Source: an uncultured Acidobacteriota bacterium
GTDB taxonomy: Bacteria > Acidobacteriota > Thermoanaerobaculia > Multivoradales > UBA5704
Assembly: GCA_963700145.1 (NCBI GenBank)
Contig: OY969474.1
Span: 640,001-704,000, forward strand
Direction: 5' to 3'
DNA: 64,000 bases
The position numbers and the translations under genes are program-made. Of the stretch, positions 1 through 64,000 are shown piece by piece; the stretch's first letter is position 1; each line of letters starts with the position of its first letter. The notes under the pieces were generated by a model. It saw only the letters and a program-made list of their open reading frames with translations. It had not been told where the DNA came from and searched no databases.

Positions 1-594
1 GAGGGCGAAGAACAGCGCCGGCACGATGCTGAGCAGCTCGTAGCTGCGCCGCCCGGTGAGCGCGCCGAGCACGCCGACGACGTAGACGTCGCCGACCCGC
101 AGCAGGTCGATCTGCGCCAGGACCCAGATGAGCCAGGGCTTGCCCGGAGGGATCTCCGGCGCCCGCAGCGGCGCCTGCTGCAGGTACTCCGAACGGACCG
201 CGTAGGAGATGCCGTCGATCGTGGCGCCGACGGTCGTCAGGTGACCGACCGCGAGGAGCGGGAAGACGGCGAGGAGGAACGCGAAGAGGCAGAGCGCCAG
301 CGCCGCCAGGGAGCTGCGCGGCAGGCGCCGCAGGCGGCGGTCGGTGAAGACCATCGTCCAGCCGGCGGCGGTGAGGCCGATGAACAGCCAGCCGACCGAT
401 CGGAGCGGATGCCCGAGAGTCCCCACGAGGTGGGCGACCGCGGAGACCAGCGCGAAGCCGAGGAAAGGAGCGACGAGGAGCAGGACGGGCCGAAAGACCC
501 GGGGCAGGAGCGGCCGCGCCAGGAGGAAGCCGCAACCCCAGAGCAGTGCGATCGCTGTGGCGGTGACGAAGGCGAGGTCGTCGGCAGCGCTCAT
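1..594 (-). CDS. Polytopic membrane protein, possibly GT-C-like glycosyltransferase (runs off window start)
   Basis: Manual translation from ATG at 594: MSAADDLAFVTATAIALLWGCGFLLARPLL... with several hydrophobic helices, open to position 1; sits in a glycan cluster. Not in the ORF track because it has no stop in the window. Confidence 0.65.
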   Translation of the reverse strand, partial: MSAADDLAFVTATAIALLWGCGFLLARPLLPRVFRPVLLLVAPFLGFALVSAVAHLVGTLGHPLRSVGWLFIGLTAAGWTMVFTDRRLRRLPRSSLAALALCLFAFLLAVFPLLAVGHLTTVGATIDGISYAVRSEYLQQAPLRAPEIPPGKPWLIWVLAQIDLLRVGDVYVVGVLGALTGRRSYELLSIVPALFFAL

Positions 595-667
595 CGGCCC
601 TGGCGACCGGGATGCAAGCGACTCCTCGACGGCATGGTCCCAACGACTTTAGCAGAGGGGCGGAGGG

Positions 668-1990
668 CTACCCGGCCGTCGTTTCCACTCCCAGGTCGCG
701 GAAGCCCTCCTCGAGCCCCGGCCCGCCGAGCAGCACGCCCAGCCGGTACCGCCCGGGCGCGAACCTGCTCTTGTCGATCTCGGCGTGGAACCCGGGATCG
801 GCGCGCTCGAGGCCGTGGACGTCCGCGACGTCCTGGCGCACGCCGCGCACGCAGGTGAGGGCGTAGCAACGCTCCGCGGAGCTGAAGACGAGCTGGATCC
901 ACTCGTCGGGGGTCCCGTGCTCGTCGCTCAGGTACGCCCACCCGATCACCACCAGGCGATTCCCCTCGTCCTCCACGCGGTCGAGGTAGGCCTGCACGCG
1001 CGGCGATTCCGGCGGCGGCGGCGCACGCTCCACCAAGCCGCGGGCGAGAGACGCTTCCGGGGCCGCGGCCGGCGGTCCCGGGCGCCGGGCCAGCAAGTAG
1101 AGGTTGTCGCCCCGGTCCTCGAGCTTGCCGCCCGCCGCTTCCAGGATCGCGTACAGCTCGTCGGGCCGGCGCGCGATCGGGATCTCCCGGCCGCTGACGT
1201 CGAGCGCGGCCATCGGGATCTCGTCGTAGTCGAAGCGGTCCCGGGTCTGCGCGCGGCAGACCTCGAAGCCGTGGAGGGTCAGCAGCTCCCTCATCTCCGG
1301 CAGGGTGTACTCGCGGTTGTGGCGCCCGTGGACGCCGGTCTCGGGGTGGTACATGTCGAAGGGGTTGTGGCCCTCGAGCAGGCAGGCAAAGTTGATCAGG
1401 CGGGCCGCGTTCGGCAGCGTGACGACGAGGTGCCCTCCCGGCGCCAGCAGGCGGCGGATCTTGCGAAAGACCGACAACGGGTTGACGACGAGGTGCTCGA
1501 GGGTTTCGCAGAGGAAGATCAGGTCGAAGCTCTGGTCGGGGAACGGGTAGCGCGGCACGGTCTCGAGGTTGAAGAGCGGGTAGGAGAACACCCACTCTTC
1601 GCCGAACTTCCGGCTGCTCACGTGGTGCGTGGCCGAGCCGATCCGATCGGAGAAGATGTCGTGATCGAAGAAGTTGGCCCCCTGCAGCTGCGCCTCCGGA
1701 AAGAGCCGCCGCAGCAATAGATGGAAGAAGAAGGGGTTCGCCCCCAGCTCGAGGATGCGCGGGCCGGCCGGCAGGGGGACGAACTCGAGGGTGTGCAGGA
1801 AGCGCTGGAGCGCGTCTCCGACGTAGCTTTCGGTGAGCCCCGGCGGCGCGTCGTCCAGCACGAGGCTCGTGAGGTAGTCCCGCAGCGCGGCGGTCGAATC
1901 GTGCAGCTGCTCGCGGAAGCGCGCCTCGTCGCCGTCGGCGGCGGTGCGGGCGAGCCGGTCGAGAGCGTGGCGGGTTCGCTTGACCTCCAT
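668..1990 (-). CDS. Class I SAM-dependent methyltransferase with C-terminal extension
   Basis: ILELGANP motif I, FPDQSFDLIFLCETLEHL, LAPGGHLVVTLPN; ATG at 1990. Confidence 0.85.
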   Translation of the reverse strand: MEVKRTRHALDRLARTAADGDEARFREQLHDSTAALRDYLTSLVLDDAPPGLTESYVGDALQRFLHTLEFVPLPAGPRILELGANPFFFHLLLRRLFPEAQLQGANFFDHDIFSDRIGSATHHVSSRKFGEEWVFSYPLFNLETVPRYPFPDQSFDLIFLCETLEHLVVNPLSVFRKIRRLLAPGGHLVVTLPNAARLINFACLLEGHNPFDMYHPETGVHGRHNREYTLPEMRELLTLHGFEVCRAQTRDRFDYDEIPMAALDVSGREIPIARRPDELYAILEAAGGKLEDRGDNLYLLARRPGPPAAAPEASLARGLVERAPPPPESPRVQAYLDRVEDEGNRLVVIGWAYLSDEHGTPDEWIQLVFSSAERCYALTCVRGVRQDVADVHGLERADPGFHAEIDKSRFAPGRYRLGVLLGGPGLEEGFRDLGVETTAG

Positions 1991-2058
1991 GGCGCGCGGC
2001 ACTCTAGCAGCCGCTCCCGCCGCCGCCCGGTGATACCCTCCGCTGCCGAGACCGTCCC

Positions 2059-3051
2059 GTGAAGCGCGCTTTCGCCGACTCGCTGCGCTGCGTCCGTTGC
2101 AGCGGCCCGCTGACGCTCGCCGTTCTGGAGGAGGACGAAAGGGAGGTGCGGGAGGGCGAGCTCCGCTGCGACCGCTGCGCGCGGACCTTCGCCGTCCGGC
2201 GGGGGGTCGTGGACTTCCTCGATCCGGCCGACGAGGCCCTGGCCAGCGAGATCCGCGGCTGGGGCGAGCTCGCGGGCCCCCTGCACGAGGGGCTGGTCCC
2301 CGTCATGACCGCGCTCCCCGCGTTCCCGCACGCCCCCTGGCCCCACGTCGCCGCCGACTTCTTCCAGATCTTCGAGCACGTGGACTTCGCGGCGAAGCGC
2401 GTCGTGGACCTCGGGGCGGGCCGCACCTGGTCCACCCGCTACCTGATGACGATGGGCCGGGCGCGCGAGGCCGTCGCCGTGGACGTGATGACGGCGCGCT
2501 TCCTGGGCCTGGAGACCGCCGACATCTTCTTCGAGCTCGACGGCATCCACTTCGAGCGGCTGCGCGGGGACGTCCACCACCTGCCCCTCCCGGACGGCTG
2601 GGCCGACGTCGCGTTCAGCTGCGCCGCGGTCCACCACTCGTCCGACCTCGACGCCCTCTTCGGCGAGGTCCGCCGCGTGCTGCGCCCCGGCGGCCGCTTC
2701 GTCTTCGTCTCCGAGGCGTGCCGGCGGGAGTCGATCCCGGTCAATCGGCCGGACAACATCGAGACGCAGGCCGGCATCAACGAGCACGTCTACACCCTGT
2801 TCGAGTACGAGGAGGCGCTGGCGCGGGCCGGCTTCCGCAGCCGCCGCCTCCTGCCGCGCACCGTCCGCTACCGCCTCCTCTATCCGGACGAGGACTTCGA
2901 GCAGGGGATGCCGACGGGGATCCGGAGGCTGGCGCGGAGCGCCTCGGGGCGGGCGCTGATCGACCTCATGCTGCGGCGGCGCCTCGCCAACCGGTGGCTG
3001 TACCGCCACTGGGGCCTGCCGCTGTCGGTGATCGCGGAGAAGACGTCCTGA
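2059..3051 (+). CDS. SAM-dependent methyltransferase with N-terminal Trm112-like zinc ribbon
   Basis: LRCVRC...LRCDRC...VRRGVVDFL; VVDLGAG; LRPGGRFVF. Confidence 0.85.
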   Translation: MKRAFADSLRCVRCSGPLTLAVLEEDEREVREGELRCDRCARTFAVRRGVVDFLDPADEALASEIRGWGELAGPLHEGLVPVMTALPAFPHAPWPHVAADFFQIFEHVDFAAKRVVDLGAGRTWSTRYLMTMGRAREAVAVDVMTARFLGLETADIFFELDGIHFERLRGDVHHLPLPDGWADVAFSCAAVHHSSDLDALFGEVRRVLRPGGRFVFVSEACRRESIPVNRPDNIETQAGINEHVYTLFEYEEALARAGFRSRRLLPRTVRYRLLYPDEDFEQGMPTGIRRLARSASGRALIDLMLRRRLANRWLYRHWGLPLSVIAEKTS

Positions 3052-4487
3052 ACCCGTCCCCCGACTTCAAGCTCTCGGTCGTCGTCCCGGTCTACAACGA
3101 GCGCTACCTGGTCGGCGAGCTGGTCGAGCGGGTGCTGGCGGTCGAGATTCCCGGCGTCCGCGAGCTCGAGCTCCTGCTCGTCGACGACGGCTCGACCGAC
3201 GGCAGCCTGGAGGTGCTCCGCCAGCTGGCCGCCGCCCACCCGGACCGGGTGCGCCTGCTCGAGCAGGGGCGCAACCAGGGCAAGGGGAGCGCCATCCGCC
3301 GCGGCATCGCCGAGGCGACGGGCGACCTCATCGTCTTTCAGGACGCGGACCTCGAGTACGACCCGCGCGACTACGCGCGGCTGGTGCGGCCGTTCCTCGA
3401 GGACGGCGCCGACGTCGTCTACGGCTCGCGCTTCCTGCCCAGCGAGCGGCGGCGCGTCCTCTACCACCGGCACGCGCTCGGCAACCGGCTCCTCACCGGC
3501 CTGAGCAACTGGGCGACGGACCTCAACCTCACCGACATGGAGACCTGCTACAAGATGTTCCGGGCGCCGCTGCTGAAGTCGATCCCGATCCGCTCGAACG
3601 ACTTCGCGATGGAGCCCGAGATCACCGCCAAGATCGCCAAGCGCGACGTGCGCATCTTCGAAGTGCCGATCAGCTACCTCGGGCGCACCTACCGCGAGGG
3701 GAAGAAGATCGGCTGGCGCGACGGCTTCAAGGCCATCAAGGCCATCCTCAAGTACAAGCTCGTCGACGACCTCTACGCCGAGGACGAGTACGGCTCGCAC
3801 ATCCTGCACAGCCTGGAGCGGGCGCAGCGCTTCAACCGCTGGATGGCGGAGTCGATCGCGCCGCACATCGGCGCGCGGGTGCTGGAGATCGGCGCCGGGA
3901 TCGGCAACATCACCTCGTGGCTCCTGCCGCGCGACCGCTACCTGGCGAGCGACATCAACCCGCACTACCTCGCCTACCTGCGCAACCTGGCGCTCGGCAA
4001 GCCCTATCTCGAAGTCGCCCGCGTCGACGTCGAGGAGCCGGGCGACCTCGCTCCCTGGCGCGGCGCCTTCGACACGGTGATCTGCCTGAACGTCCTGGAG
4101 CACGTGCGCGACCCCTTGCCGGCGCTGCGCAACATGCACGGCGCGCTCGCCCCCGGCGGCCGGCTCGTGCTCTACGTCCCCGCCGGGCAGCGCCTCTACT
4201 CCAGCCTCGACGAGGTGCTGGGTCATCGCACCCGCTACGACCGCCCGATGCTCGAACGGGAGCTCGCCGCGGCCGGGTTCCGGCTGGAGGCGGTGCGCGA
4301 CTTCAACCGCGCCGGCGTCCCCGGCTGGTGGATCAACGGCGTGGCGCTCAAGCGGCGTCACTTCAGCCGCGTGCAGCTCAAGCTCTTCAACATGCTGGTG
4401 CCGCTGGTGCGGCGCGCCGACCGCGTCCTCCCCTGGCCGGGCCTGGGGATGATCGCGGTCGCCCGGCGCGAGGAGCCGGCGCCCTAG
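3048..4487 (+). CDS. GT2 glycosyltransferase fused to SAM methyltransferase
   Basis: LSVVVPVYNE, VDDGSTDGS, FQDADLEYDP, then VLEIGAGIG; real start is near 3048 (CTG overlapping the upstream TGA), not 2097. Confidence 0.85.
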   Translation: MNPSPDFKLSVVVPVYNERYLVGELVERVLAVEIPGVRELELLLVDDGSTDGSLEVLRQLAAAHPDRVRLLEQGRNQGKGSAIRRGIAEATGDLIVFQDADLEYDPRDYARLVRPFLEDGADVVYGSRFLPSERRRVLYHRHALGNRLLTGLSNWATDLNLTDMETCYKMFRAPLLKSIPIRSNDFAMEPEITAKIAKRDVRIFEVPISYLGRTYREGKKIGWRDGFKAIKAILKYKLVDDLYAEDEYGSHILHSLERAQRFNRWMAESIAPHIGARVLEIGAGIGNITSWLLPRDRYLASDINPHYLAYLRNLALGKPYLEVARVDVEEPGDLAPWRGAFDTVICLNVLEHVRDPLPALRNMHGALAPGGRLVLYVPAGQRLYSSLDEVLGHRTRYDRPMLERELAAAGFRLEAVRDFNRAGVPGWWINGVALKRRHFSRVQLKLFNMLVPLVRRADRVLPWPGLGMIAVARREEPAP

Positions 4488-5728
4488 CCGCGCAGCAGCT
4501 CGCCGAGGCGGGCGGCGACGCCCGCGGCGCCGTCGGCGAGCGGCACCAGCGTGCCGCCCCCTTCGGCGCGCAGCCGCTCGCCCAGTGCGCCGAGGTCGAA
4601 GGCCACCACCGGCACGCCCGCGGCGCGGCACTCCGACAGGGTGAAGCCGTAGGACTCCGGGACGATCGACAGCAGCAGCGCCAGGTCCACCTCGTCGGCG
4701 GCCAGGAGGCGGGGGAGGGAGCCGCTCCGGTAGTAGCCGCGGACGCGCACGCCCGGCAGGCGCCGCAGGCGCGCCAGCAGCGCCGCGTCGCCGCCGCCGT
4801 AGGCGCTCCAGCGCACTCCCGCCGCTCCGCCGCGCCCCAGCCGCCGCACGACCTCCTCGAAGAACAGCGCGCCCTTGTGGGGGAGGACGCTGCCGGCGTA
4901 GGCGATGTGGCGGGGGGGCTGGGCAGGGGTGCGGGGAGCCGGGAGCGCCGGCGGGTCGTCCAGCGCGACGACCACCTGTCGCTCCGGCGGCAGACCGGGA
5001 AAAAGCTCCAGGCAGGTAGAACGCAGGAACGCCGACGGGTAGGCGATGCGCTCCGCGCCGGCCAGCAGCTCCGCCGCGAGCGCGCGCCGCCTCTCCTGCC
5101 AGCCGACCTCCACCCGCCAGTCTTCGTTGAGACAGCGGGCGCAGCGGTGCGGATCGCGCGAGTAATGGCAGAACACGAGCTGCGGATGCTCGAGCAGGTG
5201 CGGGCGCGGACAGAAGGGGGCGAAGTCGTGGAGGGCGATCGACAGCCGCACGCCGCGGCGGCCGAGCGCGAGGAGCGAGCCGAGCGGCAGCTCCGCCAGC
5301 CCTTCGACGTGCAGGCGCTCCGCCCCCGCCGCCTCGAGGCCGCCGAGCGCCGCCTCCTCCAGCGCCGGGTCCTCGAGCGCCGTCACGTCGCGGGACCACG
5401 CGTTCAGGTAGAGCGCCGTCCGCCGCTCGCCGACGGCCAGCTCCAGGCGGGAGCGGGTGCCATCGGGGTAGAGGAGCGCGGTGCTCCTCCCCTCGCGCGC
5501 CTCCCGCTCCAGGCGGCGCAGGAGCTGCGTCTGCACGCCGCCGAGCCAGGGGAAGGGCGGGGTAGGGAGGAGGTTGAGGACCGGCGCGCGGAAGCTCGCG
5601 GGCGGGGACGGCGCCACCCGGAACGCCCGCCGCCGCCGCGCCTCGGCCATCCGATCCAGCGTCCGGTCGCGCGCGGCCAGCAGCCCCTCCGCCCGCATCA
5701 CGCGTAACGCCGTCGGCACGAGGCTCAT
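4484..5728 (-). CDS. GT4-family glycosyltransferase
   Basis: HDFAPFCPR, HKGA, PESYGFTLSECRAAGVPVVAFDLGALGE. Confidence 0.85.
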   Translation of the reverse strand: MSLVPTALRVMRAEGLLAARDRTLDRMAEARRRRAFRVAPSPPASFRAPVLNLLPTPPFPWLGGVQTQLLRRLEREAREGRSTALLYPDGTRSRLELAVGERRTALYLNAWSRDVTALEDPALEEAALGGLEAAGAERLHVEGLAELPLGSLLALGRRGVRLSIALHDFAPFCPRPHLLEHPQLVFCHYSRDPHRCARCLNEDWRVEVGWQERRRALAAELLAGAERIAYPSAFLRSTCLELFPGLPPERQVVVALDDPPALPAPRTPAQPPRHIAYAGSVLPHKGALFFEEVVRRLGRGGAAGVRWSAYGGGDAALLARLRRLPGVRVRGYYRSGSLPRLLAADEVDLALLLSIVPESYGFTLSECRAAGVPVVAFDLGALGERLRAEGGGTLVPLADGAAGVAARLGELLRG

Positions 5729-5735
5729 CTCTTCC

Positions 5736-7895
5736 CTACCTAGCCCTCTTCTTCCCTGCCAGCACCCGCTCGTAGACCTCCTCGACCTCCTCGGCGTGCT
5801 CGTCCATGCTCTTCACCGCCGGCAGGCGCGCCCGCCAGGCTGCGAGCAGGTCCGGCTCGGCGATCAGCCGCTCGACCCAGCCGCGCAGCTCCTCGGGGCG
5901 CTCGGGGTCGAAGAGCGCGCCCGCCGCCTCGCCGGCCGAGTCGGCCCACAGCTCGGCGAGGGCGCCGCGGCGGCTCGCCAGCACCGGCACGCCATGGTGG
6001 AGCGCCTCGCGGGCCACCAGGCCGAAGGACTCCAGGCCCAGGGAGGGGACGACGAGCAGGTCGAGCGCCGCGAAGAGCGCCGGCTTCTCCGCCTCGGCGA
6101 AGGGGGGCCGCAGCTCGACCCGGCCGCCCCCCAGCGCCTCGACCTCGGCGGCGTAGGCGGGGTCGATCGTCCGGTCCCCCCAGACGGTCAGGCGGGCGCG
6201 CGCCGGATCGATGGCGCGGAAGGCTGCCGCGGCGACGTGCGCCCCCTTGTGCGGCATGAGCGACCCGATGACCCCGTAGCGCAGCGGCTCGCCCGCGGCC
6301 CGCGGCGGGCGCGGCGCGCGGGGCGGCGTCTCGACGCCGTAGGGGACGACGTACGCAGGATCCTCGGGGCGCAGCAGCCCGAGGGCGAGGTAGCTGTCGC
6401 GGATGGCGCGCGAGCCCATGAGCCAGGCGTCGGCGCGGCGGAAGGCCGCGTGCGCCGCCCGCCCGCGCTCGGCGTAGAGCAGGCGGTTCCAGAGCCCGGC
6501 GGGCGGCCGGCGCGTGAGCGGCAGGCAGGCCGCGCACTTGCCCAGCCCGGGCCCGCTGCAGAGCCGTCGCCGGTGGTCGAGTAGGTTGGCGCGGGCGCAG
6601 GGCGTCCACCAGTCCTGGACCTGGTAGAGCAGGGGGACCCGCCGCCGCGCCGCGCCGCGGGTCAGCGAGAAGGCGTGGCCGGCCAGGTGGTGGACGTGCA
6701 CCAGCTCCGGGCGCACCTCCGCGAGCAGGCGCGCGAAGTCGGCGTCGAAGGCGCGGTCGCGGATGGCGTTGCGCGACAGCGGGTCGCGCTGCGTGAAGTT
6801 GTTGGCGACGAGGCGCACCCGGGCGCCGCCGTCGAGCAGCTCCAGCGCCTCGCCCTTGCTGCGGCGCGGGTCCGCATAGCGGGCGTAGACCGCCACCTCC
6901 CGCCGCTCCGCCTGGCGCAGGACGAGGCCGCGGGCGTAGGTCTCGGTGCCGGCCGGGCTCCAGGGCGGCCAGCCGTGGACGAGGTGGACCACCCGGCGCG
7001 GCCCGCGGGGCGGCCGCTCCCGACGCGGCCGCAGCGCCGCGATCACCCGCTCGCGCGCCGGCGCCAGCGGGTCCTCGGCGATGAAGCGCGCCACGGCAGG
7101 CAGGTAGCCGGGGTGGCGGCGGCGCATCACCCGGTGGGCGGCGCGCACGCGCGCTTCCCGCGAGGCGCCGAAGCTGCTCTGGCCGGCGTGCCAGATGAAG
7201 GTCGCGTCGTCGAGCACGTGCCGCCAGCCGGCCGCCGCGGCGCGACAGCAGAAGTCGGTCTCCTCACCGTAGCCGAGGCCGAAGGCCCGCTCGTCGAACG
7301 GACCGACGCGCTCGAGCGCCGCGCGGCGGATGTAGAGGCAGACGCCGACGCCGGTGGGGAGGGGCGGGCGCTCGTGCGCCGCGACGCGCTCGACGAGCGC
7401 GGCGAAGGCGTCCAGGTCCCGGCCGGCGGGGAGGGCGTTGACCTCGAGGAAGCGGGGGAGCGAGCAGATCGTGGCGTGGTTGGAGAACGGCGTGGCGGTG
7501 GCGACGTCCGGTGCCGAGAGGGCGGCCGCCTGCAGCTTCTCGAGCCAGCCTCGGGTCACCACCGTGTCGCTGTTGAGGAGGACGACGTCGCGCCCCGACA
7601 GCGCCATGCCGCGGTTGACGCTGGCCACGAAGCCCCGCCGCTCCGGGTTGCGGAGCAGGAGGACGCCGCTGTCCGCACCGGCGCCGGCCGGCGGGGCGGC
7701 GGCCGCGAGCCGCGCCGCCAGCGCCGCGACCGGCGCCGGATCGAAGCCGGGGCCGGCGTCGTCGACGACCACCAGTCGGTGGCGGTGGAGGTCGGTGTGG
7801 CGCTCGAGGCTCGCCAGGCAGGCGGCGAGCTCCGCGGCCGCCCCGTAGACCGGCACGATCACGTCCACCGGTCCGGGCGGCGGGTTCCCGCTCAG
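5736..7895 (-). CDS. Bifunctional GT2-GT4 glycosyltransferase
   Basis: VDVIVPVYG, VVDDAG, LLNSDT, GYGEETDFC, then HKGAH and ESFGLVAREALHHGVPVLAS; start inferred at CTG 7895. Confidence 0.85.
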   Translation of the reverse strand: MSGNPPPGPVDVIVPVYGAAAELAACLASLERHTDLHRHRLVVVDDAGPGFDPAPVAALAARLAAAAPPAGAGADSGVLLLRNPERRGFVASVNRGMALSGRDVVLLNSDTVVTRGWLEKLQAAALSAPDVATATPFSNHATICSLPRFLEVNALPAGRDLDAFAALVERVAAHERPPLPTGVGVCLYIRRAALERVGPFDERAFGLGYGEETDFCCRAAAAGWRHVLDDATFIWHAGQSSFGASREARVRAAHRVMRRRHPGYLPAVARFIAEDPLAPARERVIAALRPRRERPPRGPRRVVHLVHGWPPWSPAGTETYARGLVLRQAERREVAVYARYADPRRSKGEALELLDGGARVRLVANNFTQRDPLSRNAIRDRAFDADFARLLAEVRPELVHVHHLAGHAFSLTRGAARRRVPLLYQVQDWWTPCARANLLDHRRRLCSGPGLGKCAACLPLTRRPPAGLWNRLLYAERGRAAHAAFRRADAWLMGSRAIRDSYLALGLLRPEDPAYVVPYGVETPPRAPRPPRAAGEPLRYGVIGSLMPHKGAHVAAAAFRAIDPARARLTVWGDRTIDPAYAAEVEALGGGRVELRPPFAEAEKPALFAALDLLVVPSLGLESFGLVAREALHHGVPVLASRRGALAELWADSAGEAAGALFDPERPEELRGWVERLIAEPDLLAAWRARLPAVKSMDEHAEEVEEVYERVLAGKKRAR

Positions 7896-9184
7896 CGTGC
7901 GGCGCTCCCCTTCTTCTTCTGCAGGATGAGGCGCTCCAGGGCCCGCGCCGTCGCCGCCGCCAGCCGCTGCAACCCCTCGAGGTCGATGCGGCCGAGCGGG
8001 CCGCCGGCGGCGTCGAGGTAGAGCACCGTCACCAGCCGGTCGCGCAGGCGGATCGGCAGGAGGAGGCACTCGCGCGGCAGCTCGCCGCCCCAGCAGGCGG
8101 CCAGCTCGCGGTGCGCCGGCATGTCGGCGAGCGGGCCGACGTGGAGGCCGCTCCCCTGGCGGAGGTTCAAGAAGACCGACGGCTGGTCGAAGCCGACGGC
8201 GAAGCGCGCGAAGCGCTCGGCATCGATCCCCTCGCCCTGCGCGAGCCACCCGGCGACCCGCTCGCGCACCACCTGCAGCAGGGCGACGCGGCGGTAGGCC
8301 GGCGCCAGGAAGGCGACGAGGAGGCGCCCGATCTCGTCGCGCCCGGCCGCCGCCGTCAGCGCCTCCTCCAGCTCGGGCAGCGAAGCGAGGGTCGGGGTCG
8401 GGGGAGGAGCCGCCTTCCCCGGTCCGGCCCCCAGCGCGGCGCGCTCGGAGACGGTCAGCGCCACCGTGCGCGGCCGGGCGGGCTCCGGCTCCGCCGGCGC
8501 GGGCGGCGGCGGGACCGGTTTCGCGGCTGGCGCCGGTTTCTGGACCGTCGCGGCGACGACCGCCGGCCGCGGCTTGGCGTCCCGTCGCGGCAGCGGCTCC
8601 GCCGGCTCGGACAGCTCCGGCAGGGACAGCTCCCACTCGCCCTCGAGCGTCCGGACGGCCGCGGCCGCGGCGACCGGCTCGCCCGGCTCCGGCTCGCGCT
8701 CCCAGAGGTAGCGGGCGCGGTTCAGGCGGTCGAGCAGATGGACGAAGCGCAGCGGCGGCTCCTCGCCGTAGTAGCGGTCGAGCGCCTCGTGGATGCGCGC
8801 CTCGTGGAGCACGTGCACCCGCACCCGCTTGCCGGTGGCGAAGGCCAGCTCGTCCTGGGCGGTGAGGTTGTGCGGATCGAGCATCGCCACGTCGAGGCGC
8901 CCGCCGGCCACCCGGATGGGGACGGCGCGGCAGCGCCGCGCCACCTTCGGCGGCAGCAGGGCGAGCGCGTCCTCCGCAACGCTGCGCAGGTCGTCGACGC
9001 CGGCGGCCGGCACGCCGAGCTGCTCGGCCAGGCCCTTGAGCAGCAGGTCCTCGCTCAGCGCCTCCATCTCGAGCAGGCAGGTGCCGAGCTGACCGCCGAC
9101 GGCTTGCTGGTTCTTGAGCGCGCGCGTCAGTTGCTGCACGCTGATCCAGCCGCGCGTCACGAGCAGCTGACCGAGCTTGTTCAT
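7892..9184 (-). CDS. MshEN (GSPII-E N-terminal) domain protein with Pro-rich linker and GAF-like C-terminus, no ATPase
   Basis: KLGQLLVTRGWISVQQLTRALKNQ...QLGTCLLEMEALSEDLLLKGLAEQ; VAMLDP; no Walker A. Confidence 0.8.
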   Translation of the reverse strand: MNKLGQLLVTRGWISVQQLTRALKNQQAVGGQLGTCLLEMEALSEDLLLKGLAEQLGVPAAGVDDLRSVAEDALALLPPKVARRCRAVPIRVAGGRLDVAMLDPHNLTAQDELAFATGKRVRVHVLHEARIHEALDRYYGEEPPLRFVHLLDRLNRARYLWEREPEPGEPVAAAAAVRTLEGEWELSLPELSEPAEPLPRRDAKPRPAVVAATVQKPAPAAKPVPPPPAPAEPEPARPRTVALTVSERAALGAGPGKAAPPPTPTLASLPELEEALTAAAGRDEIGRLLVAFLAPAYRRVALLQVVRERVAGWLAQGEGIDAERFARFAVGFDQPSVFLNLRQGSGLHVGPLADMPAHRELAACWGGELPRECLLLPIRLRDRLVTVLYLDAAGGPLGRIDLEGLQRLAAATARALERLILQKKKGSAAR

Positions 9185-9313
9185 CGAGGCCGCGGTCGGT
9201 TTCAGATTGGAACCTCTAAGCCATTGGAGGCCAGCGACTTAGGAGTAAGTATTGAATTATACGAGCGGCGTCGTCGCCTTGGCAAGCGCCGGCGCGCGCG
9301 CTATCCTCTCGTC

Positions 9314-11257
9314 GTGAAGCCGGTTTGCGCGCTCCTCCTGCTCCTCCTCCCGGCGCCGGCCCTCGCCCAGACGCCCGCCGCCGCGCCGCCGACCGCCGAC
9401 ACCGCCGCCTATCACTTCACCCTCGCCAAGGCGCTCGCCGGCGAAGGGGAGTACGACGACGCCCTCGCCGCCTTCGCCGAGGCCGAGCGGCTCGACCCGC
9501 GCGACCCGTTCATCCCGCTGGAGCGCGCCCAGCTCATTCTGCGCGCGGCGCAGGTCCTGCGCGGGCCGGGCGCTGCCGAGCGGATCGCCGAGGCGGCGCG
9601 CGCGGTGGGGCGGGCGCGGGAGCTGGCGCCCGAGTCGCTCGACGTGCTGCGCGGCGCCGCGGAGGTCTATCTCGACCTCGCCGCCGCCAGCCCCGAGGCG
9701 CCGGCGGCGCTGGAGGAGGTCCTGGAGGCGCTGACCCGCCTCGACCCCGAGGACGTCCAGGCGCTCTTCGCGCTCGGCCGCCTGCGGCTCGACCGCGGCG
9801 AGGCGGAAGCCGCCGCCGAGGCCTTCCGCCGCGTCGCGGCCCTCACCCCCGAGAACCGCGCGGCCACCGGCTTTCTGATCGAGGCGCTGCTCAAGGCCAA
9901 GAAGGGCGAGGAGGCCGAGGTGCTGCTCGCCGAGCTGCTGGGGCGCGACCCGGCGGCGCTCGAGGCGCGCATCACCCTCGCCGACCTGCAGGGCGAGCGC
10001 GGCGACCACGCCGCGGCGCTCGACACCCTGCGCGGCGCGCCGGCGGCGCAGCGGGACGACCCCCGCCTGCAGCGGCAGATCGGCTCGGCCCTCTACCGCG
10101 CCGGCGACCTCGAGGGGGCGCTGGCGGCCGCCGAGGCGGTCCTCGCCCGCGAGCCGGGCGAGCGCCAGCCGGTGCTGCTCAAGGCCCTCGTCCTCGCCGC
10201 CCAGGGGAAGAACCGCGAGGCGGGCGAGCTGCTGGCGGGCCTGCGCCGGGAGGACCCCGCGAACCTGGCGCTCGCCGGCATGCAGGCGCGCCTGATGGTG
10301 CGCGACGGGCGCGCCGCCGAGGGCGCGGCCCTCCTCACCGAGCTGCGGGCCGACCTTGCCGCGGAAGGCAAGGCGAAAGAGGCCGAGGAGGCGGGGCTCG
10401 AGATCGTGCGCGTGCACGCGGAAGGGGAGCAGTGGGACGCGGCCGTCAAGGCGGCGGCGGAGTTGGGGGGGGCGGCCGATCCGGAGGTGCGCGAGGCGGC
10501 CCTCGCCCTGCGCCTCGACGCCCTGAGCGAGCTGGAGCGGCATGCCGAGGCGCTGGAGCTGCTGGAGCAGCGGGACGCCGGCGCCGGCGCGGCGGAGCGC
10601 GACTTCGCCGGCAAGCGCGGGGAGCTCCTGGTGCGCACCGGCCGCGGCGCCGAAGGGGAAGCCCTCCTCGCCGACCTCGCCGCCTCCGAGAAGCCCGAGG
10701 AGGTGCTGGCCGCGGTCCAGGCCTACCACCGCCTGGAGCGCTACGAGGCCTCGATCGCGCCGCTGGAGCGCCTGCTGGCGCGCCAGCCGGCCACCGCCCC
10801 GGTGGCCTTTCTTCTCGGCGCCGCGCACGAGCGCGAGGGGGAGCGCGGCGAGGCCGAGAACGCCTTCCGCCGCGCCCTGGAGATCGAGCCGGGCTTCCAT
10901 CCGGCGCTCAACTACCTCGGCTACATGCTGGCGGAGAAAGGGGAGCGGCTGGAGGAGGCGCTCGGTCTGGTGCGCCGCGCCGTCGCCCTCGAGCCGGACA
11001 ACGGCGCCTACGTCGACTCGCTGGGCTGGGCCCACTTCCAGCTCGGCCAGTACCAGGAGGCCCTCTCCTTCCTCGAGCGGGCGGCGCGTCTCGAGCCCGG
11101 CGCCGCCACGATCTACGAGCATCTGGCCGACACCTACCGGGCGCTCGGGCGCGCCGACGACGCGCTCCAGCATTACCGCCGGGCGCTCGCCCTCGACGAC
11201 GAGAACGCCGACGCGGTGCGCCACAAGCTGCGCGAGCTCGAGACCGCGCGTCCCTGA
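9314..11257 (+). CDS. Exported tetratricopeptide-repeat protein
   Basis: Signal peptide (VKPVCALLLLLLPAPALAQ); ALNYLGYMLAE and YVDSLGWAHFQLG TPR motifs. Confidence 0.85.
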   Translation: MKPVCALLLLLLPAPALAQTPAAAPPTADTAAYHFTLAKALAGEGEYDDALAAFAEAERLDPRDPFIPLERAQLILRAAQVLRGPGAAERIAEAARAVGRARELAPESLDVLRGAAEVYLDLAAASPEAPAALEEVLEALTRLDPEDVQALFALGRLRLDRGEAEAAAEAFRRVAALTPENRAATGFLIEALLKAKKGEEAEVLLAELLGRDPAALEARITLADLQGERGDHAAALDTLRGAPAAQRDDPRLQRQIGSALYRAGDLEGALAAAEAVLAREPGERQPVLLKALVLAAQGKNREAGELLAGLRREDPANLALAGMQARLMVRDGRAAEGAALLTELRADLAAEGKAKEAEEAGLEIVRVHAEGEQWDAAVKAAAELGGAADPEVREAALALRLDALSELERHAEALELLEQRDAGAGAAERDFAGKRGELLVRTGRGAEGEALLADLAASEKPEEVLAAVQAYHRLERYEASIAPLERLLARQPATAPVAFLLGAAHEREGERGEAENAFRRALEIEPGFHPALNYLGYMLAEKGERLEEALGLVRRAVALEPDNGAYVDSLGWAHFQLGQYQEALSFLERAARLEPGAATIYEHLADTYRALGRADDALQHYRRALALDDENADAVRHKLRELETARP

Positions 11258-11961
11258 AAACCTCCCTCGGCCTCGCCGCGGTGCTCCTCGCCGGCTGCGC
11301 CGGGGCCGGCCCGGTCCCGGTCCACCACCCGGAGACTCCCATCTGGGAGATCCCCGCCGCGGCCCTCGGTTCGCAGCGCCTTTACCGGGTGACCACCTCG
11401 GGGACGCAAGGGGAGGGGAGCTTCCGCCTGAGCCTCCTCCTCGCCTCCCCGGAGCGCTACCAGGTGCGGGCCGTCGATCCGGTCGGCCGCGCGCTCTGGA
11501 CCCTCGACGTCGAGGCCGAGCGCGGCCTCTTCCTCGACCACCGCAGCCGCGCCTACTGCGTCTTCGAGGGGCGCTTCGACCTCTCGGGCGTGCCGCTGGC
11601 GCCCTTCCCGCTGATGTCGCTCCCCGCCCTCCTGCTGGAGCGTGTGCCGGGGGAGCCCGCCGCGCCGCCGCGCCAGAGCGGTCGCGAGGTGGCCTTCGCG
11701 GACGCCGGCGGCCGCCGCTGGACGGCGACCCTCGACGGCGGGCGGGTGGCGAGCTGGACGGTGTGGGACGGGGAGACGCCGGCCTACCTCTGGGTGCGGC
11801 GGGGCGACTGGGCCATCCTCTCCGACCGCCGGCAGGGGGTGCAGGTGCGCTGGCGGCAGGTGCTCAGCGAGCCGCTCGGGGCGGCGCCGGCGGCCCTTTC
11901 GCCGCCCGAGGGCTTCCGCGCCGGCGACTGCCGTCCGGTGCCGGCCGGGGCCGGCGGTTGA
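11254..11961 (+). CDS. Lipoprotein, possibly LolB/LolA-like fold
   Basis: KTSLGLAAVLLAGC lipobox; beta-rich body; occupies the lolB position after the TPR gene; CTG start inferred. Confidence 0.6.
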   Translation: MKTSLGLAAVLLAGCAGAGPVPVHHPETPIWEIPAAALGSQRLYRVTTSGTQGEGSFRLSLLLASPERYQVRAVDPVGRALWTLDVEAERGLFLDHRSRAYCVFEGRFDLSGVPLAPFPLMSLPALLLERVPGEPAAPPRQSGREVAFADAGGRRWTATLDGGRVASWTVWDGETPAYLWVRRGDWAILSDRRQGVQVRWRQVLSEPLGAAPAALSPPEGFRAGDCRPVPAGAGG

Positions 11962-12065
11962 TCTATTCCCCCGGTTTCACATAGCATCAGGTCTCTCCCG
12001 CAGAGCCGTCGTGTACGGAATCGCCGGCCAGGGCCTGCCGCTCGGGGGGAGTGGAGGAAGAGGCG

Positions 12066-12470
12066 ATGGAGATCACCGAGGTCAAGGTCTTCCCGGTCCA
12101 GGAGGAGAAGCTCAAGGCCTTCGTGTCGGTCGTCTTCGACCACTGCTTCATGGTCAACGACATCAAGATCATCCACGGCAAGGACGGCCTCTTCATCAGC
12201 ATGCCCAGCCGCAAGAAGAAGAACGGCGAGTTCAAGGACGTGGCGCACCCGCTGAACAACGAGACGCGGCGGGTCATCGAGACGCGCATCCTGGGAGAGT
12301 ACGAGCGGGTGCTGGCCGAGCGCGGCGAGCGTCCCGCTGAAGGGGTGCAACGGCGGCCCGACAACGAGGCGGCGGAAGCGCCGCCGGCCGTTTTGCAGCC
12401 GCCGCCGGACAAGAGCCTGGAGGAGATCCAGGAGCTGCACCTCCGCGATTCGTTCTGGACGATCACGTAA
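12066..12470 (+). CDS. spoVG: SpoVG-family nucleic-acid-binding regulator
   Basis: MEITEVKVFP...KLKAFVSVVFD...GLFISMPSRK...FKDVAHPLN. Confidence 0.95.
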   Translation: MEITEVKVFPVQEEKLKAFVSVVFDHCFMVNDIKIIHGKDGLFISMPSRKKKNGEFKDVAHPLNNETRRVIETRILGEYERVLAERGERPAEGVQRRPDNEAAEAPPAVLQPPPDKSLEEIQELHLRDSFWTIT

Positions 12471-12531
12471 GCCCGTATCATCCGGCGGAGGAAGACGGCG
12501 GCGCCGCGCCATGAAGGCACGGCTTCGGCAC

Positions 12532-12605
12532 TGGGGCGTCGCCAAGTGGTAAGGCACCAGACTTTGGATCTGGCACCGGAGGTTCGAATCCTCCCGCCCC
12601 AACCA
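12532..12605 (+). tRNA. tRNA-Gln (TTG)
   Basis: TGGGGCG acceptor stem, GCCAAGTGGTAAGGC D-arm, CCAGA-CTTTGGA-TCTGG anticodon arm, GGTTCGAATCC T-arm, encoded CCA. Confidence 0.97.
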
Positions 12606-12617
12606 ACCTGAGGGACC

Positions 12618-13559
12618 ATGCCCGGCGAGCTGAAAATATTCGGGGGGCGCGCCCACCCCGCCCTGGTGCAGGAAATCTGCGAATACCTCAACGTCGAGGC
12701 GGGCAACGTCGTGGGTTACAAGTTCTCCGACGGCGAGACCTTCTGCCAGATCGACGAGAACGTGCGCGGCTCGGACATCTTCGTCGTCCAGCCGACCTCG
12801 GCGCCGGTCAACGAGAACCTGATGGAGCTGCTCATCCTGCTCGACACCTTCAAGCGCTCCTCGGCCTCGCGCATCACCGCCGTGCTGCCGTACTACGGCT
12901 ACGCGCGCCAGGACAAGAAGGACCGGCCGCGGGTGCCGATCACCGCCAAGCTGGTGGCCGACCTGATCTCGAAGGCCGGCGCCGACCGCGTCCTCACCAT
13001 GGACCTCCACGCCGACCAGATCCAGGGCTTCTTCGACGTGCCGGTGGACCACCTCTTCGCCGCGCCGGTTCTGCTCGAGGCGGTGCGCGAGATGGACGTC
13101 CCGAAGCTGGTCATCGTCTCGCCAGACACCGGCGGCGTCGAGCGCGCGCGGGCGATCGCCAAGCGCCTGGAGGTCGGCCTGGCGATCGTCGACAAGCGGC
13201 GCACCGCCCCCAACGAGGCCGAGGTGCTGCGCGTCATCGGCGAGGTCGACGGCTGCAACTGCCTCATCGTCGACGACATCATCGACACCGCCGGCACCCT
13301 GACCAAGACCGTCGAGGCGCTCAAGCGCGAGGGCGCGCAGCGGGTGCTGGCAGCCGGCGTGCACGGCATCCTCTCGGGGCCGGCGCTGCAGCGCATCGAA
13401 GCCTCGCCGATCGAGGCCGTTCTGATCACCAACACCACGCCGCTCGACGAGAAGCTCGCCCGCTCGAGCAAGCTGCGGCCGCTGTCGGTTGCGCCGCTCC
13501 TGGGCGAGGCGATCCGGCGCATCCACGAGAACAGCTCGGTGAGCTCGCTCTTCGTCTAG
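12618..13559 (+). CDS. prs: Ribose-phosphate pyrophosphokinase
   Basis: FSDGE, PYYGYARQDKK, DLHADQIQGFFD, IVDDIIDTAGT. Confidence 0.98.
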   Translation: MPGELKIFGGRAHPALVQEICEYLNVEAGNVVGYKFSDGETFCQIDENVRGSDIFVVQPTSAPVNENLMELLILLDTFKRSSASRITAVLPYYGYARQDKKDRPRVPITAKLVADLISKAGADRVLTMDLHADQIQGFFDVPVDHLFAAPVLLEAVREMDVPKLVIVSPDTGGVERARAIAKRLEVGLAIVDKRRTAPNEAEVLRVIGEVDGCNCLIVDDIIDTAGTLTKTVEALKREGAQRVLAAGVHGILSGPALQRIEASPIEAVLITNTTPLDEKLARSSKLRPLSVAPLLGEAIRRIHENSSVSSLFV

Positions 13560-13599
13560 GCGGGCCTGCTGTCAGAATGAGAAGGGAAGTGAGGAGACC

Positions 13600-14253
13600 A
13601 TGAGCGAACTGACCCTCGAAGTGCAGAAGCGCGAGACCAAGGGCAAGAACTCCAACCGCCAGCTCCGCGCCCAGGGCCGCATCCCGGCGGTGCTCTACGG
13701 CGGCGGCCGCGAGTCGGTGCCGCTGGAGGTGGACCGCAAGACCGTCCTCGACCTGCTCAAGAAGGCGGGGAGCGAGAACGCCGTCTTCCTGCTCAAGCTG
13801 GGCGAGACCGGCAAGGAGCGGCACGCCATGATCCGCGACCTGCAGATCGACCCGCTGCAGCGCCACATCGTCCACATCGACTTCCAGCGCATCGAGATGT
13901 CGCAGAAGGTGCGCGTCGAGGTGCACGTCGAGGTCGAAGGCGTCCCCTACGGCGTCAAGAACGAGGCCGGCATCCTGGACTTCGTCACCCGTGCGCTCCA
14001 CGTCGAGTGCCTGCCGGGCGACATCCCGCAGCACATCAAGCTCGACGTCTCGGCGCTCCACGTCGGCCAGCACGTCGAGGCCCGGCAGCTCGAGCTGCCG
14101 CCGGGCGTGACGCTCCTCGAGGACCCGGCGCGCGTCATCGTCTCGGTGTCGCACGCCCGCATCGAGGAGAAGCCGGCCGAAGAGGTGGAGGCCGTCGAGC
14201 CGGCGGAGCCGGAGGTCATCAAGAAGGGCGGGAAGCCGGAAGAGGAAGTCTAG
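13600..14253 (+). CDS. rplY: 50S ribosomal protein L25 (Ctc form)
   Basis: LRAQGRIPAVLYG, HIDFQRI, CLPGDIP. Confidence 0.97.
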   Translation: MSELTLEVQKRETKGKNSNRQLRAQGRIPAVLYGGGRESVPLEVDRKTVLDLLKKAGSENAVFLLKLGETGKERHAMIRDLQIDPLQRHIVHIDFQRIEMSQKVRVEVHVEVEGVPYGVKNEAGILDFVTRALHVECLPGDIPQHIKLDVSALHVGQHVEARQLELPPGVTLLEDPARVIVSVSHARIEEKPAEEVEAVEPAEPEVIKKGGKPEEEV

Positions 14254-14268
14254 GCAGGGTAGGGCCGC

Positions 14269-14829
14269 TTGCCGAAGCTGGTCCTCGGCCTGGGGAACCC
14301 GGGAGAGCGCTACCGCGACACCCGCCACAACGTCGGCTTCCGCGTCGTCGAGGAGCTGGCGCGGCGGCGGGGGTCGCCGCCCCAGCGCCTGGAGTGCAAC
14401 GCGCTCGTGGTGCCCGACCCCGACCTCGCCCTGGCGCGGCCCCAGACCTACATGAACCGCAGCGGCTACGCCGCCCGCTGCCTGGTCGAGCGCTGGGAGC
14501 TGGCGCCCGAGACGTTGCTGGTCGTCTACGACGAGGTTGCCCTGCCGCTCGGCCGCCTCCGCCTGCGCCTAGCCGGCAGCCCGGCCGGGCACCGCGGCAT
14601 GGAGTCGATCCTCGAGAGCCTGCAGACCGACCAGGTCCCCCGCCTGCGCTGCGGCGTCGCCGGCCCCGACGGCCCCCCGGCCGGCGACGTGATCGCCGAC
14701 TACGTCCTCTCTCCCTTCGCCCCCGAAGAGCGCGAAACCGCCGAGGAAATGATCGCCCGCGCCGCCGACGCCTGCGAAGCCTGGGCCCGCGAAGGCCCCG
14801 AAGCGGCGATGAGCCGCTTCAACGGCTAG
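14269..14829 (+). CDS. pth: Peptidyl-tRNA hydrolase
   Basis: LGLGNPG..YRDTRHNVGF, PQTYMNRSG, AGHRGM. Confidence 0.97.
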   Translation: MPKLVLGLGNPGERYRDTRHNVGFRVVEELARRRGSPPQRLECNALVVPDPDLALARPQTYMNRSGYAARCLVERWELAPETLLVVYDEVALPLGRLRLRLAGSPAGHRGMESILESLQTDQVPRLRCGVAGPDGPPAGDVIADYVLSPFAPEERETAEEMIARAADACEAWAREGPEAAMSRFNG

Positions 14830-14830
14830 C

Positions 14831-15124
14831 GACCCATCGGGTTCGCCCGCCGACCCACTCGGTTCGGCCGCGGATCCACTCGGTTCCGCCGCAGATCCAT
14901 TCAGTTCGGCCACGGATCCAGTCGGTTTCGCGGGTGATCCATTCGGTTCGGCCGCTGATCCATTCGCTTCGACCGCGGATCCACTGGGTTCGGCCGGTGA
15001 TCTACTCGGTTCAGCCGGTGATCCACTCGGTTCGGCTGCGGATCCAGTCGGTTCCGCTTTAGATCCAGTCGGTTCCGCCGTGGATCCACGGTGTTCGGCG
15101 GCCGACTCACCGGGTTCGCCCGCC
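14831..15124. repeat. Array A: 14 x 21-bp tandem units, GATCC-N4-GGTTC-N7
   Basis: Units start every 21 nt from 14831 to 15104, e.g. GATCC ACTC GGTTC GGCTGCG. Confidence 0.92.
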
Positions 15125-15132
15125 GCCCGTGT

Positions 15133-15138
15133 ATAATG
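15133..15138 (+). promoter_or_regulatory. Sigma-70 -10 box of the rpsF-rpsR-rplI operon
   Basis: TGTATAAT about 110 nt upstream of the rpsF ATG. Confidence 0.7.
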
Positions 15139-15183
15139 CGCCCCTCATTCGCCGCGGGCTGGCTCTGCCGGGCCCGCATCCCG

Positions 15184-15238
15184 TTCCTCTCTGCTCCGCG
15201 CCATCTCGCAGCGGGGCTGCCAGGCCATAGGGAGGTGC
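15184..15238 (+). promoter_or_regulatory. Putative S6:S18 autoregulatory leader
   Basis: CCTCTCTGCTCCGC...GCGGGGCTG...GGGAGGTG hairpin that could sequester the purine-rich SD-like tract upstream of rpsF; matches the general architecture of known S6:S18 leaders, not model-tested. Confidence 0.45.
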
Positions 15239-15249
15239 CTAGGAATCCC

Positions 15250-15666
15250 ATGCGTACCTATGAGTTGGTGTTCGTTGTCGATCCCCGTGTCACCGACGAG
15301 GAAGTCGTCGAGCTGACCGGGGAGTACAAGCAGATGCTCACTGGCGGGGGTCTCACCATCAACCGCGAGGAGAGCTGGGGCCGGCGCAAGCTGGCTTACC
15401 CGATCTCGAAGCTCACCGAAGGCAAGTACGTCGTCCTCTACCTCTCCAGCGAGAACGGGACACGGACCCTCGCCGACGTCGAGCACCGCATGAACCAGAA
15501 CGACAAGGTGCTGCGTTACCTCTCGGTGCGCACCGACCAGGACCTCAAGCGCGCGGGCAAGCCGCTGATCCCCGAGCCGACGGCCGAGACCAGCGCGCCT
15601 CCCACTGCCGAGGCCGTCGTCGCACCCGCCGCCCCCGAGGGCGGCCGGCCCGGAAGGGAGGAGTAA
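15250..15666 (+). CDS. rpsF: 30S ribosomal protein S6
   Basis: MRTYELVFVVDP, WGRRKLAYPI, VLRYL. Confidence 0.97.
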   Translation: MRTYELVFVVDPRVTDEEVVELTGEYKQMLTGGGLTINREESWGRRKLAYPISKLTEGKYVVLYLSSENGTRTLADVEHRMNQNDKVLRYLSVRTDQDLKRAGKPLIPEPTAETSAPPTAEAVVAPAAPEGGRPGREE

Positions 15667-15669
15667 GCC

Positions 15670-15966
15670 ATGCCACCACGCACAGGCGGCCGCGGACCAG
15701 GCGGCAGGGGAGCGGGCAAGGCGGGCGCCAAGGGCGCCAAGGGGAAGAAGGTCTTCTACCGCCGCCGCAAGGTCTGTAAGTTCTGCGCCGACAAGATCGA
15801 CTACGTCGATTACAAGGACGTCAAGCTCCTGGCGGGGTTCATCCCCGAGCGCTCGAAGATCCTGCCGCGGCGGATCTCCGGTACCTGCGCCCGCCACCAG
15901 CGGCTGCTGCAGCAGGGCATCAAGCGGGCGCGCCACCTGGCGCTGATCCCCTTCGCGACGGACTAG
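15670..15966 (+). CDS. rpsR: 30S ribosomal protein S18 (Zn-binding C+ type)
   Basis: RRKVCKFC, DYKDVKLL, KILPRRISGTCARHQR. Confidence 0.98.
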   Translation: MPPRTGGRGPGGRGAGKAGAKGAKGKKVFYRRRKVCKFCADKIDYVDYKDVKLLAGFIPERSKILPRRISGTCARHQRLLQQGIKRARHLALIPFATD

Positions 15967-15974
15967 GAGGGGAC

Positions 15975-16421
15975 ATGCGAGTCATCCTGATGAGCGACCA
16001 GCGCCACCTCGGCCGCCGCGGCCAGGTGGTCGAGGTCAAGCCCGGCTACGCGCGCAACTACCTGATCCCGCAGGGGCTGGCGCTGGAGGCGACGACCGCC
16101 AACAGCGCCTACTTCGAGCAGCAGAAGCACAAGATCGACGCCCGCCACCAGCGCGAGAAGGACGCCGCCGCAGAGGTGGCGACGCGGCTGGCCGGTTTGC
16201 GCCTCACCATCCCCAAGCGGGTGGGCGAGACCGACACCCTCTACGGCTCGGTGACCGCCGGCGAAGTGGCCGACCTGATCGCCAAGGAGGGGATCGAGGT
16301 GGACCGCCGGCGCATCGACCTCGAAGGCGGCATCAAGACCCTCGGCGACCACCCGGTGCGCGTCGAGCTCCACCACGACGTCGTCGCCGAGGTCACCGTC
16401 ACCGTCGTGCGGGCGGAGTGA
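15975..16421 (+). CDS. rplI: 50S ribosomal protein L9
   Basis: LGRRGQVVEVKPGYARNYLIPQG, LYGSVT, IKTLG. Confidence 0.98.
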   Translation: MRVILMSDQRHLGRRGQVVEVKPGYARNYLIPQGLALEATTANSAYFEQQKHKIDARHQREKDAAAEVATRLAGLRLTIPKRVGETDTLYGSVTAGEVADLIAKEGIEVDRRRIDLEGGIKTLGDHPVRVELHHDVVAEVTVTVVRAE

Positions 16422-17581
16422 GCGACGACCGGCCGCCCTCACTAGACGACTTCCTCACCGAGCCGACCCGCGACATCGACTCCTGGCGGTGGCTGTGGCG
16501 GGGGGACCGCGAGTTCCCCATCCGCAGCCACCGCGGTCTCCTCGGCCGCTTCCTGGTCGGCTGGAAGCGGCTCTTCCGCCCGCTGGTCAAGGTGCCCCAG
16601 AACGATCTCTGGGAGCGGCAGCGGGTCTTCAACCTCATCCTGCTCGACCATCTCGAGCGCGCCAAGGCCGTCGAGACCTGGCACGGCGCCCGGCTCCTGC
16701 CGCTCGAAGGCACGCTCGCCGAAGGCCTCACCGAGATCATGCGGCACAACGACGCGCTCTTCGCGCGCGTCGACCAGAAGCTCGACGGCTACCGCCGCGA
16801 GGCGCGCGACCTGCTGGGCAGCCTCGGCGCGGCGTTGGCCGCGCTGGAAGGCGGCGCGGCGCCGCCGCAAGAGACTCTCTCTCGCGCCCGCGAGGAGCAC
16901 GCCTACTTCGAGCTCGAGCGGCGCTACCGCGGCACCGAGGAGGAGATCGGCGAGCGGATCGCCCGCTACTTGCCGTACCTGGAAGGCAAGGACCCGGTGC
17001 TCGATCTGGGTTGCGGCCGCGGCGAGGCGCTGGCCCTGCTGCGCGACCGCGGCGTGGCGGCGCGCGGGGTGGACGCAAGCGAGCGCATGGTGGCCCTCTG
17101 CCGCGAGCGCGGGCTCGACGCCGCGGCCGGCGACCTTTTCGCGCACCTCGCGGCGGTGGAGGAGGGGAGCCTCGGCGCGGTCGTCTCCTTCCACGTCGTC
17201 GAGCACCTGCCGCCCGAGGCGCTCGACCGCCTCGTCCGCCTCGCCTGGCGGGCGCTCCGCCCCGGCGGGGTGCTGATCCTCGAGACCCCGAACCCGCTCT
17301 CCCTCGTCGTCGCCGCCCGCAACTTCTGGCTCGACCCGACGCACGTCCGCCCGGTCCACCCCGAGGCGCTGCAGCTCCTCCTCCAGCAAGCCGGCTTCGC
17401 CGCCGTCGAGCACCTGGAGCTCCGCCCCTTCGCCGACGCCGACCGCCTCCCCGAGATCGACCTCGCGACCCTCCCCCCCGAGCAGCACGAGCTCGCCGAC
17501 CGCGTCAACCGCCTCCGCGACCGCCTCGACGAGCTGCTCTTCGGGAGCCAGGACTACGCGGTAATCGGCACGAAGGGCTAG
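16418..17581 (+). CDS. SAM methyltransferase with N-terminal coiled coil (glycan chain-capping-like)
   Basis: ERRYRGTEEEI, VLDLGCGRGE, FHVVEHL, ILETPNP, FWLDPTHVRPVHP. Confidence 0.85.
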   Translation: MSDDRPPSLDDFLTEPTRDIDSWRWLWRGDREFPIRSHRGLLGRFLVGWKRLFRPLVKVPQNDLWERQRVFNLILLDHLERAKAVETWHGARLLPLEGTLAEGLTEIMRHNDALFARVDQKLDGYRREARDLLGSLGAALAALEGGAAPPQETLSRAREEHAYFELERRYRGTEEEIGERIARYLPYLEGKDPVLDLGCGRGEALALLRDRGVAARGVDASERMVALCRERGLDAAAGDLFAHLAAVEEGSLGAVVSFHVVEHLPPEALDRLVRLAWRALRPGGVLILETPNPLSLVVAARNFWLDPTHVRPVHPEALQLLLQQAGFAAVEHLELRPFADADRLPEIDLATLPPEQHELADRVNRLRDRLDELLFGSQDYAVIGTKG

Positions 17582-17587
17582 CGCCGA

Positions 17588-20158
17588 CTAGTTAGAAGCG
17601 GGCGGCGGCGGCTCGGCCGCCGGCGCCGGCTGGTCCGCGGGCGGCTCCTCGCCGCCGACCGGGGGCACCGCTTCGCCCTCCTCGACCGCCCCCGCCTCCG
17701 GTGCCGCGCCTTCGGTGGTGCCCGGTGGGGCCGCGCCCTCCGGGCCCTCCGGTGCGGGGCGCATCTCCTCCCCCTCCTTCGGGATGTAGAACGACTTCTG
17801 CTGATACCAGGGGAGGTTCAAGATCGAGTTCCACTCCGGGCCGTGCTGGCCGGAGGGCTCGGTGCCGGCGACGAAGGCTTCCCTCTGCCTGCGTTGGCTG
17901 CCGGCGCCGGGCAGGAGGCCGGTGTAGTACTCGACGTCGCGGGTGGTGACGCCGCCGGGAACGGAGAACTCCTCGCCCTTCGTCAGCCACCCCGTCCCGA
18001 GCCCGTCCTCGACGATGCCGCGCCACATCGGCAGCGCCGCCACCGTCCCGCTCATGCCGCCGCCGAGCGACTTCTTCACGTCATAGCCGACCCAGGTGAG
18101 GATCGTGTAGCGCGGCGTGAAGCCGACGAACCAGGCGTCGGAGAAGTCGTCGGTTGTGCCGGTCTTGCCGGCGATGTCGATCGGCAGGTCCTTGACCGGC
18201 GTCGCGGTGCCCTGGTCGACGACCCCTTCCATCATGTGGGTGAGGACGTAGGCCACCGCCGGGTCGGTCGCCGTGCGGGTGTTGGGGACGTGCTGCTCGA
18301 GGACCTGCCCCTCGGGGCTGGCGATGCGCTGAATCAGATAGGGCTCGATCCAGGTCCCCTGGTTGGCGATCGCGGCGTAGGCGGCGGCGAAGCTCAAGGG
18401 CGTCAGGTCGGCGGTGCCGAGGGCGAGGCTGGGGTAGGGAGGCAACGTCTGGTCGACGCCGCAGCGGCGGGCGAAGTCGATGACCCGGCGCACCCCGACG
18501 AGGTCGAGGAGCTTGACCGACGAGACGTTGAGCGACAGCTCCAGCGCCCGCCGCAGGGTGACGATGCCGTAGTACTTCCGGTAGTAGTTCTGCGGCCGGT
18601 AGGAAAGCCGCCCGTCGGCGCCGATGAAGACGGTGGGGGCGTCGAGGATCGTGTCGGACGGCGTCCAGCCGTTCTCCAGCGCGGCGCCGTAGACGAAGAC
18701 CTTGAAGGCCGACCCCGTCTGGCGCTTCGCCTGGGAGACGCGGTTGAACTTGTTGCGCTCGAAGTCCCAGCCGCCGACCATGCCGCGGACGGCGCCGCTG
18801 GCGTGCTCGATGACCACCGCCGCCGCCTCCATCCGCGGCTCCTGCTCGAGATAGAGGCGCGGCTCGGCGCCTTCCTTCGGCTTCCCCTTCTCCTTCGGCA
18901 CGTCGAGCCGGAACCAGGCCACGTCGCCCGGGTCGAGCAGCGAGTCCGGCCGGGTGCGGCCGGTCCAGCGGAAGCCGGCCGGCTCGAGGGTGTAGGTCCC
19001 CTTGTCGATCCGCACCGTCGCGGTCTTCGCCCCGGACTCCAGCACGATCCCCTGGTGCCAGCGGCCGACGGCCGGCTCGGCGCCGCTCCAGGAGGGGAGC
19101 GTCTGCTGCGCCGGGTCGCCCTCCAGCTCGGCGATCGGGCCGCGCCAGCCGCGGCGGTGGTCGAGCCGCGCCAGCCCTTCGCGCACCGCCTTCTCGGCCG
19201 AGCGCTGGATCGCCGGGTCGAGCGTCGTCTGCACCTGGAGGCCGTCCTCGTAGAGCGCATCGGCGCCGTAGGTGGCCTCCAGGTGCTTGCGCACGTCTTC
19301 GGCGAAGTACGGCGCGAAGGCCTGCTGCGGCTGCTGGCGCGAGACGAGGAGCGGCCGCGCCGCGGCGCGGTCGTAGGCGGGGCGGTCGATCATCCCCTCC
19401 TCGAGCATCCGCCGCAGCACGCGCTGGCGCTGGCTCAACACCACCTCCGGCCGGCGGTACGGGCTGTAGCGGCTGGGCGCCGGCAGGATGCCGACCAGCG
19501 TCGCCGCCTCGGCCAGCGTCAGCTTCGCCGCGGGCTTGCCGAAGTAGTAGCGCGAGGCGGCCTCGACGCCGTAGTTGCCGTGGCCGAAGTTCATCAGGTT
19601 CAAGTACATCGTCAGGATCTGCTGCTTGCTGAAGGTTTTCTCCAGCTCGACGGCCAGGAAGGCCTCCTCGATCTTCCGCCGCCAGACCTGCTCGCGCGAC
19701 AGGAAGAGGCTGCGCGCGAGCTGCATGGTGATCGTCGAGGCCCCCTCGACGACCTCGCCGGCGCGCAGGTCGGCCAAGGCGGCACGGCCGATGCCGAAGG
19801 CGTCGACGCCGCCGTGGCGGAAGAAGTTGCTGTCCTCCGAGGCCAGCACCGCGTTCTCGAGCACCTTGGGGATCTGCCCCTCCTCCAGCATCACCCGCCG
19901 CTCGCGCGCGAAGGTGGTGAAGACCTTCCCGTTGCGGTCGAGGAGCTGGGTGACGAGGCCGGGCGTGAAGTCGACGACCGAGTCGACGCGCGGCACGTGG
20001 ATCGCCGCGGCGAAGATGACGCCGCTGGCGGCGCCGAGGAGGAGCGCGCCGAGGAGCGGCCAAGCCCAGCGCAGGGCGCGGCCCGGCGGCAGCGTACGGC
20101 GGCGGCGCGGCGGGGCGGGGGGCGGACCGTGGGTGCGGCGCGGCGGGTCGTAGTCCAC
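17588..20158 (-). CDS. mrcA: Class A penicillin-binding protein 1A
   Basis: EDSNFFRHGGVD, GASTITMQL, RKIEE, QTGSAFK (SxxK), SLNV (SxN), KTGT; GTG start at 20158. Confidence 0.93.
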   Translation of the reverse strand: MDYDPPRRTHGPPPAPPRRRRTLPPGRALRWAWPLLGALLLGAASGVIFAAAIHVPRVDSVVDFTPGLVTQLLDRNGKVFTTFARERRVMLEEGQIPKVLENAVLASEDSNFFRHGGVDAFGIGRAALADLRAGEVVEGASTITMQLARSLFLSREQVWRRKIEEAFLAVELEKTFSKQQILTMYLNLMNFGHGNYGVEAASRYYFGKPAAKLTLAEAATLVGILPAPSRYSPYRRPEVVLSQRQRVLRRMLEEGMIDRPAYDRAAARPLLVSRQQPQQAFAPYFAEDVRKHLEATYGADALYEDGLQVQTTLDPAIQRSAEKAVREGLARLDHRRGWRGPIAELEGDPAQQTLPSWSGAEPAVGRWHQGIVLESGAKTATVRIDKGTYTLEPAGFRWTGRTRPDSLLDPGDVAWFRLDVPKEKGKPKEGAEPRLYLEQEPRMEAAAVVIEHASGAVRGMVGGWDFERNKFNRVSQAKRQTGSAFKVFVYGAALENGWTPSDTILDAPTVFIGADGRLSYRPQNYYRKYYGIVTLRRALELSLNVSSVKLLDLVGVRRVIDFARRCGVDQTLPPYPSLALGTADLTPLSFAAAYAAIANQGTWIEPYLIQRIASPEGQVLEQHVPNTRTATDPAVAYVLTHMMEGVVDQGTATPVKDLPIDIAGKTGTTDDFSDAWFVGFTPRYTILTWVGYDVKKSLGGGMSGTVAALPMWRGIVEDGLGTGWLTKGEEFSVPGGVTTRDVEYYTGLLPGAGSQRRQREAFVAGTEPSGQHGPEWNSILNLPWYQQKSFYIPKEGEEMRPAPEGPEGAAPPGTTEGAAPEAGAVEEGEAVPPVGGEEPPADQPAPAAEPPPPASN

Positions 20159-20195
20159 GCGTGGATTATAGGGAGTCGTGGTACAAAGAGCGGCG

Positions 20196-20660
20196 ATGAG
20201 CGAGCCGGACGGCCCCGCCCCCGACGACGCCTCGCAGCTCCCGCCCGCACCCTTCGAGCCCGGCGCGCCGCGCAACCCGGTGGGCTCGGGCTGCGCCAAG
20301 GTGGCGCTCGTCGGCTGCCTGGGGCTCCTGATCGTCCTCGGGATCGGCCTCATCGTCATGGTCACCCAGGGGCCGAAGCTCTTCGGCTGGCTCCTGGGGT
20401 ACACCGAGACGCAGATCGAGGCGCGCTACGCCCCCGACGTCACCGACGCCGACCGCGCCCGTCTGCGCGCCGCCTTCACCGCCGCGAGCGAGGCGGTGGA
20501 GGAGGGGCGCATGGACCCGGTGGCGATGCAGACCCTGCAGCGCCGGCTGATGGACACGGTCGGGAGCCAGGGGCCGATCTCGCGCGAGCAGGCGCTCGCC
20601 CTGGCGGAGGCGCTGGAAGCCGTGGGCGCCAGCAAACCGCCGGCGGGGCCGCCCGGATGA
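20196..20660 (+). CDS. Hypothetical single-pass membrane protein
   Basis: GCAKVALVGCLGLLIVLGIG TM segment; stop overlaps the next ATG. Confidence 0.65.
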   Translation: MSEPDGPAPDDASQLPPAPFEPGAPRNPVGSGCAKVALVGCLGLLIVLGIGLIVMVTQGPKLFGWLLGYTETQIEARYAPDVTDADRARLRAAFTAASEAVEEGRMDPVAMQTLQRRLMDTVGSQGPISREQALALAEALEAVGASKPPAGPPG

Positions 20661-21586
20661 GCGCCGAGACCACGCTCAAGCGCCTCGTCGTCGGCAGCTC
20701 GCTGGAGGAGGGGAGCGACGAGGTCGTCCGCACCGCCCTCGCCCTGGCCCGTGCCGCTGGCGCCGAGGCGGACCTGGTCCACGCCCTGGAGCCGCTGCCG
20801 CACTTCTACGGCGAGGAGCCGGTCGACCCCGCCGACCTGCGCGAGGGGGCGCTGGCGCGCCACCGCGAGGCCCTCGGCCGCCAGGCCGAAGAGGACGGCG
20901 CGGCTGCGGTCCGGGTGCGCTGCGAGGTGCTGGAGGGACCGCCGGCGCGGATGCTCGTCCAGGCGGCGCGCGACGGCGACGCCGACCTGATCGTGGTCGG
21001 CGCCAAGGTCCCCGGCAAGGCTTTCCGCGAGCGCCTCGGCTCGACCGCCGACCGGGTGGTGCGCACCGCCCCTTGCCCGGTCCTGGTCGTGCGCCCCGCC
21101 CTGCGCGTGCCGCCGGCAAAGGTCGTGGCGGCGGTCGACCTCTCGCCGCTCTCGACCGAAGCCTTCCGCCGCGGCCTGGCGCTGCTGGCGCAGGTCGCCG
21201 GCGACGCGCCGGTGCGGGTGGACGTCCTCCACGTCCACACGTTCATGAAGTTCGTGGCCGAGCGCCAGGCGGACCCCAAGCTCACCGAGGAGGAGGCCGA
21301 GCGGCGCTCGGCGGCGGAGCTCGGGGCGTTCGTCGAGCGCGAGCAGGCGCAGACGCCGCTCAAGCTGCGCGCCGTCTCCCGCTCCGGCGACCCGCGCATC
21401 GAGATCCTGCGCGCCCTCGGCCGCGGCGTGGACCTCGCCGTCCTCGGCACCCACGGCCGCAGCGGCTTCGACCGCTTCCTGGTCGGCAGCGTCGCCGCCA
21501 CCGTCGTCCGCCAGGCGCGCTGCAGCGTCCTCGTCGTCCCCCCGGCCGCGGCGCGGCAGGTGGTCCGGCACCACGACGCCGGCTAG
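20657..21586 (+). CDS. Universal stress protein (tandem Usp domains)
   Basis: LGSTADRVVRTAPCPVLVV; LGTHGRSGFDRFLVGSVAATVVRQARCSVLVVP. Confidence 0.92.
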   Translation: MSAETTLKRLVVGSSLEEGSDEVVRTALALARAAGAEADLVHALEPLPHFYGEEPVDPADLREGALARHREALGRQAEEDGAAAVRVRCEVLEGPPARMLVQAARDGDADLIVVGAKVPGKAFRERLGSTADRVVRTAPCPVLVVRPALRVPPAKVVAAVDLSPLSTEAFRRGLALLAQVAGDAPVRVDVLHVHTFMKFVAERQADPKLTEEEAERRSAAELGAFVEREQAQTPLKLRAVSRSGDPRIEILRALGRGVDLAVLGTHGRSGFDRFLVGSVAATVVRQARCSVLVVPPAAARQVVRHHDAG

Positions 21587-22308
21587 CAGTCGAAGGCGCT
21601 GGTGTCGGCGAAGAGCTCCGGCACCACGTGGAGCGGCTTCGAGTAGGTCTTCACCGCCCCGGTGCGGACGTCGCGCACGGTGATCTCGTAGCGCACCGTC
21701 GAGGCCGGGGAGAGGAAGACCCAGTAGTGGCCGTTCACGGCGCAGGCGTCGAGGACCTTGACCAGCATCTCGGGGTTGTCCTGCCCGAAGAACCAGAAGG
21801 TCCCCCAGTCGCCCAGCCCGTCGAAGTCGTCCGGCATCGTGTGCGCGACGCCGTCGTTGCCGTCGAAGTCGGTCCACTCGGCGGTTACCTCGAAGCGGCC
21901 GTCGCCGAGGCAGAGGGCGCTGATCGTGGCGTCGCAGGCCGGGGCCGGCTTGACTTCGATGAACTGATGATCGAGGAGCACGAACCCACCCCCAACCGGC
22001 TGGAGCACGAATATCTCGTAGACGCGGGCGGCCAGCGGTCCGACGGCGACGCTGGCGGTGTAGTCCGAGATGCCGATCGGGATGGTCTGATCGCAGCCGG
22101 GAGGGGTCGCCGCGAGGGTGATCCCGTTGAAGGAGATGTGCTCGACCTCGAGCGTCCCATCGTTCTCGCAGGCGCCCGCCATGATGCCGTGGAAGGTGAT
22201 CGTGAACGGCTGCCCGGCCACCGGCGGCGCCGGGGAGAAGGTGATTTCGGTCGCCGCCGCGGCCGTCGACGCCGCGAGCAGGAGGACAAGGGCGATCGGG
22301 GTCTTCAT
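21583..22308 (-). CDS. Secreted protein: Ig-like N-domain plus conserved Cys-bracketed C-terminal domain (paralogue 1)
   Basis: Signal peptide MKTPIALVLLLAASTAAA; CL.DGRFEV...WFFGQDNPEMLVKVLDACAVNGHYWVF...DTSAFDC. Confidence 0.8.
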   Translation of the reverse strand: MKTPIALVLLLAASTAAAATEITFSPAPPVAGQPFTITFHGIMAGACENDGTLEVEHISFNGITLAATPPGCDQTIPIGISDYTASVAVGPLAARVYEIFVLQPVGGGFVLLDHQFIEVKPAPACDATISALCLGDGRFEVTAEWTDFDGNDGVAHTMPDDFDGLGDWGTFWFFGQDNPEMLVKVLDACAVNGHYWVFLSPASTVRYEITVRDVRTGAVKTYSKPLHVVPELFADTSAFDC

Positions 22309-22342
22309 AAATGCCACCCTAGCATTTCTTGGGGCGACCGCT

Positions 22343-23071
22343 TCAGGAGCAGTCGAAGGCGCTGGTGTCGGCGAAGAGCTCCGGCACCACGTGGAGCGGC
22401 TTCGAGTAGGTCTTCACCGCCCCGGTGCGGATGTCGCGCACGGTGATCTCGTAGCGCACCGTCGAGGCGGGGGAGAGGAAGACCCAGTAGTGGCCGTTCA
22501 CCGCGCAGCCGTCGAGGACCTTGACCAGCATCTCCGGGTTGTCCTGCCCGAAGAACCAGAGAGTCCCCCAGTCGCCCAGGCCGTCGAAGTCGTCGGGCAT
22601 GGTGTGCGCGACGCCGTCGTTGCTGTCGAAGTCGGTCCACTCGGCGGTCACCTCGAACCGGCCGTCGAGGCAGAGGGCGGTGTCGGTGGCGTCGCAGGCC
22701 GGGGACGGCTTGACCTCGAAGAGCTGGAAGTCGAGCAGCACGGACGTGCCTTCCGCGCGCACCTGCACGGCGTAGGTGCCGGCGGCGAGCGGCCCCACGT
22801 TGACGCTGGCGGTGTACTCCACCGGACCGATGGGGATGACGGGGCAGCCGGGATCGGTCACCACGAGGCTGATCGTGTCGAAGGCGATGCTCTGGACCGC
22901 CAGCGTGCCGACGTCCTCGCAGGCGATCGCGACGCCGTGGAAGGTGATGGTGAACGTCTGCCCGGCCACCGGCGGGGAAGGGGAGAAGGTGATTTCGGTC
23001 GCCGCGGCGCCCGTGGACACCGCGAGAAGGAGGGACACGAGGGTGAAGGAACGGACGATCGAAGTCTTCAT
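22343..23071 (-). CDS. Secreted protein, tandem paralogue 2
   Basis: MKTSIVRSFTLVSLLLAVSTGAAA; C-terminal ~105 aa nearly identical to paralogue 1. Confidence 0.8.
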   Translation of the reverse strand: MKTSIVRSFTLVSLLLAVSTGAAATEITFSPSPPVAGQTFTITFHGVAIACEDVGTLAVQSIAFDTISLVVTDPGCPVIPIGPVEYTASVNVGPLAAGTYAVQVRAEGTSVLLDFQLFEVKPSPACDATDTALCLDGRFEVTAEWTDFDSNDGVAHTMPDDFDGLGDWGTLWFFGQDNPEMLVKVLDGCAVNGHYWVFLSPASTVRYEITVRDIRTGAVKTYSKPLHVVPELFADTSAFDCS

Positions 23072-23142
23072 ATATGCCACGATAGCATTTCCGGGAGCCG
23101 CCGGCCAAGCTCCGCGCCACGCGGGTAAGCCTCCCATCGCTC

Positions 23143-23550
23143 TGGAAAGCCTCCCCGACGGCGAGGGGCAGCTCCCGGGCGCTGCGGAAAGCCTCCCACA
23201 GAGCCGGGGCGAGCTCTCGGTCGCTCCGGGAAGCCTCCCGGATGGCCGGGTCGAGCTCCCTGCCGCTCCGGGAGTCCGCACTCAGACGCCGGGCGAAGGT
23301 CCACGCGCCTCGTCCGGGCTCCCGAGCGTTCGGTCCAAGCACCCCGGGCCCGCGGGCGAGCTCCCAACCGCCTCGAACACCCGCACTCGCGCCTCGTCCA
23401 AGCGCACCCGGTCACGGGGAAGACTCCCCGCGCGACGGGGAACGTTCCCCGCGTCGTGGGACACACTCCCCCGGCGATGGGGAGCACTCCCCGTGCGGCG
23501 GGAAACGCTCCCCGAGCCGCGGGGAGCATTCCTCAGGTCGTGGGATGCAT
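23143..23550. repeat. Array B, left part: 21-bp units GGGGA-N4-TCCCC-N7 (degenerate toward the left)
   Basis: Clear units at 23416, 23437, 23458, 23479, 23500, 23521, 23542; in-phase degenerate units at 23143-23248 and 23353. Confidence 0.85.
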
Positions 23551-23624
23551 CCCTCTCTGCCAACATCCGGTGAGACAGGAGAGCGTGCTCGAAATAGGGT
23601 AGAGGGCGGAGAGAGGCGAAGGCG

Positions 23625-24158
23625 ATGAAGCGAGGGTTGGAGAGGCAGGATGGATGGGGGGTCCAGGGGACGGAGGCAGGGGTCGGCGGGGAGGGTGGGG
23701 AGGCCGGGGGCGGGGGAGGAGCGGCCTCCCCACCCTCCCCGCCGACGCGGATCCGTTCTGGGCCCGGGAGTCCGCTTCCAGATCCCGAGGTCGAGCCTAA
23801 GGCCCAGCGGCGCCAGTTTTCGGCCGCCTACAAGCTACGCATCCTCGAGCAGGCCGACCGTTGCCAGGGTCGCGGCGAGATCGGCGCTTTGCTGCGGCGC
23901 GAAGGACTGTACGCCTCCCACCTCGGCCGGTGGCGCGCCCTGCACCGGCAGGGTGGCGCCGTAGCCCTCGGCCGTCCGCGCGGGCGCAAGCCCGACCCCG
24001 ACACGGTCTTGCGCGAGCAGCTGCGCCGGCTCGAGCGCGACAATCGGCGCCTGCAGCGCGCGCTCCAGCAGGCCGAGACCATCCTCGAGGTGCAAAAAAA
24101 ACTCTCGGAGGTGCTGGGCATCCGCCTGACCGCACCCGAGGAGGAGACGAGCGCGTGA
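23625..24158 (+). CDS. IS3 transposase OrfA (HTH plus coiled coil)
   Basis: RRQFSAAYKLRILEQAD...GALLRREGLYASHL; CAAAAAAAAC at 24093-24102 is a -1 frameshift motif; start may be slightly downstream. Confidence 0.85.
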   Translation: MKRGLERQDGWGVQGTEAGVGGEGGEAGGGGGAASPPSPPTRIRSGPGSPLPDPEVEPKAQRRQFSAAYKLRILEQADRCQGRGEIGALLRREGLYASHLGRWRALHRQGGAVALGRPRGRKPDPDTVLREQLRRLERDNRRLQRALQQAETILEVQKKLSEVLGIRLTAPEEETSA

Positions 24159-25165
24159 GCGCTGTGCCCATGCTGGCCGAGCGCGTCGGGGTCCAGAGGG
24201 CCTGCGAGGCTCTGGGTGTGCCGCGCTCGTCGCTGTACCGTCACCGCAGCCAGGCCCGCGCCGGGCCCCGGCGGCTGCCGCCGGCCCGACCGACACCGGC
24301 GCGCGCCCTCAGCGCGAACGAGCGCCGGCAGACGCTGGAGATTCTCCATAGCCCGCGCTTCGTCGACGCCTCCCCGGCTCAGGTCCACGCCACCCTGCTC
24401 GACGAAGGCCACTACCTCTGCTCGGTGCGCACCATGTACCGCCTGCTGGCGCGCCAGGGGGAGGTGCGGGAGCGACGCCACCAGCTGCGCCACCCTCTCT
24501 ACCGCAAGCCCGAGCTCTTGGCCACCGGCCCCAACCAGGTCTGGTCCTGGGACATCACCAAGCTCCGCGGGCCGGCCAAGGGGATCCACTACAGCCTCTA
24601 CGTGGTGCTCGACATCTTCAGCCGCTACGTCGTCGGCTGGCTGCTGGCCGAACGCGAGAGCGAGCTGCTCGCCCAGCGTCTCCTCGCCGAGACCGTCGCC
24701 AAGTATCCCGTGGTCGCGGGCGAGCTGACGCTGCACGCCGACCGCGGCCCGAGCATGACGTCGAAGTCGGTGGCCCAGCTACTGGCCGACCTCGGAATCC
24801 TCAACAGCCACAGCCGCCCTCACACCAGCAACGACAATCCCTACTCCGAGGCCCAGCTCAAGACCCTGAAGTACCATCCGCTGTTTCCCGATCGCTTTGG
24901 CTCGCTCGAGCACGGCCGGCTCTTCTGCTGCGGCTTTTTCCCCTGGTACAACCACCAGCACCACCACTCCGGCCTGGCGCTGCTGACCCCCGCCGACGTC
25001 CATTTCGGCCGCGCCCCCGAGATCCTCGCCCGCCGCGCCGACGTCCTCCGTGCGGCCTACGCCGCCCACCCAGAACGCTTCCACCGCGTACCCCATCCCC
25101 GGCAGCTGCCCCAGGCCGTCTGGATCAACCCACCCCAGGAGGACACCCCGACGAAACTTCCCTAA
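24155..25165 (+). CDS. IS3 transposase OrfB (DDE integrase core)
   Basis: PNQVWSWDITKL, LDIFSRYVVGW, LHADRG, SNDNPYSEAQLKTLKY. Confidence 0.92.
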   Translation: MSAVPMLAERVGVQRACEALGVPRSSLYRHRSQARAGPRRLPPARPTPARALSANERRQTLEILHSPRFVDASPAQVHATLLDEGHYLCSVRTMYRLLARQGEVRERRHQLRHPLYRKPELLATGPNQVWSWDITKLRGPAKGIHYSLYVVLDIFSRYVVGWLLAERESELLAQRLLAETVAKYPVVAGELTLHADRGPSMTSKSVAQLLADLGILNSHSRPHTSNDNPYSEAQLKTLKYHPLFPDRFGSLEHGRLFCCGFFPWYNHQHHHSGLALLTPADVHFGRAPEILARRADVLRAAYAAHPERFHRVPHPRQLPQAVWINPPQEDTPTKLP

Positions 25166-25209
25166 TTTCTCTCTGAACTCTGTCTCAACGGGCTTGACAG
25201 GCTCCGCAT

Positions 25210-25340
25210 TCCCCACCTCGCGGGGAGCGGTCCCCGTCCGATGGGGAGCACACCCCGGCCGGCGGGGAACACTCCCCGGCTCAGGGGGAGTGGTCCCCAG
25301 GCGCCGGACCGGATTTCCCAGCTCGCGGGACGCTTTCCCG
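25210..25340. repeat. Array B, right part (continues after the IS)
   Basis: TCCCC at 25210, then units at 25222, 25243, 25264, 25285, 25306, 25327. Confidence 0.85.
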
Positions 25341-25345
25341 CCTCG

Positions 25346-25573
25346 TCAGACCGCCCGGGCGACCAGCCGCCCCGCCCGCACCTCGACCTCGTAGGCTTGC
25401 CCCAGGTCGAATCCGGCCGCCTGCAGCCACCGCCCGGACAGCCGCAGGTCCGGAAACCTCTCCCTCCTGCTCCAGCGGCCGCACACCGTCCCCGAGCGCC
25501 GCCCCGCGGCGCGCGCCTTCCGCGCGCTCTCTCTTTCGCTCCTCTCGCCCTTTCCGCTCCACGGCCGCGGCAA
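25346..25573 (-). CDS. symE: SymE-family type I toxin-like protein
   Basis: FPDLRLSGRWLQAAGFDLGQAYEVEVRAGRLV; start uncertain. Confidence 0.75.
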   Translation of the reverse strand: MPRPWSGKGERSERESARKARAAGRRSGTVCGRWSRRERFPDLRLSGRWLQAAGFDLGQAYEVEVRAGRLVARAV

Positions 25574-25667
25574 GAGCGCGCGCCGGCGCCCCCGAGGAGC
25601 TTCGGGAGATTCAATCCTGCTGGAGGGGATGGTGGATGGACGGGAGGCCCGACGGGCCCGAAGGCGT

Positions 25668-25744
25668 TGCTACACTTCGTCTCAAGGCTGCTCATGGAGA
25701 CCACTCCTCCGTGTGGCCCCAGCACCGCCTCCAAATGTGCTGGG
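25668..25744 (+). promoter_or_regulatory. Extended -10 promoter and leader hairpin upstream of the TIR-like gene
   Basis: TGcTACACT at 25668-25676; CCCAGCAC/GTGCTGGG stem at 25718-25744. Confidence 0.45.
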
Positions 25745-25774
25745 TAGCTGCGAGGAGTTCTTTGCTGAAAGGTA

Positions 25775-26989
25775 ATGACATTGCCCAAACAGGCGACGGT
25801 ATTCTACTCATGGCAGTCCGACCTGCCCAACAAGACTAATCGCGGACTCATTGAGAAGGCGCTGCAATGGGCCCTGCAGGCATTGCACGATGCCGGGGAC
25901 TTCGACGTGGAACTCATCATCGATAGGGACACAAAGGGCATGCCTGGGTCACCGGACATAGCGGCCGCCATTCTCAGGAAAATCGATTCAGCGTCAATGT
26001 TTGTAGGCGATGTCTCTATCATCGCGACGTCCGCAGGTGGGCGGCCGTGCCCAAATCCAAACGTTCTCATCGAATTCGGCTACGCCCTGAAGTCACTGGG
26101 GGCCGACAATGTGATCCTCGTCTGTAATACAGCCTTCGGAAGCGTTGCAGAGTTGCCTTTTGACCTAAAAGGGAAAAGGATCGCACCCTACAGCTTGGGA
26201 CCTGATGAGGAACCTGCAACCAAACAGGAGGAGCTGGCCGCATTGTTTCGGGAGGCATTAGCGGACATCGCGAGGCACCAGCGACGTAGCAGAACATATC
26301 AACGAAATACTGAGTTCGCAACGGACCTCGTCTCGGCCCTTGTGCGTGTGCAACTCTTCGGCAACGAAGTCGAGGAACGCCGAGTTGATCCTTGGTTAGG
26401 CCAGATATTAGACGTTTTTGCAGGCGCATCGCAGTGGCTTAAGCAAAATTCGCATCAGTCAGCGGTTGCTGACCTCGAACTCATGGAGCCTATGGAACGA
26501 CTCGCATTCGCCTTGGATAAGGTCAGGGACCATGATCACGGTCTTGGTGGGGGCGGAAAGTTCACTGAAAAGGTCATGGCCGCGACGCGGGCCGCGGCGG
26601 AACTCCAAGCTACAATTAGGAACATGGGCCCACTAACTGAGGAGGCGGTTTCGGAGATTACCAGGGTAATTGTAGACCAGGAGAAGCAGCTGACTGGTTG
26701 GGTCAGGCGAACCATGGATCGGGACCTGCATCATTCGGAGCGCTACCGCGACTTTATCTCTGAGGTCAAAGAGATTGGCTATCAGCTGGGAACGCTGTCC
26801 TACTACCCTCTGGAGGGCCTGGAAGGGGAACCTGCAAAGCGCTTGCGGAAGATCGGAGAGTCTCTTCATCTTGTCGATCTGAAAGACAGTACGAGCCACC
26901 ACAGAGGTAGAGATGCGATAGTCAGCTTTGTCGCTGACAATGCGGCGGAACTTCGGAGCCTGATCCTGGGCCTTCGGCTCGAAAAGTAG
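25775..26989 (+). CDS. TIR-like (nucleoside 2-deoxyribosyltransferase-like) domain protein with helical C-terminus; candidate defence gene
   Basis: VFYSWQSD, GSPDI...KI...FVGDVS, PNPNVLIEFGYA, LPFDL; visibly lower GC than flanks. Confidence 0.75.
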   Translation: MTLPKQATVFYSWQSDLPNKTNRGLIEKALQWALQALHDAGDFDVELIIDRDTKGMPGSPDIAAAILRKIDSASMFVGDVSIIATSAGGRPCPNPNVLIEFGYALKSLGADNVILVCNTAFGSVAELPFDLKGKRIAPYSLGPDEEPATKQEELAALFREALADIARHQRRSRTYQRNTEFATDLVSALVRVQLFGNEVEERRVDPWLGQILDVFAGASQWLKQNSHQSAVADLELMEPMERLAFALDKVRDHDHGLGGGGKFTEKVMAATRAAAELQATIRNMGPLTEEAVSEITRVIVDQEKQLTGWVRRTMDRDLHHSERYRDFISEVKEIGYQLGTLSYYPLEGLEGEPAKRLRKIGESLHLVDLKDSTSHHRGRDAIVSFVADNAAELRSLILGLRLEK

Positions 26990-27116
26990 GCTGGAATAGA
27001 GCGGGGTATCGAACCTCGCGATGCTCCGGGCACCTGAGCTGGAGCCCAGGTGCCGGTCATCTTCCACTGCGCTTGGAGCCGGTCACTCGTCGACCGCGAA
27101 CGTGACCTCAGGTGCA

Positions 27117-27161
27117 CCCGAGATGCTGGTCAGAATCCTCGACAGTTGCGCGCTGAACGGC
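27117..27161 (+). pseudogene. Short remnant of the C-terminal domain of the 21.6-23.1 kb paralogues
   Basis: PEMLVRILDSCALNG versus PEMLVKVLDACAVNG. Confidence 0.5.
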
Positions 27162-27239
27162 GGGGATCGCCCCATGTCCACGCCGGCCAAGGACCCGCCG
27201 CGCGGGTTAGGCTCGCTCGATCAACTTGGGAGGCATACC

Positions 27240-27908
27240 GTGGCGATCGAGTTCAGCGCGACGGCTCGTCGGCTCGGAATCTTCTCGGCGGTGGGCGTCG
27301 TGGTCCTCGGGGCGGCCTATGCGGTCACCCTCGCGGTCGGGTTCCTGTCTCTCGAGTCTCCGTCGGAACCGATCGGCGACCCGATGTTCTCGATCCTCGA
27401 GGTCCTGATCCTCGCCATGACGCCGGCGATGGTCGCGCTCATGGTGGCGGTGCACGCTTGGGCGCCGCCGCACGCCAAGGCGCTCAGCCTGACCGCGGTC
27501 GTCTTCATGGGGCTGCTCGCCGGGGTGACCTGCAGCCTGCACTTCGTCATCTTGACGTTGAGCCGCCAGGCCGCCTTCGCCGGGCAGTCGTGGCTGCCGC
27601 TGGCGCTGTCGTTCAAGTGGCCGTCGGTCGCCTACGCGCTCGACATCCTCGCCTGGGACGTCTTCTTCGCGCTCTCGATGTTGTTTGCCGCCCCGGTCTT
27701 CGGCGGCAGTCGGCTCGCCGCATGGATCCGTGGGCTGATGACTGCCAGCGGAGTCCTCGCGCTCGCCGGTCTGAGCGGTGTCGCGGCCGGCGACATGCAG
27801 CTGCGCAACATCGGCATCGTCGGTGACCTAGGAGTCTTTCTGGTCGTCGCGGGGCTCCTGGCGGTCCTGTTCTATCGAGCCAGACCGGGAGCAGCGCCGG
27901 CGAGCTAG
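27240..27908 (+). CDS. Hypothetical six-TM membrane protein
   Basis: GGGAGG RBS then GTG at 27240; hydrophobic helices; SFKWPSVAYALDILAWD. Confidence 0.7.
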   Translation: MAIEFSATARRLGIFSAVGVVVLGAAYAVTLAVGFLSLESPSEPIGDPMFSILEVLILAMTPAMVALMVAVHAWAPPHAKALSLTAVVFMGLLAGVTCSLHFVILTLSRQAAFAGQSWLPLALSFKWPSVAYALDILAWDVFFALSMLFAAPVFGGSRLAAWIRGLMTASGVLALAGLSGVAAGDMQLRNIGIVGDLGVFLVVAGLLAVLFYRARPGAAPAS

Positions 27909-28292
27909 CAACGGGCCCGCGAACAGCGTCAGCAGGAACACCGGCCAGAGCCGCCCGTGCGGCAGGTCGAAGGCGGCGAGGAGCTCGGTCATCGGCACGC
28001 CGAGGGCGAGGTGGAAGACGCCGAATTCGAAGAGCAGGGTCAGGACGACCCAGGCGACGCCGAGGACCAACGCCTGCCGGCGCGTGGGGCGCGTGGCGCG
28101 CACGAACCAGACGATCAGCGCTAGGACGGCGGCGGAGGCGACGACCGTCTCGAGCTGCTCGGCGCGGAGGGCGCCGAGGCGCGGCCGCAGCAGCGCCTCG
28201 CGCACCGCACCGAGCGCCACGACGACGGCGCCGAAGCCGAGCCAGGCCACGAACCCCTTGGCGTAGATGCCGGCGCGGGTCGCCATGCTCAT
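27828..28292 (-). CDS. Hypothetical membrane protein
   Basis: GAVREALLRPRLG, LTLLFEFG, GRLWP. Confidence 0.65.
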   Translation of the reverse strand: MSMATRAGIYAKGFVAWLGFGAVVVALGAVREALLRPRLGALRAEQLETVVASAAVLALIVWFVRATRPTRRQALVLGVAWVVLTLLFEFGVFHLALGVPMTELLAAFDLPHGRLWPVFLLTLFAGPLLARRRCSRSGSIEQDRQEPRDDQKDS

Positions 28293-28322
28293 TCAGGCAG
28301 CCGGGCGCGCGCCGCGAGGCGC

Positions 28323-28526
28323 TTACTCGTCGACCACGAAGGTGACCTTCAGGTGCACCCGGAAGACCTTGACCTCGTCGCCGGAGACCTTGACGAGCTG
28401 GTCCTGGACCCAGGCGCGCTTGATGTTCTTGACCGTCTTGCCCGCCTTGCGGATGCCGTCGCGGATCGCGTCCTCGAAGCTGACGGGGGAGTCGCTGCTG
28501 ATCTCGATGATCTTGGCCACGGACAT
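28323..28526 (-). CDS. Dodecin-family flavin-binding protein (copy 1)
   Basis: MSVAKIIEISSDSPVSFEDAIRDG...FRVHLKVTFVVDE; AAGGAG RBS. Confidence 0.9.
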   Translation of the reverse strand: MSVAKIIEISSDSPVSFEDAIRDGIRKAGKTVKNIKRAWVQDQLVKVSGDEVKVFRVHLKVTFVVDE

Positions 28527-28563
28527 GAGGTTCTCCTTTGGTTGGTGACTTTCGGTGTGTACC

Positions 28564-28812
28564 CTAGCGGTCCCGCCGCACTTCCCGGTCGACGCGGTCG
28601 ACGAAGAGGTACAGGCCGGCGCCGGCAAGGAGCAGGACGGCCGAGGCCACCGCCGCCGGCAGCACGCCCTCGCGGTGACCGGCGAGGTAGGCCTCGAGGG
28701 TGGCGGTGAGCAGCCACATCTGGACGACGAGCAGGATGGCGATGAGCGCCAGGGCGCCGTCGATCGCGGTGGCGCCGCGGCGCGCGGCGGGGAAGCGCCT
28801 GGGGTCGTCCAT
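28564..28812 (-). CDS. Small two-TM protein (DUF6755-like), last gene of the nitrate reductase module
   Basis: LLVVQMWLLTATLEAYLAG. Confidence 0.7.
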   Translation of the reverse strand: MDDPRRFPAARRGATAIDGALALIAILLVVQMWLLTATLEAYLAGHREGVLPAAVASAVLLLAGAGLYLFVDRVDREVRRDR

Positions 28813-28816
28813 CGCT

Positions 28817-29329
28817 TCAGGCCTCCGGGCGCAGCTCCATCCCCACCGCGATCAGCTCGTCGCCGCGGCGCTCCAGCACGACGCGCGGCAGCGGCCGCTG
28901 CGGCGGCCCCTGGAGCACGCGGCCGTCCCGGGCCGAGAAGTACCCTTCGTGGCAGGGGCACTCGAGACGGTCCGCGCCGCGCGCGTAGTAGACGGCGCAG
29001 GAGAGGTGGGTGCACTTCTGGCTGAAGGCGGCGTACTCCTCCGGCGCGCGGCGGACGAGGATGCAGGGGTCCTCCGGGCCCGGGTAGCGGAAGAGCTTGA
29101 CCCCGCCGACCGGCACCTCGCCGAGGCGCGCGACCGGCCGCCGCGGGTAGGCCGGCGTGCGGGAGAGCCAGCTCTTGGCCAGGATCCAGACGTTGCCGGC
29201 GAACATCCCCAGGCTGGTGAGGACCAGGAACTTGGCGAACTGCCGGCGGTTGACGTAGCGCTCGTCGGCGCCGTGGACCGAGAACTCCTCGCGCCAGAGC
29301 GGCTCGGCGCTCGGCCGGCGGAGGCTCAC
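28817..29329 (-). CDS. Membrane-anchored Rieske [2Fe-2S] protein
   Basis: NRRQFAKFL twin-Arg-like motif plus TM; CTHLSC...CPCHEG; GTG at 29329. Confidence 0.9.
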
Positions 29330-29919
29330 GCCCGCCCCTCCTCGCCCGGCGGCTCCCAGAGGTAGTCGGTGACGTCCACCTCGACCGCCCGCGCAGCGGG
29401 CGGCGCCATCATGAAGACCCGCGTCGTCACCGTCTGGTTGCCGAAACGGAAGACGTTGACCGGCGCCTCGCGCCGCTCCCGCGCGATCCGCTCGGGCGGC
29501 ACGTAGGCGAGCGCCTGGCTGGGGCAGACGGTGGCGCACATCGGCCGCAGCCCGACCGACGTGCGGTCGTAGCACATGTCGCACTTCATCATCAGCTCGA
29601 GCTTGGCCATCATCTTGGGGATGCCGAAGGGGCAGGCGAGCACGCAGTTGGAGCAGGCGATGCAGCGCGGCTTGAGCGCCGACTGGACGACGCCGTCCTC
29701 CCCCTTCTTGATGGCGTCGGCCGGGCAGACCTCGGCGCAGGTGGGGTCGTCGCAGTGCATGCAGATGGCGGGCGCGGTGGCGATGCTGTTCGGGCGGTCG
29801 AGGTAGTCGACGGTGATCAGCGGCGTGCCGCGGTGGGTGTCGCACTCGGCGCAGGCGTTGACGCAGGCCTGGCAGCCGATGCAGCGCTCCGGGTCGATGT
29901 AGAACTCGTGGCCGAACAT
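29326..29919 (-). CDS. Multi-[4Fe-4S] ferredoxin subunit (DmsB/NrfC-like)
   Basis: [41 protein letters not shown]...CATVCP. Confidence 0.92.
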
Positions 29920-29924
29920 GGCGC

Positions 29925-32177
29925 TTACCCCACCACCCGCAGGCCGCCGCCGCCGGGGCGCGGCTGGCCGGGGGAGAGTTCGCTGCGCACCCACTCGGGC
30001 GGCCCCGCGGCCTTGCGCAGGCGGCAGGCGGAGACCTTGTACTCCGGGATCTTGCTGCGCGGGTCGAGCGTGCGGTGGGTCAGGCGGTTGACGCTCCGCC
30101 CGCCCGGCCAGTGGTAGGCGATGAAGACGGTGTCCGGCCGGATGGTGCGCACCACCATCGCCTGCAGGGTGATCTCGTCCCGCCGGGTGACGACCGTCAC
30201 CCAGTCGCCGTCGGCGATGCCGTGCTCGGCCGCCAGCCGGGGGTGGATCTCGACGCGCGGGTGGGGGAACTGGTCGACCAGCGGCCCGATGCGCCGGGTC
30301 TGGGTGCCGGAGAGGTACTGGCTGACGACGCGGCCGGTCGTCAGGTAGACGGGGAACTCGCCGTCCACCGGATCGCCGCTCTCGCGCCACTCGGTGACCA
30401 GGAAGCGCGCCTTGCCGTCGGGGTGGAAGAAGCGCCCGCCCTCGAAGAGGCGCGGTGTGCCCGGGTGGTCCTCGCTCGGGCAGGGCCAGAAGACCCCCAT
30501 CTGGCGGTCGATCTTCTCGTAGGTGATGCCGGCGTAGTCGGCCGGCCCGCCGCGCGACGCCTCGCGCAGCTCGTCGAAGATCTCGCGCGTCGAGGCGTAG
30601 GGGAAGTGCTCCCCCTTCCCCAGCCGCCGCGCCAGCTCGATGAAGATGCGGCTGTCGGGCCAGGCGTCTCCCGGCGGATCGACCGCCTTGCGGATGTGCA
30701 GCACCCGGCCCTCGGCGCTGGCCACGACACCCTCCTCCTCCTCGTGCAGGCTGCCCGCCAGCACCACGTCGGCGAGCTGCGCCGTCTCCGAGAGGAAGAA
30801 GTCGACGACGGCGAAGAATTCGAGCCGCTCCAGCGCCTCGCGGACGAAGTTGGCGTCGGGCAGCGAGACGAGGGGGTTGAAGCAGATCGAGACCAGGGCC
30901 TTGATCTCGCCGCGGTGGATCGCCTCCATGATCTCCATCGCCGAGAGCCCGGCCCCCGGGATCTCCTCGGGGGAGACGCCCCAGACCCGCGCCACGTGCT
31001 CGCGGGCGGCGGGGTCGGCGATCGAGCGCTGCCCAGGGAGCTGGTCGCACTTCTGGCCGTGCTCGCGCCCTCCCTGGCCGTTGCCCTGGCCGGTGATCAT
31101 CGAGCAGCCGGCGCCCTCGCGGCCGATGTGGCCGGTGGCGAGCGCCAGGTTGATGACGGCCAGGCAGTTCTCGACCCCCTTCGACTGGTGCTCCAGGCCG
31201 CGCGCGTGGAGCAGGACGGCGCGCTCCGCCTCGCCGATCCAGTGCGCCGCCTGCTCGATCGCCGCCGGCGGCACGCCGGTCATGCGGGCGGCGGTGAGCG
31301 GGTCCCAGGCGCGCACCGACTCGGCCACCGCCTCGAAGCCGGTGGTGTGGGCGGCGATGAACTCCTTGGCTTCCAGGCCGTCGCGCAGCACGACGTGCAG
31401 CATGCCCATGAGGAGGGCGAGGTCCGTCCCCGGGCGGAGCGGCAGGTAGAGGTCGGCGTTGCGGGTGATCGGGGTCAGGCGCGGGTCGGCGACGATCAGC
31501 CGCCCGCCGCGGTCGCGGCAGCGCCAGAGGTACTGGGTGGTGATCGGCGCGCACTCGGCGATGTTGGCGCCGATGACGAAGGCCACCTGCGCCTCGGGGA
31601 TGTCGCTCCAGGGGATGGGCGAGCGGTCGACGCCGAAGGCGAGCTTGTAGGCCGTGCCCGCCGAGACCATGCAGAGGCGGCCGTTGTAGTCGATGTGCCG
31701 CGTCCCCAGGGCGAGACGGGCGAACTTGCCGATGAGGTAGGACTTCTCGGTGATCAGCGACGCGCCGCCGTAGACCGCGACGGCGTCCTTGCCCCAGCGC
31801 GCCTGCACCTCGCGCAGGCGGCGGACGGTCGTGTCCAGCGCCTCGTCCCAACCGGCGGGGCGGAAGCCGCCGGGCTCGCGCAGCAGCGGCTGGAGGAGCC
31901 GGTCGGGGTGGGCGCTCTGGAGATAGCGGCGCACGCCCTTCGGGCAGAGCATCCCCTCGTTGAACGGGAACTCCTCCCAGGGCTCGAAGCCCACCAACTG
32001 GTTGTCGCGCACCTTGAGCTGGATGCCGCACTGCTGGCCGCAGAAGCAGCAGTGGGTCTTGACCAGCCGGTCGGGCGGGTTCGCGCGCTGCTCCTCGAAG
32101 CCGCCGGGCGGCTCGTAGGCGAGCCGCGGGCCGTAGCGTGCCATCAGCGCCGCGGCGTCGAGCGGCGGCTCAGCCAC
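29925..32177 (-). CDS. Mo-bisPGD oxidoreductase, Nas/Nap-type nitrate reductase catalytic subunit
   Basis: HCCFCGQQC...CPKG [4Fe-4S]; NGRLCM active site (Cys-Met as in nitrate reductases); [10 protein letters not shown]; LTTGR; no Tat leader. Confidence 0.85.
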
Positions 32178-34404
32178 GGGCCTCCTCCTTCAAGCGGAGC
32201 TGCGCGTTGGCCAGGGTCTTCCGCTTGCACGCCGGGCAGAGGTCCTGCCAATGGCCGCCCGTCAGGGCATAGTCGAAGCCCAGCTCGCGCAGCGCCAGCT
32301 TGAGGTCCTCGACGTGCATGCGCGAGCCGAAGCGCTCGCCGCAGCGGGCGCAGGTGGCCCCTTCCCCCTCGTCGCCCACCTGGTGGTAGAGCTTGACGCC
32401 GAGCTGGGCGGGACGCTGGAAGATGTGGAAGAACTTGCCGAAGGGCAGGTAGAGGAGGGCGGCGACCACGGTGACGGCGTGGAGGATGGCGAGGAAGCCG
32501 TAGAAGCTCCCCGCCAGCCAGACCGTCGAGGCGGTCAGGGCCAGGCCGGTCACCGAGATGGCGAAGAGCAGGACGAGCGGGAAGAAGTCGCGCCCGAAGT
32601 TCTGCACCGCCCGCGCCCCGCGGTCCGTCATCCGCCGCCAGAGGGCGAGGCCGATGCCGCCCAGCACCAGCACCGCCGCGATGTCGAGGCCGTGGAAGAG
32701 CAGCCACGACCAGACGGTGCGGATGCGGAAGGAGCCGGTGGGGAAGCCGAAGAGGTAAGTGACGTAAGTCATCTGGTCCCCGCCGGCGCTGCCGAAGTGG
32801 ATCCAGCCGAAGACCAGCGGGAAGGTGATCGCCGCCGCCAGCAGGCAGCCCCAGAAGAGGAGCTGGTGCATCCACCAGCGCTGCCTCGAGCGCTGGCGGA
32901 TGAAGCTTTGCGCCGCGAGGTGCGTCCAGGCGAGCGGCAGCAGGCTGCGGAGGCTGCGCGCCGGCCCCAGCCGCCGGGCGAGCTGCCAGCCGCGGCGCCA
33001 GTAGATCCGCGTCGGCGGCTTCTGCAGCCAGACCCAGTAGTGGTAGGCCACGCCCCAGGTCGCGAAGACGACGGCGAAGGTGTAGACCACCAGCGCGGGA
33101 TCGAAGTTCTGCAGCTTGCGCGAGCCGACGACGATGGCGGCGGCCAGGAGCGCGGTCCAGAAGGTCGCCCAGGCGCCGGCGCGCAGGCGGTCGGCGGTGC
33201 GGGTGAGCTCGGGCGGCAGCGCCAGCTCGAGCGCCTCCTGCCGCGCCAGGAAGACGCGGCGGGCGATCCACCAGAGCAGCAGCGACGTGGCGGCGAGGAG
33301 CGCGAAGCCCGGCCAGATCACCCCCAGGCGGTCGCGGAAGAGGCCGAGCAGCAGCGGCGGGAAGAAGCCCCCGAGGCCGCCCATCGCGCCGACCAGGCCG
33401 GTGACGGTGGCGGTCTCCTGCGGGAAGTACTGCGGCACCAGCTTGAAGACCGCGCCGTTGCCGAGGCCGAGGAGCGCCGCGCAGCCGAGCGCCCCGACGG
33501 TGAAGGGGAGCATCGCCGGCCAGGTCAGGAGGAGGGCGAACGGGACGACGCCGAGGAAGACGCCGGCGACGACGCGCGCGCCGCCGATGCGGTCCGCGAG
33601 CCAGCCGCCGACGGGCCGCAGCAGGGTCGCCAGCAGCACGAACCCGGCGGCGCGGAACCCGGCGTCGGCCGCAGACAGCCCGAAGTCGTCGCGCAGCAGG
33701 CTCGGCAGGTAGATCGCGAAGGCGACGAAGCCGCCGAAGGTCAGGAAGTAGAAGAGGGCCAGGACCCACGCGAGCCGCGAGCGCAGCACCCGCAGCAGCG
33801 GCGCCAACCCCTGCGGTCGGGGAGCGGCCGGCGCGTTGCGGGCCAGCAGGGCCCAGACGATCCCCCAGGCGACGAGCAGGACGGCGACGCCGCGGAAGAC
33901 ACTCTGCCAGCCGATCGCCGCCGCCGCCAGCGGCCCGAGGAAGACTGCCGCCGACTGCCCGACGTTGCCCAAGCCGTAGACGCCGAGCGCTCCCCCCTGG
34001 CGCGCCGCCGGCGTCCAGCGCGAAACGTAGCCGACGCCCACGGGGAAGGTGGTGCCGGCGATCCCCAGGCAGAAGGCGGCGGCGAGGAGCTGGCCGAAGC
34101 CGTCGGCGTGCGGCACCAGCCAGACCGGCACGGCGGCCAGCGGCAGCAGGACGGCGAAGACCAGCCGGCCCCCGAAGCGGTCGGCGAGCATGCCGGCCGG
34201 CAGGCGCCCGACCGCGCCCAGGAGGACGGGCAAGGCGACGAGCAGCGCGGTGCGCGTGGCGCTGAGCGCGAAGAGCTCGCGGAAACGCGGCGCGAACGCG
34301 CCGATCAACCCCCAGGCGGCGAAGGAGACGGCGAACGAAACGGTGGCGAGGGCGAGATGGCGGGGCGAGGAAGGGGCCGGGGGAGTGGCGGCAGTCGACG
34401 TCAC
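32170..34404 (-). CDS. NarK-type nitrate/nitrite MFS transporter fused to a NarI-like haem-b membrane domain with C-terminal CxxC pair
   Basis: GGALGVYGLGNVG, YFLTFGGFVAF, GLGNGAVFKLVP, GAMGGLGGFFPP; then WWMHQ, LFHG, LHAVT...LPFGKFFHIF; CARC...CPAC. Confidence 0.85.
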   Translation of the reverse strand: MTSTAATPPAPSSPRHLALATVSFAVSFAAWGLIGAFAPRFRELFALSATRTALLVALPVLLGAVGRLPAGMLADRFGGRLVFAVLLPLAAVPVWLVPHADGFGQLLAAAFCLGIAGTTFPVGVGYVSRWTPAARQGGALGVYGLGNVGQSAAVFLGPLAAAAIGWQSVFRGVAVLLVAWGIVWALLARNAPAAPRPQGLAPLLRVLRSRLAWVLALFYFLTFGGFVAFAIYLPSLLRDDFGLSAADAGFRAAGFVLLATLLRPVGGWLADRIGGARVVAGVFLGVVPFALLLTWPAMLPFTVGALGCAALLGLGNGAVFKLVPQYFPQETATVTGLVGAMGGLGGFFPPLLLGLFRDRLGVIWPGFALLAATSLLLWWIARRVFLARQEALELALPPELTRTADRLRAGAWATFWTALLAAAIVVGSRKLQNFDPALVVYTFAVVFATWGVAYHYWVWLQKPPTRIYWRRGWQLARRLGPARSLRSLLPLAWTHLAAQSFIRQRSRQRWWMHQLLFWGCLLAAAITFPLVFGWIHFGSAGGDQMTYVTYLFGFPTGSFRIRTVWSWLLFHGLDIAAVLVLGGIGLALWRRMTDRGARAVQNFGRDFFPLVLLFAISVTGLALTASTVWLAGSFYGFLAILHAVTVVAALLYLPFGKFFHIFQRPAQLGVKLYHQVGDEGEGATCARCGERFGSRMHVEDLKLALRELGFDYALTGGHWQDLCPACKRKTLANAQLRLKEEARG

Positions 34405-34502
34405 GGGGCTCTGTCGGCTCGCCCGAGTTCTACCACAACGCGGGCGGGCCTTCGAGGGACGGGTGCTAGAGTTTCGGCGTGCTCTCCAGTCCCGAGAGCC
34501 CG

Positions 34503-35855
34503 ATGAGCCTGCGCGCCTTGCGCGGCGTGGCGCTGCTCGGCCTGGTGCTCTTCGTCGCCCTGCTCGAGGTGACGCGGCACGTCCTTTACCGCTATCTCGA
34601 CACCGCGCTGGGGCACCTGCTGATGGACGCCGTCGTTGTCCTCGGCGCGCTAGTCTTCTTCGCCGCGGTCTTCCAGCTCGTCGGGCAGCTCCAGCGCCAA
34701 CTGGCGCGCCAGAACGAGGAGCTCCTGGCGCTCCACCGCGCCGGCCTCGACATCCACGGCGAGCTGGCGCTCGACGCTGTGCTGCAGAAGGTGGTCGACC
34801 AGGCCGCCCATCTCCTCGACGCCCGCTACGGGGCGCTCTCGGTCATCGATGAGCAGGACAGGATCGAGACCTTCGTCACCTCGGGGATCACCCCCGAGGA
34901 GCGGGCGCGGATCGGCGACCCGCCGCGCGGCCACGGCGTCCTCGGCGTGCCGCTGCACGAGGGGCAGCGGCTGCGCCTCCCCGACCTGGCGCGGCACCCC
35001 CGCTCGTCGGGCTTCCCGCCGCACCACCCGCCGATGCGCTCGCTCCTCGCCGTCCCCGTGCCCTGCAAGGGGGGCTTCCGCGGCAACCTCTACCTGGCCG
35101 AGAAGCGCGCCGAGCAGGAGTTCTCGGCCTCCGACGAGGAGACGCTGGTGCGCTTCGCCACGCAGGCCGCGATCGCCATCGACAACGCCCAGCTCCACCA
35201 GCGGCTGCGCGCCCTGGCGGTGGCCGAGGAGCGGCTGCGCATCGCCCACGACATGCACGACGGCCTGGCGCAGGTGCTCGCCTACGTCAACACCAAGGCG
35301 CAGGCGGTCCAGGAGTTCCTCCGCGCCGGGAAGCCCGAGACCGCGGACGCCCAGCTCGAGGAGCTGGCGGCCGCCGCCCGCGAGGTCTACGCCGACGTGC
35401 GCGAGGGGATCATCGACCTGCGCACGGTCCAGGACCCGGAGCGCACCCTGACCGAGTCGCTCCGCGCCTACGTGGCCGACTGGCAGGACCGCAGCGGCGT
35501 CCGCGCCGAGCTCCTGGCCGACGCGGACCTGGCGCTGCCGCCGGCCGCGGAGGTGCAGCTCGCGCGCATCGTGCAGGAGGCGCTGACCAACGTCCGCAAG
35601 CACGCGCACGCCCGGGCGGTGCGGGTGGAGATCCGCGGCGGCAAGGACCGCCTGCTGCTGACGGTGGCCGACGACGGCCTCGGCTTCGATCCGGCGCAGC
35701 AGCGGCCGTCGGAGCTCCCGCGCTTCGGCCTCGCCACTATGCGCGAGCGCGCCGAGAGCGTCGGCGGGCGGCTGGAGATCGACTCCGCGCCCGGCGCCGG
35801 CACCAGCGTGCGCGTGGACCTGCCGCTCGGCGCCGCCGCGCGGGCGGCTTCCTAG
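34503..35855 (+). CDS. Sensor histidine kinase: 2 TM, DosS/DosT-like haem GAF, HisKA_3, HATPase
   Basis: ARYGAL...GHGVLG...HPRSSGFPPHHPPMRSLLAVPV...GNLYL; ERLRIAHDMHDGLAQ; QEALTNVRKHA; DDGLGF. Confidence 0.9.
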   Translation: MSLRALRGVALLGLVLFVALLEVTRHVLYRYLDTALGHLLMDAVVVLGALVFFAAVFQLVGQLQRQLARQNEELLALHRAGLDIHGELALDAVLQKVVDQAAHLLDARYGALSVIDEQDRIETFVTSGITPEERARIGDPPRGHGVLGVPLHEGQRLRLPDLARHPRSSGFPPHHPPMRSLLAVPVPCKGGFRGNLYLAEKRAEQEFSASDEETLVRFATQAAIAIDNAQLHQRLRALAVAEERLRIAHDMHDGLAQVLAYVNTKAQAVQEFLRAGKPETADAQLEELAAAAREVYADVREGIIDLRTVQDPERTLTESLRAYVADWQDRSGVRAELLADADLALPPAAEVQLARIVQEALTNVRKHAHARAVRVEIRGGKDRLLLTVADDGLGFDPAQQRPSELPRFGLATMRERAESVGGRLEIDSAPGAGTSVRVDLPLGAAARAAS

Positions 35856-35864
35856 GAGAGACCG

Positions 35865-36521
35865 ATGCGGGTGCTCATCGCCGACGACCATGCCCTCTTC
35901 CGCGACAGCCTGAAGAGCCTCCTCACCGCCCGCGGCCACGAGGTCGTGGCGGAGGCGAAGAACGGGCGCGAGGCGGTCGAGCTGGCGCAGCGCGTGCGCC
36001 CCGACGTCGTCCTCATGGACCTCATGATGCCGGAGCTCGACGGCCTTGCCGCCACGCGGCTGATCAGCGCCGACCTGCCGGACGTCAAGGTCGTCGTCCT
36101 CACCGCCTCCGACGACGACGCCAACCTCTTCGAGGCGATCAAGTCCGGCGCCCAGGGCTACCTGCTCAAGAACCTGGAGTCCGGCGAGTTCTTCGCGCTG
36201 CTCGAGGCGGTGGGGGAGGGGGAGCCGGCGCTGACCCCGGCGCTGGCACGCAAGCTCCTCACCGAGTTCGCCAAGCCCAGCCAGGCCCCCAAGACCGCGC
36301 CGGACCCCGACGCCCTGACCGACCGCGAGCAGAGCGTCCTCGAGCTGCTGGTGCAGGGGGTGACCTCGAACCGGCGCCTCGCCACGCAGCTCGGCGTCAG
36401 CGAGAACACCGTCAAGTTCCACGTCCGCAACATCCTCGACAAGCTGCACCTGCACAACCGCGCGCAGGTCGTCGCCTTCGCCCTGCGCAACCGGCTCGCC
36501 GGCCCCGGCGCCAAGCCGTAG
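35865..36521 (+). CDS. NarL/DosR-family response regulator
   Basis: LIADDH, DVVLMD, GAQGYLLK, LTDREQSVL...SENTVKFHVRNILDKL. Confidence 0.93.
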   Translation: MRVLIADDHALFRDSLKSLLTARGHEVVAEAKNGREAVELAQRVRPDVVLMDLMMPELDGLAATRLISADLPDVKVVVLTASDDDANLFEAIKSGAQGYLLKNLESGEFFALLEAVGEGEPALTPALARKLLTEFAKPSQAPKTAPDPDALTDREQSVLELLVQGVTSNRRLATQLGVSENTVKFHVRNILDKLHLHNRAQVVAFALRNRLAGPGAKP

Positions 36522-36527
36522 CGATTC

Positions 36528-36590
36528 CTACCCTCCCGGGTGGGACCGCTCCCCACCCGCCGGCGCGCGCCGCTCCGCCCCTCGGGGTGT
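36528..36590. promoter_or_regulatory. Putative response-regulator sites upstream of the CBS operon
   Basis: CTACCCTCCCGGGTGG (36528), CCGCCCCTCGGGGTGT (36575). Confidence 0.55.
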
Positions 36591-36644
36591 CGGCGCCGGC
36601 GCCGTTGCAGGCGAGAGTGCCGTCCAACCACGGAGGCCCCCGCC

Positions 36645-37100
36645 ATGCACGACTTGCGCGTTCGCGACCTGATGAGCCCCGGAGTCATCGCCGTCGGCCC
36701 CGAGGAGAGCCTCGCCAAGGCCCACGAGCTGATGCTGGAGCACCGCATCCGGCACCTCCTCGTGGTCGACGCCGACGGCGACCTCGTCGGCCTCCTCACC
36801 CACCGCGACCTGCTCCGCCACTCGCTGATCGAGCAGGTGGCGCTGCCGCCGAGCTTCGCCCGCAGCGTCCTGCGGCGGATCCGCGTCGAGGAGGCGATGA
36901 CCTCGGAGGTGGAGACCGCCGACCCCGACCAGTTCCTGGGCGAGGCCGCGGTCACCATGTTCGACAACAAGTACGGCTGCCTGCCGGTGGTCGAAGGCGC
37001 GCGGCCGGTCGGCATCCTCACCGAGGCGGACTTCGTCCGCTTCTTCGCGCTGTCGCGTCGGCGGCCGGTGCTCGCCCTGGTGGGAGGTTGGCGGGCGTGA
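36645..37100 (+). CDS. CBS-pair protein (AcuB/Hrp1-like)
   Basis: VRDLMS...HRIRHLLVVD...GLLTHRDL...GCLPVV...GILTEADF. Confidence 0.9.
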   Translation: MHDLRVRDLMSPGVIAVGPEESLAKAHELMLEHRIRHLLVVDADGDLVGLLTHRDLLRHSLIEQVALPPSFARSVLRRIRVEEAMTSEVETADPDQFLGEAAVTMFDNKYGCLPVVEGARPVGILTEADFVRFFALSRRRPVLALVGGWRA

Positions 37101-38332
37101 GCGCCGCGCCGGCGCTGCTCAAGCTCGACCTCTACTGCCGCGGGCTCCGCCTGGACGACTCCTGCTTTCTCGAGCGGGACGGCGGCCGGCAGATCCTGCG
37201 CACCCGCGCCGGCCTGGGGAGCGGCCTCGAGCTCGTCCTCCCCGGCGGCCTCTGGACCAACGTCCCGGTGAGCGAGCGCTTCGCCACCCGCTCCCCCTAC
37301 ACGCTGCACCGCGCCGACGGCCGCTACCGGCTGCGCCGGGACGGCGAGGACGTAGCGCCGGTCGAGCTGGCGCCGCGCCCCGGCTGGTACGAGCGGACGA
37401 CGGCGAGCGGCAAGCCGATGACCCGAATCGGCACGCTCCAGGGCACTTACCTGGGCATCTACCAGGCCAAGGTCTGCGAGTACTGGACGCAGAAGCCGCA
37501 GCGGGTCAACTGCAAGTTCTGCTCGGTGGGCTTGAACCTCGGCCTCGACGACGCCGACGAGAAGTCGGTGGCCGAGGTGCTGGAGGTAGTGCAGGCGGCG
37601 CGCGACGAGTCGGGGATCACCTACGTCGACTTCAACACCGGCCACTACGACGGCGACACCTACCTCGACCTGCTGGAGCCCTACATCCGGCGCATCAAGA
37701 GCGAGCTGGGCTTGCTGGTGGGCGTGCAGACGCCGCCGCACCGCGACCTCGAGCGCTACCGCGCCCTGCGCGCGATGGGGGTCAACCGCGTTTCCTTCTG
37801 CTTCGAGATCTGGGACCACCAGCTCTTCCGCACGATCTGCCCGGGCAAGGACGCCGAGTACGGCCTCGACCACTACCTGGAGGCGATCCGCTACTGCGCC
37901 GCGCTCGGCCGCACCGGGCCGCGCGACGAGCCCTGGGTGACCAATGGCGAGATCATCGCCGGCCTCGAGCCGCCGGCATCGTCGATCGCGGCGATCGACT
38001 GGATCACCGCGGTCGGCGCCATCCCCACGGTCTGCGTCTTCCGGCCGCTCACCGGCACCGACCTCGAGAACGCCGAGCCGCCGCGCACCGAAGACCTGGT
38101 GCCGGTCTTCCGCCGCCTCTACGAAGCCTGCATGGAGCGCGGCCTGCCGATCGGCTGCGCGCCGAACGTCCACGTCAGCCTGGTGCTGCTGCCGGAGGAG
38201 TGCCGCGGCCTCTCGCCGCGCCGCTACCCGCTGCAGAGCCTGAAGCTCAAGACCATGGCCGCGGTCTTCGCCCGCCGCTTCGAGCGGCGGTGCGCGGCGC
38301 GCGCCGACACCGGCCGCGCTGCCGCGGCCTGA
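37097..38332 (+). CDS. Radical SAM enzyme with CX11CX2C motif
   Basis: CEYWTQKPQRVNCKFC; GEIIAGLEP; VCVFRPLTGT; GTGA overlap with the CBS gene. Confidence 0.8.
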   Translation: MSAAPALLKLDLYCRGLRLDDSCFLERDGGRQILRTRAGLGSGLELVLPGGLWTNVPVSERFATRSPYTLHRADGRYRLRRDGEDVAPVELAPRPGWYERTTASGKPMTRIGTLQGTYLGIYQAKVCEYWTQKPQRVNCKFCSVGLNLGLDDADEKSVAEVLEVVQAARDESGITYVDFNTGHYDGDTYLDLLEPYIRRIKSELGLLVGVQTPPHRDLERYRALRAMGVNRVSFCFEIWDHQLFRTICPGKDAEYGLDHYLEAIRYCAALGRTGPRDEPWVTNGEIIAGLEPPASSIAAIDWITAVGAIPTVCVFRPLTGTDLENAEPPRTEDLVPVFRRLYEACMERGLPIGCAPNVHVSLVLLPEECRGLSPRRYPLQSLKLKTMAAVFARRFERRCAARADTGRAAAA

Positions 38333-38356
38333 GGACAAGGGTCCGAGGCGGAGGTG

Positions 38357-38394
38357 AGTTCCGCAAGTCCTGCAGGATGAAGCTGTCGATCGTG
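38357..38394. repeat. 38-bp copy of an internal segment of the porin gene (40408-40445)
   Basis: AGTTCCGCA(A/G)GTCCTGCAGGATGAAGCTGTCGATCGTG, 37/38 identical, same orientation. Confidence 0.85.
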
Positions 38395-38430
38395 CAAGAG
38401 CAGATTTGCTCCCGGTGCGCCGACTCCGCC

Positions 38431-39978
38431 ATGCTGAGGCACCCGGAGCCGTCCCGCTTGATCCCCTCACCGCCTTCCGACCACGCGCTTTCCCTCGAGC
38501 GCGAGATCGCGGCCTTCGAGGCGCTCAAGCCACGGCTCCTCGAAGTCTGGGACGCGCTCACCCTTCGCGACCACGCGGAGCACACGTCGGTGGTGGTGCC
38601 CTCCCTGACGCTCGACCAGGAGGATCTGCAGAACCTCGCCGGCGCCAGCTACTACGAGGAGCGGTTGCTCTTCCTGTTGATCCGCCTGCGCAACCCCCGG
38701 GCCCGGGTCGTCTACGTCACGTCCCAGCCGATCCATCCCGACGTCCTCGAGTACTACCTCCAACTCCTCGCCGGCATCCCGGCCAGCCATGCCCGCGCGC
38801 GGCTGACCCTGCTCTGCGCGCACGACGCCTCGCCCCGCTCGCTCACCGAGAAGGTCCTCGAGCGCCCCCGCTTGATCGAGCGGATCCGGCGGGGGATACC
38901 CGACTGCTCGCGCGCCTATCTGACGGTCTTCAACTCGACACCGCTTGAGCGGCGGCTGGCGGTGCTGCTCGGCATTCCGCTCAACGGCTGCGATCCGGCG
39001 CTCGCCCACCTCGGCTCGAAGTCCGGTTCGCGCCGGGTGTTTCGCCGGGCGGGGGTATCCCTGCCGGCGGGGTTCGAGGACCTCCACGACCGCAGCGAGA
39101 TCGAGGAGGCGCTCGCGGCGCTCGGCCGCGAGCGGCCGGGGCTCCGGCGAGCCGTGCTGAAGCTGGACGACAGCTTCTCCGGGAAGGGGAACGCGCTCGT
39201 GCGCCTGCCGGCGGCAGGGGGTCGCGACGCGCTGCGGCGGGCCGTCGACCGGCTCGAATTCACCGTCCCGGGCGAGAGCAGCGATGACTACTTCACGAAG
39301 TTCTCGCGGATGGGCGGCGTCGCCGAAGAATTCATCGAGGGCCTGGACAAGACGGCGCCGAGTGCGCAACTGCGCATCGATCCGCGCGGCGAGGTCGTGC
39401 CGCTCTCGACACACGACCAGGTGATGGGCGGGCCCGGCGGCCAGGTCTTCCTCGGCTGCACGTTCCCGGCACGTGACGAATACCGCGGTGCCGTGCAGGA
39501 CGCGGCTGCCAAGATCGGCACGGTCCTCAGCGCCGAGGGCGTGGTGAGCCGCTTCGGCGTTGACTTCCTCGCCTGGCGCGAAGCCGCCTCACCCGCCTGG
39601 CGCCTGGCGGCGCTCGAGATCAACTTGCGCATGGGCGGGACCACGCATCCGTTTCTGGCGCTCCAGTTCCTCACCGGCGGCGCGGTCGACCCGGCGACCG
39701 GCGTCTTCTACGCGCCGAGCGGCAAGCCGAAGTTCTACCGGGCGACGGACAACCTGGAGAGCCCCAGGTACCGCGGGCTGCTGCCCGAGGACCTCATCGA
39801 CATCCTGACGATGAACGGGCTGCACTACGACTACGCCTCGGAGTCCGGCGCGCTCTTCCACCTGCTCGGCGCGACCTCCGAGTTCGGCAAGCTCGGCATG
39901 GTCGCCATCGCCAGCTCGCGCGGGGAGGCGGATGCCGTCTACGAGCAGGCGCTCGCGGTCCTCGACCGCGAGGCCTAA
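38431..39978 (+). CDS. PGM1-related peptide-ligase-type ATP-grasp protein
   Basis: VVVPSLTLD, YEERLLFLL, GSKSGSR, LSTHDQV.GG, EINLRMGGTTHPF; start 38377 or 38431. Confidence 0.8.
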   Translation: MLRHPEPSRLIPSPPSDHALSLEREIAAFEALKPRLLEVWDALTLRDHAEHTSVVVPSLTLDQEDLQNLAGASYYEERLLFLLIRLRNPRARVVYVTSQPIHPDVLEYYLQLLAGIPASHARARLTLLCAHDASPRSLTEKVLERPRLIERIRRGIPDCSRAYLTVFNSTPLERRLAVLLGIPLNGCDPALAHLGSKSGSRRVFRRAGVSLPAGFEDLHDRSEIEEALAALGRERPGLRRAVLKLDDSFSGKGNALVRLPAAGGRDALRRAVDRLEFTVPGESSDDYFTKFSRMGGVAEEFIEGLDKTAPSAQLRIDPRGEVVPLSTHDQVMGGPGGQVFLGCTFPARDEYRGAVQDAAAKIGTVLSAEGVVSRFGVDFLAWREAASPAWRLAALEINLRMGGTTHPFLALQFLTGGAVDPATGVFYAPSGKPKFYRATDNLESPRYRGLLPEDLIDILTMNGLHYDYASESGALFHLLGATSEFGKLGMVAIASSRGEADAVYEQALAVLDREA

Positions 39979-40314
39979 CGGTCCCGCCGCACCTCGCGGT
40001 CGACGCGGTCGACGAAGCGGCACCAGCCAGACCGGCACTGCGGCCAGCGGCAGCAGGACGGCGAAGACCAGCCGGTCCCCGAAGCGGTCGGCCAGCATGC
40101 CGGCCGGGAGGCGCCCGACCGCGCCCAGGAGGACGGGCAGGGCGACGAGCAGGGCGGTGCGCGTGGCGCTGAGCGCGAAGAGCTCGCGGAAGCGCGGCGC
40201 GAAGGCGCCGATCAACCCCCAGGCGGCGAAGGAGACGGCGAACGAAACGGTGGCGAGGGCGAGATGGCGGACCGAGGACGAGGCCGGCTGGGTGGCGGCG
40301 GCGGTCGACGTTAC
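39975..40314 (-). pseudogene. Collapsed second copy of the nitrate reductase operon (narK 5-prime end fused to the last codons of the DUF6755-like gene)
   Basis: 40018-40314 closely matches 34111-34404; 39975-40017 matches 28564-28606 (FVDRVDREVRRDR*); GTG start changed to GTA. Confidence 0.88.
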
Positions 40315-40321
40315 GGCACCG

Positions 40322-42613
40322 TCAGAAGGCCAGTGTCAGGTCGAGCATGAAGATGTCGGCCTGGTAGTCGCCGTTGTCGGCATTGAGCAGCAGCGCGCCC
40401 GGCAGGTAGTTCCGCAGGTCCTGCAGGATGAAGCTGTCGATCGTGTAGTCCTCGTGGCGGTAGGTGAACCCCGCCTCGGCGCTCTCGGCGATGCGGTAGT
40501 CGAGCCGGCCCTGGAGGGCGAAGAGCTCGATGTCCTCGTAGTTGGGCAGGTCGATCGGCGCCGTGCGCGTGCCGAGCGGCAGGCCGCCGGGGACGGCGAA
40601 GAAGTCGGCGAAGCCGTCGGATTCCGTCCAGTTCCCCGAGACGTCCGCCGTCCAGCCTTCGGCGAAGCGGCTGGTCAGGCCGAGGCCCCAGGTGTCGTTG
40701 ACCTCGTCGAAGTCGATCGACCAGTCGTCGATCGGCCGCGTCGAGGGGGCGGCGCCCGACTGCCGGCCGCGCTGGGAGACGTCGCGGTCGGCGCGGTGGC
40801 CGAAGAGGTAGAAGTTGAGCTTCTCGCCCGGCGCGTAGGAGACCTCGGCGTTGTACTGGATCACCTCGTCGGCGAGGAGGCCGTGCGCGCTCTCGTCGTA
40901 CTCCTCGTCGCGGCCGGTGACGCCCGCGGTGAAGGTCCAGGCGTCGGTGGGGTAGAAGTCGGCCAGGAGCCGCCACTGGTCGTACTCCCGCGCCGCCTGC
41001 GCGTACTTGCGCAGCCCGGGCTGGTTGTTGGCCCCTGCGGGGTCGCCGAAGCTCGCCTCCTGCGCCTCGACGTCGTAGCCGTCGATCGAGCGGTCGGCGA
41101 TCTCGTAGCTCGCCCGGAGGTTGAGGCGGCGGGTCGGCCGGGTGTCGAAGCTCAGGGTCACGACGTCCTCGTCGGAGCCCTCCACCTCGCGGAACTCGCG
41201 GTCCCAGGTCTGGCGCCGGTAGGCCAGCCCCAGGCTGCTGTCGCGGAAGACCTCCCAGTCGAGGTCGAAGCCGAGGTCCTGGCGGGTGTAGGCATAGGGC
41301 ACGGTGACGCGCGGGATCTCCTCCCAGACCGAGTGGAAGCGGACGTAGCCGGGGAACTCGATCCGCGGCGAGCGGTTGTCGTAGTCGTAGTAGCGGTAGC
41401 GGAAGACCAGCGACACGTCCTCGCCGACGCGCGTGCCGACGTCGCCGTTGAGCGCCAGCACCTGCACCTCGGTGTCGGCGTTGCGCACCGGCAGGTTGGC
41501 GGGGTCCGTGGCGTCGAAGGTGGCGTGGGTTTGCAGGTCGACGCCGCGGATCGCGCTGTTGAGGGTGTAGGGCAGCAGCGGCTCGTCCTGGGTCATGAGG
41601 TTGTACGAGGCGCTGCCGCTCGCCCACCAGTCCCCGGCGAAGCGGGCGCGGCCGTCGGCGAAGACCACGCTCGAGCGGTTGTCGGGCGACAGGTCGGCGA
41701 AGCCGCGGGCGGCGCCGTTGATCGACGAGCTGCTCGGCGACTGGTAGGCGTTGGCGTCCGTCGAGTCGGTCGCCCGGAACGGGTTGTCCCAGAAGAGAGT
41801 GCTGACGTCGTTCTGGAAGGTCGAGTGGCGGACGCCGAAACGCGCCCCGCCGCGCTCGCCCTTCCACTCGCCGGCCAGCTCGGCCCCGGTGGTGTCGTAC
41901 TCGATCGGCTCCGGCAGCTCGGTGACGTTGTTGAAGCCGAACGAGGCGCCGTAAGGGCGGTTGCCGCTGCGGTTCTCGTGCGTGTACTCGATCCCCCAGG
42001 CGAGCCGCCCCATCTTGCCGAGGTCGAGCCGCGCCGCCGTGCGGTCGCGCCGCAGGCCCAGGCTCACCTCCTGCTCGGCGGCGAGGTAAGGAGCCAGCAC
42101 CTGGTCGAGAAAGGCGAAGGTGACGCCGGTGCGGTTGGCGGTGAACTGCTGCTGCACGGCGCCCTGGATCGCCGCCTGCACCGGGTCGGCGATCTCGTAG
42201 ACGCCGGGGCCGGTCCGGCTCCAGAGCATGCGGCCGCCGTTGCCGAAGCGGTGGGGGATCTTGTTGTAGTCGAGCCGCAGCTCGTAGCGTCCGGAGAGGC
42301 CGTAGGCGAGGGTGTAGCGGGCGTCCTCGCGGCCGATGCGGGCGGCGGCGAAGTCGAAGGTGCGGTTGTGGTCGGCGCTCTCGCCCTCGACGTCGAGGGA
42401 GGCGAGGAAGCCGCTGCCGAGGTCGCGGTACTCCTCGAACTTGGCCGAGTCGGTGTCGACGTCGGTCTCGAGCACGGCGAAGACGAGCGGATCGACGCGG
42501 AAGGTGAACCCCTGCGCCGCGGCGTCCTGGGCCGCGGCCGGCGCGGCGGCGGCGAGGCAGAAGAACCCGGCGAGGACGGCGGCGGCCTGCGACTTGATCG
42601 TGCGGGCGTCCAT
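40322..42613 (-). CDS. MtrB/PioB-family outer-membrane beta-barrel
   Basis: Signal peptide; SAKFEEYRD, LPEPIEYDT, LFWDNPF; C-terminal Phe; adjacent to a decahaem cytochrome. Confidence 0.88.
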   Translation of the reverse strand: MDARTIKSQAAAVLAGFFCLAAAAPAAAQDAAAQGFTFRVDPLVFAVLETDVDTDSAKFEEYRDLGSGFLASLDVEGESADHNRTFDFAAARIGREDARYTLAYGLSGRYELRLDYNKIPHRFGNGGRMLWSRTGPGVYEIADPVQAAIQGAVQQQFTANRTGVTFAFLDQVLAPYLAAEQEVSLGLRRDRTAARLDLGKMGRLAWGIEYTHENRSGNRPYGASFGFNNVTELPEPIEYDTTGAELAGEWKGERGGARFGVRHSTFQNDVSTLFWDNPFRATDSTDANAYQSPSSSSINGAARGFADLSPDNRSSVVFADGRARFAGDWWASGSASYNLMTQDEPLLPYTLNSAIRGVDLQTHATFDATDPANLPVRNADTEVQVLALNGDVGTRVGEDVSLVFRYRYYDYDNRSPRIEFPGYVRFHSVWEEIPRVTVPYAYTRQDLGFDLDWEVFRDSSLGLAYRRQTWDREFREVEGSDEDVVTLSFDTRPTRRLNLRASYEIADRSIDGYDVEAQEASFGDPAGANNQPGLRKYAQAAREYDQWRLLADFYPTDAWTFTAGVTGRDEEYDESAHGLLADEVIQYNAEVSYAPGEKLNFYLFGHRADRDVSQRGRQSGAAPSTRPIDDWSIDFDEVNDTWGLGLTSRFAEGWTADVSGNWTESDGFADFFAVPGGLPLGTRTAPIDLPNYEDIELFALQGRLDYRIAESAEAGFTYRHEDYTIDSFILQDLRNYLPGALLLNADNGDYQADIFMLDLTLAF

Positions 42614-42626
42614 GACGTCCTCCCCC

Positions 42627-43583
42627 CTAGTGCGCCAGGTACGGCGCGGACGGGTGGTTGCTGCCGTGGATCGCGGCGTGGCAGTCCAGGCAGGCCCGGT
42701 TGAAGACGCGGTTGCTGCCGCGCGCCGGGTCCTCGAGGGTCGGCACGCGCAGGCCGTCGTAGAGGGTCCCGGGGTGGCGGGTGTTGGCGTGGCACTGCTG
42801 GCACAGGTACGGCACCGACGTCTTCTGCAGCTTCAAGTGGTTCGAGCCGTGCGGCGTGTGGCAGTTGAGGCAGCTCTCGCGCACCGGCGGGTGGTCCCAG
42901 AGGAACGGCCCGCGCTTCTCGGTGTGGCAGGAGTAGCACTGGTCGTTGACCGAGGCGGCGCGGATCAGCTTCGGGGTCGAGGCGCCGTGCGGGTTGTGGC
43001 AGTCGGAGCAGGAGATCTTCCCCTCGCGGATCGGGTGGTGGGAGTTCTTCCAGGTCTCGGCGCGGACGTCCTTGTGACAGGCGAAGCACTGCTCGGCGAC
43101 GGTGGCCGTCTTGAGCTGCGCCTGCTCGGTCTTGGGCGCATGGACGCTGTGGCAGGAGATGCAGGAGAGGCCGCGCATCTGATGGCGGCTGCCCTGCCAG
43201 AACATCTGCTGGCCGCCGTCGTGGCAGGTGCGGCAGACCGCGACCTGCGCCGGGACGCTCAGGCGGTCCACGCGGGGGTGGAGCGCCGGGTCGTCCGGGT
43301 TCTCGGCGTGCGCGGCGCCCGGGCCGTGGCAGGTCTCGCACCCCAGGTCCGAGAGGCGCGCGAACGCGGCCTTGCCGTGAGGCGTGCCGGCGAGGTGCGT
43401 GGCTTCGGCGTCGTGGCAGGCGGCGCAGGTCTCGGCGCCGGCGTAACCCGGCGCCGCCGCCGCGTGCGCGGGCGCCAGTGGCGGCTCGGGGGGTTCCTGC
43501 TGCCGGGGGGCGGCGCTGCTGCCGGAAGCGGCAGCGAGGAGCGCGCCGGCGGCGACCGGGACCAACAGGTAGGGAAGCCTCAT
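42627..43583 (-). CDS. DmsE/MtrA/MtoA-family periplasmic decahaem cytochrome c
   Basis: Ten CxxCH motifs (CAACH, CETCH, CRTCH, CISCH, CFACH, CSDCH, CYSCH, CLNCH, CQQCH, CLDCH); EKRGPFLWDH; IHGSNHPS. Confidence 0.93.
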   Translation of the reverse strand: MRLPYLLVPVAAGALLAAASGSSAAPRQQEPPEPPLAPAHAAAAPGYAGAETCAACHDAEATHLAGTPHGKAAFARLSDLGCETCHGPGAAHAENPDDPALHPRVDRLSVPAQVAVCRTCHDGGQQMFWQGSRHQMRGLSCISCHSVHAPKTEQAQLKTATVAEQCFACHKDVRAETWKNSHHPIREGKISCSDCHNPHGASTPKLIRAASVNDQCYSCHTEKRGPFLWDHPPVRESCLNCHTPHGSNHLKLQKTSVPYLCQQCHANTRHPGTLYDGLRVPTLEDPARGSNRVFNRACLDCHAAIHGSNHPSAPYLAH

Positions 43584-43660
43584 CGGGCCCTCCTCCCGCT
43601 TCGCGGGTCGGACGTCCAAGAACGACGAGACCATCTTTCGCGCCGCCGGGCTCGCGCGCC

Positions 43661-43701
43661 ACGACTCCCGGGGTAGTTTCCTTCCCTACCCGCCAGGGTG
43701 G
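43661..43701. promoter_or_regulatory. Putative response-regulator sites in the divergent cytochrome promoter
   Basis: CTACCCGCCAGGGTGG (43686) and a GGGGTAG half-site 25 bp upstream. Confidence 0.55.
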
Positions 43702-43770
43702 GATCGAGACCGAGCAGTTGGTTCTAGAATAGCTCCAAACGGATCGATTGCAACCGCGAAAGGGGCGACC

Positions 43771-44130
43771 ATGAAAGCCACCCTCGTCCTCGCCGGCGCC
43801 GTCTCGGCGCTGCTCCTGGCCTTCGCCCTCTCGACGCCCGCGACGGCCGCCGCCCAGGCCAAGCTCGACGGCAAGGCGATCTTCCTGGCCCAGAAGTGCA
43901 GCCTCTGCCACGACGTCTCGTCGGCGGCCATCACCGCGACGGTGAAGTCGGCGGCGATGAAGGGCCCCGACCTGACGGGCAAGGCGAGCAAGCGCGACGC
44001 GACGCTGCTCAACAACTACCTGCGCAAGAAGGCCGACATCAACGGCAAGAAGCACAAGAAGGAGTTCAGCGGCAGCGACGAGGAGATCGGCGCCCTGATC
44101 GCGTGGCTGCAGGCGCAGGAGAAGAAGTAA
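43771..44130 (+). CDS. Periplasmic monohaem cytochrome c
   Basis: Signal peptide; CSLCH; GPDL; Lys-rich. Confidence 0.88.
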   Translation: MKATLVLAGAVSALLLAFALSTPATAAAQAKLDGKAIFLAQKCSLCHDVSSAAITATVKSAAMKGPDLTGKASKRDATLLNNYLRKKADINGKKHKKEFSGSDEEIGALIAWLQAQEKK

Positions 44131-44140
44131 GGCCGCGGGC

Positions 44141-44755
44141 ATGCCCTTCTTCGCGGAAGTCCTCGCGGTCTTTACTCTGGTCACCATCGCCCTGGCGGCG
44201 CTGGTAGCCCTCCGTCCGGCGCTGACGGCGGCGCGCGGCGGCAAGGTCCTGGCCTTCCTCGCCCTGCTGGTGCTGCCGCTGGCGATGACGGCCCTCGGGG
44301 TGTCGGCGCACGTGGAGCGCTCCAAGTCGACGGAGTTCTGCCTCTCCTGCCACGTCATGGAGCCGTACGGCAAGAGCCTGCGGGTGGACGACGCCAGCTT
44401 CGTGCCGGCCAGCCACTACCAGAACAACCGTGTGCCGCGCGACAAGGCCTGTTTCACCTGCCACACCGACTACACGATGTTCGGCGACGCCAAGGCGAAG
44501 CTGCGCGGCCTGCGGCACGTCTACGTGTACTACCTGGCCGGGGCGCCGGAGAAGATCGCGCTCTACGAGCCGTACAACAACCGCGAGTGCCTGCACTGCC
44601 ATGCCGGCGCGAGGAGCTTCGAGGAGAGCGAGCTGCACGTGGAGATCCGCGACGAGCTACGCACGAGCCAGACCTCCTGCCTGGAGTGCCACGACATGGT
44701 CCACGAGGTGGACCAGCTCGCCGGCAAGCCGTTGTGGAAGGTGGCCCGCCGGTGA
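44141..44755 (+). CDS. NapC/NirT/CymA-family membrane tetrahaem cytochrome c
   Basis: Two TM; STEFCLSCHVM, CFTCH, CLHCH, CLECH. Confidence 0.9.
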   Translation: MPFFAEVLAVFTLVTIALAALVALRPALTAARGGKVLAFLALLVLPLAMTALGVSAHVERSKSTEFCLSCHVMEPYGKSLRVDDASFVPASHYQNNRVPRDKACFTCHTDYTMFGDAKAKLRGLRHVYVYYLAGAPEKIALYEPYNNRECLHCHAGARSFEESELHVEIRDELRTSQTSCLECHDMVHEVDQLAGKPLWKVARR

Positions 44756-44958
44756 CCGCCGCCGAGTCGCTGCTCGCGCGCCGCTTCAAGATCGCCGCGG
44801 TGCTGGTGTCGGTCGGCCTGGCGATCGAGGCGCTGACCCTCTTCTGGGCCCACCCCACGGCCTTCCTCGCCTTTCTCCTGATCGGCGGCACCCTCGTCGC
44901 CGCCGGCGTGCTCCTCTACCTCTACTCGATCGTCAGCTACACGACCCCGCCGCGGTAG
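44752..44958 (+). CDS. Small two-TM membrane protein
   Basis: GTGA overlap; GLAIEALTLFWAHPTAFLAF. Confidence 0.65.
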   Translation: MTAAESLLARRFKIAAVLVSVGLAIEALTLFWAHPTAFLAFLLIGGTLVAAGVLLYLYSIVSYTTPPR

Positions 44959-45014
44959 GCGGCGCCGAGCGCTCGGGCCGCGTCGCGAGCTAGTGCTCGC
45001 CGCCCGCCGCCGAG

Positions 45015-45241
45015 GTATCGACCGCCGATACTGACGTATCAGCGGCTGATACGAAGGTATCGGGCGGTGATACGGGCGGAGCGGGGCCTGATACGGGCGT
45101 ATCGACCGGCGATACGGACGTATCCGCGCCTGATACCGAGGTATGAGGGCTCGATACGCAGGTATCAAGACTCGATACGTGCGTATCGGCGGCTGATACG
45201 GGCGTGTCAGCGGTTGATACGGAGGTATCAAGCGCTGATAC
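45015..45241. repeat. Array C: 10 full 21-bp units GATAC-N4-GTATC-N7 plus flanking half units
   Basis: GATAC every 21 nt from 45027 to 45237. Confidence 0.93.
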
Positions 45242-45306
45242 CGGCTGCTTCGTCCTCCGCGGAGGACGAGCAGCCGTCCCGAGCGCCATTCCGGCATCAG
45301 GATGCC

Positions 45307-45459
45307 TCACGACCGGCACCCGGCGGCCAGCGCCAGCGGTTCGCTGCGGCAGAGTTCTTGGCCGATCCTGATGATCTCGCGCTGGAACTTCTCGGGCTCG
45401 TCGAGGTCGGGCGTATGCGCCGACTCCTCGAACCAGACGACTTCCTTGTAAGGCGCTCG
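45307..45459 (-). pseudogene. C-terminal remnant of an alpha/beta hydrolase
   Basis: RAPYKEVVWFEESAHTPDLDEPEKFQREI..., preceded in frame by TAG, no start codon. Confidence 0.6.
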
Positions 45460-45471
45460 CTAGGGGCGGCC

Positions 45472-45930
45472 TCATGGATGCCCGCCGGGGTTGGCGGGGT
45501 GCTCGGCGCCGTGCCCGGCCGCGACGAGCGGCGCGTTCCGGCCCTCCAACGCCACGACCTCGAAGCGCGGCGGCTCCTCGATGTGCGCCTTTACCTTGCA
45601 GTGCTCGACCGCGCGCACGATCGCGGGGCGGTACTTCTCGGGGAAGTCCGGCGGCAGGGCGATCTCGAGCCGTACCGTCGTCACCCGCCCCCGCTCGTCG
45701 AGGTCGGTCTCGAGCGTCACGCCGAGGCCGTCGGTGGGGAGGGCGCGCTCCTGGCAGAAGCGGAGCGCGTAGTACCCCCCGCAGGTCCCGATCGAGGCGA
45801 GGAAGAGATCGAACGGAGAAGGCGCCGAGCCCGTACCCCCCGCCTCACGGGGCTGGTCCGTGCGAACCGTGTGACCTTGATAGGAGGCATCCACGGCCCG
45901 TCCTCCAGGGAAGCTGATGTGCATTGTCAT
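45472..45930 (-). CDS. OsmC/YcaO-N-like family protein
   Basis: VRTDQP..GG.GSAPSPFDLFLASIGTC...HCKVK. Confidence 0.88.
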   Translation of the reverse strand: MTMHISFPGGRAVDASYQGHTVRTDQPREAGGTGSAPSPFDLFLASIGTCGGYYALRFCQERALPTDGLGVTLETDLDERGRVTTVRLEIALPPDFPEKYRPAIVRAVEHCKVKAHIEEPPRFEVVALEGRNAPLVAAGHGAEHPANPGGHP

Positions 45931-46033
45931 GGTTTTCTCCCTTTTGCGCGTCGCCGCCCTCGCAACTCGCAATGTGACAGAGCGCCTCGCCGCCCGCACC
46001 GTCAATCCGGGTAGTTTCCGCCGCGCGTCGGAG

Positions 46034-46049
46034 CCACCCGAGCAGGTGG
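46034..46049. promoter_or_regulatory. Putative response-regulator site upstream of the OsmC gene
   Basis: CCACCCGAGCAGGTGG plus GGGTAG/GGGTGG half-sites nearby. Confidence 0.5.
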
Positions 46050-46083
46050 GGACGGCGGTCGTCTCGCTGGGTGGGGTGAACAC

Positions 46084-49000
46084 CTACGCCGCCTCCTGGA
46101 GCGCCGCCTCCGGCGGCGGCGTGGCGGCGAGATGGCGCACCTCGGTGCGCCACTTCCAGAGCTTGTAGATCGCCGGGTAGACCAGCAGCTCGAGCAGGAA
46201 CGAGGTGGCGAGGCCGCCGATCATCGGGGCCGCGATGCGCTGCATGACGTCGGCGCCGGCCGCCGTCGACCACATGATCGGCAGCAGGCCCATGAATGCC
46301 GCGCAGACGGTCATCAGCTTCGGCCGCGCCCGCTTGACCGCGCCGTGGACGATCGCCTCGTCGAGGTCGGCGGCGGAGCGCAGCCGCCCTTCGCGCTTGG
46401 CCTCGTCGTAGGAGAGGTCGAGGAAGAGGAGCATGAAGACGCCGGTCTCGGCGTCGAGCCCGAGCAGCGCGATCATCCCCACCCAGGCGGCGATCGAGAC
46501 GTTGTAGCCGAGCAGCCAGAAGAGCCAGATCGCGCCGACCGCCGAGAACGGCACCGCCAGCATCACCACCAGCGCCTTGAAGCCCGAGCGGGTGTTGGCG
46601 TAGAGGAGCGCGAAGATGAGCGCCAGGGTCACCGGCACCACGACCTTCAGGCGCTCGCGGACGCGCAGCATGTTCTCGTACTGGCCGCTCCAGACGAGCG
46701 AGAAGCCCGCCGGCAAGCGGAGCTGCTCGCCGACCGCGCGCTTGGCCTCCTCGACGTAGCCGCCGATGTCGCGGCCGGCGATATCCACGTAGACGTAGCC
46801 GGCGAGAAAGCCGTTCTCGTCGCGGATCATCGACGGCCCCTGCACGACCTCGATCGTGGCGAGCTGGGCGAGCGGCACCTGCGCCCCGGCCGGCGTCGCC
46901 ACCAGCACCCGCGCCAAGCGGTCGGGGTCGTCGCGTAGCTCGCGCGGGTAGCGGACGTTGATCGGGTAGCGCTCGCGCCCTTCGATGGTGGTCGAGACGT
47001 TCTCGCCGCCGATGGCGCTGGCGACGACCATCTGCACCTCCTCGATCGTCAGCCCGTAGCGGGCGAGCTGGCCGCGCCGCGGCACGACGTCGACGAAGTA
47101 GCCGCCGGCCACGCGCTCCGCATAGACACTGCGGGTGCCGGCGACGCCGCGGAGGATGGCCTCGAGGTGCTGGCCGGTGCGCTCGATCTCCTCCAGGTCG
47201 TCGCCGAAGACCTTGATGCCGATCGGGGTGCGCACCCCGGTCGTCAGCATGTCGATCCGCGCCTTGATCGGCATCGTCCAGGCGTTGGTGACCCCTGGCG
47301 CGCGCAGCGCGCGGTCCATCTCCGCGATCAGGGCCTCGTAGGCGATGCGGTCGGACCAGAAAGGGCGGAAGGCGGGCTTGAGCCACTCCGGCGACCACGC
47401 CGAGTACCACCGCACTTTGGGCCGCCACGCGCTTTCGGGTTTCAAGACGACGGTCGTCTCGACCATCGAGAAGGGGGCGGGGTCGGTCGAGGTGTCGGCG
47501 CGGCCGGCCTTGCCGAAGACCCGCTCGACCTCGGGGAAGCCGCGCAGCACCCGGTCCTGCGCGGTCAGCAGCTCCTGCGCCTGCGCCACGGACACGCCGG
47601 GAAGCGTGGTCGGCATGTAGAGGATCGTCCCCTCGTGGAGCGGCGGCATGAACTCCCGGCCGAGCGCGAAGTAGACGGGGAGGCTCACCAAGACCAGCGC
47701 CAGCGCCGCCGCGACCACCGCCGCCGGCCGCCGCAGCACGAAGCGACAGGCCGGCTCATAGACGCGGAAGACGGCGCGGCTGATCGGGTGCCGCTCTTCG
47801 GGGCGGTAGGTGCCGACCGCGGCGGCGCTCGCCACCCGCGCCAGCCAGCGCGGCCGGAAGCGGAAGGGCTCCATGCGGGTGAAGAGCATGCGCATCGCCG
47901 GGTCGAGGGTGATGGCGAGGAGGGCGGCGATCGCCATCGCCAGGTTCTTCGAGTAGGCGAGCGGCTTGAAGAGGCGCCCCTCCTGATCGACCAGGGCGAA
48001 GACCGGGATGAAGGCGACGGCGATGACCAGGAGCGAGAAGAAGACCGCCGGGCCGACCTCCTGCAGCGCCTCGAGGCGCACGGCGTGGAAGTCACCCTTG
48101 CCCCCTTCCGCCTGCCAACGGTGGAGCTTGTTGTAGGCATTCTCCACCTCCACGATCGCGCCGTCCACCAGGACGCCGATCGAGATGGCGATACCGGCCA
48201 GCGACATGATGTTGACCGTCACCCCCATCCAGGCCAGCGGGATGAAGGCGAGCAGCACCGCGACCGGGATGGTGACGATCGGCACGGCGGCCGAGGGCAG
48301 GTGCCAGAGGAAGAGGAGGATGACCAGCGCGACGATCACCATCTCGAGGACCAACTCGTGGCGCAGCGTCGCGATGGCGCGGCCGATCAGGTCGGCGCGG
48401 TCGTAGGTGGTGACGATCTCCACCCCGGCGGGCAGCGAAGGCTGGAGATCGCGGAGCTTCTGCCGCACCGCGCGGATGACGTTGACGGCGTTCTCGCCGT
48501 GGCGCATGACGACGATGCCGCCGACGTGGTCGCCGAGGCCGTCGAGATCGGCGACGCCGCGCCGCATCTCGGGGCCGAGCTCGACGCGGGCGACGTCGCG
48601 GACGAGCACGGGAACGCCGGCGGGGGAGGTCTTCAAGACCGCCTGCTCGAGGTCCGCGGGCGAGGTGACGTAGCCGCGGCCTCGCACCATGTACTCGGTG
48701 CCGCTCCACTCGATGAGCCGCCCGCCGACCTCGTTGTTGGAGCGCCGCAGCGCCTCGACCACGGTGCCGAACGGGACGCCGTAGGCCGCGAGGCGGTTGG
48801 GGTCGGCGACCACCTGGTACTGCTTGACGAAGCCGCCGATGGCCGCCACCTCCGCCACCCCCGGCACCGACTGCAGGGCGTAGCGCAGCGTCCAGTCCTG
48901 ATAGGAGCGCAGCTCGTCGAGCGAGTGCTCGCCGCTGCGGTCCACGAGCGCGTACTGGAAGACCCAGCCGACGCCGGTGGCGTCGGGCCCCAGCTCGGTC

Positions 49001-49374
49001 CGCACGCCCTCCGGCAGGCGGGCCTGGATCTTCGACAGGTACTCGAGGACGCGCGAGCGCGCCCAGTAGAGGTCGGTGCCGTCGCGGAAGACGACGTAGA
49101 CGTAGGAGAAGCCGAAGTCGGAGTAGCCGCGCACCGCCTTGACCCGCGGCGCGCCGAGGAGCGCGGTGACGATCGGGTAGGTGACCTGGTCCTCGATGAT
49201 GTCGGGCGAGCGGTCCCACTGCGAGTAGACGATCACCTGGGTGTCCGAGAGGTCGGGCAGGGCGTCGAGGCGGATCGTGCGCAGCGTGTAGAGCGCGAGC
49301 GCGACGAGGGCGGCCACGGTGAGCAGGACGAGGCCGCGGTTGCGCGCCGAGAAGGCGATGACGCGCCGGATCAC
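46084..49374 (-). CDS. cusA: CusA-type heavy-metal RND permease
   Basis: DALPDLSDTQVI, LGPDATGVGWVFQY, MPIKARIDML, RIAAPMIGG. Confidence 0.92.
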   Translation of the reverse strand: MIRRVIAFSARNRGLVLLTVAALVALALYTLRTIRLDALPDLSDTQVIVYSQWDRSPDIIEDQVTYPIVTALLGAPRVKAVRGYSDFGFSYVYVVFRDGTDLYWARSRVLEYLSKIQARLPEGVRTELGPDATGVGWVFQYALVDRSGEHSLDELRSYQDWTLRYALQSVPGVAEVAAIGGFVKQYQVVADPNRLAAYGVPFGTVVEALRRSNNEVGGRLIEWSGTEYMVRGRGYVTSPADLEQAVLKTSPAGVPVLVRDVARVELGPEMRRGVADLDGLGDHVGGIVVMRHGENAVNVIRAVRQKLRDLQPSLPAGVEIVTTYDRADLIGRAIATLRHELVLEMVIVALVILLFLWHLPSAAVPIVTIPVAVLLAFIPLAWMGVTVNIMSLAGIAISIGVLVDGAIVEVENAYNKLHRWQAEGGKGDFHAVRLEALQEVGPAVFFSLLVIAVAFIPVFALVDQEGRLFKPLAYSKNLAMAIAALLAITLDPAMRMLFTRMEPFRFRPRWLARVASAAAVGTYRPEERHPISRAVFRVYEPACRFVLRRPAAVVAAALALVLVSLPVYFALGREFMPPLHEGTILYMPTTLPGVSVAQAQELLTAQDRVLRGFPEVERVFGKAGRADTSTDPAPFSMVETTVVLKPESAWRPKVRWYSAWSPEWLKPAFRPFWSDRIAYEALIAEMDRALRAPGVTNAWTMPIKARIDMLTTGVRTPIGIKVFGDDLEEIERTGQHLEAILRGVAGTRSVYAERVAGGYFVDVVPRRGQLARYGLTIEEVQMVVASAIGGENVSTTIEGRERYPINVRYPRELRDDPDRLARVLVATPAGAQVPLAQLATIEVVQGPSMIRDENGFLAGYVYVDIAGRDIGGYVEEAKRAVGEQLRLPAGFSLVWSGQYENMLRVRERLKVVVPVTLALIFALLYANTRSGFKALVVMLAVPFSAVGAIWLFWLLGYNVSIAAWVGMIALLGLDAETGVFMLLFLDLSYDEAKREGRLRSAADLDEAIVHGAVKRARPKLMTVCAAFMGLLPIMWSTAAGADVMQRIAAPMIGGLATSFLLELLVYPAIYKLWKWRTEVRHLAATPPPEAALQEAA

Positions 49375-50681
49375 GGGGCGCCTCCGCCGTGGACGTGTGC
49401 AGGCGCGCTCATGTCGGCGACCGCCGCCCGCAGGCGCGACTCGGAGTCGAGCAGGAAGTTGGCGCGCACCGCGACCCGCTCGCCGGCGGCGACGCCGGAG
49501 AGGATCGCCGCCTCACCGCCGCCGCGGAGCCCCACCCGCACCTCCCGCGGCTCGAACCTGCCGTTGCGAGCGACGAACACCACTTGCCGCAGGCCGGTGT
49601 CGAGCACCGCCGAGTCGGGAACCACGACCCCCTCTTGGGTCTCGAGCTCGGGGGTGACGTCGAGGTACATCCCCGGCTTGAGCTGGAGCGACGGGTTGGC
49701 GAGCTCGATCCGCGCCCGCAGCGTGCGGGTCGCCGGGTCGACGGTCGGGTAGACGAAGCCGACGCGACCGGTGAAGCGCACCGCCGGGTCGTAGGGTAGA
49801 GAGAGCGCGACCGGCCGCCCGACGCCCAGGGCGCGGCTCTCGATCTCGTAGAAGTCCGCTTCCACCCAGACCCGCGACAGGTCGGTGATGGTGAGGAGGT
49901 CCATCCCCGGACCGACCTCCATCCCCTCGAAGACTTCCTTGGCGGTGACGTAGCCGGAGACGGGGGCGAGGAGCGTCACCGTGCGCTGCGGCTTCCCCGT
50001 GCGGTCGAGCGCGGCGAGGAGGCTGCGCGGCGCGTCGAACAGCTCGAGACGGCGACGGGCGGCGCTGAGCAGATCGGCGCCGCCCTGCCGCACCTCGGGG
50101 AGCGAGGAGCCGGCGAAGCGGCCCGCCGCCTCGCGCGCCCGCAGGTACTCCTCCTGGGTCGCCAGGAGCTGCGGCGAATAGATGGCGAGCAGCGGCTGGC
50201 CGGCCCGTACCGGCTGGCCGACGAAGTTGACGTGCAGGTGCTCGATCCAGCCGGAGATCTTGGTGTGGACGTGGCGCACGCGCGTCTCGTCGGCGGCCAC
50301 CAGCCCGACGGTGCGCACCGAACGGGTGAGGGTGCGGCGCTCCGCGACGGCGGTCTTGACCCCGGCGAGGCGCCGCGCCGCGGTGTCCGGCGCGACCGGC
50401 GCGAGGCCGGGGATCCCGTCCTCGGGGCGGGCGGCGCTCGCCGCCGGAGCCGACCTCGAAGGCGGCAGGTTCGGCCGCTCGATCGGCACCAGGCGCATGC
50501 CGCAGATCGGGCAGTCGCGGGGCGCGTCGGCGACGAAGTCGGGGTGCATCGGGCAGTGGTACTGGACCGCCGCCGGCGGCAGGGCCGCGCGGCAGGACGT
50601 CAGATAGCCCACGACCCCCAGCAGCGCCAGCGCGGGGAGGAGCAGGAGGACGGTCGTGCGGATCGGTCGAGACAGGCTCAT
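49371..50681 (-). CDS. CusB-type periplasmic adaptor with heavy-metal-binding domain
   Basis: YHCPMHP...CPICGM; YSPQL; FLLDSES; ATG at 50681. Confidence 0.9.
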   Translation of the reverse strand: MSLSRPIRTTVLLLLPALALLGVVGYLTSCRAALPPAAVQYHCPMHPDFVADAPRDCPICGMRLVPIERPNLPPSRSAPAASAARPEDGIPGLAPVAPDTAARRLAGVKTAVAERRTLTRSVRTVGLVAADETRVRHVHTKISGWIEHLHVNFVGQPVRAGQPLLAIYSPQLLATQEEYLRAREAAGRFAGSSLPEVRQGGADLLSAARRRLELFDAPRSLLAALDRTGKPQRTVTLLAPVSGYVTAKEVFEGMEVGPGMDLLTITDLSRVWVEADFYEIESRALGVGRPVALSLPYDPAVRFTGRVGFVYPTVDPATRTLRARIELANPSLQLKPGMYLDVTPELETQEGVVVPDSAVLDTGLRQVVFVARNGRFEPREVRVGLRGGGEAAILSGVAAGERVAVRANFLLDSESRLRAAVADMSAPAHVHGGGAP

Positions 50682-51940
50682 GGGGCACCTCCGTTGAGAC
50701 GTTCCAGCTCCGCCCAGGCGGCGAAGCGGTCCGCCTCGCGGCGGGCGAGCTGCACCCGGGCCTGGAGCCAGAGGTCGAAGTCTTCGATGACGGTCGAGAA
50801 GTCGCCGCGGCCGGCGAGATAGGAGGAGCGCGCGGCGTCGAGCGCGGTGCTGCTCTGCGGCAGGATCGCTTCGCGGTAGCGCAGCACCTGCCGCTCGGCT
50901 TGCAGCCGGCGGGCGCCGAGGCGGGCGGCCTCGACGCGCACCACCGCCTCGGCGTCGCGCAGCTCCTGCCGCGCCATCTCCAGCTCCTCCTCGGCGGCGC
51001 GGACCATCGGCCCCTGCTTGCGCTGGCGCCAGAAGGGGATCTCGACGCCGACGCGGAGGGTGAGGACGGCGCCGAGAGACCCGCGCGAGGCGAGGCCGGC
51101 GGCGGGGGCGAAGTCGGGCTTGAGGTCGAGACGGGCGACGGCGAGGCGCCGCTCGGCGGCGGCGACCGCCGCCCGCGCCACCGCCACCTCGGGCGCGGCG
51201 GCGAGCGCGCTCTCCTCCGGTCCCGGCGCGGACGGCGGCGGGGCGGGCAGCGCGGCGACGTCGCCGAGCGGCGGGCCGGCGGGAAGGTCGAGCCAGCGGT
51301 CCAGCTCGGCCGCCGTCGCCGCACGCTCGGCGGCGAGGTCGTCGAGCTGCTCGCCGAGGCGGCTCACCTGGAGCTGGGCCTTGACGACGGCTTCCTGCTC
51401 GCTCTCGCCGGTGGCGTAGCGGGCGGCGGCGGTGGCCGCGAGGAGCTCGACCAGCTCGCGCGCCGCGGCCAGCGTCTCGCGCTCGCGGTCGAGCGCGTAG
51501 AGGCGAGCGTAGAGGATGCGCACGGCGGCGGCCACCCGGCGCTCCTCGGCGGCCAGCTCGGCGGCGCGCAGCGCGGTCGCGGCCGCCGCCGCCTCGCCGC
51601 GGGCCCGGCGCTTCCCGGGGTAGGGGAGCGGCTGGCGCAGCTCGACGCCGGCCATCGACATGTCCTCGCTGCCGACCGTGTAGTCGGGGAAGTCGGCGTT
51701 CTGCAGCATCCCTTCGACCATCGGGTCGGGGAGGGCCGTCGCGGGGACCTCCATCAGCCGCGCCGCGGCGACGGCGGCCCGGCGGGCGGCTAGGGCCGGC
51801 GCGCGCTCCAGGGCGCGGGCCACCAGCTCTTCGACCGCGGGCGCCTCTTGCGCCGGCTCGGCGGGTTGGGCCGCCAGGGGGCCGGGGAAAACCGCCGCCG
51901 CCAGCAGCAGCAGGACGCAACGGGCAAAGTGACGAGTCAT
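50678..51940 (-). CDS. TolC/CusC-family outer-membrane efflux protein
   Basis: Signal peptide; LPDPM, QPLPYPGK, YLAGRGDF. Confidence 0.88.
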   Translation of the reverse strand: MTRHFARCVLLLLAAAVFPGPLAAQPAEPAQEAPAVEELVARALERAPALAARRAAVAAARLMEVPATALPDPMVEGMLQNADFPDYTVGSEDMSMAGVELRQPLPYPGKRRARGEAAAAATALRAAELAAEERRVAAAVRILYARLYALDRERETLAAARELVELLAATAAARYATGESEQEAVVKAQLQVSRLGEQLDDLAAERAATAAELDRWLDLPAGPPLGDVAALPAPPPSAPGPEESALAAAPEVAVARAAVAAAERRLAVARLDLKPDFAPAAGLASRGSLGAVLTLRVGVEIPFWRQRKQGPMVRAAEEELEMARQELRDAEAVVRVEAARLGARRLQAERQVLRYREAILPQSSTALDAARSSYLAGRGDFSTVIEDFDLWLQARVQLARREADRFAAWAELERLNGGAP

Positions 51941-52019
51941 GACGGTCCTCTTCGCGTGTAGTTCGCGGGCTCTCCGCGGTGTCAGACCGCGGAGGGTTCA
52001 GACGCGCGCGCGGGGGGCG

Positions 52020-52424
52020 TCAGATCAGGAGGGCGGCGTGCAGCGTGAACAGGGGAACGGGAGGGGGCCGCGGCGGGCCGGCGGCGGGCGCGACGCCGGC
52101 GAACGGCGTGTGGGCCGGCGCCGGAGCGATCGCGGGCGCCGGCGCGGCCGCGTCGGGAACGGTCGTGGGCGGCGCGGGGCCCGGCACGCCGGGCGCCGGC
52201 GCCGGTCCCGGCTCGGAGACGGAGCAGCAGCGGCCCTCGGTCGGCGCGACTTGCGGCGCGGCGCAGCAGAGCATGCCGCCGTCTACCGGACGTTCGTGAT
52301 CGCATCCGGGCGCCCGGCCGGCGGAGGCCGCCTTGGCACAACCCGCCGACAGGAGCCCCGGCAGCCCGCTCACCAGAGCGAGCAGGACGAAGCCGGTGGT
52401 CAGAGCGTGTCTGCTGCGCCGCAC
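52020..52424 (-). CDS. Small exported Cys/Pro-rich protein upstream of the cus operon
   Basis: Hydrophobic N-terminus, CDH, MLCC, RCC, GPPRPPPVPLFTLHAALLI; start approximate. Confidence 0.55.
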   Translation of the reverse strand: MRRSRHALTTGFVLLALVSGLPGLLSAGCAKAASAGRAPGCDHERPVDGGMLCCAAPQVAPTEGRCCSVSEPGPAPAPGVPGPAPPTTVPDAAAPAPAIAPAPAHTPFAGVAPAAGPPRPPPVPLFTLHAALLI

Positions 52425-52429
52425 GATCG

Positions 52430-53401
52430 TCAGCTCCAAGACCTCGCCGCGGTAGAGGCCGCGACCGGCTCGTCGTCGGCGACGTAGGCCCAGTCGGCGT
52501 CGGCGGGACGCTCCTCTTCCGCCGCCGCGGCCGAGGGGACGACCAGCACGCTGCAGGGGGCGTCGTGGACGACGTTCGCGGCGACGCTGCCGAGGATCGC
52601 CCGCTCGAGACCGCTGGCGCCGTGCGTCCCGAGCACGAGCAGGTCGGGCTTCCAGCTCTCCGCCTCGGCGACGATCTCCTCGGCCGCGTAGCCCTGGCGC
52701 ACGTTGCAGCGCACCGTCGGGCCGTCCGGCAGCGCCGCCCGGGCGACCCGCCACAGCTCCTCTTCGGCGAAGCGGTGCATCTGCTCGCGGGTGAAGTGGG
52801 TCGAGGTCTCGCTGCCGACGGTGTGGACGAAGAGCACCTCGACGTCCGGCCGCGGCCCGCCGGCCGGCAGCGCCACCTCGAGCCCGCGCCGTAGCACGCC
52901 TGCGGCAACGGCGGAGAGGTCGGTGGCGAGGAGGACGCGCGCCGGGGGCATGGCGCAGCCCGGGCGGACCACCAGGACCGGGCAGGCGGCCTTGCGGAGG
53001 ACGCGGTCGGTCGTGGAGCCCAGGAGGCGCCGGCGCGGCCTGCCGCCGACCGCGGCGCCGAGGACGATGAGCGAAGCGCCGGTGGCGGTCGCGCGCCCGA
53101 GGAGCGCCCGGTGGGGGAGGTCGAGCTCGACGCGCTTTACGTGGCGCACCCGCTCGAGCCCGCGGGCGGCGGCCTGCACGTCGAGCCGCTCGCGCAGGTC
53201 CCGCTCGAGAGCGAGGAACCAGTCGTTGCCGACGGCCTCCAGGCCGGACACGCCGACGTAGAGGTCCACCGGCTTGGGCAGGGCGTGGATCAGCTCAACC
53301 GCCGCGCCGGTGGCCAGCGCCAGGGCGATCCCGGCGTCCACCACCGCGTCGCTCTCGCTCGCGAGCGAGGTGCCGATGAGGATCTTCTCGTGGTCTTTCA
53401 T
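52430..53401 (-). CDS. Universal stress protein (tandem Usp)
   Basis: LGSTTDRVLRKAACPVLVV; LGTHGASG...GSVAANVVHDAPCSVLVVP. Confidence 0.9.
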   Translation of the reverse strand: MKDHEKILIGTSLASESDAVVDAGIALALATGAAVELIHALPKPVDLYVGVSGLEAVGNDWFLALERDLRERLDVQAAARGLERVRHVKRVELDLPHRALLGRATATGASLIVLGAAVGGRPRRRLLGSTTDRVLRKAACPVLVVRPGCAMPPARVLLATDLSAVAAGVLRRGLEVALPAGGPRPDVEVLFVHTVGSETSTHFTREQMHRFAEEELWRVARAALPDGPTVRCNVRQGYAAEEIVAEAESWKPDLLVLGTHGASGLERAILGSVAANVVHDAPCSVLVVPSAAAAEEERPADADWAYVADDEPVAASTAARSWS

Positions 53402-54060
53402 GTCTGCCTCCACAATGCCGGCACGCCGAGACGTCCGCGCGAGCGCGGTGCGAACGCGAGGAACAGGCCCCAAGCGGCGGCGGGAATGAGGATGAAGTCC
53501 TGAGGTACTCCAAGGGTGAAGGCCCCCAGCGAGCCGACCAACGCCCAGGCGACGGGAATGGCGAGCAGCGCCCGCTCGGACCGTGGCTGCGCGAACGACA
53601 GGATGCCCAGCGTGAAGAGGGTCGTGGGACAGGGCAGGCCGAAGCCGGGAGCAGCCGGAAAGTGGTGGCCGAAGAGCGGGTTCAGCAGCGGGTAGACCGC
53701 GAGGCCGAAGAGGGCGAGCGCCAGGCCGGTCACGCCTCGGCCGGACGCATGCAGCTCGAGGCGGGGAGCCGGCGAGCGGAGGCCCTGCCAGAAGAACAGC
53801 CCCGCGGCAACGGCGAACAGCGCGCCGAAGAGGGGCGCCGCGGGGTTGATCGCCGCGAAGTGAGCGAAGTGGTAGGCCAGGGCCATCCAGAGCCAGAGAG
53901 CGGCGAGCAGGACGTAGGCGGCGCGCGCGCCGACCGCACGCCGCGACAGCGCGCCGGCCAACGCCAGAGCCCCGGCCGCGGTGAGCAACCACTGCGCCGG
54001 CCAGACCGCCTCGTTGTAGGCGCGGAAGACGGCGAAGAACTGCTCGGCGGTGAAGGGCAT
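53398..54060 (-). CDS. DUF6064-like membrane protein
   Basis: MPFTAEQFFAVFRAYN; FGLPCPTTLFTLG. Confidence 0.75.
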   Translation of the reverse strand: MPFTAEQFFAVFRAYNEAVWPAQWLLTAAGALALAGALSRRAVGARAAYVLLAALWLWMALAYHFAHFAAINPAAPLFGALFAVAAGLFFWQGLRSPAPRLELHASGRGVTGLALALFGLAVYPLLNPLFGHHFPAAPGFGLPCPTTLFTLGILSFAQPRSERALLAIPVAWALVGSLGAFTLGVPQDFILIPAAAWGLFLAFAPRSRGRLGVPALWRQT

Positions 54061-54064
54061 CGCT

Positions 54065-55084
54065 TCACCCGACGGCGACGAGGTCGGGAGCGCTCGAGAA
54101 CGCCGGCTCGGTCCCCGCCACGACCGCCTCGGCCAGGGCCGCGCCCAGCGCGGCTTCGGGCGGTACGGCCAGCACGCTGCAGCGGACCTCGCGCACGACC
54201 TGCGCCGCGACGCTGCCGAGCAGCACCCGGTCGAGTGGCGGGCGGGAGTGCGTGCCCATGAGGAGCAGGTCGGCGCCGGATTCCTCGGCCGCGGCGAGGA
54301 TCTGGGTGGTCGGATCGCCGTAGCGCAGCGCCGGCTCGACGGCGACGGGCTCGAGGGCGCGGCAGCCGGAGGCGACGGCGGCCAGGGCCGCCCGCGCGGC
54401 GTCCTCCGCCGCGTCGAGCTCGGCCGGCGACATCTGCCACTGGCGCCGCGCCGGGCGCGCGAGGGGGTCGAGGACGTGCAACGCCGTCAGCCGTGCCGGC
54501 GCGCCGCCGCCGGTCTGCCGCAGCAGCCGCAGGCCGCAGCGCAGGGCGTCGACGGAGAGCGGCGCGAAGTCGACGGGCGCCAGCACCCGCCGTGGCGGCA
54601 GCGCCAGCTCGCCACGCACCACGAGCAAGGGCCACGACGCCTTCCGCAGCAGGCGGTCGGCGGTCGAGCCGAGGAGCCGTCCGAAGGTGCCGCAAGAGCG
54701 GGCGGCGCCGACTACGACGAAGCCGGCCTCGCAGGCCTGGGCCGCGTCGAGAAGAACGCGGTAGGCCTTCCCGCGCACCACCGACGTGCCCGCGACCTCG
54801 GCGCCGGCGCCGAGCCGCGCGAGCTGCGCCGCCAGCTGCCGGCGCCGCTCCTCGGTGATCTCGGCGACCAGCTCGCCGGTCAGCCACATCGGATCGATCG
54901 CCATCTCGGAAGGCGCGATCTCGACGGCGTGGACGACGTGCAGGCGGGTGCCGGCCGCGCGGGCCGCCTGCAGGGCAACGCGCACGACGGCGTCGCTGCC
55001 GTCGTCGAGGGCGCTGCCGACCAGGATGGTCTCGAGCCGGTTCGCGGCGCAGCTCGAGGCACGGGGCTTGTCGTTGCGAGACAT
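54065..55084 (-). CDS. Universal stress protein (tandem Usp)
   Basis: LGSTADRLLRK; MGTHSR...GSVAAQVVREVRCSVLAVP. Confidence 0.9.
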   Translation of the reverse strand: MSRNDKPRASSCAANRLETILVGSALDDGSDAVVRVALQAARAAGTRLHVVHAVEIAPSEMAIDPMWLTGELVAEITEERRRQLAAQLARLGAGAEVAGTSVVRGKAYRVLLDAAQACEAGFVVVGAARSCGTFGRLLGSTADRLLRKASWPLLVVRGELALPPRRVLAPVDFAPLSVDALRCGLRLLRQTGGGAPARLTALHVLDPLARPARRQWQMSPAELDAAEDAARAALAAVASGCRALEPVAVEPALRYGDPTTQILAAAEESGADLLLMGTHSRPPLDRVLLGSVAAQVVREVRCSVLAVPPEAALGAALAEAVVAGTEPAFSSAPDLVAVG

Positions 55085-55114
55085 GGCCTTCTCCTTTCCT
55101 ATGAGCGCCGGCCG

Positions 55115-55543
55115 TCAGAGCGGTTCGTACGACGCCCAGTTCGGGTCGACCTGGTCGAGCAGCCGCTTCGCCACGCCGCCCGGGACCCGCTGGCGGAAGA
55201 TGCCGCGCACGCCCAGCCAACCGCTGCCGCACTCGAGCACTTGCCACTGTCCGACTTCCTTGTGCAGCAGGGCCTGGCCTCCCTGCTCCTCGTGCATCCA
55301 GGTGACCAGCGCGTAACCGGAGTCGATGCCGATCTGGGCTACCTGAAGATCAACGGGGACGACGTCCGGCGACCGCTCGACGTGGCGGTGGAGCGCCCCG
55401 CGGATCGCGGCCTCCTCGGCCGCACGGTTCAGCGGCGTCGTGCTCGCCGGCGGTGTCTGCCGCGCGCAGGCGGCGAGCCCGAGCGCGGCGTAGGCCGCGA
55501 GCGCGAGGGCCGCGATGGCGGCGTGAGCAGTCTCTCTTCTCAT
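55115..55543 (-). CDS. Hypothetical lipoprotein
   Basis: MRRETAHAAIAALALAAYAALGLAAC lipobox. Confidence 0.6.
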   Translation of the reverse strand: MRRETAHAAIAALALAAYAALGLAACARQTPPASTTPLNRAAEEAAIRGALHRHVERSPDVVPVDLQVAQIGIDSGYALVTWMHEEQGGQALLHKEVGQWQVLECGSGWLGVRGIFRQRVPGGVAKRLLDQVDPNWASYEPL

Positions 55544-55587
55544 GACATGCCTCCCGGGCCTTGGCGGCCCCTCGTGCTCGCCGGCGC

Positions 55588-56238
55588 CTACGGCGTGACG
55601 GCGATGTGGTTCTCCACGATGACCACTCCCGGCGCCGACCAGGCGACCTGCGTCGCCTCGTCGTGCTCCTGCCAGGAGTGCACGTGGCCGTACAGCGCCA
55701 CCCGGCCGCCGATCGCATCGACCTGGATGCGCTTGGCGTCGAGCTCGGCGTTGCGCTTGAACGCGTCGGCGATGCGGCGCTTGAGCGCCCAGGTCTCGAC
55801 GCGAGGCTTGATGGTGACGAGGTTCGTCACCCCGCGGACGCCGGTCAGGTAGCGCACCACGCGCGTCGCGGCGTCGCGCTGAAAGGCCCAGTCCACCTCC
55901 CCTTCGAGAGTGATCCAGCCGTCCTCGACCTTGATCTTGAGCTTCTCGTGCGGCACCTCGACGTCCCAGCCCAGCGCGACGACCGCCGCCGAGGCGATCT
56001 CGGTGTCGCTGCGCTCGAGGCCGGTCGCGACCTTCACCGCGATGTCCTCGGCCACCGCCTTGACCCCGCGCACCCGCTTGGCGGCCTTCTCCGCCGCCAG
56101 CTTCTCGGCGTAGGTGCCGACCGTGCCGCTGAGGGTCACGATGCCTTCCTTGACGGCGACGCCGATCTCCGCGGCGTGGACGCTCGGTTCCCATTCGAGC
56201 TCGTTGAGGACGTCGCGCTGCAGTTGCCTGTCGTTCAT
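55588..56238 (-). CDS. BON-domain protein (three BON domains)
   Basis: GIVTLSGTV...VRGVKAV; GWITLEGEV...GVRGVTN; AWSAPGV. Confidence 0.9.
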   Translation of the reverse strand: MNDRQLQRDVLNELEWEPSVHAAEIGVAVKEGIVTLSGTVGTYAEKLAAEKAAKRVRGVKAVAEDIAVKVATGLERSDTEIASAAVVALGWDVEVPHEKLKIKVEDGWITLEGEVDWAFQRDAATRVVRYLTGVRGVTNLVTIKPRVETWALKRRIADAFKRNAELDAKRIQVDAIGGRVALYGHVHSWQEHDEATQVAWSAPGVVIVENHIAVTP

Positions 56239-56286
56239 GGCCCGTCTCCTTTGCCGCCATCGTGCGCCCGCCGCGCGCCGCGCGCG

Positions 56287-56375
56287 ACACCCGGCGAGGT
56301 GGGCGAGGGACCGCCCGGCGGGGTGGGCGCTCCTCCCGCCCGGCGGCGTGTGCGGAACCACCCCCCGGAGCGTGG
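56287..56375. promoter_or_regulatory. Four tandem putative response-regulator sites between the divergent BON and Hsp20 genes
   Basis: ACACCCGGCGAGGTGG (56287), CCGCCCGGCGGGGTGG (56311), CCGCCCGGCGGCGTGT (56336), degenerate copy at 56360; 24-25 bp spacing. Confidence 0.6.
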
Positions 56376-56440
56376 CGCGTCCGCAGGCCGCCGCTACTCT
56401 CGGCGGTGGCAGTCAACTCACACTCAATGGAGGAAGCGCA

Positions 56441-56929
56441 ATGTTCGAGAAGACGAGCCTGGTGCCCTTCAAGGGGGAGGAGCTCCGCCCCTTCTTCACC
56501 CGTCCCTTCGGTCTGCTCGATGAGCTGACCAACGAGTTCGAGACCTTCTGGCGGCGGCCGTTCTTCGCCAGCCGGATGCGGCGCTTCGAGGGCGGCCCGA
56601 CCTGGATGCCGACCTTCGACGTCTACCAGCTCGACAACTGGCTGGTCGTCAAGGCCGACCTGCCCGGCCTGAAGAAGCAGGACGTCCACATCACGTTCGA
56701 GGACGGCGCCCTGGTCTTCAGCGGCGAGCGCAAGGAGGAGAAGGAGATCGACAAGGAGAGCTACTACCGCGCCGAGTGCAGCTACGGCGCCTTCTACCGC
56801 CGCCTGCCCCTGACCTTCATGGTGGACGCGGCCAAGATCGAGGCCAAGTTCACCGACGGCGTGCTCGAGGTGCGCGTCCCGATGCCGGTCGAGGAGCGGC
56901 CCAAGGCGCTGCCGATCCCGGTCAACTGA
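56441..56929 (+). CDS. Hsp20/alpha-crystallin small heat-shock protein
   Basis: ADLPG, SGERK, YGAFYRRLPL, AKFTDGVLEV. Confidence 0.92.
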   Translation: MFEKTSLVPFKGEELRPFFTRPFGLLDELTNEFETFWRRPFFASRMRRFEGGPTWMPTFDVYQLDNWLVVKADLPGLKKQDVHITFEDGALVFSGERKEEKEIDKESYYRAECSYGAFYRRLPLTFMVDAAKIEAKFTDGVLEVRVPMPVEERPKALPIPVN

Positions 56930-56957
56930 AGCGGTCCACTCTCGAGGAGCTCGCGCC

Positions 56958-58361
56958 ATGATGCGCCGCATCACGAACGCCTGGGCGCATCATGGTCGTC
57001 GAGCCCCTCTCCTCCTAGGCCTCCTGGCGGCGGCCGCGGCACTCGTCGCGGCCGCCGCGCCTCCGGCCGGCGAACCGCCGCCGCCCCCGACGCTGGCGGA
57101 GGCGATCCGCACTCGCATCGAGGTCTCGGTCCCAGCACCAGCATTGCGCGCCGGCGAGACCCGCCACCCGAGCCCCTGGCTCGGCTGCTTCTACGAGCGC
57201 CGCGGCTTCCAGCCGGCCTGGGTCGGCGAGGAGGGCCCCTTGCCGCCGGCGGCCGAGCTCGCCGCCGCGGTCGCGGCCGCCGGCGACGACGGGCTGCGGC
57301 CCGCCGACTACCACCTCGCGGAGATCGAAGAACGGATGGCGGAGGCGGCACGTCAGCCGACGCCGGAGGCGCTGGCGCAGCTCGACCTCCTGCTCTCCGA
57401 CGCCTTCCTCAGCTCCGCGTCGCATCTCCGCGCCGGCCGCGCCGACCCCGCGGCGCTCTACCGCGACTGTCGCAGCCACCCGGGGCAGGAGGACCTGGCG
57501 GTGGTGCTCGAGACGGCGCTCGCCGCCGGGATGGTGCGCGACGGGCTGGCGCTCCTGGCGCCGCCTCATGCCGGCTACGCGCGGCTGCGCGCCGCCCTGC
57601 CGGCGCTGCGCGAGGCCGCCGCGGCCGAGGGCGCCGCCGCCGCGGCCGAGCGGCGCCTGCGGCTGGCCGAGATCAATCTCGAGCGCTGGCGCTGGCTGCC
57701 GCGCGACCTCGGCCGCCGGCACGTGCTCGTCGACGTCGCGGCGTTCGCGGTCCGGGCGGTGGGGGCGGGGGGCACGGAGCTGACGACCCGGGCGATCGTC
57801 GGCCGCAGCTACACGAAGACCCCGTCGTTCAGCAGCGCGATCGAACGCGTCGTGCTGAATCCCTCGTGGCACGTGCCGGCGGGCATCGCCGCCAAGGAGA
57901 TCCTCCCGCGCGCCCGCCGCGAGCCCGGGTACCTGCGGCGCGAGGGGTTCCGCGTCCTGCCCGGGGGCAAGGTCGTGCAGGGCCCCGGGCCGCGCAACGC
58001 CCTCGGCCGGATCAAGTTCGTCTTCCCCAACCCCTTCACCGTCTATCTGCACGACACCCCGGCGCGCTCGCTCTTCGAGCGCGAGACGCGGACCTTCAGC
58101 CACGGCTGCATCCGCATCGCGGATCCCCTCGAGCTCGCGGTCTGGGCGCTGCGCGACGACCCTCGCTGGAGCCGGACGGCGATCGAGGCGGCGATCACCA
58201 CCGGACGCGAGCGGGAGGTGCGGCTGGCGGAGCCGATCCCGATCCACCTCGTCTACTGGACCGCCTGGGTGGACGAGGAGGGGACGCTCGTTTTCCGCGA
58301 CGACGGGTACGGTCGCGACGAGCCGCTGCTCCGGCTCTTTGCGGAGGAGCCCCGGCGCTAG
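56958..58361 (+). CDS. L,D-transpeptidase, YcbB/LdtD family
   Basis: NLERWRWLP, NPSWHVP, NALGRIKF.FPN, YLHDTP, FSHGCIR. Confidence 0.9.
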   Translation: MMRRITNAWAHHGRRAPLLLGLLAAAAALVAAAAPPAGEPPPPPTLAEAIRTRIEVSVPAPALRAGETRHPSPWLGCFYERRGFQPAWVGEEGPLPPAAELAAAVAAAGDDGLRPADYHLAEIEERMAEAARQPTPEALAQLDLLLSDAFLSSASHLRAGRADPAALYRDCRSHPGQEDLAVVLETALAAGMVRDGLALLAPPHAGYARLRAALPALREAAAAEGAAAAAERRLRLAEINLERWRWLPRDLGRRHVLVDVAAFAVRAVGAGGTELTTRAIVGRSYTKTPSFSSAIERVVLNPSWHVPAGIAAKEILPRARREPGYLRREGFRVLPGGKVVQGPGPRNALGRIKFVFPNPFTVYLHDTPARSLFERETRTFSHGCIRIADPLELAVWALRDDPRWSRTAIEAAITTGREREVRLAEPIPIHLVYWTAWVDEEGTLVFRDDGYGRDEPLLRLFAEEPRR

Positions 58362-59539
58362 CCCGGTCGGACGCGCGCGCCGTCGCGGACGGCGTCGCTT
58401 GGATGGACGATCACGATCTCGCCCGGGCGCAGACCCGCAGCCACCTCGGCCTCGTCGGGATTGCGGTGACCCAACCGCACCGGCCGGCGGCGCGCGCGGC
58501 CGTCTGCGACGACGAAGACCGCCCAGCCGTCCCCCTCGCGGAAGAGAGCGCCGGCCGGGACCTTGAGCACGTCGTCATCCTCCCAGAGGACGATCTGCGC
58601 CTCGACGCGGAAGCGGTCGCCGAGCGCGCCGGGCGGGTCGAGCAGCGTGCCGATCACGTTGACCCGCTGCTCCTCGACGCCGAGGGGCGACACCTTGGTG
58701 AAGCCGGAAGGCTCGATGGTGCGCACGCGGGCCCGCCAGCGGCCGGCCCCCTCGCCGCCGGCGGCGAGCAGCATCGGCGCCCCCGGCCGGATTGCCACCG
58801 CGTCGCTCGACAGCACGTCCACCACCACCTCGAGGCCGGCGGGATCGCCCAGCTCGAGGAGCGGCGTGCCGGCGGCCACCACCTTGTCGCACTCCTCGCA
58901 AAGGCGGAGCACGCGGCCGGCGACCGGCGCCAGGATCGGCACCGTCCCGGACCCCTCGACGCCCTCCGCGTCGAGCAGGGCGGCGCGGGCATTGGTCGCC
59001 TCGAAGGCCGCCGCGCGAGCGTGGTGGCGCGCCGCCTCGAGGTCGCTCTCCGTCGTCCCCACCGCCGTCCGCGCCGCTTCCACCGCGTCGGCGGCGACCA
59101 CTTGTTCGGCGGCCAGCCGCTCGTGCCGCGCCAGGGTACGCCGCGCCTGATCGAGGGCGGCGCGCTGCCGGCGCACGACCGCCTCGGCCTCGCGCCGCTC
59201 GGCCTCGGCGGCGGCGAGACGGGCCTCCGCCTGCAGGCGGCTCCGCTGGTCAAGCGGCAGCGCCTCGAGCCGGGCCACCACCTCGCCCCGCTCGACGGCG
59301 TCGCCGGCGTGCAGGGTGATGCGCTCGAGGCGCCCGGCGACCGGAGCGCCGACCACGTAGCGGTCGTGGATGCGGGTCTCCCCGTCCTCGTCGATCGTGA
59401 CGCGCAAGGGACCGCGGACCGCGCGCGCCGTGTCCACTTCGATGGGGCGCGGGCGGAACGCCGCGCCGGCGTAGGCGGCGGTGGCGGCGAGGGCGAGGAG
59501 CCAGACGAGTCGCTTGGGCGAGAGGCGCATGAGGTTCAC
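58358..59539 (-). CDS. HlyD/RND periplasmic adaptor of ABC exporter
   Basis: TIDEDGETR, FTKVSPLGVEEQRV. Confidence 0.88.
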   Translation of the reverse strand: MNLMRLSPKRLVWLLALAATAAYAGAAFRPRPIEVDTARAVRGPLRVTIDEDGETRIHDRYVVGAPVAGRLERITLHAGDAVERGEVVARLEALPLDQRSRLQAEARLAAAEAERREAEAVVRRQRAALDQARRTLARHERLAAEQVVAADAVEAARTAVGTTESDLEAARHHARAAAFEATNARAALLDAEGVEGSGTVPILAPVAGRVLRLCEECDKVVAAGTPLLELGDPAGLEVVVDVLSSDAVAIRPGAPMLLAAGGEGAGRWRARVRTIEPSGFTKVSPLGVEEQRVNVIGTLLDPPGALGDRFRVEAQIVLWEDDDVLKVPAGALFREGDGWAVFVVADGRARRRPVRLGHRNPDEAEVAAGLRPGEIVIVHPSDAVRDGARVRPG

Positions 59540-61896
59540 TCCCGGGTCTTGAGCACTGCCACGAGGTCGAGGCGATCGAGACGGCGGCGCACCGCGAGCC
59601 CCGAGAGCAGGGCCGACGCCGCCACCGTGAGGAAGGAGAGGAAATAGGTGCGGGCGCTCACCACGAGCGGCAGCCGGAAGAGGTCGCTCTCGAAGCGGAG
59701 CGCCAGGAGGGCGCAGATGCCGAAACCCAGAGCCGCGCCCAGCGGCAGGGCCAGCACGGTCAGCAGCCCCTGCTCGCCGAGGAGCATTGCGGCCACCTCG
59801 CGCCGCGAGAAGCCGAGGACGCGCAGGCTCGCCAGCTCCCGCCCGCGTTCCGAGAGAGAAATCCGCGCGCCGTTGTAGACGACGCCGAAGGCGATGACGC
59901 AGGCGAAGGCGATGACGGTGCCGAGCGAGATCCAGAAGCTCCCCTCGATCGTCGTCTCGAAACCGCGCAACGCCGTCTCGCGCACGCCGACGCCGGTCAC
60001 CGCCGGCAGCCGCTTCAGGCGCGCGTAGAGGCGCTCGCGCGCCGGCGGATCGACCGCCAGGTACGCCCCCGACATCGTCTCCCCCTCGCGCAGCAGCCGG
60101 TTGAGAGCGCCGAGCTCGAGGTAGGCGGACATCCCGATCATCTCGTCCACGACCCCCGCCACCCGCGCTTCGCGCACCGGCCGCGCCCCTTCGAGCACCT
60201 CGACCGAGAGCCGGTCCCCCGGGCGCACGGCGAGCCGCTCGGCGAGGCGGGTCGTGAGCAGCACCCCCGCGGCCGGCAGCGGGTGCCGGCGTCCGTCACG
60301 GTCGACGATCCGCCGCAGCGTGCCGCCGGCCGGGAGCCCCTGGAGGGCGGTGCGGTACGAGCGGTGGCCATGGCGCAGGCGCGCCGGCACCGAGCGGAAG
60401 GGCTCGACCCGCCGCACGCCGGGCAGCGCGGCGAGGGCCTGCCGCGCCGCGCCGGAGGACGGCTCGCGCAGCACCACCGTCAGGTCCTCGCGCTGCACGG
60501 CGCGGAACTGCAGGTCCTTCATCCGCTCGAGGGCGTCGAAGGCGTACCAGCCGAGCACCACCATGGCCGCCGCCAGCGCGACGCCGACGACCGCGAGCGC
60601 CGCCTTCCAGGGCCGCCGCTCCAGGTTCCGCACCAGGATGCGGGTCTCCGGCGAGAGGAAGCGGCCGGGGGCGAGCCGCTCGAGGCCCCCCAGACGGTAG
60701 CGCGCCGGCGCCTCCGGGCGCATCGCCTCGGCCGGAGGCAGGGCGGCGGCCCGCCGCGCCGCCCCCCAGGCGCCGAGGAGCGCGGCGCCGCCGCTGATGC
60801 CGACCGCCAGCGCCACGATCTGCGGCTCGGGGACGAAGCGGAGCACCGGGAACTGGTAGAAGCGGGCGTAGAGCTGCGCCAGCTCGACCGCCAGCCAGAG
60901 GCCGAGGGCCGAGCCCGCCGCCGAGCCGAGCAGCACCGGCGCCGCCGCCAGCTCGAGGTAGTGCAGCGCCACCGCGCCGCCGCGGTAGCCGAAGGCCTTG
61001 AGCACGGCGATCTGATCGCGCTGGGTCGCGACCAGGCGCGACATGACCGTGTGCAGCAGGAAGGCGGTGACGGCGAGGAAGATCGCCGGGATGACGACGC
61101 TGGTGACGCGGGTCTCGGCGATCTCGTCGCTGACGAAGCGGTGGGAGACGTGGTCCTGGCGGCCGTAGGCGCCGAGGCCGCCGTAGCCGGCGAGGAGCCG
61201 GTCGAGGCGGGCGATCGTCGCCGGCTCGGAGGCACCGGGGGCGAGGGCGAGCGCGACGTCGTTGAATGCCCCCTCGAGATCGAAGGCGGCGGCGAGGTCT
61301 TCGCCGGCGGTCCAGAGGACGCCGAAGCGGCGGTTGTCGGGGAAGACGTCGCCGGAGCCGCGGATCTCGTAGACGTACTCGGGCGAGAGCGCCAGGCCGA
61401 CGATGCGCAGCCGCCGCCAGCGGCCGTGGATCACGGCGCCGACGCTGTCGCCGATCGCCAGCCGGTTGGCGCGCGCGAACGCCTCGCTCGCCAGCACCTC
61501 GTCGGGGCCGGCGAGCCAGCGGCCGCGGCGGAGGTGGAGGTCGTTGAGGCGCGGCCGGCGGTGGCGCGGCACCGACACCAGCCGTCCGGTCGCGGGCTCG
61601 GCGAGGCCTGGGACGTCGAGCAGCACGTCGGCGACGACGCGCGGCTCGACCGCCGCCACCCCGGGGAGCGCGGCGATCTCGGCGGCGACGGCGAGCGGCG
61701 CGCGCTCGAGCTGCGCGAAGAGGTCGGCGAAGCGGTAGCGCTCGTAGTACTCCGCCTGGGTGCCGAGCAGGTAGCGGTGCATGCTGCGCAGGGCCACGAA
61801 CATCGAGATGCCGCAGGTCACCACCAGGGCGATGGCCACGACTTGGCCGCGCAGGTGGCGCAGGTCGCGCAGGAGCTTGCGGTGGAGCGGGCTCAC
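59536..61896 (-). CDS. ABC exporter permease with duplicated MacB/FtsX domains
   Basis: [41 protein letters not shown]. Confidence 0.9.
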
Positions 61897-61903
61897 GGCG
61901 CGG

Positions 61904-62665
61904 TCACCACTCGAGGTCGGCCGGGGTCGCGCGCACGGCGTTGCGCCGCTCCTCGACGATGCGGCCGCTGCGCAGCCGCACGACGCGGTCGGCCATCGCC
62001 GCGATGGCGGCGTTGTGGGTGATGACGGCGGTGGTCGTGCCGACCTCGCGGTTGACCCGCTCGAGCACCTCGAGGACGAGCTTCCCGGTCTCGTAGTCGA
62101 GCGCGCCGGTCGGCTCGTCGCAGAGCAGGACGTCCGGCCGCTTCGCCACCGCCCGCGCGATGGCGACGCGTTGCTGCTCGCCGCCCGAGAGCTGCGAAGG
62201 GAAGTGGTCGAGCCTCGTCCCCAGCCCGACCAAACGGAGGGCCCCGGCGGGATCCATCGGGTCGGCGGCGATCGCGGTGACCAGCTCCACGTTCTCGCGC
62301 GCGGTCAAGCTCGGAATCAGGTTGTAGAACTGGAAGACGAAGCCGACGTGCTCGCGGCGGTAGCGGGTCAGCTCGTCTTCGGTGGCGCCGGTCAGCTCGT
62401 GGTCGAGGAAGTGAACGCTGCCGGCGGTAGGAGCGTCGAGCCCGCCCAGGATGTTGAGCAGGGTGGACTTGCCGCTGCCGGAGGGGCCGAGAAAGACGAC
62501 GAGCTCGCCGGCGTAGAGATCGAGGTCCACGCCGGAGAGGGCGGACACCTCGACCTCCCCCATGCGGTAGACCTTGCTCAGGCCGCGGGCGCGGAAGACC
62601 GCCGGCGCCGCGGGCGTTGCCGCGGCCGCGGCGGGCTCGAGCGCGCGGTCGATCGCCGCGGCCAC
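61904..62665 (-). CDS. ABC transporter ATP-binding protein (LolD/MacB-type)
   Basis: [34 protein letters not shown]. Confidence 0.95.
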
Positions 62666-62678
62666 TTGCAGGCTCCTT

Positions 62679-63026
62679 TCAGGCCGCCGGCAAGACAGTC
62701 GCCGCGGGCGGCGGGACGACGAGCGCCCGCAGGTCGCGCAGGAACTCGTCGATCAGCCCGCGCAGCCCTTCGCGGTCGTCCTCGACCACTCGCATCGTCA
62801 TGCGCAGGCTGATGCCGCGGCACCCTCCGAACTGCTGGTAGAAGGCGCAGTAGCGGCAGCAGTTGAGCCCCTCGCCGCACGCCCGCATCTCGGCGCGCGC
62901 CGCGTCGCACAGCGAGAAGGCGGCGTTGATCTCGGTGAGCAGCTCGGTTTCGTCGATCGTCGCGGAGCGCTCCCGCAGGTCCTCCCAGAGCGCCACCGCC
63001 TCGTCTTTGGCCTCTTGCCAGTCCAT
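62679..63026 (-). CDS. Hypothetical Cys-rich protein
   Basis: GAGGAG RBS; LCD...[11 protein letters not shown]...GGC. Confidence 0.6.
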
Positions 63027-63075
63027 GGCTCGTCCTCCTCGCGAGCCACCCTACGGCTGGCCAAGGCGCACTTCC

Positions 63076-63114
63076 ACACCCGGTGGGGTGGCGAGGCCAC
63101 ACACCGCGGGGTAG
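63076..63114. promoter_or_regulatory. Putative response-regulator sites upstream of the ABC exporter operon
   Basis: ACACCCGGTGGGGTGG (63076), ACACACCGCGGGGTAG (63099). Confidence 0.55.
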
Positions 63115-63122
63115 GGCGGCGC

Positions 63123-63326
63123 TTACTCGTCGACGACGAACGTGATCTTGAGGTGGACGCGGAACGAGGTGATCTCGTTGGCGGACACTTCCACGAGATG
63201 GTCCTGCACCCAGGCGCGCTTAATGTTCTTGATCGTCTTGCCCGCCCGGCGGAGCCCGTCCCGGATCGCGTCCTCGAAGCTGACCGTCGAATCGCTGCTG
63301 ATCTCGATGATTTTTGCCACGGACAT
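63123..63326 (-). CDS. Dodecin-family protein (copy 2)
   Basis: MSVAKIIEISSDSTVSFEDAIRDG... Confidence 0.9.
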   Translation of the reverse strand: MSVAKIIEISSDSTVSFEDAIRDGLRRAGKTIKNIKRAWVQDHLVEVSANEITSFRVHLKITFVVDE

Positions 63327-63339
63327 TGGAGTCTCCTTT

Positions 63340-63374
63340 CGCAGCCCCCTTCTGTCACGTTGAAGGGGGCTGCG
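63340..63374. other. Perfect 13-bp hairpin between the ADH and dodecin genes (RNA-stabilising or attenuating element)
   Basis: CGCAGCCCCCTTC-N9-GAAGGGGGCTGCG; followed on the minus strand by the RBS rather than a U-tract. Confidence 0.6.
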
Positions 63375-63402
63375 CAACCTCCGCCGCCGTGCCGCGGCCG
63401 CG

Positions 63403-64000
63403 CTACGGCCGGATCGCCACCTTGAGCACGCCGTCCGCCCGCGAGCCGAAGAGCCGGTAACCCTCGTCGATGCGGTCGAGCGGGAAGGAGTGGGTGAGGA
63501 GCGGCGTCAGGTCCACCCGCCCGTGCCGGACGACCTCCATCAGCCGCCGCATCCGCTCCTTGCCGCCGGGGCAGAGGGTGGTGACGATGCGGTGGTCGCC
63601 GAGCCCGGCGGCGAAGGCCTCGTAGGGGACCTGGAGCTTGCCCGAGTAGACGCCGAGCGAGGACAGCGTGCCGCCCGGCCGCAGGCTGCGCAGGCAGCTC
63701 TCGAAGGTCTCCTGCGTGCCGAGCGCCTCGATCGCCACGTCGGCGCCGCCGCCGGTGAGCTTCAGCACCTCGGCCACGACGTCGGTCTTGCGGTAGTCGA
63801 GCGCGACGTCGGCGCCCATCCGCTTCGACATCGCGAGCCGGCGGTCGTCGCCGTCCACGCCGATGACCAGCGCGGCGCCCATGAGCTTCGCCCCGGCGGT
63901 GGCGCAGAGGCCGATCGGCCCCTGGGCGAAGACGACGACCGCGTCGCCGATGCGGATGCGGCCGGACTCGGCGCCGCCGAAGCCGGTCGAGGCGATGTCG
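63403..64000 (-). CDS. Zinc-dependent alcohol dehydrogenase (MDR family), 3-prime part
   Basis: DIASTGFGGAE, VFAQGPIGLCA, DVAIEALG, LCPGGKERMRRL; runs off the window end. Confidence 0.9.
   Translation of the reverse strand, partial: DIASTGFGGAESGRIRIGDAVVVFAQGPIGLCATAGAKLMGAALVIGVDGDDRRLAMSKRMGADVALDYRKTDVVAEVLKLTGGGADVAIEALGTQETFESCLRSLRPGGTLSSLGVYSGKLQVPYEAFAAGLGDHRIVTTLCPGGKERMRRLMEVVRHGRVDLTPLLTHSFPLDRIDEGYRLFGSRADGVLKVAIRP

Follow-up and report, generated by a model that had tools for sequence, protein, structure and literature searches.

Three intergenic arrays, each built on a different inverted pentamer, lie within one window (the whole 64,000-nucleotide stretch of DNA that was analyzed), and they raise the question of why different cores should share one spacing. 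The initial annotation had described them as having a strict 21-bp period and a single geometry of arm, loop, arm, and linker (5-4-5-7). Direct reading, TRF, and pattern scans with shuffles confirmed arrays A, B, and C, with 13, 9, and 9 units, respectively, at exact 21-bp steps; the inversion in array A was imperfect, and the span assigned to array B was composite. The arrays, to which no strand was assigned, and their neighboring features are as follows.

14269 to 14829, plus strand: peptidyl-tRNA hydrolase gene (pth; PF01195, E = 9.9e-54), with its stop 2 nt before array A
14831 to 15124, no strand: array A, 14 copies of a 21-bp unit, edge units degenerate
15250 to 15666, plus strand: ribosomal protein S6 gene (rpsF; PF01250), downstream of array A
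23137 to 23293, no strand: left part of "array B," a separate array whose double unit is 42 bp long (GGAAAGCCTCCC / GGGGCGAGCTCCC type)
23414 to 23550, no strand: array B left block, GGGGA-N4-TCCCC units, the last unit (GGGAT-GCAT) cut by an insertion sequence
23551 to 25205, plus strand: IS3-family insertion sequence, 1,655 bp (HTH_Tnp_1, rve, rve_3)
25206 to 25340, no strand: array B right block, register unchanged from the left block
25346 to 25573, minus strand: SymE-like small ORF (PF08845, E = 8.4e-12), its stop abutting the right end of array B
45012 to 45241, no strand: array C, GATAC-N4-GTATC-N7 in about 10 copies
45242 to 45276, no strand: perfect inverted repeat, rich in GC, immediately following array C

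The motif GATCC-N4-GGTTC (at most one mismatch) occurred 13 times in array A, at each 21-bp step from 14831 to 15083. Its total in the window was 17, versus 4.9 expected, and 17 was reached in 0 of 100 shuffles. The arms GATCC and GGTTC are an imperfect inversion with a conserved central T/T mismatch. The array B span consisted of the 42-bp array, a degenerate stretch, a run of units (23414 to 23545), the insertion sequence, and further units. GGGGA-N4-TCCCC was located at 23416, 23437, 23479, 23500, and 23521 on the left and at 25222, 25243, 25264, and 25285 on the right, all in one 21-bp register. The IS3-family element was inserted in the N4 loop of one unit and was flanked by a 4-bp target duplication, GCAT, at 23547 to 23550 and 25206 to 25209; two of its four copies lay within palindromic arrays, one exactly in the loop. 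In array C, GATAC-N4-GTATC was found nine times at 21-bp steps from 45027 to 45216, versus 0.23 expected. The dyad every 10.5 bp that had been reported for all three arrays is the arithmetic result of a palindromic unit with an odd period and not a separate observation.

Column conservation was 0.95, 0.95, and 0.96 in the arms of A, B, and C, compared to 0.77, 0.62, and 0.68 in N4 and 0.71, 0.60, and 0.59 in N7. This variation bears on whether the arrays are translated as heptad-repeat peptides, as a length divisible by 3 and the long open frames spanning arrays in GC-rich DNA would allow. Conservation in A, B, and C followed blocks of five bases and not each third base, with no codon-phase pattern. 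Moreover, best-phase GC was 0.73 in arrays versus 0.94 in genes, 116 of the 133 arrays found genome-wide (see below) were outside gene calls, which cover 69% of the genome, and the loss or gain of units and 20-bp variants were tolerated. Translation is extremely improbable; the arrays are noncoding. CRISPR was ruled out for these loci, as the units of A, B, and C abut with no spacers between them; true CRISPR arrays occur at other places in the genome.

All three arrays lie just downstream of a stop codon, as the initial annotation had stated: A begins 2 nt after that of pth, B ends about 6 nt from that of the minus-strand SymE-like ORF, and C starts about 54 nt past the stop at 44956 to 44958. 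The gene neighbors are pth and rpsF, the SymE-like ORF, a cytochrome, and OsmC. The further statement that A and B end at the next promoter was not borne out, as a consensus scan found no promoter; a terminator-like site was not found either. What follows array A is a conserved GTGTATAAT motif at about 15129 to 15137, before rpsF, and this GTGTA(T/C)AAT motif was retained in relatives that have no array. A GTCCTCCGC-GAGGAC hairpin similar to the inverted repeat after array C followed the sister array at genome position 2192480.

A genome-wide scan, which had been proposed as a check, revealed that A, B, and C are not special to the window. Arrays with periods of 20, 21, or 42 bp and a length of 84 bp or more numbered 133 and summed to 26,189 bp, and 554 of 1,977 TRF rows had a period of 21. 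For arrays 100 bp or longer, the period was 21 in 77 cases, 42 in 25, and 20 in 15, with every other period represented at most 9 times; the remaining long tandem repeats looked like intragenic repeats or were CRISPR arrays. Successive unit spacings (n = 909) were 21 bp in 714 cases and 20 bp in 133, in head-to-tail orientation, and higher-order units of 42, 63, and 84 bp were present. Units measure 21 bp, in some cases 20 bp, and are frequently paired into a 42-bp double unit; most units comprise a short dyad of two 4- to 7-bp arms around a loop of 0 to 6 bp, followed by a GC-rich linker. Exact duplicate units side by side were rare (18 for L = 21), and therefore recent slippage is not evident.

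The single 5-4-5-7 geometry did not extend to the whole genome: a significant dyad was present in 53 of 90 tested arrays, with a loop of 0, 2, 4, or 6. The other 37 had no significant dyad, and hairpin-driven amplification therefore cannot be general. Pairs of unit consensuses sharing at least 15 of 21 positions numbered 210, versus 7 after shuffling, and the consensuses formed related families, with components of 35, 19, 8, and fewer arrays. If A, B, and C were unrelated products of independent slippage, matching in period and palindromic look by chance, weak direct similarity of their consensuses would be expected, and similarity was indeed weak (A-C, 13/21; A-B, 10/21; B-C, 9/21), with 13 matches attained by 165 of 4,005 shuffled pairs. 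This explanation is nevertheless very improbable, given the excess of period 21 across the genome and the lineage, the dyads in 53 of 90 arrays, and the membership of A, B, and C each in a multilocus family.

The location of arrays was assessed for the 63 with called genes nearby on both sides. Convergent gene pairs held 17 of these (8.5 expected, P = 0.0035), and divergent pairs held 9 (14 expected). Between tandem genes, arrays lay, by median distance, closer to the stop upstream than to the start downstream. Arrays were thereby shown to prefer gene 3' ends, a preference that favors a role at the RNA level. The arrays would then be transcribed 3' untranslated regions with stable folds that, by analogy with REP/BIME, might guard the mRNA upstream against 3' exonucleases or else cause termination or attenuation of read-through. 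Predicted single-strand folding far above that of shuffles (z = -9.5 in array C and -4.0 in array A) and the mostly compensatory double changes in arm pairs (80 versus 18) are consistent with such a role. However, the predicted minimum-energy fold was a long fold-back with no unit hairpins, which, together with the conserved mismatch in array A, argues against the trains of small hairpins suggested initially. The shuffle control for pairing within arrays was weak (z = 2.3), a nonpalindromic family occurred in both orientations (3 versus 5), and some arrays, such as that at 1579226, lie between divergent genes. Rfam at the gathering score gave one tRNA only in the 64-kb window and no match to its arrays, and there was no terminator-like site in the scan above. 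Changes of the wobble type were also without G-U versus A-C asymmetry (98 GT versus 96 AC). An RNA-level role is therefore regarded as improbable.

Comparison of relatives revealed rapid turnover. At locus A, the 14 units of this genome compare with 4 in the closest relative, a difference of exactly 210 bp, and the array was absent from 10 further relatives that retain pth-rpsF. Contigs from two soil metagenome studies carry an empty allele joining 14813 to 15121, and another contig has the array. The same-genus relative G003 had no arrays at five of five examined loci, and at locus 1579226, 12 complete units and one degenerate edge unit compared with 10 units in a relative. Whole units were gained and lost in register, and the head-to-tail units with copy numbers varying among close relatives are those of a VNTR. 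Arrays were thus shown to come and go at a locus within the separation time of congeneric species. The source organism is a soil bacterium, and fast-changing arrays are also found in its relatives.

Among orthologous units (n = 13), 73 of 273 positions differed, including 2 of 78 in arms and 30 of 52 in loops, and the 1-kb flank was 91.3% identical (8.7% differing). Arms that change less than adjoining coding DNA are, as judged from these alignments, under purifying constraint. The same alignments showed loops that changed in concert while arms were kept and linkers drifted, with units homogenized within an array. The initial annotation had considered a shared spacing with different cores hard to explain; concerted loop change and consensuses that chain into families mean that descent with homogenization explains both.

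Constrained arms with free loops and linkers are also the pattern of half-sites with an uncontacted center, and the units may be docking sites for one or more dimeric DNA-binding proteins, whose dimers would be set on one helix face by the 21-bp spacing. Such arrays could be nucleoid-structuring, supercoil-insulating, or factor-titrating platforms. The conserved arm mismatch of array A suits sequence recognition over pairing, the wobble types had no strand bias, and orientation relative to transcription was unbiased (n = 18, underpowered). In genomes of Actinomycetota and Gemmatimonadota, GATAC-N4-GTATC-N7-GATAC-N4-GTATC was also found between divergent genes as an operator-like pair of sites; one such pair separates a TetR-family gene from an MFS transporter gene (L139), and another lies beside ChrB (L138). 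However, with more than 10 cores and loops of 0 to 6, one protein would be unable to read all arrays. Isolated core sites were almost absent, as 24 of 26 exact GATAC-N4-GTATC sites fell inside masked arrays, and a short array of the same units contained at least one of the remaining two. Beyond the closest relatives, no array was conserved at a locus; 15 period-20 arrays lose helical phase; arrays were spread evenly along the chromosome (>100 loci; chi-square P = 0.68); and no binding protein was identified. Docking in the service of the host is possible but rather unlikely.

Searches for a known family, enzyme, or signal returned little. PF01797, for the Y1/RAYT gene, gave no match in the single-contig genome, which is 95% complete; the control search matched in 6 of 14 genomes. 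The GTAG and CGTC tags were depleted among the 90 unit consensuses (2 versus 12.1 expected and 13 versus 20.1 expected, respectively). In flanks of 16 arrays (three families) compared by eye, no leader, tail, or terminal inverted repeats were seen, and one downstream hairpin was common to two C-family arrays. Literature searches gave no description of such 21-bp arrays, and no named family matched. Together with the genome-wide counts and the Rfam result, these negatives uphold the earlier suggestion of an abundant noncoding class with a 21-bp period and no named family.

We favor, at about even confidence, the reading that A, B, and C are members of a lineage-wide set of noncoding, satellite-like minisatellites of the REP/BIME kind, in a distinct variant. 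Such arrays would persist chiefly because they propagate themselves or are tolerated in gaps where harm is small, and the common 5-4-5-7 would reflect variants of one inherited 21-bp unit plan and not a geometric law. The arm constraint would act on units, through recognition by a protein or other machinery or through capacity for amplification. If there is a host role, for example in one-face rows of dyad sites or in mRNA 3' ends that fold back, it would be secondary. Against the satellite reading, no mobilizing enzyme or dispersal route emerged from the RAYT search or the flanks, the central mismatch was retained in the arms of array A, and the arm constraint (2/78 versus 8.7% in the flank) would not be predicted for a purely neutral satellite.

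Samples of 400 kb from two other genera of the same family contained arrays of the 21-bp type; samples from two other families of the order yielded none. Similar arrays, even with the GATAC-N4-GTATC-N7 unit, were present in a Bacteroidetes MAG, which suggests that 21 bp may have a physical or mechanistic cause that the satellite reading leaves out. One candidate is a ruler of two helical turns, in which a protein or a repair or recombination mechanism would build, select, or maintain 21-bp units of any sequence. The Bacteroidetes arrays, a period kept across genera while cores change, and arms constrained more than flanking genes speak for it; we regard it as unlikely. If it were true, the arrays would amount to bacterial satellite chromatin, with rows of dyads on one DNA face read by dimeric proteins.

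Bacterial genomes are commonly thought to be poor in satellite DNA. Here, one unit length governs nearly all noncoding tandem DNA of a genome, in about 130 arrays, and the rule holds across genera while sequences change. The arrays offer a compact natural system for studying the birth, homogenization, and loss of bacterial tandem arrays, and also for asking if repeat length is set by the helical phase of DNA or by a protein that reads it. They also provide hypervariable markers with which strains in metagenomes can be typed, they harbor insertion sequences, and short-read assembly and binning may cope badly with them.

The arrays resemble known bacterial palindromic repeats, yet are a variant for which no description was found in the literature. 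Like REP/BIME, they are high-copy, short, extragenic palindromes with frequent tandem reiteration, a preference for gene 3' ends, and subfamilies with alternative complementary stems. Insertion sequences reside in both, of the IS3 family here and, in REPs, of the IS3 and IS256 families, which target them (PMC1525189). Thauera sp. MZ1T has clustered GTAG-1 REP repeats with 5-bp stems (PMC3733652). Unlike REP/BIME, the arrays here have no GTAG or CGTC tag and no Y1/RAYT gene, and about a third are nonpalindromic. They are strictly head to tail with a fixed 21-bp period, whereas inverted dimers with variable linkers are the usual REP arrangement, head-head or tail-tail dimers predominating according to PMC3733652. 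BrickBuilt of Porphyromonas gingivalis is likewise intergenic, spacerless, and multilocus, and its 23-nt minisatellite unit spans about two helical turns; it is a minisatellite-in-MITE of one sequence family, with leader and tail subunits bearing inverted-repeat ends (PMC4596501). The arrays here, in contrast, have many core families and no common leader or tail in the flanks compared by eye.

Tandem operators of HTH repressors, as in TetR-family/MFS divergons, have the identical GATAC-N4-GTATC-N7-GATAC-N4-GTATC arrangement, but as one or two sites at promoters beside the regulator; the arrays have 6 to 25 copies, mostly at 3' ends, and virtually no isolated sites. Plasmid centromere-like and iteron arrays (F sopC, parC) are tandem direct repeats, some with an inverted repeat, that bind proteins in helical phase. 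Those are single loci beside partition or replication genes with one cognate protein, whereas the arrays here occupy >100 evenly spread chromosomal loci with many cores. Eukaryotic satellite DNA is known for concerted evolution and higher-order repeats. Although the arrays here are only 0.1 to 0.5 kb each, lie on a bacterial chromosome, and have palindromic units, they share with it internal homogenization, higher-order units of 42, 63, and 84 bp, a library of related families, and fast turnover.

Period 21 was the most frequent period in tandem repeats finder (TRF) output for the whole genome, a single contig (C1) of 5.46 Mb and 71.5% GC, with 554 of 1977 rows, followed by periods 18 (217 rows) and 15 (180 rows). 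When the count was limited to arrays ≥100 bp long, 77 had a base period of 21, 25 a base period of 42, and 15 a base period of 20, and other periods were each represented by at most 9. The genome-wide scan proposed in the initial annotation returned an excess of period-21 repeats, with 133 arrays of at least 84 bp (period 20, 21, 22, 42, 63, or 84; summed length, 26,189 bp). Of these, 116 lay outside gene calls, which were GC3 based and covered 69% of the genome, and best-phase GC was 0.73 in arrays versus 0.94 in genes, indicating that the arrays are not coding. Other long tandem repeats were apparently intragenic or were CRISPR arrays; those at C1:1078565-1093367 had periods of 76 to 83 bp and a repeat unit starting GTCGCAATCCCTCC. 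The arrays were spread evenly along the chromosome, with neither positional bias nor clustering. Cumulative GC skew of C1 rose nearly monotonically from a minimum at 20 kb to a maximum at 5.28 Mb, without a clear two-replichore shape or a clear origin or terminus. A general mutational bias toward 21-bp duplications was not seen, as only three exact 21-bp tandem duplications occurred outside the long arrays.

The arrays in the window and their neighbors were as follows.

14831-15124: array A (GATCC-N4-GGTTC), beginning 2 nt after the peptidyl-tRNA hydrolase (pth) stop and ending ~125 nt before the ribosomal protein S6 (rpsF) gene
23143-25340: array B (GGGGA-N4-TCCCC, interrupted by an insertion sequence [IS]), between the stop of a SymE-like ORF (25346-25573, minus strand) and the start of an unassigned gene at 22343-23137 (minus strand)
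45015-45241: array C (GATAC-N4-GTATC), lying 3' of a NapC/NirT-type cytochrome gene and beginning ~54 nt past the stop at 44956-44958; then a perfect 35-nt inverted repeat, with a convergent OsmC-like gene on the other side

Direct reading, TRF, and pattern scans agreed on three period-21 arrays with inverted pentamers, and all three lay beside stop codons, as first described. Direct reading and TRF placed period-21 arrays at 14840-15089 (11.9 copies), 23414-23532, 25221-25289, and 45027-45241 (10.2 copies). Pattern scans allowing ≤1 mismatch found 13 GATCC-N4-GGTTC sites, at each 21-bp step from 14831 to 15083 (window total, 17 versus 4.9 expected; 17 was reached by 0 of 100 shuffles), 5 and 4 GGGGA-N4-TCCCC sites flanking the insertion in a single register, and 9 GATAC-N4-GTATC sites (0.23 expected). 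In array A the inversion is imperfect, with a conserved T/T mismatch at the center of the arms, and the span attributed to array B also takes in degenerate sequence and, at 23137-23293, a distinct array with a 42-bp period. Across A, B, and C, column conservation was 95 to 96% in the arms, 62 to 77% in N4, and 59 to 71% in N7, with no codon-phase pattern. A dyad every 10.5 bp is an automatic consequence of repeating a palindromic unit at an odd period. The idea that arrays A and B end at the next promoter was not borne out; consensus scans around A and C found neither promoters nor terminators, and a GTGTA(T/C)AAT motif 3' of array A was kept in relatives lacking the array. At the locus of the SymE-like ORF (type I toxin-antitoxin, AbrB-fold), the closest relative, G004, carried ~1.4 kb of other sequence, marking a variable spot. 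A GC-rich palindrome (GTCCTCCGC-GAGGAC core) followed two C-family arrays in similar form (window 45242-45276 and C1:2192480 onward) and could be either a tail that the two have in common or a hairpin element in its own right.

Dyad symmetry was assessed in 90 of the 133 arrays; of the 43 omitted, 16 lacked a row with a period of 20 to 22 or comprised fewer than three units, and 27 had a 20- or 22-nt consensus. Symmetry exceeded that of column shuffles (P ≤ 0.05) in 53 arrays and did not in 37. The commonest stem/loop classes were 5/2 and 2/0 (8 arrays each), 4/4 and 2/4 (6 each), and 5/4, 6/0, 6/2, and 4/0 (5 each), so the single exact 5-4-5-7 arrangement (arm, loop, arm, linker) initially put forward as common to the arrays does not hold as a rule, and the general feature of the arrays is the period, not the loop. 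Judged by their consensuses, the units are related far above chance: 210 pairs shared at least 15 of 21 positions versus 7 in shuffles, forming components of 35, 19, 8, 6, and fewer arrays. Family mates of array A had partly nonpalindromic TGGGTC/GAATGGG units and those of array C had GGTACC-type units; the family of array B comprised B and one other array. Direct consensus likeness was weak (A-C, 13/21; A-B, 10/21; B-C, 9/21). CCGG was enriched (39 of 90 units versus 20 expected), and GTAG and CGTC tags were not. The array family GAAGCTTCCCTTTTGAAAAGC was found at C1:137619, 275434, 603068, 1196014, 1445412, and 1501901 and at one G004 locus (L067:636-914); it contains two AT-rich palindromes at a spacing of ~10.5 bp, and its A/T tracts are phased. 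DNA with phased A-tracts is strongly curved, and by analogy arrays of this family should be too.

One rival reading treats the arrays as RNA structures in 3' untranslated regions. RNA folds predicted for arrays C and A were more stable than those of shuffles (z, -9.5 and -4.0, respectively), and the minimum-energy structure of each was a long fold-back, which does not agree with the suggested train of small unit hairpins. Across the 53 dyad arrays, double changes at arm pairs were compensatory in 80 cases versus 18 (cells, not events), with a weak shuffle control (z, 2.3), and single changes to G-T and A-C were equally frequent (98 versus 96). Array orientation showed no bias relative to transcription (P = 0.22; 18 arrays, giving little power), and Rfam searches of the whole window at gathering thresholds returned one tRNA and nothing on the arrays. 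In six RNA runs, ≤9% of the words were present; X15 and X16 yielded only short contigs on conserved genes, and a single 56-nt fragment that matched array A with ~90% identity may derive from another array. We regard this RNA reading as improbable.

Comparison of orthologous loci pointed to rapid turnover. Both pth and rpsF were present at 11 of 19 relatives' loci, and 21-bp units occurred between them only in G004 (pth 97% identical), with 4 units versus 14, exactly 210 bp shorter, and a junction unit resembling a recombination product of units 2 and 12. No such units were present in the remaining 10 spacers (126 to 257 bp). In contigs from two soil metagenome studies, position 14813 was joined to 15121 via 24 other letters, so array A is absent there; another contig has the array. 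The presence/absence comparison suggested at the outset was split: G004 kept arrays at A, 1579226 (10 versus 12 full units), 5104413 (13 versus 13), and 2570351, and G003, of the same genus, lacked them at every one of the five loci compared (A, B, C, 1579226, and 5104413), its gene content differing too at B and C. At locus B, G004 had different gene content and an array from another family, and no array was shown in G004 beside the flank of the 25-copy array 1581836. A distinct repeat of ~220 bp, MITE-like and present in multiple copies, lies at C1:2571302-2571522 (L074:7302-7522) and matched ~20 places in G004 and ~8 in G003 at 76 to 93% identity.

At 5104413, where the two arrays are colinear, 73 of 273 positions differed from G004, including 2 of 78 inner arm positions and 30 of 52 loop positions, many of the latter with an identical change in multiple units; the adjoining 1 kb was 91.3% identical. 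The arrays thus change in a concerted way, several times faster than the flanks, and their arms are under tighter constraint than coding DNA. Identical units next to each other were rare (18 at L = 21). Comparison of filled with empty alleles revealed neither a clean target-site duplication nor the boundary of a mobile element, and empty alleles contain about one unit-like stretch (a remnant or a seed), so insertion and in situ growth were not separable.

The other live rival, docking arrays with a host function, is unlikely in our estimation. Unit cores were almost confined to arrays, and no isolated, operator-like copy was found 5' of a regulator gene.

Among species-representative genomes, two adjacent C-type units occurred at 18 loci in other phyla, most of them two-site pairs resembling operators; of three whose neighbors were checked, one lies between a TetR-family gene and an MFS transporter gene, one beside an MFS transporter gene, and one beside ChrB. 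In Pseudonocardiaceae, other Actinomycetota, and Gemmatimonadota (L136, L138, L139, L140, L141, and L148), pairs of the form GATAC-N4-GTATC-N7-GATAC-N4-GTATC lie between divergent genes and are likely repressor operators. A Bacteroidetes metagenome-assembled genome (MAG) carried an 11.9-copy 21-bp array of the C unit and two further 21-bp arrays within 8 kb. Two contigs, one assigned to a Thermoanaerobaculia MAG (L145) and the other to a Limnocylindria MAG (L147), were identical over 164 nt around the match, which may reflect binning cross-assignment. In 400-kb samples from four relatives run through TRF, arrays of 20, 21, or 40 to 42 bp were found at ~17 places in G010 (same family, other genus; still other cores) and ~6 places in G006 (same family) and were not found in G025 and G028, which belong to other families in the order. 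G028 had about eight tandem arrays (L092-L107) with a 63- to 68-bp unit of two GC-rich hairpins.

The IS3-family element in array B has three further copies, two of which were also in repeats.

23551-25205 (23547-25209 with duplication): copy in array B, with HTH_Tnp_1 and rve
C1:1703972-1705612: second copy, near the dyad center of a 42-bp palindromic array
C1:1091111-1092752: third copy, in a CRISPR array

The copy in B lies inside a unit's N4 loop (GGGAT-GCAT-TCCCC), with GCAT (4 bp) duplicated. Together with the duplication it spans 1659 bp, or 79 × 21, and keeps the array register, a 1-in-21 event that is probably a coincidence. Two of four copies in arrays, which make up 0.9% of the genome, are unlikely by chance (binomial P of about 0.0005, or 0.005 counting only nongenic DNA). 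REPs are published targets of IS3- and IS256-family elements (PMC1525189).

We put at even chances that the arrays are REP-like satellite DNA turning over rapidly in tolerated intergenic space; none of the readings accounts for how the 21-bp unit arose or for what constrains the arms. No description of 21-bp or two-helical-turn intergenic bacterial arrays was found in the literature, although supplements on REP families and IS targets (PMC3733652 and PMC1525189) might hold related cases, and no relevant title on Thermoanaerobaculia repeats was found among the papers listed. BrickBuilt is a 23-nt minisatellite within a MITE (PMC4596501); in the array flanks compared here by eye (16 arrays of three families), no shared leader or tail was seen. 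The nearest known kind is REP/BIME, including the 5-bp-stem repeats that occur in tandem clusters in Thauera (PMC3733652); the arrays here differ in lacking the defining GTAG/CGTC tags, in a genome with no RAYT/Y1 transposase gene, and in having units that run head to tail at a fixed period.

Follow-up and report, generated by a model that had tools for sequence, protein, structure and literature searches.

The window analysed here, a 64-kb stretch of the genome of an uncultured Acidobacteriota bacterium, contains exactly five genes at 40322-44958. These encode an MtrB/PioB barrel and a DmsE/MtrA decahaem cytochrome and, divergently, a monohaem cytochrome c, a NapC/NirT tetrahaem cytochrome, and a 68-aa two-helix protein, which bears out the electron conduit proposed for this interval by an earlier, sequence-only reading. 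The gene junctions are tight: the decahaem gene ends 13 nt upstream of mtrB, the NapC-like gene starts 10 nt past the cytochrome c gene, and the last two genes overlap (-4 nt). Public annotation already gives generic names to four of the five. No RNA run was found to contain the stretch. The nearest relatives of the genome are Thermoanaerobaculia (Acidobacteriota) assemblies, and the host is a soil acidobacterium.

40322..42613, minus strand: MtrB/PioB-family outer-membrane beta-barrel, 763 aa (PF11854, E 5.9e-95, 319.6 bits, cut-off 23)
42627..43583, minus strand: MtrA/DmsE-family periplasmic decahaem cytochrome, 318 aa, 10 CXXCH (TIGR03508, 260.4 bits, cut-off 192.2)
43670..43703, no strand: three-half-site inverted repeat, CCYACCC-N4-GGGTRGG then CCCACCC-like, conserved in the divergent promoter region
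43771..44130, plus strand: MtoD-like class I monohaem cytochrome c, 119 aa (PF00034, 31.7 bits, cut-off 21.3)
44141..44755, plus strand: NapC/NirT/NrfH-family tetrahaem cytochrome of the quinol dehydrogenase type, 204 aa, 4 CXXCH (PF03264, 40.3 bits, cut-off 24.1)
44752..44958, plus strand: 68-aa membrane protein of no described family, two hydrophobic helices (ORF 44587-44958)

The barrel carries a Sec signal peptide containing its sole cysteine (residue 19), the mature part being Cys-free; on TIGR03509 it scored 224.5, under the cut-off of 240.05. The decahaem reading frame spans 42627-43634, with a likely start at 43583. Its product matched PDB chain 6r2q_A (E 1.4e-63, residues 20-333), its closest named relatives are 318 aa long, and its environmental family comprises at least 5279 relatives among 8000 scored candidates. 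The monohaem cytochrome resembles MtoD in having the same length and the same Cys43/Cys46/His47/His95 positions, the MtoD haem ligands being those given in the published description, and its profile covered the full length of MtoD (4xxl_A) with an E value of 0.0036. Among 17 relatives, His95 is invariant (17/17), Met63 is not kept, and no other methionine is conserved; the cytochrome, basic in its mature form (pI 9.6), is predicted to be bis-His, with Cys43/Cys46/His47/His95 holding the haem.

The sequence-only reading had called the tetrahaem protein CymA-like. This holds at the level of the NapC/NirT family, where at least 3577 relatives named "NapC/NirT family cytochrome c" were recovered with E<=1e-5 among 8000 scored candidates, but not beyond it: the protein scored only 20.9 on TIGR02161 (cut-off 310.6) and 52.2 on TIGR03153 NrfH (cut-off 134.2), has two N-terminal helices in its predicted structure (4-24 and 34-61, pLDDT 73-87), and appears to have a partner subunit. 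Its first haem motif, CXXCHxM, is invariant (alignment A2). The putative partner is the 68-aa protein, which had no match in Pfam or NCBIfam; its atlas clusters are named "hypothetical protein", with Acidobacteriota as the commonest phylum. Its translation most likely begins at GTG 44752, within a GTGA that also contains the NapC stop (the aligned codon is ATG in the second copy of the module, see below), and it is most likely translationally coupled to the NapC-like gene. Each of the 11 loci inspected has a small hydrophobic ORF directly after its NapC-like gene. The predicted complex of the two proteins scored 0.70 (runs 0.70, 0.70, and 0.73) versus 0.00 for the best control, a score attained by 116 of 157 solved complexes and by 2 of 215 mismatched pairs; the predicted contacts agreed in at least 97%, with a partner pLDDT of at least 85. 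The small protein is thus predicted, from modelling, to be a membrane subunit of the NapC-like protein.

The genome contains two copies of the whole module. Copy B (C1:4738527-4743085) matches 40315-44967 and nothing outside those limits, which indicates that the five genes form a self-contained unit. The copies are identical at 94.4% over 3300 nt and 92.3% over 1275 nt, and for four of the five genes non-synonymous changes do not outnumber synonymous ones. Copy A is intact; in copy B, a 1-nt frame break interrupts the signal-peptide region of mtrB, ∼84 bp of promoter sequence are missing, with them most of the conserved repeat, and no reductase lies nearby. That repeat, probably an operator, lies upstream of mtrA in 12 of 26 loci scanned (L005-L024 among them), and its strict pattern has two matches genome-wide, both within the 64-kb window. 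It had no Rfam match, and 3 of these 12 loci show C-A mismatches, which speak against an RNA stem.

Of the 20 closest loci (L005-L024), 10 contain MtrA, MtrB, cytochrome c, and NapC by tblastn, and 7 of those 10 the small protein as well. All five genes are conserved in relatives down to ∼50% identity, with invariant haem ligands. The distribution across the class sample is patchy (17/201 genomes, 13/81 genera). The parallel previously drawn to the mto clusters of Gallionellaceae is real, and closer than the letters alone could reveal, as is evident from the MtoD-like positions of the monohaem protein; the other layout known from Gallionellaceae, with a CbcL/MtoC-type cytochrome, is seen in sister genomes of the host. 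There, ImcH-like and CbcL/MtoC-like cytochromes replace the NapC-like and small proteins: the same core with such partners is present in L006 (the nearest sister, 94% MtrB identity), L008, L012, and L013. In addition, L007, L013, L016, and L019 encode 11-haem cytochromes matching MtrC domains II/IV, three of them with a hydrophobic extreme C-terminus. Published work so far links ImcH with quinol oxidation alone. These partners, together with the surface-type 11-haem cytochromes, argue for export in those relatives.

The observation that MtrC is missing from the window extends to the whole genome (5.46 Mb), in which the best TIGR03507 match reached 19.2 bits (cut-off 209.3). Only 10 ORFs genome-wide contain three or more CXXCH motifs, none MtrC-like; searches of the genome found no OmcA/MtrC-family gene, extracellular cytochrome of any kind, PmcA equivalent, or homologue of the relatives' 11-haem, ImcH-like, and CbcL-like proteins, nor the extracellular non-haem reductase that MtrAB feeds elsewhere. 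With two PF02621 matches above cut-off and UbiA at 112 (versus 275), the genome appears, by its marker genes, to be menaquinone-only, different from ES-1, described as having ubiquinone only. The earlier suggestion that the conduit feeds the quinone pool is therefore thermodynamically awkward, as reduction of this pool from Fe(II) would be uphill; as RuBisCO was not found in the genome, an uphill branch would not be needed for autotrophy. Two haem-copper oxidases (COX1) are present.

At lower window coordinates than the module lie a molybdenum-enzyme cluster, two regulatory genes, and a gene remnant:

28817-29329, minus strand: Rieske protein (PF00355, 42.2), NRRQFAKFL motif, then a hydrophobic helix
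29326-29919, minus strand: DmsB-type four-cluster Fe-S subunit (PF13247, 72.8), starting 5 nt past the alpha-subunit stop
29925..32177, minus strand: NasC-like molybdopterin catalytic subunit (NF047855 NasC, 768.7, under the cut-off of 1100)
32170..34404, minus strand: 744-aa fusion of a NarK-type MFS transporter with a membrane cytochrome b domain resembling NarI/QmoC/TmcC (TIGR00886 NarK, 209.3)
34470-35855, plus strand: GAF/HisKA_3 sensor kinase (Pfam; NarQ and NarX models match weakly)
35865-36521, plus strand: LuxR/NarL-type response regulator (Pfam)
39998..40316, minus strand: remnant of the narK-fusion 5' end, ∼95 codons (91.9% identity over 319 bp to 34092-34406)

The cluster starts with the narK-fusion gene, whose QmoC, TcuB, and TmcC matches are weak and whose PF02665 score (17.8) is under cut-off. 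The catalytic subunit (likely start 32144) has no twin-arginine signal at its N-terminus. It scored 232 on NapA and 32.5 on NarG. For the Fe-S subunit and the Rieske protein, TIGR02951 scored 90 and QcrA, PetC, and arsenite-oxidase small-subunit models matched weakly, all under their cut-offs. The "adjacent nitrate reductase" of the sequence-only reading is thus neither Nar nor Nap but a NasC-like multi-subunit complex; its linkage to the conduit, however, gained comparative support. The remnant starts 7 nt past the mtrB stop, from which it follows that mtrB once lay 7 nt from the narK-fusion gene; as read from the sequence, it is a relic of an ancestral mtrA-mtrB-narK-nasC order, in which the conduit once shared an operon with the nitrate-reductase-like enzyme. 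An intact narK-fusion equivalent lies 58 nt past mtrB in L007, and L005 retains the module with remnants only. Two genomes from a different family of the class have module and cluster on the same strand within ∼4 kb. Linkage of mtrAB to the cluster is seen in three different gene orders. The NarK-cytochrome b query was matched in 11 of 17 MtrB-positive and 24 of 184 other genomes of the class sample, relatives not being independent; linkage on one contig was found in only 3 of the 17, most Mtr modules of the class not being beside this molybdenum-enzyme cluster. The kinase and regulator, now within the 5.6-kb block separating mtrB from narK, are candidate regulators: their orthologues adjoin the module in L017, as does a response-regulator homologue in L020. 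Searches of the genome found no Nar, Nap, NrfA, or sirohaem nitrite reductase, and any NirK match stayed under cut-off. The NasC-like cluster is the only nitrate-reductase-like enzyme found and, with those nitrite reductases not found, lies outside any obvious assimilatory route.

The family matches, haem counts, tight junctions, exact duplication, co-occurrence, and predicted binding of the NapC-like and small proteins make us highly confident that these genes specify a complete electron path across the envelope, of the Mto type known from iron cycling and with no MtrC. The NapC/NrfH-type tetrahaem and its 68-aa partner would exchange electrons with the menaquinone pool at the inner membrane, the basic, probably bis-His cytochrome c would shuttle them across the periplasm, and the MtrA-type decahaem threaded through the MtrB-type barrel would take them through the outer membrane, where its outermost haem would be in direct contact with extracellular redox species. 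As the sequence-only reading stated, direction is not fixed by sequence. We tentatively favor a wire running mainly inward in the host lineage, with nitrate or O2 as the final acceptor of the electrons taken up. The donors would be Fe(II), as such or bound to minerals, or reduced humics, and their electrons would pass from the monohaem cytochrome either via the NapC-like protein and menaquinone or to a high-potential sink, candidates being the NarK-cytochrome b/NasC-like/Fe-S/Rieske complex (nitrate to nitrite) and the two oxidases. This reading is based on the lack of OmcA/MtrC and of the relatives' 11-haem, ImcH-like, and CbcL-like proteins, the MtoD-like bis-His features, a genome poor in multihaem cytochromes, the ancestral mtrB-narK linkage, the class-wide co-occurrence, the sole nitrate-reductase-like enzyme, and the two COX1 oxidases.

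Because electrons are expected to be able to flow either way along the haem chain, export is nearly as likely: menaquinol would be oxidized by the NapC-like protein with its small subunit, and electrons would leave via the monohaem cytochrome and MtrA/MtrB, the nitrate-reductase-like cluster serving as an additional anaerobic sink inherited with it on one island. In a cell with no surface cytochrome, acceptors would be limited to soluble or colloidal species, namely chelated Fe(III), quinones of humic matter, and perhaps Mn(IV). Thermoanaerobaculum reduces Fe(III) and Mn(IV), which counts for export, and NapC/NrfH-type enzymes, with the invariant CXXCHxM motif, are typically quinol dehydrogenases. 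The menaquinone-only appearance, the absence of RuBisCO, the ImcH-like and CbcL-like partners in sisters, and the relatives' 11-haem cytochromes speak for export and against uptake; the latter is further weakened by the L005 module with its narK remnants, copy B without a reductase, the linkage in only 3/17, and the published finding that MtoA and PioA form no function-specific clades. According to published work, MtrAB is a stable delivery module even without MtrC; yet the characterized MtrC-less homologues described there are oxidizers, or feed the non-haem reductase absent here. That no extracellular cytochrome was found in the genome also counts against export. Ancestral co-transcription with a nitrate-reductase-like operon would be unexpected if the two compete as electron sinks, and, with a potential as high as the +155 mV published for MtoD, the monohaem cytochrome would trap outward electrons thermodynamically.

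In the literature, the acceptor of MtoD is now considered to be one of high potential and not ImoA, which would fit an unlikely variant of uptake in which conduit and monohaem cytochrome feed the periplasm-facing Rieske protein of the NarK-cytochrome b/NasC-like complex directly. This extracellular-donor:nitrate oxidoreductase chain would bypass menaquinone and move charge across the membrane, the NapC-like branch merely balancing the quinone pool. The twin-arginine-like motif and helix of the Rieske protein, the consecutive genes for a predicted cytochrome b domain, four-cluster Fe-S subunit, and signal-less molybdenum subunit, and the mtrAB linkage in three gene orders are consistent with it. 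It is, however, inferred from domain content, the cytochrome b and Rieske matches are all under curated cut-offs, and most Mtr modules of the class are not beside such a cluster. In arsenite oxidase, moreover, the alpha subunit hitch-hikes out on the Rieske signal, and the same may apply here, leaving more than one topology possible for the enzyme. Very unlikely is a module without a respiratory role, be it a periplasmic redox buffer, a detoxification system, or a little-used leftover of horizontal transfer. Although its patchy spread and the decay of copy B would agree with this, the intact copy A, the conservation of the five genes and their haem ligands, and the large environmental families do not.

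Beyond the generic names, new are the predicted bis-His ligation of the monohaem cytochrome, the predicted pairing of a two-helix NapC-like protein with a small partner, the duplication of the module, the partner swap in sister genomes, and the narK-fusion remnant, in a lineage in which the wire may run mainly inward.

All five genes of the extracellular electron conduit that the sequence-only reading had placed at 40322-44958 were present at these coordinates, in a genome that consists of a single contig (5.46 Mb, 71.5% G+C). Judged by MtrB, the closest genomes are metagenome-assembled Thermoanaerobaculia (Acidobacteriota).

Genes of the conduit module (positions in the window)
40322-42613, minus strand: MtrB-type barrel, 763 aa, beginning 13 nt past mtrA
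42627-43583 (ORF to 43634), minus strand: decahaem cytochrome (MtrA), 318 aa, ten CXXCH motifs
43771-44130, plus strand: monohaem cytochrome c, 119 aa, divergent from mtrA-mtrB
44141-44755, plus strand: tetrahaem (NapC-like) cytochrome, 204 aa, 10 nt past the cytochrome c gene
from 44752 (start placed at this GTG), plus strand: small hydrophobic protein, 68 aa, overlapping the tetrahaem stop codon

Decahaem cytochromes were assigned to the MtrA/DmsE/MtoA/PioA group when ten CXXCH motifs within about 300-350 aa were accompanied by a signal peptide and by a curated-model score above the cut-off. The product of mtrA belongs to this group (TIGR03508, DmsE family; 260.4 versus a cut-off of 192.2) and could be aligned, at every haem motif, with chain A of PDB entry 6R2Q (6r2q_A; E 1.4e-63), which the literature identifies as Shewanella baltica MtrAB and whose chain C carries the label OmcA/MtrC family. 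The adjacent gene product is a member of the MtrB/PioB/MtoB group, defined here as large outer-membrane barrels encoded beside a decahaem cytochrome and passing the family model; it scored 319.6 (cut-off 23) on PF11854 (MtrB_PioB), covering profile positions 3-634 of 635, and stayed below the stricter TIGR03509 (224.5 versus 240.05). The monohaem protein passed PF00034 (31.7 versus 21.3).

The same genome carries the whole five-gene module a second time (copy B, C1:4738527-4743085, corresponding to L004:8528-13086; the module of the window is referred to as copy A). The match with window positions 40315-44967 amounted to 94.4% identity over 3300 nt and 92.3% over 1275 nt, and none was observed beyond these limits. 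Because the duplication spans exactly the limits of the module, the five genes are one unit. Between the copies, 707 of 763 residues were identical for MtrB, 308 of 335 for MtrA, 106 of 119 for the cytochrome c, 191 of 204 for the NapC-like protein, and 63 of 68 for the small protein, the gene of which starts, in copy B, with ATG at the codon aligned with GTG 44752. One extra base in the signal-peptide region of the copy-B mtrB puts its ATG out of frame with the barrel; no contig was found that bridges this site with 31 nt on both sides, and the frame break may be real or an assembly error. In addition, about 84 bp of the divergent promoter region are missing from copy B.

The claim that the conduit operates without an MtrC held for the entire genome. 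OmcA/MtrC proteins were taken to be lipoproteins of about 650-700 aa with 10-11 haems passing TIGR03507 or PF22113; the best TIGR03507 (OmcA/MtrC) score genome-wide was 19.2 bits (cut-off 209.3), and on PF22113 a multihaem-TPR ORF outside the module reached 25.4 (cut-off 30). Only 10 ORFs with at least three CXXCH motifs were found genome-wide, four of them from the two modules; the other six are three TPR fusions, one di-haem peroxidase (CCP/MauG), one FixO plus class I cytochrome c, and one P460-like protein. The three multihaem-TPR proteins (C1:1172673-1174976, 4675924-4678806, and 5372009-5374027), with 4-7 CXXCH each, thus make up half of the multihaem ORFs outside the modules. No obvious Cyc2-like fused cytochrome-porin was among the 18 ORFs with one or two CXXCH (a crude screen conducted without HMM). 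The module very probably constitutes a complete, MtrC-less conduit leading from the quinone pool or the periplasm to the cell surface.

The MtrB of metal-reducing Gammaproteobacteria has a CXXC motif, whereas the mature barrel here is devoid of Cys. The system shares with Shewanella MtrCAB-CymA (6R2Q) the MtrA homology, the MtrB-family barrel and an inner-membrane quinol dehydrogenase of the NapC/NirT type, but it lacks MtrC/OmcA, and its monohaem periplasmic carrier is encoded in the cluster, instead of STC or FccA. PioABC from Rhodopseudomonas palustris TIE-1 is also described as an MtrC-less decahaem plus barrel, there used for electron uptake; unlike PioA, the decahaem cytochrome (318 aa) lacks a long haem-free N-terminal extension, and the periplasmic carrier is a cytochrome c rather than a HiPIP.

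MtoD is a small class I cytochrome c with His/His ligation (His47 and His95), encoded in an mto cluster; the MtoD structure paper describes the haem as bound to Cys43/Cys46, the bis-His ligation as unusual, and the potential as +155 mV. The monohaem protein contains just two His and two Met residues. Across 17 aligned, module-linked homologues, F38, K42, C43, C46, H47, D67, H95, and G101 were invariant (17/17), and Met63 was replaced in many of them, copy B included. Likeness to MtoD of Sideroxydans lithotrophicus ES-1 became apparent only at the profile level, where the family profile retrieved MtoD (4xxl_A) over the full length and at second rank with E 0.0036. A PDB search with the single sequence did not find MtoD at E≤10 (best hit, c-551, E 0.018), and Foldseek on the AlphaFold model (pLDDT 77.2) returned generic class I cytochromes, with 4xxl at rank 27 and without E≤0.001. 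The protein is best described as MtoD-like, with a predicted bis-His haem, and as a candidate member of that class.

The tetrahaem cytochrome had been called CymA-like. CymA and ImoA combine four CXXCH motifs and a NapC/NirT model score above the cut-off with a single N-terminal membrane helix; four CXXCH and a pass on PF03264 (NapC/NirT; 40.3 versus 24.1) agree with that designation, but the scores on TIGR03153 (NrfH; 52.2 versus 134.2) and TIGR02161 (NapC/NirT; 20.9 versus 310.6) were too low, and two N-terminal helices are predicted. These helices (residues 4-24 and 34-61) were modelled at pLDDT 73-87 and the haem domain poorly; the model as a whole (pLDDT 53.8) was too poor for a fold search. 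In a 2018 survey, CymA homologues were confined to Proteobacteria. Invariant among 13 aligned tetrahaem homologues were the first-haem motif CXXCHxM, the three further CXXCH, and four more His; CXXCHxM has also been described for NrfH and the tetrahaem cytochrome of ES-1.

Directly after the NapC-like gene, a small hydrophobic ORF was present in all 11 loci examined. The 68-aa protein has no Pfam or NCBIfam match, and its closest Atlas clusters are named "hypothetical protein", with Acidobacteriota as the commonest phylum. Across 12 sequences (window, copy B, and ten close loci), G22, L23, P35, F38, F41, G52, Y56, and L57 were invariant. Structure prediction of the NapC-like protein together with the small protein scored 0.70 (runs 0.70, 0.70, and 0.73) versus 0.00 for the best control, a mark that is reached by 116 of 157 solved complexes and by 2 of 215 mismatched pairs. 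Predicted contacts agreed to at least 97%, with a pLDDT of at least 85 for the partner, and the predicted interface involves both helices of each protein, extending to residues 66 and 69-70, next to the first haem motif. The 68-aa protein is thus predicted to bind the two-helix NapC-type cytochrome as a membrane subunit. It is no equivalent of PmcA, that is, of a His/Met monohaem cytochrome encoded beside the tetrahaem gene: this neighbour of the tetrahaem gene contains neither Cys nor CXXCH, and the module has one monohaem gene.

A close counterpart in composition is the Mto cluster of ES-1 (slit_2494-2498: pmcA, imoA (formerly cymA-ES-1), mtoB, mtoA, and mtoD), likewise of five genes, without MtrC, and with a decahaem cytochrome, an MtrB-type barrel, a NapC/NirT-type tetrahaem cytochrome and a 119-aa class I monohaem cytochrome sharing Cys43/Cys46 and His47/His95. 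The differences are the phylum, the divergent operons, the two N-terminal helices of the tetrahaem cytochrome instead of one, the haem-free 68-aa membrane protein in the place that PmcA occupies beside the tetrahaem gene, and the quinone, which appears to be menaquinone here and is ubiquinone in ES-1. According to a 2026 paper, ES-1 has ubiquinone only, PmcA rather than MtoD is the partner of ImoA and MtoA, and MtoD may feed a high-potential acceptor. For the organism studied here, the sequence suggests that menaquinone is made via the futalosine route, because two MqnA/MqnD-family genes scored above the cut-off, no MenA was detected in the genome, and UbiA remained below (112 versus 275).

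MtrA, MtrB, cytochrome c and NapC were detected together (tblastn) in half of the 20 closest loci from relatives (L005, L007, L011, L014, L017, L018, L019, L020, L021, and L023), and the small protein was also detected by tblastn in 7 of these 10. In four others (L006, L008, L012, and L013), two different genes follow the cytochrome c gene on the side facing away from mtrA. The first encodes roughly 480 aa with three N-terminal hydrophobic segments, one CX3CH, and five CXXCH (features verified in L006 and L008), a layout that the 2018 survey gives as the signature of ImcH; the same survey reported no imcH next to mtrAB or mtoAB. The second encodes roughly 655 aa, with 11 CXXCH fused to a cytochrome b561/FdnI-like membrane domain (b561 detected in L008 and L013), which corresponds to the CbcL/MtrH/MtoC architecture. 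These four sister loci resemble, in the 11-haem c/cytochrome b fusion, the mtoA-mtoB-mtoC-mtoD clusters of Gallionella capsiferriformans ES-2 and Dechloromonas aromatica RCB, to which they add the ImcH-like protein (with its five CXXCH haems); the mtoC-type variant is absent from the genome of the window. The MtrB of L006 is 94% identical to that of the window, and both loci have the CusA flank in common. Judged from these sequences, genomes with 94% identical MtrB proteins can differ at the inner-membrane end, where NapC-type and ImcH/CbcL-type modules replace each other.

A tree of 53 decahaem cytochromes from the retrieved loci placed the Thermoanaerobaculia-type proteins in a 19-row clade (SH-aLRT 100), within which both inner-membrane variants were interspersed; copy A, copy B, L005, and L006 formed a four-row clade without resolution. 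The best 120 of 5279 decahaem matches were all close relatives. Trees of this kind do not part oxidisers from reducers, according to the literature. Near the modules of some relatives (L007:1-1998, L013:10609-13734, L016:586-2814, and L019:11609-13516), 11-haem proteins scored 29.8-35.3 bits (cut-off 30) on PF22113 (MtrC domain II/IV), and in those of L007, L013, and L019 the extreme C-terminus is hydrophobic. These proteins may be surface partners; they are without a counterpart in the genome studied here, in which the 11-haem, ImcH-like, and CbcL-like proteins of relatives had no homologue beyond weak matches to mtrA. Within the class, an MtrB homologue (E≤1e-20) was present in 17 of 201 sampled genomes, representing 13 of 81 genera. 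The 20 runs listed as containing the stretch were all DNA, none of them RNA, and stem from nine studies (16 runs labelled as soil, 2 as rhizosphere, and one each as sediment and urban).

On the minus strand, a molybdoenzyme cluster of five genes lies close to the conduit.

Molybdoenzyme cluster, 28564-34404, minus strand (positions in the window)
32170-34404, minus strand: NarK-type transporter fused to a NarI/QmoC/TmcC-like membrane domain (narK fusion; all cytochrome b matches below cut-offs)
29925-32144/32177, minus strand: NasC-like Mo subunit (NasC 768.7 versus a cut-off of 1100)
29326-29919, minus strand: DmsB-type four-cluster Fe-S protein, 5 nt past the Mo subunit
28817-29329, minus strand: Rieske protein, twin-arginine-like NRRQFAKFL followed by a helix
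last of the cluster, after the Rieske gene, minus strand: DUF6755 protein

The sequence-only reading had taken this enzyme for an adjacent nitrate reductase. No other nitrate-reductase-like enzyme was found in the genome, but this one is neither Nar nor Nap in the sense of passing the NarG or NapA model and, for Nap, having a twin-arginine (Tat) signal: the NasC-like subunit scored 230.1-232.4 on two NapA models and has no twin-arginine signal, and the best genome-wide scores were 25.6 bits for NarG (cut-off 1084) and 111.9 for NapA (cut-off 930.55). Nor were NrfA, a sirohaem nitrite/sulfite reductase domain, or NirK over its cut-off found in the genome. A plain assimilatory Nas was dropped because Fe-S, Rieske, and cytochrome b parts are present and a sirohaem nitrite reductase was not found. 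The enzyme looks membrane-linked and, because NarG, NapA, NrfA, sirohaem reductase, and NirK were not found over cut-off, dissimilatory rather than assimilatory, its substrate and topology being inferred only. As in DmsEFAB of Shewanella, where an MtrC-less conduit feeds a molybdoenzyme, the decahaem cytochrome passes the DmsE-family model; unlike there, the Mo subunit has no Tat signal, scores far higher on NasC (768.7) than on the dmsA/ynfE model (137.3 bits), and is accompanied by the NarK-cytochrome b fusion and a Rieske protein. A literature search gave no paper describing an enzyme with a NarK-NarI fusion. Many relatives within the class encode the membrane domain separately, in a gene of about 370-420 aa.

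Seven nucleotides past the mtrB stop codon, positions 39998-40316 are 91.9% identical, over 319 bp, to the 5′ end of the narK fusion (34092-34406; the first 95 or so codons). In L007 (MtrB 77% identical), an intact narK fusion (90% over 745 aa) lies 58 nt past mtrB on the same strand, with the NasC orthologue next, and L005 has narK remnants alone, joined to the end of the Rieske gene and DUF6755. From the narK remnant after mtrB and the intact order in L007, it follows that the ancestral order, as read from these sequences, was mtrA-mtrB-narK-nasC. In the present genome, mtrB and narK are now split by a 5.6-kb block (34407-39997) with all genes on the plus strand (sensor kinase, LuxR-type regulator, CBS, radical-SAM, and ATP-grasp). 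Two genomes of another family show related arrangements on one strand, namely narK-nasC-FeS/Rieske, a gap, and mtrA-mtrB-napC (G160), and mtrA-mtrB, a gap, CBS, a cytochrome b gene, nasC, and Rieske (G124), the gaps being about 3.6-3.7 kb. With the narK fusion as the query (E≤1e-40), 35 of 201 genomes gave matches, some of which cover one domain only; such a match occurred in 11 of 17 MtrB-positive versus 24 of 184 other genomes, counts in which relatives are not independent. Judged by gene order, the conduit has been linked repeatedly, at the operon level, to this unusual NasC-like membrane complex.

The intergenic region between mtrA and the cytochrome c gene contains, at 43670-43703, the repeat CCYACCC-N4-GGGTRGG plus a third half-site, which is conserved upstream of mtrA in 12 of 26 loci scanned (including the 20 closest, L005-L024) and most of which falls into the segment missing from copy B. 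The strict pattern occurs at two sites in 5.46 Mb, the other one (36527-36561) just past the LuxR-type regulator gene, where it could be the terminator hairpin of that gene. Because C-A mismatches occur in 3 of the 12 repeat sites, the sequences speak for protein binding more than for an RNA stem; Rfam gave no match on the repeat region at E≤1. The adjacent GAF/HisKA_3 kinase and LuxR-type regulator may act on the repeat as a candidate operator. A consensus promoter scan returned no promoter and one terminator-like site (1.8 expected), and the only FNR/CRP-type palindromes were two matches with two mismatches, both in one relative.

The surroundings were also inspected. The genes at 36540-39978 encode CBS-domain, variant radical-SAM (NF045502), and ATP-grasp (BesA/PGM1-like) proteins; L014 and L018 have homologues of the first two next to the module, and G160 has an ATP-grasp homologue not far from it. 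The other side of the module (45472-51920, minus strand) is directly adjoined by an OsmC-like gene and by a pair of CusA/CusB-type genes for heavy-metal efflux, the CusB-like protein having a heavy-metal-binding domain. The G+C content of 25775-28000 is 0.62, versus about 0.72 elsewhere; its ORFs are without family matches, apart from a weak TIR-domain match (CAP12/Pycsar effector; 20.9 bits, below cut-off), and it may be foreign DNA.

The sequence does not fix the direction of electron flow. Tentatively, we favour uptake, in which extracellular electrons would be passed inward, either to nitrate via the neighbouring complex or to O2, the genome encoding two COX1 oxidases. The Mto-type content including the MtoD-like, predicted bis-His cytochrome, the fact that no surface cytochrome was found, the small number of multihaem genes and the repeated operon-level link to a nitrate-reductase-like complex are all consistent with uptake. 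Against that link, most module-bearing loci are without the molybdoenzyme within 8 kb, and in one complete genome conduit and enzyme are more than 400 kb apart. Export of electrons to soluble acceptors is almost as likely; the apparent use of menaquinone, the lack of a RuBisCO large subunit in the genome, the NapC/NrfH type of the inner-membrane enzyme, and the ImcH-like and CbcL-like partners and 11-haem cytochromes of close relatives argue for it.

A direct transfer of electrons from the cytochrome c to the periplasmic Rieske centre, a case that overlaps with uptake, is rather unlikely. Extended further, and just as doubtful, the conduit, the predicted bis-His cytochrome, and the NarK-cytochrome b/NasC-like/Fe-S/Rieske complex would together form a self-contained nitrate-reducing pathway. 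Electrons from extracellular Fe(II) or reduced humics would then cross both membranes, entering by the periplasmic Rieske centre and the b haems, nitrate would be reduced in the cytoplasm, and the electron transfer itself would build membrane potential. If true, this would explain at the molecular level how soil Acidobacteriota could oxidise Fe(II) or humics enzymatically with nitrate, and it would involve a previously undescribed type of membrane-bound nitrate reductase.

The module is a genuine, complete representative of the Mtr/Mto kind and is already annotated generically in public records (in relatives as "DmsE family decaheme c-type cytochrome" and "NapC/NirT family cytochrome c"). A literature search gave no paper on the module for Mto/Mtr in Thermoanaerobaculia; supplements of the papers cited may list acidobacterial homologues. 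New are the small protein predicted to be a subunit of the NapC-type cytochrome with its two helices, the presence of the entire module in duplicate, the swap of the inner-membrane partner among close relatives, and the ancestral joining with an unusual NasC-like membrane complex.

Conduits of the MtrAB/MtoAB type are the main genetic markers from which iron cycling is deduced in metagenomes, and, to our knowledge, their direction and partners have been established for only a few Proteobacteria. The full Mto-type layout, with an MtoD-like cytochrome of predicted bis-His ligation, occurs in soil Thermoanaerobaculia. Nitrate-dependent oxidation of Fe(II) and humics has long been debated, with a dedicated pathway lacking. 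Should the link between conduit and enzyme have no function, the locus is an ordinary representative of a known kind; if the link does function, it would offer an enzymatic route, open to testing, by which Fe(II) or humics could be oxidised with nitrate.
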